This document shows positions 1 to 30,074 of a stretch of DNA of 30,074 bases, one piece after another. The notes beneath the pieces were generated by a model. It saw nothing but the letters and a program-made list of their open reading frames with translations. It was not told the DNA's origin and searched no databases. The DNA comes from a virus (taxonomy: Duplodnaviria > Caudoviricetes), in IMG/VR virus record IMGVR_UViG_3300025320_000141, positions 1-30,074 of that record; one strand, given 5' to 3'. The position numbers and the translations under genes were made by a program. Numbering within the stretch: the first letter of the stretch is position 1; the number at the start of each line of letters is the position of its first letter.

Positions 1-453
1 CTATAGGGCGGCGCGGAGCTTTTGCACATCGGCGATGAGGCCGCCGACCCACTGGGCGCTCGACGGATCTTGCGCCAGCTTCGCGATCGCCTCGGCGGTG
101 CCGCAGCCGGCTTCGATCCACACCGCGTAAGGGCCGGCGAGCGGCGACAGCGCCATCGCCGCGCTGCACACGGCGGCGAGTTGCGGATCGAGCGCCGCGG
201 CGGTGTCGGCGGCCTGCTGGCAGGCGGCGAGCGTCGTGAGCCCGGCAAGGCCCACGGCGACGACAAGGCCCTTGATGACACCGCGCTCCTTCAGGAGCAG
301 CGCCGCGAGGGCGCAGCCGGCGGCAAGCAATTGCGCGAGCTGACCGATCAGCGTGTCGGAAAAATGCAGGCCGAACACCGCGAGCACGGCGCCGAGGCCG
401 GCATAGGAAGAGGGCTCGCTGAAGCGGGCAAGCACATAGGCGAGGAGCGGCAT
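1..453 (-). CDS. Holin-like membrane protein fused to a lipobox-containing C-terminal part
   Basis: N-terminal RFSEPSSYAGLG plus two hydrophobic helices resemble small phage holins; then a third hydrophobic stretch ending LAAC; GAAAGGA SD; distal end of the particle operon. Confidence 0.55.
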   Translation of the reverse strand: MPLLAYVLARFSEPSSYAGLGAVLAVFGLHFSDTLIGQLAQLLAAGCALAALLLKERGVIKGLVVAVGLAGLTTLAACQQAADTAAALDPQLAAVCSAAMALSPLAGPYAVWIEAGCGTAEAIAKLAQDPSSAQWVGGLIADVQKLRAAL

Positions 454-477
454 GACGTGTCCTTTCGGTTGGAGATG

Positions 478-499
478 AAAAAAGCCGCCTCGCGGCGGC
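478..499 (-). terminator. Intrinsic terminator-like hairpin upstream of the holin-like gene
   Basis: Minus strand reads GCCGCC-GCGA-GGCGGC-TTTTTT. Confidence 0.6.
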
Positions 500-500
500 C

Positions 501-694
501 GGTGAATTCACCCGGTGAACTTCACAATGAGGCGGTGAGACAGCGAGAACGAAAGCTTCGACGCAGATGGGCGACCCCTTTCCACCTCGTCATCCCGGCG
601 AAAGCCGGGATCCACTTTTCATCCTCTCGTGCGGTGGATCGGTGGGTCCCGGCTTTCGCCGGGACGACGGATTTGGATTGCGCGCCGCGCGCGC
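501..694. repeat. Composite palindromic repeat cassette (A motif, REP pair, C motif)
   Basis: TTCACAATGAGGCGGTGAGACAGCGAG at 521; GTCATCCCGGCGAAAGCCGGGATCC ... GGGTCCCGGCTTTCGCCGGGACGAC; TTGCGCGCCGCGCGCGC at 678. Confidence 0.85.
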
Positions 695-704
695 GGAGCC
701 GCGG

Positions 705-1037
705 CTATTTGCGGTCCTGTTTGCGCACAAGGGAGGTGCGCAGATCGGCGATCGCCTGCATGACGCGTTCGAGCGCGGCGCGCATATCGGCCTCGAACTG
801 ACGGTCCTCGGTGCGGCGCTCCTCGATCAGCCGCTCGGCGACGACGAGGCGCGCCTCGTGACCGGCGAGCGCGACGCGAAACTCGGCGCGCTGCGTTTCG
901 AGATCCGAGCGCAGGCTCAGATAACCGCCGAGGACGCCGCCGCCGACCGTCGCGATAACGACGACCGCCTGCACGAGATGCCCCAGCGTGATGTCGGGCG
1001 TGAAATGCGGATGCAGCATGCTGAAATGGTCGGACAT
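705..1037 (-). CDS. Membrane-anchored coiled-coil protein, lysis-region type
   Basis: ITLGHLVQAVVVIATVGGGVLGGYL transmembrane segment followed by a charged helical tail; lies between tail gene and holin; start uncertain. Confidence 0.6.
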   Translation of the reverse strand: MSDHFSMLHPHFTPDITLGHLVQAVVVIATVGGGVLGGYLSLRSDLETQRAEFRVALAGHEARLVVAERLIEERRTEDRQFEADMRAALERVMQAIADLRTSLVRKQDRK

Positions 1038-1271
1038 CGAGAAGCTTTCCAAACCGGGAATTGACAACGAGACGGCGACACGGCGAGACAACGAAAAAAG
1101 GAACGCGTCACCGTAGAGGTGAGGCGTTTTGTTTGCGCCTTGCGTGCGCAGCTGCGTCACAGGGCGCGCCGCTTGATCCAGGTTAAAAAAAACTTGCTGG
1201 CAGCTAAGTGCCTTCTGAATACACTGCGCCGCGGCAGGTGTTTGCCCATCGTCGTTGCGCTGCGAGGGCTC

Positions 1272-1448
1272 ATGCGCTCAGGCTTTTTTCGACAAATGGC
1301 GCAACGATGCCGCGAGATGATGCTGCGGGCGCGAACCCATGCCGCGCGGCACCAGCTGCAGCTCTGGGCCGAGGAATTCGACGTGCAGGCCGAAGCCGCC
1401 GAAGCGGAAGAAAAGACTCGGAACTCCTACGGCGGTTCGTCCTGTTAA
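1272..1448 (+). CDS. Small helical hypothetical protein (58 aa)
   Basis: GAGGG before ATG; FFRQMAQRCREMM...QLQLWAEEF. Confidence 0.5.
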   Translation: MRSGFFRQMAQRCREMMLRARTHAARHQLQLWAEEFDVQAEAAEAEEKTRNSYGGSSC

Positions 1449-1455
1449 TCATCGT

Positions 1456-1710
1456 ATGGCGCATCACGACCCGACGGCCTTTCTCGCCGAGAAGGCAGAC
1501 GCGTTCCGCGTCTTTGCATCGCAATGGCCGGATCTGGCAAGCGAGTTGCGGCAAATGGCCGAGGAATGCGAGCAAGTGGCCGCCGAGCTGACAAGAGATC
1601 GCCGGCGCAGCGCGCGCCTGACGGCGTTGCAAAACAGGACCCCTCGAAACACGACCGCTCAAAACAGGGCCGCCTCGCGGGGGCCGATGCTGCGGCCGCG
1701 TTCCGAGTGA
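1456..1710 (+). CDS. Small helical hypothetical protein (84 aa)
   Basis: Starts 7 nt after the previous stop; ELRQMAEECEQVAAEL resembles the neighbour. Confidence 0.45.
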   Translation: MAHHDPTAFLAEKADAFRVFASQWPDLASELRQMAEECEQVAAELTRDRRRSARLTALQNRTPRNTTAQNRAASRGPMLRPRSE

Positions 1711-1725
1711 TCTCACCTGGTGGCG

Positions 1726-2769
1726 CTACAGGGCGCCGGTGAGCGTCCAGGCGAGGTTGGCGAGCGTTGCGTCGGGCGAGGCCGGCGCCGTTATCGTCAA
1801 GACATCGCCCGCCGCGAAACCCGTCGCGGATGCCATCGTGAACGTTGCGGCCGCCGCGCCGGCGGCGAACACCATCGTACCGACTATTGAGCCGTTCTTC
1901 GCGATCGTGAACGTGGCGTTTGCCGTCGCGGCAGCGCCGGCGCTGCCGTAGCTGCCGCCGAGCCCCGCCGGAAAATTCACCGCCGTCGCGAAGATGTAAC
2001 GCTCGATCGTTTGCGACGCCGCGGGGCTGCCGGACCACGAGCCCGATACATAGGCCGGGCCCTGGATCGCGCCGTCGCCGGTCAGGCTGTAGCTCGTCGG
2101 CGTGAGGCCGGCGAGGCCTTGCAAGGATTGGCCGAAAATGTTGAAGGCGGGCAGCTTGACGTGGATCGTCTGGCCGATAAAACTCGCGGGGTAGACGTAT
2201 TTGAACAACGACGGATCGTTCGGTCCGAAGCGCGCGAAACTGGCGCCCGCGGAGTGCGCGCCGACCGGCGTGCCGTAGACGCCGCGGCGCAGATAGGTGA
2301 GATTGTATTTGTACGCGGCGGTCAAGGTCGCGGTGCGGTAGGCGAGCAATTCACCATCGGCGTAGCACAACGTGACAAAGGCGTCGGCGTCGGCGGTCGT
2401 ACCGGAGAGGAGCTGGCCCTGGCTTTGCGACAGATCGACCGACAAGGTGTCGGTTGTGTCGGGGTCGGCGTGGCTCGGCAGCGCCGCCGTGAGGACGCCC
2501 TGGCGGCCGCCGCGATAGATCGTGCCGGCATAGGCGTAGCTCGTGCCGTCGAGCGACACCCAGATCTGGCAGCCGCCCCAATGCGTGCCGCCGGTCGCGA
2601 CGATCCACACCTCGGTGTCGCCGGCGGTGAGCCCCGGCGGCGGCTCGAACAGGATCGGCGGGTTCGTGTCGCCGGGCAGGGCGAGCGGGTCGAGCGGGGC
2701 GCCGGCGGAGGTCTGCTTCGGATAGGCGAGCGCCGTGCCGATGCCGATCGGTGAGATTGTGCCGGGCAT
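1726..2769 (-). CDS. Tail/host-specificity protein, C-terminal part
   Basis: WGGCQIWVSLDG, DGELLAY and YLRRGVYGT motifs typical of the C-terminal half of Phage-tail_3/gpJ/GTA g15-like proteins, plus a beta-rich terminal domain. Confidence 0.8.
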   Translation of the reverse strand: MPGTISPIGIGTALAYPKQTSAGAPLDPLALPGDTNPPILFEPPPGLTAGDTEVWIVATGGTHWGGCQIWVSLDGTSYAYAGTIYRGGRQGVLTAALPSHADPDTTDTLSVDLSQSQGQLLSGTTADADAFVTLCYADGELLAYRTATLTAAYKYNLTYLRRGVYGTPVGAHSAGASFARFGPNDPSLFKYVYPASFIGQTIHVKLPAFNIFGQSLQGLAGLTPTSYSLTGDGAIQGPAYVSGSWSGSPAASQTIERYIFATAVNFPAGLGGSYGSAGAAATANATFTIAKNGSIVGTMVFAAGAAAATFTMASATGFAAGDVLTITAPASPDATLANLAWTLTGAL

Positions 2770-2772
2770 TTA

Positions 2773-3057
2773 TTCACCACTGAGACGGTGAGACGGTGAG
2801 AAGAAAAAGAAGTGAACGCTTTACCGCGGAGGGCGCGGAGGATACGCAGAGGACGCGAAGGCACTGGAGCGATTTGATCCGCCATCGCGTCCTTTGCGTT
2901 ACCTAATCTGTTGCGCGCTGCGCGCAGAGGATTCCTTTCCCGTCGTCCCGGCGAACGCCGGGACCCACTTATCAGAAGCCCCGAGCTGCCGAACGGTGGA
3001 TCCCGGCCTTCGCCGGGATGACAATCTTATCTCACCGTCTCACCGCCTCTGCGGTCA
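2773..3057. repeat. Composite repeat cassette bounded by inverted A motifs
   Basis: TTCACCACTGAGACGGTGAGACGGTGAG ... CTCACCGTCTCACCGCCTC; encloses B arm, C motif (2911) and a CCCGGCGAACGCCGGG REP pair. Confidence 0.9.
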
Positions 3058-3062
3058 GACTA

Positions 3063-4403
3063 TTACGGGGTGACCTCCGGGATTTCATCGGCGGTGATCG
3101 TCAGCTCGCCGTTGTCGTCCTCCTCGATCGCGACGATGCGCACGGCTTTGCTGGACAGGCCGAGGGTTGTGTCGGTCAGCAGCACGATGTCCATCGGTTC
3201 CAACAGCGCGTAGCGCCAGCCGAGCCTGAATTTGTAGGTGTTGCGCACATAGGCCTTGCGCTGCAACAGGAATTGCGCGGCGATCGTGGCGCTCGCCGGG
3301 TTGGTGAATTCATGCGCCTGCACCGGCGGCTCGCTGCGCAACCCGTACTGGTCGATGAGGCCCTGATCGAACACCGCGACGAGCTGCGGGTTGTAGCTGT
3401 TCGTGCTGTCCATGTATTCGAGCGAGAGCCAATTCGTCGCCTGCGCCGGATCGCTGCGCGTGAGGAGCACCGGATCCGTTGCATTGTCACCGCTGCCCCA
3501 GCGCAGAAAATCGCCGTCGCCTAGACTGTATTGCCACGTCAGGTTCGGCGACCACGACGCGCCGTTGGCGTTGAGCGGTTGATCGCCATAAGGGATGATC
3601 TTCAGCAGATTGCCCGACCACAGAACCGCGGCGCCTGTCAGGAGCGCGATCTCCTCGAGCCAGCGCGCTGCCGGCTGCTGCTTGTCGACGAGGAGCGACA
3701 TCGCGAGCTGCGCCGCCTGACAGTAGGTGCCCCAATCGGCGAGGCTGCCGCCGGTGTCGAGATTGGCCGCGGGGAAGCCGGCGCCGTAGCGCGGGTTGGT
3801 CAACAGATCGGCGACGATCCGATCGGGCCGCGCATCATGCGGAAAATTCGGCCCGGCGGTGCCGGAGGCCACCCCGTAGATCTCGAACGAGATGTTCGGC
3901 AGCGCCGGCGACGAGCCGAGCTGAATCGGCGTGCCGGTGACATAAGCGGTGCCGGAATAGCCGAGCACCGGCGTGTTGGTGTCGGCCGAGGCGAAGACCG
4001 GGTCGGGCGCCTGGCCGTCAACGCCGGCATAGCCGTTGAGGCCGATTGCGGCGAGGCCGGAGGCGACCCCGCCATTCGACCAGATGCGCAGCGCCCCGCC
4101 CGTGCCATCGGTGAAGGATATGGGACCTTGGCACAGGCCGAAGCCGACATCGACGGCGAATTGCTGGTTCGAGCCCTTCTTGCCGCCGGAGGAGCCGAGC
4201 CCCTTGCCGCCCTTGCCGCCCGAGCTGCCGGTGAAGCCCCAGAATTCGAGCAGGTTTACCGTGACGCGCTGGGTGCCGTAGCAGAGATGGACCGGGCTCC
4301 CCGCCATGCTCGTGTTGTAGCGCAGCGAATTGAGCTGCGGGTGGTCGAAGGCGTTGACGAACGGGCTCGGCCCGCCGCCCTTGCCGGTGGGGATGTCGGA
4401 CAT
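3063..4403 (-). CDS. Tail protein (Phage-tail_3 / gpJ / GTA g15-like), N-terminal part
   Basis: GSPVHLCYG, PNISFEI, DLLTNPRYGAG and LEPMDIV motifs; follows DUF2460-DUF2163-NlpC/P60. Confidence 0.85.
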   Translation of the reverse strand: MSDIPTGKGGGPSPFVNAFDHPQLNSLRYNTSMAGSPVHLCYGTQRVTVNLLEFWGFTGSSGGKGGKGLGSSGGKKGSNQQFAVDVGFGLCQGPISFTDGTGGALRIWSNGGVASGLAAIGLNGYAGVDGQAPDPVFASADTNTPVLGYSGTAYVTGTPIQLGSSPALPNISFEIYGVASGTAGPNFPHDARPDRIVADLLTNPRYGAGFPAANLDTGGSLADWGTYCQAAQLAMSLLVDKQQPAARWLEEIALLTGAAVLWSGNLLKIIPYGDQPLNANGASWSPNLTWQYSLGDGDFLRWGSGDNATDPVLLTRSDPAQATNWLSLEYMDSTNSYNPQLVAVFDQGLIDQYGLRSEPPVQAHEFTNPASATIAAQFLLQRKAYVRNTYKFRLGWRYALLEPMDIVLLTDTTLGLSSKAVRIVAIEEDDNGELTITADEIPEVTP

Positions 4404-4413
4404 GTCGGTTCAA

Positions 4414-4810
4414 TTCACCAGTGAGACGGTGAGAAAGGAAGAGAAGAGAAAACGGTTTACCGCGGAGGACGCGGAGGATGCGCAGAGGACGTGAAGGCGC
4501 TCCGCCAAGACCGTCATTGCGAGGAGCGAAGCGACGAAGCAATCTCGTCGGGAGTGCGCACCTGGAACGAGATTGCTTCGCATCGCTCCCAATGACAGCT
4601 CTGTCTTCGCGTACATCGCGTGTCCATTGCGCCCTTCGCGTTACCTAATGTGTTGCGCTGCGCGCCGCCAAGCTGGATCTACAAATGGGCGTCCTTCGAG
4701 ACGCGCTCCTGCGGAGCGCTCCTCAGGATGACGGCTTTGTTGATGCCGGCTAAACCATCCCGTCACCCTGAGGAGCGGCCGGCAATAGCCGGACGCGTCT
4801 CGAAGGACGC
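4414..4810. repeat. Composite repeat cassette with nested REP pairs
   Basis: A motif at 4414; B arms enclosing a GTCATTGCGAGGAGCGAAGCGACGAAGCAATC pair; C motif at 4653; GTCCTTCGAGACGC...CTCAGGATGA pair. Confidence 0.9.
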
Positions 4811-4828
4811 GGGTTCCTCATGCAGCAG

Positions 4829-5245
4829 TCAAAACGGGGAGAAGAAGCGGACGGGGCGGGCGACGAGCGGGTGCAGCGTCGCATCGCCATGCACGACGCC
4901 GATGTTCCAGTAGGCGTGAATGAGGCGCGGCCATAGGGTGACGATCGCGCCGTGCGAAAAGGTGCGGCCGAAACGGAACAGCGCGATATCGCCGGGAAGC
5001 GGCGGGCCGCCGATCTCGCGCGCATGGCGGCACAGGCCTTCAAGGTAGCGCTCGGCGTCGCGGTGCAGATGCCAGTCCGGCACGTAGAAGGGCGGATCGA
5101 CATGCGCGATCATGCCCGCGCGCTCATACACCTCGGCCAATAGCATCAGGCAATCGATGCCGGCGCCCTTGACCCGGGCGGCGTGGTGAAACGGCGTCCC
5201 GATCCAGCTCTCGGCCTCGGCGACGACGGCGGCGCGGAGTGACAT
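4829..5245 (-). CDS. NlpC/P60 family tail-associated cell-wall peptidase (GTA g14-like)
   Basis: AESWIGTPFHH, GIDC catalytic Cys, PGDIALF, SHGAI His, LIHA; GTG start. Confidence 0.9.
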   Translation of the reverse strand: MSLRAAVVAEAESWIGTPFHHAARVKGAGIDCLMLLAEVYERAGMIAHVDPPFYVPDWHLHRDAERYLEGLCRHAREIGGPPLPGDIALFRFGRTFSHGAIVTLWPRLIHAYWNIGVVHGDATLHPLVARPVRFFSPF

Positions 5246-5264
5246 TTTTGGCTCTGCTCTCTAG

Positions 5265-5475
5265 TTAACGCGAAGGGCGCGAAGGATACGCAAGGGACGC
5301 GATGGCGCTCCGCCAAGACCGTCATTGCGAGGAGCGGAGCGACGAAGCAAATTTGTCGGAGTGCTCGCCGGGAACGAGATTGCTTCGCTTCGCTCGCAAT
5401 GACAGCTCTGCCTTCGCGTTCCTTTGCGTATCCATTGCGTCCTTTTGCGTTCTCTAATTTGTTGCGCTGCGCGCG
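5265..5475. repeat. Composite repeat cassette, near-copy of 4480-4665
   Basis: GGCGCTCCGCCAAGACCGTCATTGCGAGGAGCG...AATGACAGCTCTG shared with the previous cassette; C motif at 5462. Confidence 0.9.
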
Positions 5476-5486
5476 TGGAAGGCTCA

Positions 5487-6407
5487 TCACACCGCGGTTT
5501 CGGGGGGCGGGATGTAGGGGAAGCCGCCGTAATGCACGAGGTTGTTGAAGGTGCCTTGGCACGTCGCCACCGTGTGGTCGCAGCCCGGCAGAAAGCGGAA
5601 CGTGTCGCCGAGCGCGACGGAGTAGAGCCACGCCTTCAGCTGGTACGCGACGCCGCCCAGCATCTGGCGGATCGTGCGCGTGAGGCCGGCATTGGCGCCG
5701 GTGAGCCCCAGCATCGTGCCCTGGTCGAACAGGGTCGTCGGGCTCGCCGCGAGCGCGGTGTGGATCTCGGACTGCGTCGAGCCGGCGAGCGCCGCGGCGG
5801 TCTGCGCCAGCGTCGTGCGGTCGAAGCCGCACATCGCATCGCCGAAGACATGCGTGCACGCCGCCTGATAAAGCCGGCGCGGCATCTGCTGGATCGCGAG
5901 CAGGTTCATCAACGACTTGACCTTGAGCTGGATTTTGCTGCGGCCGACATCGCAATCGGCGACACGGCCCGTGAACCACACGACCGCGCCGAGCGAGGTG
6001 TCGAGGCCGCCATGGGTGTCGGGTTGCGGCGGTGCGAACAGGCGACCGAGTTCGACGGTCGCGCCATCGAACAGACCAAGCCGTACCGCGTCGGCGAACG
6101 ACACCGTGCCGATTGTGTCGGACGCGGCGGCGAGAATTTCGATATCGAGCTCGGTGGGCTGCACGCCTGTTTTGGTCGCGACCTTCGAGCGGCCGAACCG
6201 CGGACCGAGCGCGAAAGAGGTGTAATCGAGCGCATTATAATTGAGGCTGCCGGCCGGAAACAGCGTGCCGGGAATTTGCAACGCGGTGGTCCAGCCGGAA
6301 TAGCGCAGCACCTCGCCGGTCGCGAGCGCAAAGGTATAGAGATCGGTGACGATGAAGGTGTCGTTCGCCGCGAGATAGGCGGCGAGCGCGGCGGAGCACG
6401 GTCGCAT
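5487..6407 (-). CDS. DUF2163 / BR0599 family baseplate hub protein (GTA g13-like)
   Basis: GLFDGA, CTHVFGDAMC, GCDHTVATC...FNNLVHYGGFPYIP; likely start MRPCSAAL. Confidence 0.9.
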   Translation of the reverse strand: MRPCSAALAAYLAANDTFIVTDLYTFALATGEVLRYSGWTTALQIPGTLFPAGSLNYNALDYTSFALGPRFGRSKVATKTGVQPTELDIEILAAASDTIGTVSFADAVRLGLFDGATVELGRLFAPPQPDTHGGLDTSLGAVVWFTGRVADCDVGRSKIQLKVKSLMNLLAIQQMPRRLYQAACTHVFGDAMCGFDRTTLAQTAAALAGSTQSEIHTALAASPTTLFDQGTMLGLTGANAGLTRTIRQMLGGVAYQLKAWLYSVALGDTFRFLPGCDHTVATCQGTFNNLVHYGGFPYIPPPETAV

Positions 6408-6419
6408 TTCAGCACCAGT

Positions 6420-6710
6420 AGAAAAAGGGAACGCTTTACCGCAGAGGACGCGGAGGGCTCGCAGAGGACGCGATGGCATCGGGGCGGCTAAAGCGCCGTC
6501 GCGCCCTTCGCGTCTCCACTGTGTCTTTCGCGGTAGCTAATTTGTTGCGCGCTGCGCGCATGTAGATCCCCCTCACCCCGGCCCTCTCCCCGCAGGCGGG
6601 GAGAGGGAGAGTCGGCGGCGCTACCGGGCGCAAACCGTCGGGGTATTCGCGTTGCATTGGCAGCCGCGTTCCCTCTCCCCGTCCGCGGGGAGAGGGACAG
6701 GGTGAGGGGC
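6420..6710. repeat. Composite repeat cassette
   Basis: B arms (TTTACCGCAGAGGACGCGGAGG), C motif at 6545, CCCCTCACCCCGGCCCTCTCCCC...GGGAGAGGG pair. Confidence 0.9.
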
Positions 6711-6719
6711 GGATCGGGT

Positions 6720-7346
6720 CTATAGGAAGACGGATTGGAGCTTGATCTGGCGAGCCTGCCAGAGCTGGATCATGAAGTTCTCGAATTCGGCGGTGTCGTC
6801 CGCGAAACGGACGCGGAAGAAATAGGTGAAATCGGCGGTGATCGCCTGGCCGGAAGGCGGCGGGGTCGTGAAGGTCACGAGGCCGGTCGCGGGATCGACC
6901 GAGTAATTCGACGCGGGCTGCGCGACGCCATTGAAATAGATCGCCGAGACGAGGTTCGGCGCGGTGATCGGCTCGGCGAAACCGCCCATGGCGCGCACGA
7001 GCCGAAAGATTGCGGTGCTGTTGTCGCCGGCGCCGAGGACACCGGCTGTGACGCGGTCGTCGGTCGGGTCGTCGAACAGAAACGGCTGCAGCGCGCCCTG
7101 CTGCTGCAGAAAAAAACCGGCCAAGGTGCGGAGTTCGTCGTAGCCGATGCCGGGGCCGTTCGGCGAACGTGCGTCGTTGCGGTCGCGCAGCAGCGGGTAA
7201 GTCAGTGTCCAGTTCCAGATCGGATAGGGCTGGTCGAGCGCGCGCAATTCGCGGCCGTTGACGGCGCGCTGGATGCGCGTCGCGAAACGCGGCGATTTGG
7301 TGACGGACCAGCCGAGGCCCGGCAATGACGGAAAGATCGCGGTCAT
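6720..7346 (-). CDS. DUF2460 family distal tail protein (GTA g12-like)
   Basis: PRFATRIQRAVNGRE, FLFDDPTD, TGLVTF, ITADFTYFFRVRF. Confidence 0.9.
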   Translation of the reverse strand: MTAIFPSLPGLGWSVTKSPRFATRIQRAVNGRELRALDQPYPIWNWTLTYPLLRDRNDARSPNGPGIGYDELRTLAGFFLQQQGALQPFLFDDPTDDRVTAGVLGAGDNSTAIFRLVRAMGGFAEPITAPNLVSAIYFNGVAQPASNYSVDPATGLVTFTTPPPSGQAITADFTYFFRVRFADDTAEFENFMIQLWQARQIKLQSVFL

Positions 7347-7356
7347 GCGGTTTCAT

Positions 7357-7683
7357 TTCAGCAATGAGACGGTGAGGCGGCGAGAGGCCCGGGCCGCGAG
7401 TAGGCTAAAGAGTAGATAACGCAAAGGACGCAAAGGAGACGCAAGGGACGCGATGCCATGGAGTGGCTGAAGCGCCATTGCGTCCTTCGCGTATCCCTTG
7501 GGTCCTTTGTGCTATCTGATTTGCTGCGCGCTGCGCGCGCAGCCTGCTGCACAAATAAGGTGCGTCCTTCGACACGCGCCGCAGCTGCGCCGCAGCGCTG
7601 CTCAGGATGAGGTCGGTTGTTGATGGCAACCAAAAGCCTATCCTCATCCTGAGCGCGAGCGCAGCGAGCAGTCGAAGGACGCA
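7357..7683. repeat. Composite repeat cassette
   Basis: A motif at 7357, B arms, C motif at 7525, GTCCTTCGA...CTCAGGATGAGG / CCTCATCCTGAG...GTCGAAGGAC pair. Confidence 0.9.
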
Positions 7684-7706
7684 CGATGCCGATCCAGCTC
7701 CCCGCC

Positions 7707-8924
7707 CTACAAGGTGCGCGGGGTGAGGACGTTGGAGCGCAACAGGTTGCGCACGGCACCCGGGTTGCGCGCCATCAGCCCGGTGAACCAGCGCTCGACC
7801 GCGGGCCCGTCCGAGGGGCCGTGGAAATGCAGGTGCAGATCGTTGCTGCCCGCGGTTGCGCCGGACGCGATCATGCTCTGCAGCCCCTCGCTGATCGACG
7901 CGGGCAACACCATCTCGCGCGCGTGCAACAGCGCCGGAGTCATGCCGGCGAAATTCGGCAATGCCCAGCCGCGCGCCGCCGACGGCACGATGCCGCCGCG
8001 GGCAAACGCGAAGAGGCCGCCGAGAAAGCCGAGGATGCCGCCGCCTTCGGTGGCGGATGCGGCCGCCGCGACGCCGCCGGTTGCCGCGATGGCGCCGGCG
8101 CCGGAAGTTGCCGCGGCAGCGCCGAGCGCGCCGGTCAGCGCCGTAAGAGCCGCCGTGTTCGCGGTCAGCGCGGCGGTGTTGGCGGTCGACACCGCGGTCT
8201 GCCCGACTTGCTGCGGCAGGGCGAAGATCCAACGCGACAGCGTGTTGCCAAGGACGTCGCCGACACCCTCGGCGGCTGAGGGCGAGGGCTGGCCGAGGAG
8301 ACCGGCGAGCGGCCCCGCCGCCAGTTTCGACACGGTCGTGGCGAGCAGATCGACGCCGCCGCGCTCGACCGATTGGAGCACCTGCGCCGCCGCCGTGCCC
8401 CAGCTTTGCGTGCCGGCGAGAAGGCCGGTCACCGCGCTGCGCCAGCCGGCGCCGATCGCGTCGAACGCCTGGCGGTAGGGCAATGCGAGACGGTCGGCGT
8501 CACGCCGCGCCGCCTCGGCCAGGCGCGCCTGGTCGCGCGCGACCTCGCCCGAATACTTGCTGCTGAGCTCGATCAGCTGGCGATAGGCCTGCGCCTTCTC
8601 GGCGATCGTCGCGGCGTCGCTCGCCAGCGTGTCCTCGAGGCGGGCGCGCTCCTCGTCATGACGCTGCGCGGTATATTGGATGTCGAAGCCGAGCGCCTGC
8701 TGCAACGACAGCGCATGCGCCGCGACCATCTCCTGCATCTCGGATTTGAATACCGCCAGACCCGCGGCGCCGGCATGACGGATCGCCGTCTCGGTCTCGG
8801 CAAAGGCGGTCTTCAGCTCCGTGACCGGCTGCGCCGCGCTCGTCACGGCTTGCTTCAAGGAAGCGAGCGCCGAGAGCGCGGTGCCGATATCGGCGCCGAA
8901 CTTGATCTGCACCTCTTCGGCCAA
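7707..8924 (-). CDS. Short tape measure protein (405 aa)
   Basis: TTG start after GAGGTGA; Ala-rich helical body; FARGGIVP and LHAREMVLP C-terminal motifs; position before DUF2460. Confidence 0.85.
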   Translation of the reverse strand: MAEEVQIKFGADIGTALSALASLKQAVTSAAQPVTELKTAFAETETAIRHAGAAGLAVFKSEMQEMVAAHALSLQQALGFDIQYTAQRHDEERARLEDTLASDAATIAEKAQAYRQLIELSSKYSGEVARDQARLAEAARRDADRLALPYRQAFDAIGAGWRSAVTGLLAGTQSWGTAAAQVLQSVERGGVDLLATTVSKLAAGPLAGLLGQPSPSAAEGVGDVLGNTLSRWIFALPQQVGQTAVSTANTAALTANTAALTALTGALGAAAATSGAGAIAATGGVAAAASATEGGGILGFLGGLFAFARGGIVPSAARGWALPNFAGMTPALLHAREMVLPASISEGLQSMIASGATAGSNDLHLHFHGPSDGPAVERWFTGLMARNPGAVRNLLRSNVLTPRTL

Positions 8925-8939
8925 GGGTCACCTCAAATG

Positions 8940-9053
8940 AAAAGAAAACGCTTTACCGCAGAGGACGCTGAGGTTTCGCGAGGGCGCAGGGCCGTCGGAC
9001 GGCTGGGACGCCATCGCGTACCTCCGCGCATCCCACGCGTCCTCCGCGGTGAA
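8940..9053. repeat. B-type palindromic element
   Basis: AACGCTTTACCGCAGAGGACGC ... GCGTCCTCCGCGGTGAA. Confidence 0.85.
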
Positions 9054-9062
9054 TCTTTTGAC

Positions 9063-9728
9063 TTACTTCACTTCGATGGACCAGAAACCGCCGGGGTTGC
9101 GGCCGGCTTCCATCGTGTTGGCGCCGGTCCATTCGACATGGCTCGTGTAGGTGAAACGCGCGCCGCAATAGGGCACATCGGCGGCGCGCGCGGTGACGCG
9201 GTGGTGGCCGAGGAGACCACTCGACAGATCCTGGCGCTGCGTTGCAAGGCGCGGCTTCACCGCATTCTCGATGAATTGGTAGAGGGCGAGGCGGGTCAGA
9301 CCCGGGCAGCGATGGCCGAGGATGCGCGAGACGATGTCGTAGAGGCCGGTCTGGTCATAGGCATATTCGGTCCTGGCCGGGATCAGATCGCCGAGCAAAT
9401 TCGATTCGATGCCGGCGACCGTGTCGTCGGGGTTGAGGCGCAACAGCCACACCAGGGTTTCGCCGTGCCCCGGCAATCGCACGTTCAGCGTGACGATGCC
9501 GCCGCCGGCGAGCGGCCGCCCGTTGACGTCGACGCGATGCCGCCGCGCCATCGCCGCCGCGAGGAGCCCTTCGTCGAGCCGCGTCGTGGCGCGCAACGAG
9601 CGCAGGCAAGATTCGACCGGCATGCCGAGACAACCGGCGCCCGCGGCGGCCGGCTGCGCCATCACCGGCCCGGGCATCGCGGACGCAGCGAGCGCCATGA
9701 CGAGACCGAAGACCCGAACCCCGCGCAT
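9063..9728 (-). CDS. Secreted hypothetical protein
   Basis: Signal peptide MRGVRVFGLVMALAASAMPGPVMA; four Cys; inserted between chaperone and tape measure. Confidence 0.7.
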   Translation of the reverse strand: MRGVRVFGLVMALAASAMPGPVMAQPAAAGAGCLGMPVESCLRSLRATTRLDEGLLAAAMARRHRVDVNGRPLAGGGIVTLNVRLPGHGETLVWLLRLNPDDTVAGIESNLLGDLIPARTEYAYDQTGLYDIVSRILGHRCPGLTRLALYQFIENAVKPRLATQRQDLSSGLLGHHRVTARAADVPYCGARFTYTSHVEWTGANTMEAGRNPGGFWSIEVK

Positions 9729-9931
9729 CCCCACTTCCCTTCGCAAGCCGCCGCGAATTATGCCGCGCCCTCGCCGGTCGGCAATGCGCCAAACGCGCCA
9801 CGACGCATCGCGGGCTGCTCGCCCGATCGTGAAATCGCGTTCAGCATCGGCGGTTGAGCTTTCCGGCGCCGGAACCGAGGCATCGCGATGCGTGTTGCCA
9901 GATCGAATTTGTCAACCGCAAGGAGAACACG

Positions 9932-10195
9932 ATGTTGACGAAATCCGCTACCCGGAGGTTCGGGAAACTGGCGGCGGTCGCCTTTGCCGCCGCGACGCTC
10001 GGCACGGTCATCTCTACATCCGCCCAGGCCGGGTCGGAGCCGTATCTCGGCTGGGATTTTGGCCATGGCGTCGGGATCGGCGTGGGCGCGCCGCCATCGG
10101 CCTATGACCCGTGTCCGAGCTATGGCTGGTCCTACTATCCGTACCGGTGCCGGTATAGCCATCGCCACCACATCCGCCATTATTCGCGGCATTAA
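9932..10195 (+). CDS. Small secreted Tyr/His-rich hypothetical protein
   Basis: AAGGAG SD; signal peptide ending SAQA; antisense to the operon. Confidence 0.75.
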   Translation: MLTKSATRRFGKLAAVAFAAATLGTVISTSAQAGSEPYLGWDFGHGVGIGVGAPPSAYDPCPSYGWSYYPYRCRYSHRHHIRHYSRH

Positions 10196-10635
10196 TCGGG
10201 AGAGCCCTGCGCGGCGGACCTTGCACGTCCGACGTTGCGGGCACGGAGGGTGGCCAGGTCGAAGATGGGCGGCGGCATCGCGACCGTGCCGGGCGGCAGG
10301 ACCGCCAGGCCGGGCGGCGGCGCGGCGGCGAGATCGGCGAGCGCGGCGGTCGAGGGTTGCGGCGCCGCGCTGTCTTGCGATAAGCGCGGGGGCTGCCAGC
10401 CGATCAGGCGGGCGATCGTTTGCAGCATCAGATGCGCTGGCGGGTTCTGCTCCCAATAACAGAAGACCTCGCCGGCCTCGGCCAGGGTCATCCCGTCGAT
10501 CACGGGGTAGCTGTAGCCGCAGCCGGTGGCCAGGGCGCCGTAGAGGGCGCCGAGCCGCTCGCGGGGGCCGTCCCTGTGTTCATCGCCGCCGTGCTCGCCG
10601 CCTCCCCGGGCTTGACCCGGGGATCGGCTTCCCCC
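10192..10635 (-). CDS. Tail assembly chaperone, frameshifted (GT-like) segment
   Basis: Open -1 frame entered at GGGGGAA; LATGCGYSYPVIDGMTL...YWEQNPP. Confidence 0.7.
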   Translation of the reverse strand, partial: GGSRSPGQARGGGEHGGDEHRDGPRERLGALYGALATGCGYSYPVIDGMTLAEAGEVFCYWEQNPPAHLMLQTIARLIGWQPPRLSQDSAAPQPSTAALADLAAAPPPGLAVLPPGTVAMPPPIFDLATLRARNVGRARSAAQGSPD

Positions 10636-10916
10636 GGGACCAACTCCTTGGGAGACAGCCCCGCCAGTTTGAGGATCGCGGCAACCGCGGTGTTGAGCTC
10701 CGATAGGCTCGCCGAGAGATCGAGCACCGCGTCGGCCGTCATGTCGGGATGCGCGGCGGCGAGCCCGGCCGCGACGAGTTTTGCCGCGGCGTCGATCAGC
10801 GCGCCGCCCGAGGCGCCCGCCATCTGGTCGAGCGCGTCGAGCAGGTGACGCAATTGTCCCAGAGTGAGCGGCTGCAACGTGAAGTCGCGGCCGCCGAGCC
10901 GTATCGTTTCGCTCAT
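10500..10916 (-). CDS. Tail assembly chaperone (G-like)
   Basis: GAGGG SD; MSETIRLGGRDFTL; between major tail protein and tape measure; slippery CCG GGG GAA. Confidence 0.8.
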   Translation of the reverse strand: MSETIRLGGRDFTLQPLTLGQLRHLLDALDQMAGASGGALIDAAAKLVAAGLAAAHPDMTADAVLDLSASLSELNTAVAAILKLAGLSPKELVPGEADPRVKPGEAASTAAMNTGTAPASGSAPSTAPWPPAAATATP

Positions 10917-10928
10917 ACATCCCTCACT

Positions 10929-11043
10929 GAAAAAGAAACGCTTTACCGCAGAGGACGCGGAGGTTTCGCAAAGGACGCTGTGGCGCATGAGCGGCTGAGA
11001 CGCCACCGCGCCCTCTGCGCACCCTCTGCGTCCTCTGCGGTGA
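10929..11043. repeat. B-type palindromic element
   Basis: AAACGCTTTACCGCAGAGGACGCGGAGG ... CTCTGCGTCCTCTGCGGTGA. Confidence 0.9.
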
Positions 11044-11053
11044 GTCTTTATTG

Positions 11054-11821
11054 TTACTCGGCGGCGCTGAGGGTGCCGATCGTGCCGGTCGGGTCGGCGA
11101 AGGCGCTGAAATCGAATTCCTGGATCTCGTAATCGTCGATCTTGGTCGGCAATGCCAGTTTGGAGGCGGTGCACGCGTTCAAGACGAGCGCGAGGCCGGC
11201 CGGCGCGCCGCCGGTCGTCTTAGTCGTGTAGAAGGTCGCCTTGAAGGTCGGCGTGTAGCCCATGAACTGGTTGGTCAGCACCAATTTCTTGCCGGCCGAG
11301 CTGACCGTGTAGAGATAGCTGATCGACACCGCCGCGTTCGCGTCGGCGGCGGCGAAGGTGTAAACCCCGGTCGCGAGATTGACCGAATACTGGCCGGCGG
11401 AGGACGGCGTCGTCACGCGGGTGAAGCGGCCACCGGCGTTGTTGCCGCTGGCGTAATAGACGCCGAGATCGTCGGTGAAGCTGGCGGCGTTCGCGACCGC
11501 CACGGTGAACGGCGTCGTCGCCGGGATTGCGGCGGCCTCGTTTTCCGACACGGTGAGCTGGCCGGCGGCCGGGGTCTGGCCGAAGAACAGATCGCCGTAG
11601 ATCGCACCGAAGATACGCGCGAATTTGGCCTTCCCGGCGATCTTGCCCTGGCCGCGCGCGATGTCGACCGGGAACTGGAATTGGCCCCACAGCTCCTTGG
11701 TCGTCCAGTCGAAATCGATCTGGACGTCCTGCAGGATGCCGAACTGGTCGGGGCCGATGCCGGCGCCGGTGACATCGGTGCGGTTGCCCCACAGGGCGCC
11801 GGCGCCGAAAGCGAGCTGCAT
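11054..11821 (-). CDS. Major tail (tube) protein
   Basis: AAGGAG SD; FGAG...FGILQDVQIDF...KELWGQ.QFP, KIDDYEIQEFDF; synteny before chaperone. Confidence 0.8.
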   Translation of the reverse strand: MQLAFGAGALWGNRTDVTGAGIGPDQFGILQDVQIDFDWTTKELWGQFQFPVDIARGQGKIAGKAKFARIFGAIYGDLFFGQTPAAGQLTVSENEAAAIPATTPFTVAVANAASFTDDLGVYYASGNNAGGRFTRVTTPSSAGQYSVNLATGVYTFAAADANAAVSISYLYTVSSAGKKLVLTNQFMGYTPTFKATFYTTKTTGGAPAGLALVLNACTASKLALPTKIDDYEIQEFDFSAFADPTGTIGTLSAAE

Positions 11822-11843
11822 TGGGTTCTCCTTTAGTTAGGTG

Positions 11844-12043
11844 TTCACAACGAGGCGGTGAGGCAGCGAGAAACGAAAACGCTTCACCGCAAAGAACGCG
11901 GAGGATGCGCCAGGGACGCGGAGGCGGCGCGGCGGTTGAAGCGCGATCGCGTTCCTTCTGTCCGGGATAACTGCGACCGAAGGGTGGGTCCCGGCTTGCG
12001 CCGGGACGCGGAGCATTTATCGGCTCACCGCCTCACCGGTGAA
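11844..12043. repeat. Composite repeat cassette bounded by inverted A motifs
   Basis: TTCACAACGAGGCGGTGAGGCAGCGAG ... CTCACCGCCTCACCGGTGAA. Confidence 0.85.
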
Positions 12044-12226
12044 TTTTGCGAGGCGACGCTTGAGCTCTTCCTTCGCGGCGAAGGCGTGGTTCCAGGCTTG
12101 CGTCACCTGTGCGACCGGCGAGCCAGGGAAGTGCTCCTGCCACCACAGCTCGATCAACTCCTTGATCAGCGCATCGATGTCGCTTGGTTCGTGTGATGGT
12201 GGGGTTTCGGAATCGGTGTCGTCCAT
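12017..12226 (-). CDS. Small hypothetical protein (69 aa)
   Basis: GGAG SD; IELWWQEHFPGSPVAQVTQAWNHA; C-terminus overlaps a repeat. Confidence 0.7.
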   Translation of the reverse strand: MDDTDSETPPSHEPSDIDALIKELIELWWQEHFPGSPVAQVTQAWNHAFAAKEELKRRLAKFTGEAVSR

Positions 12227-12241
12227 AGCAGCTCCAAATGA

Positions 12242-12467
12242 TTCACCACAGAGACAGCGGGCAGTGAGTGCGCTAGAACGGCCTTGCCCGCAGCGACAGC
12301 CCTCAGAACCGTCATGGCCGGGCTTGGCCCGGCCATCTACGAAAGGGGAAGTCGTGGATCCCCGGGTCAAGCCCGGGGAAGACGATTGAGAGAGCGACAA
12401 AGCGATGTCGTTAGCTCCAGGCGCCGAGCTGGCTGATCCTCTCCTGTCTCACTGCCTCACCGGTGAA
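12242..12467. repeat. Composite repeat cassette bounded by inverted A motifs
   Basis: A at 12242, inverted A at 12448-12467; GTCATGGCCGGGCTTGGCCCGGCCATC / GGATCCCCGGGTCAAGCCCGGGGAAGAC REP pair. Confidence 0.85.
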
Positions 12468-12468
12468 A

Positions 12469-12903
12469 TTACAAACAGAGAATTTCGACCGGGATGATCG
12501 CGATCGCCTGGTCGCCGAGGACGCCCTCGGCGGTCTCGATCGTGCCGGCGATGTAGGCGTGCTGCACCATTGACGGAAGACCGAGGTCTTGCACGCCGGT
12601 CACGGCGGCCGGCGCCAGCGCCGCCTCGACCGCATCGACGAGCGGGTTGAGCATGGACGCGGGCGACAGATGCGGATCGCTCGAATGCGCATAGAGATAG
12701 AGCTCGACGGCGAGCGTCCAGACGGCCGGCGCGCCAAGGGCTTTGACCGCGGCGGTCTCCGATTTCTGCGTCATGAACAAGGCCGGCTGCTCGGCCGGCG
12801 CCACGTCGGACCAATGACGCAGGCGGCGCTCGGCGGTGACGAAACCGGCGGCGCCCGACGCGAGGTCGAACAGGGCGGCGTAGATCGGCTCGCGGGCGAT
12901 CAT
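12469..12903 (-). CDS. Tail terminator/completion protein
   Basis: REPIYAALF, RRLRHWSDV, QPALF; size and synteny. Confidence 0.7.
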   Translation of the reverse strand: MIAREPIYAALFDLASGAAGFVTAERRLRHWSDVAPAEQPALFMTQKSETAAVKALGAPAVWTLAVELYLYAHSSDPHLSPASMLNPLVDAVEAALAPAAVTGVQDLGLPSMVQHAYIAGTIETAEGVLGDQAIAIIPVEILCL

Positions 12904-13223
12904 CGGTCGAGCACCTGTTGCAGCGCGGCGTCGATGGCTGAGCGGATGTCTGGTGCCGAGAGAAAAGGAGAACCACTCATCGCAGAGGACGCGGAGGATG
13001 CGCGGGGGACGCGACGGCGCCGCGCCGGTTGAAGCGCCACCGCGCCCTCTGCGAGACCTCTGCGTCCTCCGCGGTAAAGCGTTCTTCTTCTGCTTCGCAA
13101 ACGATGCCTGCGCAACAACATCGCGGGCGGGACGCTCGCGATCCGGACGGCGGCGCGAACTGCATCGGATATCGCATCGAGCGCAACGACGAGGGCGCGG
13201 GTGTCGAGGGATGGCGTGATCAT
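12900..13223 (-). CDS. Neck-region gene (possibly a degenerate HK97 gp10-like gene) carrying an in-frame repeat
   Basis: ATGA overlaps with both neighbours; 107 codons open; middle part encoded by a B element at 12960-13090. Confidence 0.5.
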   Translation of the reverse strand: MITPSLDTRALVVALDAISDAVRAAVRIASVPPAMLLRRHRLRSRRRTLYRGGRRGLAEGAVALQPARRRRVPRASSASSAMSGSPFLSAPDIRSAIDAALQQVLDR

Positions 13224-13861
13224 AGCGCGGCTCCGATCAGCACGGGATCGGTCGCGGTCGGCGCAAGGCGGCGCGCGAAGCCGGAAGCCGGCGCGACGAT
13301 GCGGTACTGCGATAGAAGTGTTTTCACGGAATCGCTCATGTCCTTCTGCGAGAAGGCGACGGTCTCGCCGCTGCCGAGCGCCTTCGAGACTTCGCCGATG
13401 CGGGTGCGCTCGCGATACCGCTGACAGACGAGCTCTATGCAGGCCTGCGCGATGTCGGATGCCGTCGTGGCGTAGCCGGCGGTGTAGGTCACGACAGTGT
13501 TCTGCGGCCGGCGGGTGAAGACATAGCCGCGCAACGCCAGCTCGGTCGGCGTGAAGGTGTAACCGGCGCCGAATCCCGTTCCGTCTGCCGGGGCGGGCGG
13601 GATCGCGAGGCCGTCGATCGTCAGCGACAACACGGCAGTGACCGGGATGTTGGCGAAGGCGAGCATCTGGCCGCCGCTGCCGTCGCGCACCTCGAGCCAA
13701 TCGGCCGCGGCGATCTGCCGGCCGAGCCAGTTCTGGACGAACGCGCTCGCGGCGGTGACGAGGCGCTGCAGGAGCGCGTCGTCGCCGGGCGGGAACGGGT
13801 TCGGCCCGGTCTGCAGCCAGGCCTTCACATCCGCGAGCGTCGTCAAATCGCCATAGGCCAT
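13220..13861 (-). CDS. Head-tail connector/adaptor protein
   Basis: DLTTLADVKAWL, DDALLQRLVTAAS, VTYTAGY, DIAQACIELV. Confidence 0.85.
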   Translation of the reverse strand: MAYGDLTTLADVKAWLQTGPNPFPPGDDALLQRLVTAASAFVQNWLGRQIAAADWLEVRDGSGGQMLAFANIPVTAVLSLTIDGLAIPPAPADGTGFGAGYTFTPTELALRGYVFTRRPQNTVVTYTAGYATTASDIAQACIELVCQRYRERTRIGEVSKALGSGETVAFSQKDMSDSVKTLLSQYRIVAPASGFARRLAPTATDPVLIGAAL

Positions 13862-13881
13862 TCATGTATTCCCATTGAAGG

Positions 13882-14143
13882 TTCACCAGTGAGACGGTGA
13901 GGCAGTGAGAGAACGAAAAAGAGAACACGTTAACGCAGAGGACGCGAAGGGTGCGCAGAGGACGCGAAGCCGACGGAGCGGCTGAAACGCCATGCGTTCG
14001 TCCGCGCGCCCTTTGACTCCTTCGCGGTACTAATTTGTTGCGCGCTGCGCGCGCGAACTCACTATGCGGCTGCTTCCTTCTGAGACCTCTCGCCGAACCT
14101 GCGCGCGGCGGAAGAGTGGGTCCCGGCTTTCGCCGGGACGACG
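13882..14143. repeat. Composite repeat cassette
   Basis: A at 13882, B arms, C at 14038, GTGGGTCCCGGCTTTCGCCGGGACGACG. Confidence 0.9.
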
Positions 14144-14255
14144 GAATTAAGAGGCCTGCTCGGTCGTCATACGGCGCCGGCACGCTCTGGGCGGCCGGGC
14201 GGGGGAGCGGGCCGGCGCCGTAGCCGGCGCGGATGCGCCGGCGCACTAAGCCAAA

Positions 14256-15746
14256 TCAGCCGTTGGCGATGTTGGTGAGGACGCCCATCGCGAACGGCGC
14301 GTAGATCGCCAGCACCTCCTCGGCATAGACGCCGACCTGGCGCTGCCGCGTCACAACCGGCCAGTCGATCTGGTAGTAGTCCTGCCGCGTCTTCACCTCG
14401 GCGACATTCGGCACCTCGTTCGACTGGTACTGGATCGGCAAATTCTCGGCAAAGCCGATGATCGTGCCGGGCGGCACGCGCGGATGGATCTTGACCGGGA
14501 TCTTGAGGCCGCCGTTCAACGCGAACGGGTTGAAGTAGAACGAGATCGCGCCGGCCGCCGCGAGATCGTAAGGGTTGGCGCCCTCGCCGCTGACCTCATA
14601 GCGCAATAGCGGGCCGGAGGCGTTCGACAATACCTTCGCGGTGATGTTCTGCAATTCCTGTACATTGACGTAAAGCACGGTCGGCGACACCTGGTAGAGG
14701 TTCCACATCTGCTGGAACATCGCGTCGATCTCGACGACCGAGCCGCGCCCCGACGAGGTCAAGGGCGTGCCGGTGCCGGCGGCGCCGGTCGCCATGATCT
14801 TGACGTAGGCGTTGGAGCCGGGTTTGACTGCGGCGGTCAGGAGGCCGTCATAGGCGTAGTTCGGGTTGGCGGAGGTGTCGGCGGTGATGACCGTCGCGGC
14901 CTGCTGTCCGCCGAGGAGCGGCGCCGAGAAGGCGGCGCTGTTGATCGTCGTGATCGCCTGCAGCGTTTCCGACCCGGCGGTGCCGACATACCAGGCGTAG
15001 GCGACGGCGCCCGGGATCGCGGTGACGCTCGCGAACAGCGTTTGGCCCGATGTCACCGCTTGCGTCGCGTTGCTGCTCTTGTTGGACGAGCCGCCGTTCA
15101 GGACATAGGTCTTGCCGTCGGCGCCGGTGATCGTCTTAGTCGTCGCGATGCCGGCCGAGAGCGAGGAGTTCTGATAGCCCTCGAGGGTCAGCGCGACGGC
15201 GATGACCGAATAGGTCGCGGCCGGAAGCGTCGCGCCCGAGCCGGAGGCGGAGAGCGCCGGGGTCGCGGGCGTGCCGAGCTGCAGGGACGCGTTGCCGGCG
15301 AGGATCGCCATCTCCTCCTTCAGCATCATCTTCTGCAGCAAGCGAAAGGTCATGCGGGCCTGGATGTCCTCGAAATGGCGGCCGGCGCTGATCGCCTCGT
15401 AGGTGGCAGCGTCCTCCTCGCCGATCGTCACGAAGGAGGCGGATTTGGACGCGGTCGTGTACGACATCTGGCCGGAGCGCTGACCCTCCGGGACCCAGCC
15501 CATCGCATCGAACCCGGAGCCGATGAGCGCCGTCACCTGCCGCCAATTGGTCGCCGTGCCGGTGCCGCCGCCGACCCGCGGGATCAAATTGCGCAACGGC
15601 GTCACAAACGGGTAGAGGTTTTTCGCCGGCATCTGCAGGTCGAAGGCTACAAGGCCGGTCGAGCTGGTGATGGTTTTGGCGATGCGGTCGTCGGGCGAGG
15701 CGAGCGCGCCCTTGACGAGATCCAAGGTATCCTGTGTCGGGTTCAT
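14256..15746 (-). CDS. Major capsid protein (496 aa) with a probable inserted beta domain
   Basis: AAGGAG SD; follows the protease; FDLQMPAKNLYPFVTPLRNLIPRV; C-terminal GVYAEEVLAIYAPFAMGVLTNI. Confidence 0.8.
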   Translation of the reverse strand: MNPTQDTLDLVKGALASPDDRIAKTITSSTGLVAFDLQMPAKNLYPFVTPLRNLIPRVGGGTGTATNWRQVTALIGSGFDAMGWVPEGQRSGQMSYTTASKSASFVTIGEEDAATYEAISAGRHFEDIQARMTFRLLQKMMLKEEMAILAGNASLQLGTPATPALSASGSGATLPAATYSVIAVALTLEGYQNSSLSAGIATTKTITGADGKTYVLNGGSSNKSSNATQAVTSGQTLFASVTAIPGAVAYAWYVGTAGSETLQAITTINSAAFSAPLLGGQQAATVITADTSANPNYAYDGLLTAAVKPGSNAYVKIMATGAAGTGTPLTSSGRGSVVEIDAMFQQMWNLYQVSPTVLYVNVQELQNITAKVLSNASGPLLRYEVSGEGANPYDLAAAGAISFYFNPFALNGGLKIPVKIHPRVPPGTIIGFAENLPIQYQSNEVPNVAEVKTRQDYYQIDWPVVTRQRQVGVYAEEVLAIYAPFAMGVLTNIANG

Positions 15747-15760
15747 CGATGTCTCCTTCG

Positions 15761-15905
15761 GAAAAAAGAAAAATTCTTCACCACGAAGGACGCGAAGGAC
15801 GCACAAAGGGCACGAAAGCGGATCAGTCGCACTGCCGCCTTCGCGTCCTTTGCGGAACCTTCGTGTCCTTCGTGGTTGAGTGTTGTTTTGCGCGCTGCGC
15901 GCGCG
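15761..15905. repeat. B element plus C motif
   Basis: CACCACGAAGGACGCGAAGG ... CCTTCGTGTCCTTCGTGGT; TTGCGCGCTGCGCGCGC at 15888. Confidence 0.85.
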
Positions 15906-15917
15906 GGATTTAGCGCG

Positions 15918-17204
15918 TTAGCGGGTGGGGCGGATGGGGGCGGCGCGGGCGGCCTTGATCAGGGTCAGCGTGCGTTCCTCGTCGGTCATCTGGGCGAGCG
16001 CGGCAGCGACATCGTCGGGTGCGGAAAAAACGGTGGCGCCGTCGGCGTGCTTCGAAATGGCGGTCACGGAGCGCGCGGCGGTCAGCGGCGGCAACGGCGC
16101 GTTCGCGATATCCTCGACGCGGCGCTGCAACAGATCGAGGCGCGGCAGGATGTCGTCGGCGAGCTTCGACAGACGCGCCGCGAGACCCGCCGTTTCGACA
16201 TCGCGCGACTTGCGCAAGGCGCCGGTGAACGCGAGCGCTGCGCGCGCGTCGTCCTGTTCCGGAACCGCGTCGAGCAGATCGCACAGCTCGGCGAGCAGCG
16301 CACGCAATCGGCTCGGAGCGCCGGCGGCTCGCCGGCGGCCGGCCGGAGGCCGGCTGCCGGCCGGAGGCCGGCGGTCCGAATTTCCCGGCTCGCCGACAAA
16401 GTTCTTGCGCGCGGGCATCGCGGCGGGCGGGCCGTCGGGATCGATGGCATCATGCCATGCGGCGGCAATGCGAGATTTGATATGGGAGAGCTGCGCCTCG
16501 GTGTAGTGCGCCGCATTCGCCGACTCGTGAATATAGGCCCAAGCGGCGCGGATGTGGGCGTCGTTGTCGACCGGGTAGCGCTGCTTGCCGTCCGGCTGAT
16601 AGCCGGGATCGGCGTATTCGATATCGCCGTACGGTTCGTCTGCACCGCTTTTGCCGAAAGCGGCGGACTTCGTCAGCCCTGCGGGTTCTTGTGTAGGGCG
16701 GACAAGCGAAGCGCAGTCCGCCGCCATCTCGCCGTCAGGTTCGGCGGATTTCGTCCGCCCTACGGGACGAGACATATCGGCGGCGCCGCGCTTCCAGCAA
16801 TCGAACACCGCCTCGGGGTTGGCCGGGCGGTCGACAAACGAGATCTCGTTGAGCGCGAGGCCGGTGATGACCTTGCGGTCGGCGGGATCGCGCGCCGTGA
16901 CATGGCCGCCGATCGAGAACCCCTTGTAGACGCCAGCGACGACCTTGTCCCAGGCCTCGCCATCGACGATGCGGGCGCCGAGATAGAGGCCCCTGTCATC
17001 GACCGCCGCCTCTTCGGCGATGCCGACCGCGGAGGGCTGGTGCATCTCGCGGATGTTGGCGAAGCGCATGTAATCGGCGAGCGCGTCGGCGAGCGCGTCG
17101 CGGCGGATGACCTCGCCCTGCTCGTCCTCGGCCTCGGTCGAGGCGTAGCCCCACACCATGCGCTGCTCGCGGTCGAATTTCGCGATCGGCCAGTAAAACC
17201 GCAT
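15918..17204 (-). CDS. Prohead protease/scaffold fusion with a DUF6582-like middle domain
   Basis: GYAST, NIREMH, KGFSIGG and EISFVDRPANP protease motifs; YGDIEYADPGYQ..GKQRYP.D...HIRAAW; GGGAG SD. Confidence 0.85.
   Translation of the reverse strand: MRFYWPIAKFDREQRMVWGYASTEAEDEQGEVIRRDALADALADYMRFANIREMHQPSAVGIAEEAAVDDRGLYLGARIVDGEAWDKVVAGVYKGFSIGGHVTARDPADRKVITGLALNEISFVDRPANPEAVFDCWKRGAADMSRPVGRTKSAEPDGEMAADCASLVRPTQEPAGLTKSAAFGKSGADEPYGDIEYADPGYQPDGKQRYPVDNDAHIRAAWAYIHESANAAHYTEAQLSHIKSRIAAAWHDAIDPDGPPAAMPARKNFVGEPGNSDRRPPAGSRPPAGRRRAAGAPSRLRALLAELCDLLDAVPEQDDARAALAFTGALRKSRDVETAGLAARLSKLADDILPRLDLLQRRVEDIANAPLPPLTAARSVTAISKHADGATVFSAPDDVAAALAQMTDEERTLTLIKAARAAPIRPTR
16693..16763. repeat. 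GTAG-type REP pair inside the protease CDS
   Basis: GTAGGGCGGACAAGCGAAGCGCAGTCCGCC ... GGCGGATTTCGTCCGCCCTAC. Confidence 0.85.
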
Positions 17205-17220
17205 CAGATTCTCCCAAGGT

Positions 17221-17260
17221 TTCACAATGAGACAGCGAGGCAGCGAGAAGAAAACGCTTC
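17221..17260. repeat. A motif with truncated B start
   Basis: TTCACAATGAGACAGCGAGGCAGCGAGAAGAAAACGCTT. Confidence 0.8.
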
Positions 17261-17340
17261 GGCGAGATGGTTAGAGGCTGCTACATTGTCAGCGTCTTCG
17301 AAGAACAATACTCGCTCAAACGGCCACCGCGACAATCAAG

Positions 17341-18063
17341 ATGGCAGAAAGCGGCGCTAGCCCAGTAACCACCTTCAGAGCAAGACGCGTGCTCGGCCTA
17401 GATTTGCATTCCTGGGAACAGGTGATGATTTGGTCGTTGGCCTGCGCGGCGCTGGCGGCCATAGCGGTTGTTCTTAGCACGGCATGGGTCGTGGTTCTCC
17501 AACGCGAGGAATCCACCAGAACTAAAGCTGAGTTCGAAGCGTATAAACTTGACGCTGCGCGGGATATAGCTGGTGCGGAGGAGCGAGCGCGGCTGGCAGA
17601 CCAGAAGGCCGCAGAAGCGAATGCCCAAGCAGCGCGTGTTGAGCAAGCTGCGAGATGGAGAATCCTGGCGCCCGAAGTAAGAACTCGCTTGGCGGCTTCT
17701 CTTGCGAGGACTGCAGGTGGTTCCGTCACCTTATCCTGGCCGGCGAACGATCCTGAGGCATTGTTCCTCGCTAGCCAGATCGAGGGTGTATTTGGAGAAG
17801 CAAATACCCAAGCCGGCAGAGTCTTATGGAGTGTCGAGCCGGAGCCTCGCGTGTTCTCACGCGCCATTTTCTGGAACATCAGGATCATCGGCCAATCGGA
17901 CGTGGTAGTAAGCGCGCTTCGCCGCTCGTTCACTGATGCCGGCATAGCGCATTCGGCAGAAACTATCCCGACCACAATCAACGATTCACCGGGCATGATG
18001 ATAGGAGGTGGCCCGCTTCCGGACGCACTCATTTGGGTCGGGCCGAAGCGACCACTAAACTGA
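17341..18063 (+). CDS. Membrane-anchored hypothetical protein, lower GC, antisense insert
   Basis: N-terminal TM helix, coiled coil, globular C-terminus; many A/T-ending codons compared with neighbours. Confidence 0.7.
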   Translation: MAESGASPVTTFRARRVLGLDLHSWEQVMIWSLACAALAAIAVVLSTAWVVVLQREESTRTKAEFEAYKLDAARDIAGAEERARLADQKAAEANAQAARVEQAARWRILAPEVRTRLAASLARTAGGSVTLSWPANDPEALFLASQIEGVFGEANTQAGRVLWSVEPEPRVFSRAIFWNIRIIGQSDVVVSALRRSFTDAGIAHSAETIPTTINDSPGMMIGGGPLPDALIWVGPKRPLN

Positions 18064-18102
18064 GGCAACACGAAGGCTTCGCTGTAAAAAGCAAGGGTTA
18101 TC

Positions 18103-18225
18103 GCTGTCAACATCTGCGAGCGGCTCGGCGATCGTCCGGCAGCCCGAGAGGCGGCGCGGAGAGCGCTCGAGCTGGAACCGCGCAACGCGCTGTTCGCCGC
18201 CCGGCTGCAACAGCTCGCCGGTTGA
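18103..18225 (+). pseudogene. 3' remnant of a TPR protein gene
   Basis: Frame reads RLGDRPAAREAARRALELEPRNALFAARLQQLAG-stop, with no ATG after the in-frame TAA at 18085. Confidence 0.55.
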
Positions 18226-18235
18226 AGCGCCGCTC

Positions 18236-19729
18236 CTAGTATCCCGCCGCGGTGATCGCGCGCAGCACCGCGTCGGCGGCGCGCTGGCCGAGAAAGGCGT
18301 GCCCGGCAGTGTTCGGATGGAGGTGGTCGGACGCGGTGATGTAGAGGTCCGAATTGCCGTTCCCCGCCGGCGCGCCGTCATCGCCGGTGCCGGTCTGCCA
18401 CGCGCCGTTCGGGTCGTTGATGATCGGGATGAAGAACAGCAGCGGATCGGCGAGGCTGGTCGCCGCCGCCTGCAGCGCCGTCTCGGCGTTCTGGTACGCG
18501 GTGCGCGGCGCGCCGGTTGAATTGTGCGGCCAGGTGCCGAACATGAAGATCGGTGCCTTGGCGGTCGCCGCGGCGGCCCGCAATGCCTGGACATAGGCGA
18601 TTGCGGCGTTGGTGATCTGCAGCTGGGTGAACGCCGTGTCGTTCGAGCCCAGCATCATAAAGACGATGTCCGGCGCGAAATTGGTGATGTCGCTGAGCCG
18701 GGTGATCGCCGTGCCCGAGGCGTTCGCGACCAGAAGGCCGGTGGCGCCGATCGCGGTGCCCTCGACATTGCGGATGCCGAGCCAATCGGCCATGACGTTG
18801 TGCAGGCCATTGGCCGGGATCGCGATGCCGCCGCTCGCCGAATAGCTGTCGCCGGTGATGGCCGCGCTGATGATCGTGTCGCCGCCCGGCTTGTAGAGGC
18901 CCTCGGTCGCGCCGACATCGACCCCGCCGAACAGTTCGACGCCGCCGGCGCCTTCCCAGATGATGTCGCGGGCGGCGCGGCCGCCGGCGCCCGTAAAGTC
19001 GACGACGATGTAATCCCAGCCGCTATGCGGCGGGCTCAGCGCGGTCAGCGAGGCATATTGCCCGTTGACGATGATTCGCGTCTGCCCCGAGGTGTTGATC
19101 TCGAAGAGCCGGATGACAAACTTGGCGCTGTCGGCGATGAACTCGACGCGGGCAAGCTCGCCGGTCAGCGTGCTGGCGATGGTCGCCGACATCATCCTGG
19201 CGTAAGAGGTGCCCCCGTCGTTGGTGCGGACGCCGCCGTAATAGTTGAAGACCTCCTTGTTGGCCCCGGCGCCGCCGTTCCACAAATACGAATTCACCCC
19301 GGCGCCGCTGAAGGCCGCCGTGCCGAGATCGTCGATAAAGGTCCAGGTGATCGTGTTGTCGACGCAGGTGCCGCTCGAACAGGTCGGGCCGCCCGACGCC
19401 GCGCTGGTGCCGGCGACGCTGACCTGGTAGCGCTTCGAGCCGTTGATCGCGTACTCGTTCAGCAGATAGCCGGTGCTGGCCGTCCACTTGGCCGCCGCCG
19501 TGACCACCGGCGGGCTCGTCATGACCGGATTGAGGCGCGGGTTGTTGGTTTTCGCCGCCGCTGCCGCCCGCCGCAGCTTGCTGAGCGGCATGTTCAGTTT
19601 GATCGGCGCCAACGGGCTCGCGTTCGAGGCGTCGGGATAGAGCGGCGGCGGGAACAGCGCATCCGGCCATGCCGGCAGTGGCAGCGCCAGCGCGAGCAGC
19701 GCGCAGCTCAAAGCGAGGAGGCGGTTCAT
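18236..19729 (-). CDS. Secreted SGNH/GDSL hydrolase with an N-terminal carbohydrate-binding-like module
   Basis: GDS, GATG, GSND and DHLHP blocks; signal peptide MNRLLALSCALLALA; WTASTGY...AGTS...P...TW module. Confidence 0.85.
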   Translation of the reverse strand: MNRLLALSCALLALALPLPAWPDALFPPPLYPDASNASPLAPIKLNMPLSKLRRAAAAAKTNNPRLNPVMTSPPVVTAAAKWTASTGYLLNEYAINGSKRYQVSVAGTSAASGGPTCSSGTCVDNTITWTFIDDLGTAAFSGAGVNSYLWNGGAGANKEVFNYYGGVRTNDGGTSYARMMSATIASTLTGELARVEFIADSAKFVIRLFEINTSGQTRIIVNGQYASLTALSPPHSGWDYIVVDFTGAGGRAARDIIWEGAGGVELFGGVDVGATEGLYKPGGDTIISAAITGDSYSASGGIAIPANGLHNVMADWLGIRNVEGTAIGATGLLVANASGTAITRLSDITNFAPDIVFMMLGSNDTAFTQLQITNAAIAYVQALRAAAATAKAPIFMFGTWPHNSTGAPRTAYQNAETALQAAATSLADPLLFFIPIINDPNGAWQTGTGDDGAPAGNGNSDLYITASDHLHPNTAGHAFLGQRAADAVLRAITAAGY

Positions 19730-19734
19730 GTTTG

Positions 19735-20187
19735 TCACCATGCGCGTGCCGCCATCTGGCAGCTCGAAGAGTTCGAATAGATGCGGATGCGCCCCGAATG
19801 CGGCATGCCGCTCATCGTCAGCGAACCGCCCTGCCCGCCGTTCGAGCCCGGCCCGGCGAGCACGATGATCGTCGGCGCGAGCGCGCCGGCCTGGTCGTCA
19901 AAGACAATGGTAAGTCCGGCGGTGCATTGCGCCTGGATCAGATAGCCGAGGCGCGGCACGGCGGCGGCCGGGATCGTCGCGAGCAGGGTGAGGCCCGACA
20001 ATGACGGCGTGTTGGCGCTGAAATCCGCGCCGTTGTTGCCGGGCGCCGACATCGCCTCGGCGGCGGCGAGCGCGCGATAGGCCGGCACCTCGATTTCAGC
20101 CGCTTGCACGCGATCGTGCACGGCCGGGCTGAGCAGCAGCGCGGCAAATAAAAAGGCAACCCAGCGACGGGGCGACACATGTTTCAT
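19735..20187 (-). CDS. Small beta-rich protein with signal peptide
   Basis: Signal peptide ending VQA; C-terminal AARAW; AAGGA SD. Confidence 0.75.
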   Translation of the reverse strand: MKHVSPRRWVAFLFAALLLSPAVHDRVQAAEIEVPAYRALAAAEAMSAPGNNGADFSANTPSLSGLTLLATIPAAAVPRLGYLIQAQCTAGLTIVFDDQAGALAPTIIVLAGPGSNGGQGGSLTMSGMPHSGRIRIYSNSSSCQMAARAW

Positions 20188-20227
20188 TCCGATCGTCCTT
20201 CAATCAGCGGAGTCTCGAAAACATCAG

Positions 20228-20465
20228 TTCACAACGAGACGGCAAGGCAGCGAGCAGGCAGCGCGCGGCTCGCAATCTAGGTAACGCGAAGGACACGAAG
20301 GGCACACAAAGGACGCGAAGGCAACTTCAGCTGCTTCGATGCCTTCGCGTCCCCGGCGTGACCTCTGCGTCCTCTGCGGTGAAGTGTTTTTGTTGCGCGC
20401 TGCGCGCGCGAGGCTTGCGGTCTCGTTGTAAATTTGGCGGGTTACGCTTCGCTAACCCGCCCTAC
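20228..20465. repeat. Composite repeat cassette overlapping the portal stop
   Basis: A at 20228, B arms, C at 20393, GGCGGGTTACGCTTCGCTAACCCGCCCTAC at 20436-20465. Confidence 0.9.
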
Positions 20466-21782
20466 GGAATTGGTGAGCGGGGTGAAGCCGGTGGCGGTGT
20501 AGACGAGCGGGGTTTCACCGCCGGGCACCGGATCGAAGCCCAGAATGTCGCGCGCCTCGTTGACCGTGTAGATGCCGCCGCGCACGTAGAGATCGAGCAT
20601 CTTGGCCTGCTCGGCGGGATCGGCCGGCCGCAGATCGATCCAGGCGAATTCGAGGTCCGCCTGCCCCATCCGGTCCTGGATGACATGGTCGGCGAGGCGC
20701 TTCACCCAGCCCATCAAGGGCGCCAAGCCCTCGGCGAGCGCGGATTGTTCCGACTGCTCGGCGGTCGCGCGGTTGAGCTGGCGGATGAACGGCGTCGGCG
20801 GCAGCGAAAACGCGTAGCAGACGATGCGCGCGAGCCATTCGTCGAACTCGTCCTTGTACGGTGCCTCCTTGAAGGGCTGATACTTCGTGCCGGCAGGCCC
20901 CCACACGAGGCGCGAGCGCGACGCGGTGTTGCCGGCGAGGACCGAGTCGAACCATTCCTGGAACTGTCGGATCTGCTCGACATTCCAGCCGTCCGGCGCG
21001 TTGAGCAGGCCGGGCGGGACATTGCCCTCGGTGAAGTGGTGCAATTGCATCGCCTGGCGGCGCAGCGCGATGTTGACGGTCATGACGATCTGCTCGACCG
21101 GCGAGAAGCCGTAAGCCTTGTGCGGGCGCGGGTTGCGCGGCAGGTAGAGCAAGTCGTCAGCGGTCAGAAGCCGCCACGGGCGGCCGTGGATGACCTGCTC
21201 GTAGGCCGGCGCCGGCGGCTTCGGGCGGCGGCCGGTGTCGTCGACGAGGAGCTTGATCGTGGCGCCGTCGACGACATCGAGGCCGATGACATCGCCGGCG
21301 CGGTTATGGCGGAGTTCGAGCGCCGGCGCGTCGAGCACGAGGAGGTCTTCGAGCAGCGCGCGCAGCCAGGTCGCGAACGGGCGCTCGCCATCGGGGCGGC
21401 GCCAGAAGCGCGCGAGGTGTTGCGCACGGGATGCGGCGTCGGCAGACGGGCGCTTTGCATTTTTCGGCTTGATCGCCCAGTCGAGCTTTTCGATCTGGTC
21501 CTTGCGGGTTTCGATCGCGAGGCGGGTGATGTCGTGCGCCTCGGCGAGGGCGCGCAACTCGGCGAACGAAATGGGTTCATAGGCGCGCGGCGTATAGATC
21601 GTGTTGACGCCGACCGGGAAATCCCACAGACGGGTGCGCTCGGGTTCCGGTGGCGCGAGCGGGTAGCCGGGCGAGAAGATGCCGTGGTCGGGCTGGAACA
21701 CGGGGGCGAATTGCGCCTCGAGCCCGGATTGACCCCAGCTGTAAGAGAGCGCGAGGGGCGTGCGTTTGCCGCCATCCGGCAT
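20442..21782 (-). CDS. Portal protein
   Basis: AIETRKDQI, LLEDLLVLDA, YGFSPVEQI, FTEGNVP, YTVNEARDILG; AGGAG SD. Confidence 0.92.
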   Translation of the reverse strand: MPDGGKRTPLALSYSWGQSGLEAQFAPVFQPDHGIFSPGYPLAPPEPERTRLWDFPVGVNTIYTPRAYEPISFAELRALAEAHDITRLAIETRKDQIEKLDWAIKPKNAKRPSADAASRAQHLARFWRRPDGERPFATWLRALLEDLLVLDAPALELRHNRAGDVIGLDVVDGATIKLLVDDTGRRPKPPAPAYEQVIHGRPWRLLTADDLLYLPRNPRPHKAYGFSPVEQIVMTVNIALRRQAMQLHHFTEGNVPPGLLNAPDGWNVEQIRQFQEWFDSVLAGNTASRSRLVWGPAGTKYQPFKEAPYKDEFDEWLARIVCYAFSLPPTPFIRQLNRATAEQSEQSALAEGLAPLMGWVKRLADHVIQDRMGQADLEFAWIDLRPADPAEQAKMLDLYVRGGIYTVNEARDILGFDPVPGGETPLVYTATGFTPLTNSVGRVSEA

Positions 21783-21807
21783 GCGTCATGCTCCTGAGAA
21801 AAAGGGG

Positions 21808-22032
21808 TTCACAACGAGGCGGTGAGGCAGTGAGAAAAAGCGCGCCATGGGCGCGCAAAAAAGAAGAACGCTTTACCGCAGAGGACGCCAAGGATGCGCA
21901 GAGGTACGCGATGACGTTTTGGCCACTGCGATGCCTTCGCGTCCTTTGCGTGCCCCTCGCATCCTTCGCGTTACCTAATTTGTTGCGCGCTGCGCGCGCG
22001 ATAAGCTCGCTGCCTCATTGTCTCGTTGTGAA
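21808..22032. repeat. Composite repeat cassette bounded by inverted A motifs
   Basis: TTCACAACGAGGCGGTGAGGCAGTGAG ... CTCGCTGCCTCATTGTCTCGTTGTGAA enclosing B arms and C (21983). Confidence 0.9.
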
Positions 22033-22082
22033 TTTTGGCGGGTTTCACCCGTCCTGCGGCGTGGTTTCGAATAACCTCGGAA

Positions 22083-22295
22083 CTAGAGGTCTTCGGGTCG
22101 CAACCCTGTGTGTCTAGCTATCCTAGCGAGCGCAACCGGCCCGATTTCAACGTCGTCGTGAAACGCGAAAACATAGTCGGGCCATCCGATCCGCTGCAGC
22201 GTGCGATGCGAGCCCGATTGCCGTTTGATCCGCCACCCGATCCGTTGCAGGGCTCTAAGGACGAGTCTCGCCCTGGTGGATGGCCAACTCCTCAT
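22083..22295 (-). CDS. hicA: HicA family toxin
   Basis: 70 aa, basic; GWRIKRQSGSH motif, FHD..EIGP. Confidence 0.9.
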   Translation of the reverse strand: MRSWPSTRARLVLRALQRIGWRIKRQSGSHRTLQRIGWPDYVFAFHDDVEIGPVALARIARHTGLRPEDL

Positions 22296-22495
22296 GCTCC
22301 GACGAAGTAGTCGTGCACATTGATCGGCACCGGCTCGCCGTGTGCGATCCGCTCGCCGATGACCCGGAATGCAAGAGCGATCGTATTGATCCGCGCCTCG
22401 GCTTCCGTAGCGCCGTAAGCCATGACGCCGGGCAACTCCGCAATCTCGCCGAGCCAGCGCCCGTCGCTTTCGCGCTCAATCTCGATCCTGAGCAT
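22292..22495 (-). CDS. hicB: Short HicB family antitoxin
   Basis: ERESDGRWLGEIAELPGVMAYGATEAEA; ATGA overlap with hicA; no DNA-binding domain. Confidence 0.88.
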   Translation of the reverse strand: MLRIEIERESDGRWLGEIAELPGVMAYGATEAEARINTIALAFRVIGERIAHGEPVPINVHDYFVGA

Positions 22496-22619
22496 CCGTC
22501 CAACCCCGCTTGCGATCGGGCCTGTCGCGGAAACTGCCCGCTTTTTCGCCGGGCGACAAGCGCACAGTTTCCGTCCAAGGGGGTAAACGAAGCATTTCCC
22601 GGCTGGGTCCACGATTTAC

Positions 22620-25205
22620 TCAGAAACTGGACAAGGCGGCGCGTTTCCAAGTGTTGGGTGCGGTGCAGGCGTAGAGGTAGTTCGAGTCGAACTGGAGCTG
22701 GCCGGTCTGGCAGGCGGCGCTGCTCGACGCGGGCGTGCCGATTGCCGGGAACATGCCGTTCGATGACGCGGTCGCCGGGCTCGCGGTGACGAGGCGGAAA
22801 TTGCTGCCGTCGAACTGCAACGCGACCTCTTCGTAATTCTGCCCGTAAAGCTTCAGCGAGGATTGCGCGCCGCGCGTGCCGGGCATCAGGATCTGGCCGC
22901 CGCTCGTCGCGTTGACCTGGACCGTGAGGCTCTTGCCGTTGTCGGTGACAAACGACATCGACCAGCCCGCGCTGATCGCGGTCGTCGACGGCAAGGTGAC
23001 GGTGAGGCTCGCGATCGGCGTATTGTAATTCGAGATCGTCAGGCCGCAATCGGCCGGGCCGGCGGCGTAGCTGCTGACCGACGGGAAGCTCCAGCGCGAG
23101 AGACACGTCGCGCCGGTCAGGCCGATAGCGGCGGCGGTGACCGGCGTCACCTGCAACAGGCGGAAATTCGAGCCGTCGAACTGCACGAGCGCCAATTCGT
23201 AATTGCCGGCAGCGAGCTGCACCGAGCCGGTTGCGGCGCCGCTCCCGGGAAACACGATGCGGCCGCCGTTTGTCGCATTGACCTGCAGCGCGGCGGTCTT
23301 GCCGTTGTCGTTGGCGACCGCCAGAGTCCAGCCCGGGTTGATCGTGTTGACCGGCGGCAGGGTGACGGTCAGATAGGCGAGCGGCGAGTTGAACGCCGAG
23401 ATCGCAGCGCCGTTGTCGGCAACGCCGGCATTGTAGGCGCTGACCGACGGGAAGACCCAGCGCGTCAGGCCGCCGATGCCGGCGAGACCCAATTGCTGCG
23501 CCGTCGCCGGGGTCACCTGCTCGACGCGGAAATTGCCGCTGCCGTCGTATTGCAGCGTGACATATTCGTAGAGATCTCCGGCCAGGGTCAGCGAAGTCTG
23601 GGTGGCGGCGTTGGCGAGCGGGTACAGGATATGGCCGCCGGCGGTCGGGTTGACCTGCACGGTCAGCCCCTTGCCCTGATCGGTCGCGAGGCCGATCGAC
23701 CACCCCGACGGCAAATTCGTGGTGGACGGCAAGGTGACGGTGAGGCCCGCGGCGGTGTTGTAGCTCGACAGCACATTGCCGTTGTCGCCGAGCGAAGCGG
23801 CGTAGCCGGGGGTCGAGGGATAGAGCCAGTTGCCGGGCCAGTCGCGGCTCTGCAACCCGTTGGTGGCGAGCGTGTTGCGGGTGCCGGCGGTGACGCGGAA
23901 ATTGTTGCCGTCGGATTCGAGCTGCAGGAACTCGTAATTGCCCGGGCCGAGCGTCACCGAGGACAGCGACTTGCCGCCGGACAGGATGTTGCCGCTGGGC
24001 GCGGTGACCGTGAGACCTTTGCCGTTGTCGGTCGCGAAGCCCATCGACCAGCCGGCGCCGACCGCGCTCGGGCTCGGCAATGTCACCGCCAAGGACGCGC
24101 CCGGCGCGTTGAAGGATGAGAGCATGGTCTTGTCGTCGATACCGGCCGCCGTGTAGGTCGGGGAGGAGGGGAACTGCCACGCCTCACGGTTGCCGGTACC
24201 GACGATCTGGATGCCGACCGATTGCGGGCCGCGGTTGACGACCGAGCCGGCATAGGTCGGGTTGATCAGCACGTTGCGCGTCGAGGCGGTCGCGTTGACC
24301 GCGGTGGCGCAGGCGAAATAGGGCGACACAAAACTGTTCTGTCCATCATGCGGGGCGGTGATGCCGAGACAAGTGGGCGAGGCTTCCATGTCGAAGGCGA
24401 AGACCGTGTTGGCGAAGTTGAACCCGTTTTCGAGGAGCAGCGCCGTGCCGCCGGTGCCCGAGGCGGTGCCGGCGCCGGAGATGCGCGAGAATTGCGTCTG
24501 CTCGAGCGCGAGACCGGCGGCGCCGCCAGCGCTGTCGGCGACGGCGTAGATGTCGCTGTCGAGGACGTAATTGAGCTGTAATCCGCCGGCGGTCGAAGCC
24601 GTCGAGGCGTTGTTGACGACGAGGTGATCGATTTTCGCCGAGTTGTGCGCGTCGGAGAAATCCGGCTTGCCGATACGCACCGCGTAATCGGGGGTCGAGG
24701 CGTTGACGAACAGCGTGCCTTCCTCGCGCAAATAGAAGCAATTGGCCGGGCTCGCCGGCGTGCCGCCGGAGCATGCGACGCGCAACACGTCGCCGGATGC
24801 AATCGTGCGGCCGTCCAAGGTGGCGCCCTCGGAAATCAGGCGGAAGCCCTTGCCGCTCTGACCGGCGTAATCGATCGTGATCCGAGCGGTGATCTTGTAG
24901 GCACCGGCCGGGAGGTGCACCGGCCAGTTGTTTGTGACGGCAGTGTTGACCGCGGCCTGGATCGCCGTGGTGTCGTCGTGGCTGCCGTCGCCGACCGCAC
25001 CGCCTGAATTGCCCGGGCAGCGCACGTCGAGCCAGGGATGACCCGAGCACATCAACACATCGCCGTTGAGGGTCGCGGCGCCGGTCGTCGACAAGGTCGA
25101 GAAATTACCGGGCGATTGCGCGCGCGCCGGGCTCGGGAGCCAGGGGCCAGGGATCAAGAGAGCGATCAGGCTGATGGACGGTAGGAGGAGACGGGTGAAC
25201 CGCAT
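22620..25205 (-). CDS. Secreted tailspike/fibre-like protein: pectate-lyase-like beta-helix plus four repeated domains
   Basis: Signal peptide ending ARA; GAVGDGSHDDTTAIQAA...PAGAY; four W.(F/Y)PS...TLP...GW...DG.NFR units; C-terminal PASSSAACQTGQLQFDSNYLYACTAPNTWKRAAL phage fibre-type motif. Confidence 0.8.
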   Translation of the reverse strand: MRFTRLLLPSISLIALLIPGPWLPSPARAQSPGNFSTLSTTGAATLNGDVLMCSGHPWLDVRCPGNSGGAVGDGSHDDTTAIQAAVNTAVTNNWPVHLPAGAYKITARITIDYAGQSGKGFRLISEGATLDGRTIASGDVLRVACSGGTPASPANCFYLREEGTLFVNASTPDYAVRIGKPDFSDAHNSAKIDHLVVNNASTASTAGGLQLNYVLDSDIYAVADSAGGAAGLALEQTQFSRISGAGTASGTGGTALLLENGFNFANTVFAFDMEASPTCLGITAPHDGQNSFVSPYFACATAVNATASTRNVLINPTYAGSVVNRGPQSVGIQIVGTGNREAWQFPSSPTYTAAGIDDKTMLSSFNAPGASLAVTLPSPSAVGAGWSMGFATDNGKGLTVTAPSGNILSGGKSLSSVTLGPGNYEFLQLESDGNNFRVTAGTRNTLATNGLQSRDWPGNWLYPSTPGYAASLGDNGNVLSSYNTAAGLTVTLPSTTNLPSGWSIGLATDQGKGLTVQVNPTAGGHILYPLANAATQTSLTLAGDLYEYVTLQYDGSGNFRVEQVTPATAQQLGLAGIGGLTRWVFPSVSAYNAGVADNGAAISAFNSPLAYLTVTLPPVNTINPGWTLAVANDNGKTAALQVNATNGGRIVFPGSGAATGSVQLAAGNYELALVQFDGSNFRLLQVTPVTAAAIGLTGATCLSRWSFPSVSSYAAGPADCGLTISNYNTPIASLTVTLPSTTAISAGWSMSFVTDNGKSLTVQVNATSGGQILMPGTRGAQSSLKLYGQNYEEVALQFDGSNFRLVTASPATASSNGMFPAIGTPASSSAACQTGQLQFDSNYLYACTAPNTWKRAALSSF

Positions 25206-25251
25206 TCCTGTGTGCTCCTGATCCCTGGCCACTGACTCTCGAAGACGGAAG

Positions 25252-25667
25252 GTCACGATGAGACGGTGAGACAGTGAGGAATGAGAACGCTTTAATGCAG
25301 AGGTCGCAGAGGATACGCGGCGGTACGCGATGGCGGCTCAACCGCTCCGATGCTTTTGCGTCCTTTGCGGTAAAGAGTTTTCTTGACCGCTTCTTTTAAA
25401 TCAGGTCCCGGCAAGGCCGGGACCCATTGATCCGCTCGCCAAGAGGTTGACGAATGGATCCCGGCCTGCGCCGGGATCCATTGCGGGCGGGACGCCCGCG
25501 GTCCGAAAGGCGGTCGGCGGGATCGCCTTCGTGCGTCCTTCGAGACGCCCGCTTCGCGGGCTCCTCAGGATGAGGGATGATTTTGATGCCATCGACAATG
25601 TCTCCTCATCCCCGGCCTGCGCCGGTGCAGGCTCTGAGCGCGAGCGTAGCGAGCAGTCGAAGGACGC
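25252..25667. repeat. Composite repeat cassette with several REP families
   Basis: A, B, CCCGGCAAGGCCGGG pair, GCGGGCGGGACGCCCGCGGTCC, GTCCTTCGAGACG...CTCAGGATGAGG pair. Confidence 0.9.
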
Positions 25668-25692
25668 TGGTTGCTGTTGCAGTATGTGCGGA

Positions 25693-26136
25693 TTACCAGC
25701 GGCGGGCGGCGAAGGCCTGGCCGGTCGTGCCGCCGAACAGGCTGACGGGTCCGGCCGGCTTGTAGCCCGACGGGGTCACGAAGAGGCCGCCGTTCGGCGC
25801 GAGCTGGAGCGAGGCGCCGCCGTCCGAGGCGGCACCGGTATCGCAGATCCACAGCGCGGCCGAGGAATTGTTCTGCACCAGAAAGCCGTTGGCCGGCACC
25901 GCGCCGCCGAACAGCGTCTGCGCGCTGCCGCCCGCTGCGACCGTGCCGCTGCCGTCGCTCGCGGAGTTGGCGGCGGTGTTGACGACGGGCAGCGGGTTCT
26001 GCGGGCCCACAGGCGCGGCGACGCCCTGCGCGTTGGTCGAAGCGGGCGCGTGCGCCGGCACCAGATTGCCGCTCGCATCGATGACGGTCGACAGCGATTG
26101 CACGGTGGTGTTGGCGTCCTTCACGAGAAGGGTCAT
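25693..26136 (-). CDS. Small beta-rich virion-type protein
   Basis: GGAG SD; NPLPV, GFLVQN, C-terminal AARRW; directly after TerL. Confidence 0.75.
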   Translation of the reverse strand: MTLLVKDANTTVQSLSTVIDASGNLVPAHAPASTNAQGVAAPVGPQNPLPVVNTAANSASDGSGTVAAGGSAQTLFGGAVPANGFLVQNNSSAALWICDTGAASDGGASLQLAPNGGLFVTPSGYKPAGPVSLFGGTTGQAFAARRW

Positions 26137-26151
26137 CGGGGCTCCATTGGG

Positions 26152-26287
26152 TTCACAACGAGGCAGTGAGACAGCGAGAAAGAGAATGCTTTACCGCAGA
26201 GGACGCGGTGGATTACGCAAAGACGCGACCTCCGCGGTAGAGCGCTTCTTCTTGTCGGCGGGTTACGCTTCGCTCACCCGCCCTACG
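26152..26287. repeat. Composite repeat cassette
   Basis: A at 26152, short B hairpin, GGCGGGTTACGCTTCGCTCACCCGCCCTAC. Confidence 0.85.
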
Positions 26288-26291
26288 GGGC

Positions 26292-27662
26292 TCAATCATC
26301 CGGCTGTGCGGCGGCGCGGAGGCGGTAATCCTCGAAGATCGCGCCGCCGGGCATCGGCGCGAGGAACAGTTCGGTCAAGGCCCAGACGAGCGCGTCGACC
26401 CGGTCGGGCGAATAGCCGGCGACGTCGCGGTCGAAATCGGCGCTGAACGCGCACATCTGGTCCTCCAGCGCTGCGAAGGCGCCGATGTGGTGCACCCTCC
26501 CCTGTTCGTAGAGCGCGGCGACCGGCTCGGCGCGGGCCACCTTGCCGTGCGCGGCGTGCACCGCGGTGAACGGCGCGTTCGGGTCGACCGTGCGCAGCAT
26601 CGCCTCGACCATCTCGCCGCCGTTGTTCACCTCCGCGACGATGCGGTCGGCATGATGCGTGCGATACGCAATGATCGCGGCCCTCGCCCATTCGAGCGGC
26701 GCGTACCGGTTCGACAGATCGGCCAAGACATAGCCGTGTCCCTCGGCGTCGCGGCCGGCGATGATGATGCCGGTTTCGTCGGCGTGCTCACCGGACGTCG
26801 CGGCCGGATCGATCGCGACGACGATCCGGACCAGATTTGGATGCGCGTTGATCCGGGCCGCATCGATCAGCCCATGCGTCCACAAGGCGCCCGGCATGTC
26901 GTCGAGCAATTCGCCGTCGAGTTCCTGGCGGCCGAGCCGGGTGCCCTCGTAGCGCCGCACGATCTGCGCGAGAAAAGCGGGCGCCAGATTGCCGGCTTTG
27001 TCGGCGGTTCGGCCGCGCGTCACCGCGACGCTCGGGTCGGCGAGCAGGTCGCGGATCAATTTGATCGGGCGCGGCGTCGTCGTGACGACGCAGCGCGGAT
27101 CGGCGCCCCCCGGACCAGCCAATCGCAGACCGAACATCAGCATGTCCCAGGCCTGCGGGTAGCGCCATGCGGCGAGCTCGTCGCACCAGGCGAGGTCGTG
27201 CTGCGGGCCGCGCAAGCGGTTGGGCTCGTCGGCCGAAAACAACGTCGCGACGGCGCCGTTATGCCAGGTCAGGCGGTGCAGCGACGGCTCGTAATGCGGC
27301 CGTTCGTGCGCTGGGCCGATCGACAACAGACCGCTCTCGCCCTCGACCATGACGCTGCGCGCGTCGAGCGCAGTCGGCGCGACAAGCGCGATATGCCGCG
27401 CCTCGCCGGATTTGACCTTTGCGCGGACATATTCGGCGCCGGTGCGGGTCTTGCCGAAGCCGCGCCCGGCGAGCAACAGCCAGATGCGCCAATCCCCAGG
27501 CGGCGGCTGTTGCTCAATCCGCCCCCAGAACTCCCATTCGTGCCGGAGCTTCCGGGCTTTCGGCTTCGGCGCTCCCCGGAGGAGCTCCGCTAGTTCCTCC
27601 TCGTCGAGCTCGCAGGCGAGCGATCTCGCGGATAAGGAACTCGCGGGGATCCTCTCCGTCAT
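26292..27662 (-). CDS. terL: Terminase large subunit, RcGTA-like
   Basis: Walker A AGRGFGKT, LRGPQHDLAWCDELAAW, VTTTPRP, VAIDPA, SPDRVDALVWALTEL. Confidence 0.95.
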   Translation of the reverse strand: MTERIPASSLSARSLACELDEEELAELLRGAPKPKARKLRHEWEFWGRIEQQPPPGDWRIWLLLAGRGFGKTRTGAEYVRAKVKSGEARHIALVAPTALDARSVMVEGESGLLSIGPAHERPHYEPSLHRLTWHNGAVATLFSADEPNRLRGPQHDLAWCDELAAWRYPQAWDMLMFGLRLAGPGGADPRCVVTTTPRPIKLIRDLLADPSVAVTRGRTADKAGNLAPAFLAQIVRRYEGTRLGRQELDGELLDDMPGALWTHGLIDAARINAHPNLVRIVVAIDPAATSGEHADETGIIIAGRDAEGHGYVLADLSNRYAPLEWARAAIIAYRTHHADRIVAEVNNGGEMVEAMLRTVDPNAPFTAVHAAHGKVARAEPVAALYEQGRVHHIGAFAALEDQMCAFSADFDRDVAGYSPDRVDALVWALTELFLAPMPGGAIFEDYRLRAAAQPDD

Positions 27663-28035
27663 CGTCGTCCTGCTCTCCGTTGCTCGCTTCGCTTTTCAGC
27701 TTCTCCAGCTTGTCGAGCCAGCGGAGCAGCAAGGCGAGCGCCGACGGCTTGTCATGCATCTTGACGCGATAGATCTTCTGATCCTTCGCGGATGCGATAA
27801 TCTCGGCGACGGCGGCCCGGTCGGCGTCGTCGAGATCGCCGGAGGCCGTCATCGTCAGCGTCTCGGTGTCCCAACTGACGACGCGCGTGATGTCGCCGAA
27901 GGCGATCCACGCAAGCGCCTGAAGCACGCGGTCCAATGTGATGCCGAGCCGCGCGGCGCGCTCGGCGACCTCTTCCAACGGCAACAGGCCGGCGATGCGC
28001 GCCGGCCCGTTCCGAAAGCCTTGCGGCTCGGCCAT
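27514..28035 (-). CDS. terS: Terminase small subunit, apparently lacking the N-terminal HTH
   Basis: ITLDRVLQALAWIAFGDI and VKMHDKPSAL match the Terminase_2 oligomerisation core; immediately upstream of and overlapping terL. Confidence 0.8.
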   Translation of the reverse strand: MAEPQGFRNGPARIAGLLPLEEVAERAARLGITLDRVLQALAWIAFGDITRVVSWDTETLTMTASGDLDDADRAAVAEIIASAKDQKIYRVKMHDKPSALALLLRWLDKLEKLKSEASNGEQDDDDGEDPREFLIREIARLRARRGGTSGAPPGSAEAESPEAPARMGVLGAD

Positions 28036-28039
28036 TTCT

Positions 28040-28095
28040 TCAATCCGGATTGTGCAGTGTGCCTGAGTCGTATCATATCAATCCGGATTTGTCAA
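28040..28095 (-). promoter_or_regulatory. Putative sigma70 promoter of the particle operon with two AATCCGGATT palindromes
   Basis: Minus strand TTGACA-N17-TACGAC with extended TG; TCAATCCGGATT at 28040 and 28078. Confidence 0.65.
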
Positions 28096-28108
28096 GTTAA
28101 AAATGTAG

Positions 28109-28996
28109 CTACCGCAAAAATTTTGGCGCATCGAGGTGCGATTCGAGCGCGCCGAGCGCTGCGATCAATATACCGGAAGCCGCTTCCTGGCTGACCCGCC
28201 GGCCGCTCCAGCCCTGGCCCAAAGCCCATTCCTTCAGCGGCAATTGCCAGCCGACGACATGCCACAGGCAGGAGCCGGCCGGGGAGCCGATGCCGCCGAC
28301 CGCCTGCACGGCGCGCCACACGGTCGCGCGGGCCGCCTCGGCGCGCGGCCCCGGCACCGCCTTGTCGGGACGCGGGCCCTCCTCGGCGATGCGCAGATGC
28401 GACGGATCCGAGGCGCGCAACGGGTCGAGCTGAGCCACCGTGAAGCGGGCGCGAAAATCTTCGCCGGCCTGGCGCATCGCCGGCGTGATCGAGCCGCGCC
28501 GCTCCATCACCGCGAGGGTATCGACCGCGCGATAAGGCCGCGACCGGCGGCCCGCCGCATCGAGGATCGGCTGCGCGAGGGGCTCGACAAGGCCGTGGCG
28601 CAGGCGCTCCGGGGTGGGGCCAAGATCGGAGGCCATCGCGTCCCGATCATCGTGCCGCTGGACGATATTGCGCTTCGACATGTTTCCTCCATGAACATAA
28701 CGTGAACGATCTGGCCATAAAAAAAGCCGGGTGACCCGGTCGAGGCGGCGCAGCAGCGGTTCGGGCGGCTCGCGCGCGTCCCGGCCGAGGCGACCGCCGA
28801 CGACCCGCGCCAAGGCTTCCTCTTCGGCGAGCTCGCGATGCTCGGCCCCGCTCCCGGGCGGCACATGGCACAGCGCATGATGCGCCGGGCAGAAGCTCGA
28901 CCCGGGCCGGCGGGGCTGGCCGCACGCGACCGCCTCGCGGCCCTCCTCGCCGAGCGGATAAGCACAGCCGAAATCCTCGTTGTGATCCTCGCGCAT
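28109..28996 (-). CDS. GcrA-C-terminal-like domain fused in frame to a DUF6456 (GafA/GafYZ-like) regulator; internal start at 28681
   Basis: CAYPLGE...CG...SFCPAH; DTLAVMERRGSIT...QAGEDF...LWHVVG...LKEWA...ILIAALGALESH; GGAGG SD before the ATG at 28681. Confidence 0.7.
   Translation of the reverse strand: MREDHNEDFGCAYPLGEEGREAVACGQPRRPGSSFCPAHHALCHVPPGSGAEHRELAEEEALARVVGGRLGRDAREPPEPLLRRLDRVTRLFLWPDRSRYVHGGNMSKRNIVQRHDDRDAMASDLGPTPERLRHGLVEPLAQPILDAAGRRSRPYRAVDTLAVMERRGSITPAMRQAGEDFRARFTVAQLDPLRASDPSHLRIAEEGPRPDKAVPGPRAEAARATVWRAVQAVGGIGSPAGSCLWHVVGWQLPLKEWALGQGWSGRRVSQEAASGILIAALGALESHLDAPKFLR
28693..28707. promoter_or_regulatory. Alphaproteobacterial LexA box-like site
   Basis: GAAC-ATAACGT-GAAC (GAAC-N7-GAAC) next to the internal RBS. 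Confidence 0.55.
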
Positions 28997-29106
28997 TCCA
29001 CCCCCTTGCGCTTTGTTCTTGTTATTCCAGCATTGCAGTCATATATTGTCGCTCAGTCGAATGTCAATGGGACAATTGCGTCATCATTGCTCTTAGGGTT
29101 GCGACA

Positions 29107-29775
29107 ATGGATACCTCATGGTTTATGCAGACGTTGGAGCGGGCCGGGCTCAGCCAAGCCGATCTGGCGCGGCATCTGCGCCTCGCGCCGTCGGCGGTCT
29201 CGCGCATGCTGAAGGGCGAGCGCCAGATGAAATTACTGGAAGCGGCGCAGACCGCGAGCTTTCTCGGCGTGTCGCAGGACGAGGTGCTGCGCCGCGCCTC
29301 GGGCGACGCGCCGCCGGGATCGGTGCCGGAGGGGCCGCGCCGCCGCGGCCGGCCGCCGCTCGCGGTCACGCAATTGCGCAGCCAGACCGGCAACGAGCCG
29401 ATCCCGATCCGCAGCGCCGCGCGCGGCGGCGGCGGCCAGGAAATGTTTCTCGAGGACGGGCCGATCGGCTACACGCCGCGCCCCTCGAACCTGAACGGCG
29501 TGCGCGGCGCCTATGCGATCTACATGATCGGCGACAGTATGGAGCCGCGCTATCAGCAGGGGTGGCTGCTGCACGTCAACCCGTTCAAGCCGGCGATCCG
29601 CGGCCGCGACGTCGTCGTCTACAAAAAGGACAAGGCGGCGCTGATCAAGCAATTCGTCGGCTGGGAGAAGGACGCGCTGGTGCTGCGGCAACTCAACCCG
29701 GCGCGCGACTTGAAGGTGCCGCGCGAGGAGGTCGCCGAAGTCCACCTCGTCGTCGGCGTCGACCAGGAGGGGTAA
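29107..29775 (+). CDS. XRE-HTH plus S24 peptidase repressor (CI/RogA-like)
   Basis: LSQADLARHLRLAPSAVSRMLKGER HTH; GDSMEPRY and LIKQF catalytic Ser/Lys motifs; divergent from the operon. Confidence 0.92.
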   Translation: MDTSWFMQTLERAGLSQADLARHLRLAPSAVSRMLKGERQMKLLEAAQTASFLGVSQDEVLRRASGDAPPGSVPEGPRRRGRPPLAVTQLRSQTGNEPIPIRSAARGGGGQEMFLEDGPIGYTPRPSNLNGVRGAYAIYMIGDSMEPRYQQGWLLHVNPFKPAIRGRDVVVYKKDKAALIKQFVGWEKDALVLRQLNPARDLKVPREEVAEVHLVVGVDQEG

Positions 29776-29819
29776 GACGGCGCGAGCAAGATGGGTTCAT
29801 GCCGCGTAATGGAGGCAAG

Positions 29820-30074
29820 ATGACCAAGACGGTTGATGTGACGATCCCGGTCGAGCCGGAGGCAGCTGCGGCGCTCGACGATGCGCGGAACCGGGAAGCG
29901 ATCGGGCGCCTCGTCAGCCGCGTGCTGCGGCCCGGCGCCGGCCCAACTCCGCTGGCGCGGGCGATAGCGGCAATGAAGGCCGAGGCTAGGGCAGCCGGCC
30001 TCACGGACGCCGAGATCGACGCCGAACTGGCGGCGTACAATGCTGAGCGGCGCGAGCCGAGCGGCAAGCGTTGA
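29820..30074 (+). CDS. Small protein, possible antitoxin
   Basis: GGAGG SD; AEARAAGLTDAEIDAELAAY resembles antitoxins found upstream of PIN toxins; no partner visible in the window. Confidence 0.55.
   Translation: MTKTVDVTIPVEPEAAAALDDARNREAIGRLVSRVLRPGAGPTPLARAIAAMKAEARAAGLTDAEIDAELAAYNAERREPSGKR

Follow-up and report, generated by a model that had tools for sequence, protein, structure and literature searches.

Only a few independent origins of gene transfer agents (GTAs) have been recognised, and the route from phage to GTA is an open question. The closest described systems are RcGTA and CcGTA (Rhodogtaviriformidae-type, alphaproteobacterial type I), which, like the element analysed here, are chromosomal head-tail clusters without replication genes. 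BaGTA, VSH-1 and PBSX, too, arose when phage morphogenesis genes were domesticated independently; a run-off replication helicase module was not seen at our locus. In the literature covered, which left out most subscription papers, no report joined GTAs to Stellaceae and none described this element.

The window is the whole 30,074-nt stretch analysed (positions 1 to 30,074 of IMG/VR record IMGVR_UViG_3300025320_000141), and it is a chromosomal locus of Stellaceae that was cut out as a virus record. Stellaceae are a family of soil bacteria, mostly uncultured. We rejected the reading as a free virus because the parent contig continues, past the repressor and a toxin-antitoxin pair, into housekeeping genes. 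Contig depth was similar inside (22-29) and outside (24-27) the element, a weak test made with a sequencing run that is possibly the source. The following features were assigned:

1..1037, minus strand: lysis-region genes, a 110-aa membrane/coiled protein and a holin-like protein with a lipobox-like motif
1726..7346, minus: tail tip, comprising a DUF2460 distal tail protein, hub, NlpC/P60 protein and a tail protein in two ORFs
7707..8924, minus: short tape-measure protein, 405 aa (position and length comparison)
10192..12226, minus: a conserved ORF of small size, plus a likely tail tube (11054-11821) and pair of tail assembly chaperones (phrog_8234, position)
12469..13861, minus: head-tail adaptor (13220-13861; Pfam/PHROG) and likely tail terminator (12469-12903; role suggested by position relative to the phage module)
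14256..15749, minus: major capsid protein (phrog_13692) with a large insertion in its HK97 fold
15918..17225, minus: prohead protease/scaffold (Pfam/PHROG)
18236..20187, minus: variable cargo, a GDSL/SGNH-domain protein and a 150-aa protein
20442..21782, minus: portal (PF04860, phrog_2662)
22620..25256, minus: tail fibre/spike-like protein with a pectate-lyase-like N-terminus and internal repeats
25693..26136, minus: conserved protein of 147 aa that belongs to no known family (dN/dS 0.13)
26292..27662, minus: large terminase (TerL) from the headful family shared by RcGTA g2 and free phages, with a virus-like DPA...DETG motif
27514..28035, minus: small terminase (TerS) whose N-terminus has no helix-turn-helix (HTH; the Pfam match begins at position 51 of 141)
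28056..28095, minus: late promoter, with TTGACA, a conserved 17-nt spacer AATCCGGATYGATCTGA, the -10 TACGAC and then a -10-like hexamer CACACT
28109..28681, minus: DUF6456 protein with an HTH resembling sigma region 4, predicted to be a late activator-antiterminator of the GafZ/Q kind (profile and fold)
28682..28996, minus: Cys/His domain similar to the sigma70-interacting domain of GcrA (Pfam, Foldseek, Atlas)
28997..29106, minus: divergent control region, with TTGACA at 29067-29062 and operator-like palindromes TTGNCA-N3-TGNCAA
29107..29775, plus: cI/RogA-like repressor with XRE HTH and S24 (Peptidase_S24) domains (Pfam/PHROG)
29811..30074, plus: outside the element, probably the antitoxin partner in a PIN toxin-antitoxin pair (PIN_3 follows as the next ORF of the parent contig)
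2803..26226, no strand: 14 intergenic GC-rich hairpin repeats of host type, 100-150 nt (z of folding below -2 in 10 of 14)

The likeness to RcGTA and CcGTA comprises a TerL of the same broad family, an HTH-less TerS, a short tape measure, a DUF2460-hub-NlpC tail tip and regulators of the DUF6456 activator and S24 repressor families. The capsid, portal, tail tube and neck, in contrast, are unrelated or far, and the regulators lie at the head of the operon. The capsid profile TIGR01554 had no match and the portal profile TIGR01537 scored 65.6 against a cut-off of 112 bits, both being passed by RcGTA-type loci. Tail genes stayed under the RcGTA cut-offs too: the megatron NF048004 reached 70.8 of 800 bits (and exceeded its cut-off in none of the 172 family genomes), the distal tail TIGR02217 63.3 of 136.65, the hub TIGR02218 78.7 of 80.5 and the NlpC protein TIGR02219 70.1 of 81.9. 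TerL is 52-57% identical to that of RcGTA-type loci and, in a rapidly built tree whose backbone is weak, forms a separate clade outside theirs; the DPA...DETG motif occurs in all readable Stellaceae sequences and the RcGTA-type Pro282/Cys292 signature, mapped via the motif spacing given in PMC7947584, is absent. Moreover, complete temperate phages carry the same head together with the DUF2460 tail as a native module. The earlier note had proposed that TerL and the DUF2460-DUF2163-NlpC/P60 block mirror RcGTA; because the tail scores are under cut-off, TerL is virus-like and in its own clade and the module is native to phages, neither tail nor TerL indicates kinship with RcGTA. A chimera of an RcGTA tail with a new head was ruled out on the same native module. 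The element is not a rearranged RcGTA, and the note's view of a distinct lineage was upheld.

Its relatives are instead lambdoid phages that are temperate and carry a phrog_13692 capsid, namely an element of Herbaspirillum (NZ_CP034394), the Stellaceae prophages G122b and G129b and Brevundimonas phage Polewnik, in which families and order are identical from portal to tail tip and the capsid is 41-76% identical (68-76% in complete prophages of Stellaceae). These phages differ in having recombination, methylase and replication-region genes (an integrase was seen in G122b), in a longer tape measure (860-1011 aa in three complete prophages), and in a capsid that is sporadic outside Stellaceae. Resident tape measures are mostly 250-540 aa, about half that length. 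The element is a lambdoid phage that was domesticated separately and stripped down to a repressor, a Q-like activator and a late operon.

Domestication as such is very probable, as the note had suggested in calling the element long-domesticated and host-maintained. The capsid gene was detected in 107 of the 172 family genomes, the DUF6456 regulator in 135 and the core gene rpoB in 139; among class genomes the capsid was found in 5/351. Gene order is conserved among relatives' loci, core proteins equal their orthologs in length (bearing out the note's mostly intact structural ORFs), and 18 of 19 genes, spanning head, neck and tail and compared in up to 15 genome pairs, had dN/dS values of 0.10-0.23 (terS 0.42); head, portal and terminase are among the best conserved genes (capsid 0.095). 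The element tree and the RpoB/C host tree had 32 of 55 splits in common (permuted maximum 2; Mantel 0.86), and 7 of 36 well-supported host splits were contradicted. A Pfam/PHROG scan of the 29-31 window proteins gave no match to integrase, recombination or replication families, in agreement with the note's observation that the repressor, the DUF6456-like gene and terS adjoin without such genes. No integrase lay beyond the repressor on the parent contig, the side that was read (on the lysis side the contig runs on for 13.5 kb), no tyrosine integrase within 40 kb in 9/9 resident loci on long contigs, although the search found it in the complete prophage used as a control, and no serine recombinase nearby in 5/5 loci. 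Integration at a tRNA was considered and rejected, as no tRNA adjoins the element on the window's contig; tRNAs occur at 4/43 loci. With respect to the GTA definition of Kogay 2022, the particle proteins derive from Caudoviricetes and the element is fully endogenized and vertically inherited, with some losses and exchanges, while the integrase and replication module of an inducible prophage are missing from the region examined.

The same data bear on the proposal that a cryptic prophage became grounded here and is retained for the immunity given by its repressor or as a reservoir of parts, its structural genes slowly decaying or being renewed through recombination with live phages. The regulator is indeed more widespread than the capsid, four of the five capsid-negative genomes examined show internal head deletions at the same locus (among them G133, a close relative of G131), modules have been exchanged and repeats have colonised the locus. 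The purifying selection on head, neck and tail genes and a late promoter that is near-invariant in 22/22 clade A/B loci speak against it, and we consider it unlikely.

One ancient element could also be mimicked by a temperate phage family, restricted in its hosts, that was grounded several times independently. Flanks differ between host clades (A, the fabD side; part of B, the clpB side; C, others), there are two repressor types, and complete prophages occur in the same family. However, clades A and B are alike in repressor, GcrA-like gene, promoter and HTH-less TerS, and flanks are constant within clades; the left neighbour, a metallo-hydrolase (80-86%), is common to the window's contig and six relatives. 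For the element as a whole this explanation is very unlikely, but it may well hold for clade C versus A/B. The complete prophage G122b nests within the A/B group; the AU test gave p=1.7e-7 against a grouping of A/B alone.

As for regulation, the repressor gene is divergent from the DUF6456 ORF (28109-28996). The palindrome TTGNCA-N3-TGNCAA had 60 matches in 19 loci, the same ones from which the motif was derived (shuffled mean 5.9, maximum 16). RogA is described in PMC9632790 as an HTH+S24 protein without catalytic residues, whereas the repressor at this locus retains the Ser and Lys dyad; an Ala-Gly cleavage site is not conserved in clades A/B, and the closest phage matches are 16-3-type repressors C (about 29%). 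The predicted activator shares with GafZ/GafA, of the same family in Caulobacter, the DUF6456 domain with a sigma-like HTH. No DnaA-like GafY partner adjoins the DUF6456 gene at the locus, its place being taken by the GcrA-like domain, so the note's RogA/GafY parallel was not supported in that form. Its DUF6456-like gene fared better: the ORF scored 25.8 against a cut-off of 26.3 bits and orthologs exceeded the cut-off in 4/5 genomes, but the ORF also carries the GcrA-C-terminal-like domain, in frame here and a separate ORF in the relatives examined. That domain resembles GcrA under the Pfam cut-off (E=0.0047), in Foldseek (5yix_B, probability 0.75, rmsd 1.8 over 38 columns, E=3.6) and by falling in an Atlas cluster with 24% GcrA.

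AlpR is the repressor of the Pseudomonas AlpR-AlpA switch. Like that switch and those of lambdoid Q and phage 21 Q, the locus has a repressor divergent from a sigma4-HTH antiterminator-like gene, a conserved -35/-10 spacer element and a downstream -10-like hexamer. The activator fold matches sigma4, Q21 and AlpA with middling Z-scores of 6-9; unlike Q and AlpA, the predicted activator is fused or paired with a GcrA-like domain and has no sequence match to solved structures (no PDB match for the DUF6456 profile or TerL, no Foldseek match of the activator at E<=0.001). A homolog in temperate phage AcaML1 is located after the primase. The late promoter occurs once each in G001 and G131 and twice in G036, where the second copy has no particle genes within 6 kb, and is missing from two clade C genomes, this clade having a different repressor and promoter. 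Its layout fits the Q rule and the GafZ site position as given in PMC6606751 and PMC11150451, respectively.

TerS lacks the HTH in all 21 clade A/B loci, whereas 9/12 clade C loci have it; PMC6854486 describes an HTH-less TerS in RcGTA as well. Loss of the TerS HTH and a tape measure of about half length are changes of GTA type. On balance we favour, at slightly better than even odds, a chromosomal, mostly vertical lambdoid remnant without integration and replication genes that likely evolved independently into a GTA packaging random host DNA. By occupying the palindromes over the divergent promoter, the S24 repressor would keep the system silent; once it is released, the late promoter's conserved spacer would be bound by the GcrA-like/DUF6456 protein, which, in the manner of Q proteins, would be loaded onto RNA polymerase where the -10-like pause element lies downstream, and the loaded polymerase could read through the hairpin-rich 28 kb operon. 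With an HTH-less TerS and a headful TerL, packaging would need no pac site to begin, so that random host DNA may enter short-tailed particles, which would be freed by lysis and whose DNA would recombine in related cells. Against this count the head deletions, the contradicted host splits, the nesting of G122b and the module exchange with live phages, the lack of an endolysin in the window, the TerS HTH kept in clade C along with its different repressor and promoter, the missing two RcGTA-type TerL residues and the middling fold Z-scores. Purifying selection is also known on defective prophages of unknown use.

Domestication for another job, as a PBSX-like killer, a decoy or a means of AlpA-like programmed lysis that sets DNA free, with DNA maybe packaged but not usefully delivered, fits all the domestication evidence equally. 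The activator resembles AlpA/Q, the fibre gene and cargo vary between loci (the GDSL gene is present in one of the loci compared), and PBSX packages random DNA but is not known to transduce it. Yet head, portal and terminase rank among the best conserved genes, tailocins to our knowledge lack heads, and TerS lost precisely its specificity domain, which leaves such a role rather unlikely. Within the GTA reading, it is tempting to speculate, at a little under even chances, that this is a new GTA family at several domestication stages, with C having a cleavable-type repressor and a pac-reading TerS, both lost in A/B, and live phages exchanging modules.

Within a single family, the lineage spans grades from complete prophage to resident element and shows particular changes (loss of the TerS HTH, a shortened tail, a changed repressor), and its switch is compact enough for rebuilding in a laboratory alphaproteobacterium. 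If the GTA reading is true, the cI-Q-terS layout would show RogA/GafZ-type control to be a lambdoid cI/Q switch left in place; and if similar repressor-activator-terminase cassettes join other heads in other Alphaproteobacteria, many more GTA lineages would still await detection. Probably, soil 'virus' records by the hundred (369 viral-contig stretches, with this window one of their kind) are pieces of the Stellaceae host locus, which bears on soil virome counts.

Among the lysis-region genes, the holin label comes from position and hydrophobicity (no family match), and no endolysin lies between the two genes; the c1 neck-position gene had no match in the window. The heavy repeat colonisation reported earlier was confirmed as a hairpin repeat at 14 places, but not as part of the element: the repeat families are lineage-limited and present in the chromosomal flank too, and therefore represent host repeats enriched at the locus.

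Domain and family scans recovered the layout that the earlier note had proposed, with an S24 repressor, a DUF6456 gene and terS adjacent and structural genes following:

29107-29775, plus strand: HTH+S24 repressor, divergent from the minus-strand run
Minus-strand run, in order: DUF6456, terS, terL, fibre, portal, protease, capsid, adaptor, tail tube, short tape measure, DUF2460, hub, NlpC/P60, tail, lysis-region genes

As that note had stated, replication genes are absent: none of the 29-31 window proteins scanned matched an integrase, recombination or replication family. Core proteins have the lengths of their orthologs. The gene order is conserved across loci in the synteny comparison it called for. 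The predicted capsid model (pLDDT 65) matched HK97-fold capsids. Two further ORFs were also observed: a low-GC, 240-aa membrane/coiled-coil ORF in reverse orientation in the cargo-protease gap (17341-18063, plus strand), and a 227-aa predicted secreted protein in the chaperones-tape measure gap (9063-9746, minus strand), present in 11 loci of clade A and lacking a Pfam match. The window yielded no match to c1, a gene of the adaptor-terminator gap in many relatives.

Taken together, the results indicate with high probability that this is a real, family-wide domesticated phage locus. The window, catalogued as a 30 kb virus record, is identical across the overlap to a 108 kb parent contig (L388) identified by exact search. 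Beyond the repressor side, the ten genes called on L388 (PIN toxin, metallo-hydrolase, FAA hydrolase, SDR, M17 peptidase, GIY-YIG protein, luciferase-like enzyme, baeRF protein, DUF2267 and esterase) include no integrase; the metallo-hydrolase is the left neighbour in six relatives as well (80-86%). The family name rests on the closest homologs, labelled Stellaceae or Alphaproteobacteria. Among the cluster representatives scanned, the flanking genes are housekeeping genes and do not vary within a host clade: in five clade A genomes the downstream side reads fabD-fabG-acpP-fabF-mltG-yicC-gmk, and in five clade B genomes the upstream side reads lysC-ispG-hisS-prfA-prmC-clpB. Genome-wide searches showed for 9/9 resident loci that the closest tyrosine integrase lies on a different contig or at a distance above 40 kb; two of the contigs carrying these loci stop about 7-13 kb beyond the lysis end. 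In the control, complete prophage G122b, 28 kb separate such an integrase from the capsid gene. No serine recombinase was found near the element in the five loci checked. On L388, the GIY-YIG gene (15046-15460) is flanked by two host repeats that are joined without it in contigs of the sequencing run, which suggests a repeat-associated mobile nuclease.

The capsid was found in 107, DUF6456 in 135 and rpoB in 139 of 172 family genomes, tallies that include the unpublished G025, G026, G148, G166 and G167, all excluded from the trees; the capsid is mostly at a single locus. In the class-wide sample, counting G001, the capsid occurs in 5/351 genomes and the TerL family in 91/351.

For the 58 genomes with both data sets, the nine-protein element tree shares 32/55 splits with RpoB/RpoC (permutation mean 0.24, maximum 2; Mantel 0.86); it recovers 24 of the 36 host splits that have good support and contradicts seven. 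The dN/dS comparison proposed earlier, pooled by Nei-Gojobori over 2-15 hand-picked close pairs, gave 0.10-0.23 in 18/19 genes, 0.42 for terS and 0.06 for rpoB, and dS of the element genes was of the same order as that of rpoB. Five long-contig genomes with the regulator but no capsid were examined: in four, the head has internal deletions at the same locus, possibly through assembly error, and the fifth is ambiguous. A cryptic remnant, favored by these deletions but opposed by the dN/dS values, is judged improbable.

Stellaceae also contains complete prophages with the same module (G122b, G129b and the Mu-like G143b). G122b, which carries an integrase, methylases, a nuclease and a ribonucleotide reductase, is nested inside the A/B group, and holding A/B together without G122b and L128 was rejected on a quick tree (AU p=1.7e-7). 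G047 and G056, which retain the resident site or regulators, group elsewhere. Repeated grounding of such phages seems very improbable. Clade C differs in repressor type, has no late promoter motif and retains the TerS HTH, and may therefore represent an earlier stage or else a domestication of its own. A Mu-like element with a Mu transposase C-terminus, GemA and gp27 adjoins ftsZ in G143 (C1, about 765-810 kb, L213-L215); its head-tail module is the one found in that genome's resident copy.

Turning to the switch, the repressor shares the HTH+S24 family with RogA, to which it had been likened, but keeps the catalytic Ser and Lys that RogA lacks according to PMC9632790. The Ala-Gly site is present in clade C repressors and replaced in clades A/B, and SOS cleavage of the latter is therefore doubtful. 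Operator-like palindromes over the divergent promoter gave 60 matches in 19 loci, the same loci from which the motif was derived, versus a shuffled mean of 5.9. An N-terminal Cys/His domain, fused to DUF6456 in the window and many homologs of about 290 aa and split in others, weakly resembles the sigma-interacting domain of GcrA, each line of support being weak. Fold comparison of DUF6456 gave middling scores, with a sigma4-like HTH (Z 8.7, rmsd 1.5, 67 aligned) and, as longest alignments, a Q-engaged complex chain (Z 6.8, rmsd 8.3, 119) and AlpA (Z 6.2, rmsd 9.0, 114). A DUF6456 homolog follows the primase in temperate phage AcaML1.

Directly downstream of DUF6456, 22/22 clade A/B loci (22/31 overall) share a late promoter motif: TTGACA, a 17-nt spacer that hardly varies, a -10 box and, 5 nt beyond it, a hexamer whose second base is A and sixth base T in 19/22. 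This layout, with an element for binding in the -35/-10 interval and a -10-like sequence farther downstream, is exactly the one that Q requires (PMC6606751). According to PMC11150451, GafZ binds DNA in the -35/-10 interval and can read across GC-rich hairpin repeats. Hairpins of this kind number 14 in the intergenic regions of the window; they belong to a host repeat type that the flank shares. A second exact copy of the promoter motif lies on L396 (G036:C7), with none of the particle genes within 6 kb.

The Pfam match of the window's TerS does not begin until position 51 of 141. An HTH query over the 3.5 kb upstream of terL matched none of 21 clade A/B loci (TerS core in 17, no TerS match in four) and 9/12 clade C loci. 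RcGTA TerS also has no HTH domain, with a proposed loss of sequence specificity (Sherlock et al., PMC6854486). The tape measure mostly spans 250-540 aa, with a median of 370 in 63 loci; this set takes in artefactually short calls as well as a few lengths reaching 731. In three complete prophages it measures 860-1011 aa. No endolysin was found in the window; in relatives its family varies with clade (muramidase PF11860 in part of A, GH25 in some A/B loci, GH108 with a 3TM holin in C). A killer or lysis particle appears rather unlikely. For this locus, which is independent of RcGTA, we somewhat favor a GTA-like function, as GTAs are defined in PMC9662315.

The likeness to RcGTA claimed for the tail block and TerL is not a sign of kinship. 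All tail genes fall under the RcGTA NCBIfam cut-offs, which RcGTA-type loci of the class sample pass, and TerL forms its own clade on a weak backbone; its identity is 52-57% with TerLs of RcGTA type and 43-57% with TerLs of the phages compared. Sites mapped by motif spacing from PMC7947584 are Ala/Thr here but mostly Pro/Cys in RcGTA-type TerLs. The RcGTA megatron passed its cut-off in 0/172 family genomes; there were two partial matches, and the Caulobacter control was positive. A 43 kb circular Herbaspirillum element has terS-terL-portal-protease-capsid-neck-tail-DUF2460-DUF2163-C40-tail-lysis in the window's order together with replication and recombination genes; head and tail therefore came together from one phage family. 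The distinct lineage proposed earlier is supported. Our literature search returned no paper on this Stellaceae element; supplements, outside its scope, could list such loci as "small RcGTA-like elements".

Related genes were seen elsewhere. In other Alphaproteobacteria, five loci (L363, L364, L365, L368 and L369) place an S24 repressor back to back with DUF6362 or other small genes, followed by terS and a TerL of the family found here. These are attached to other heads, either P22-coat with DUF4055 portal or HK97 capsid, and no replication genes were seen between the parts; the five are candidates for further independent domestications. The TerL family also occurs, with a virus-like DPA...ETG motif, in many small (0.8-2.5 Mb) alphaproteobacterial genomes (L344-L362), and Neisseria gonorrhoeae chromosomes carry a 36% identical capsid homolog, presumably in a prophage.
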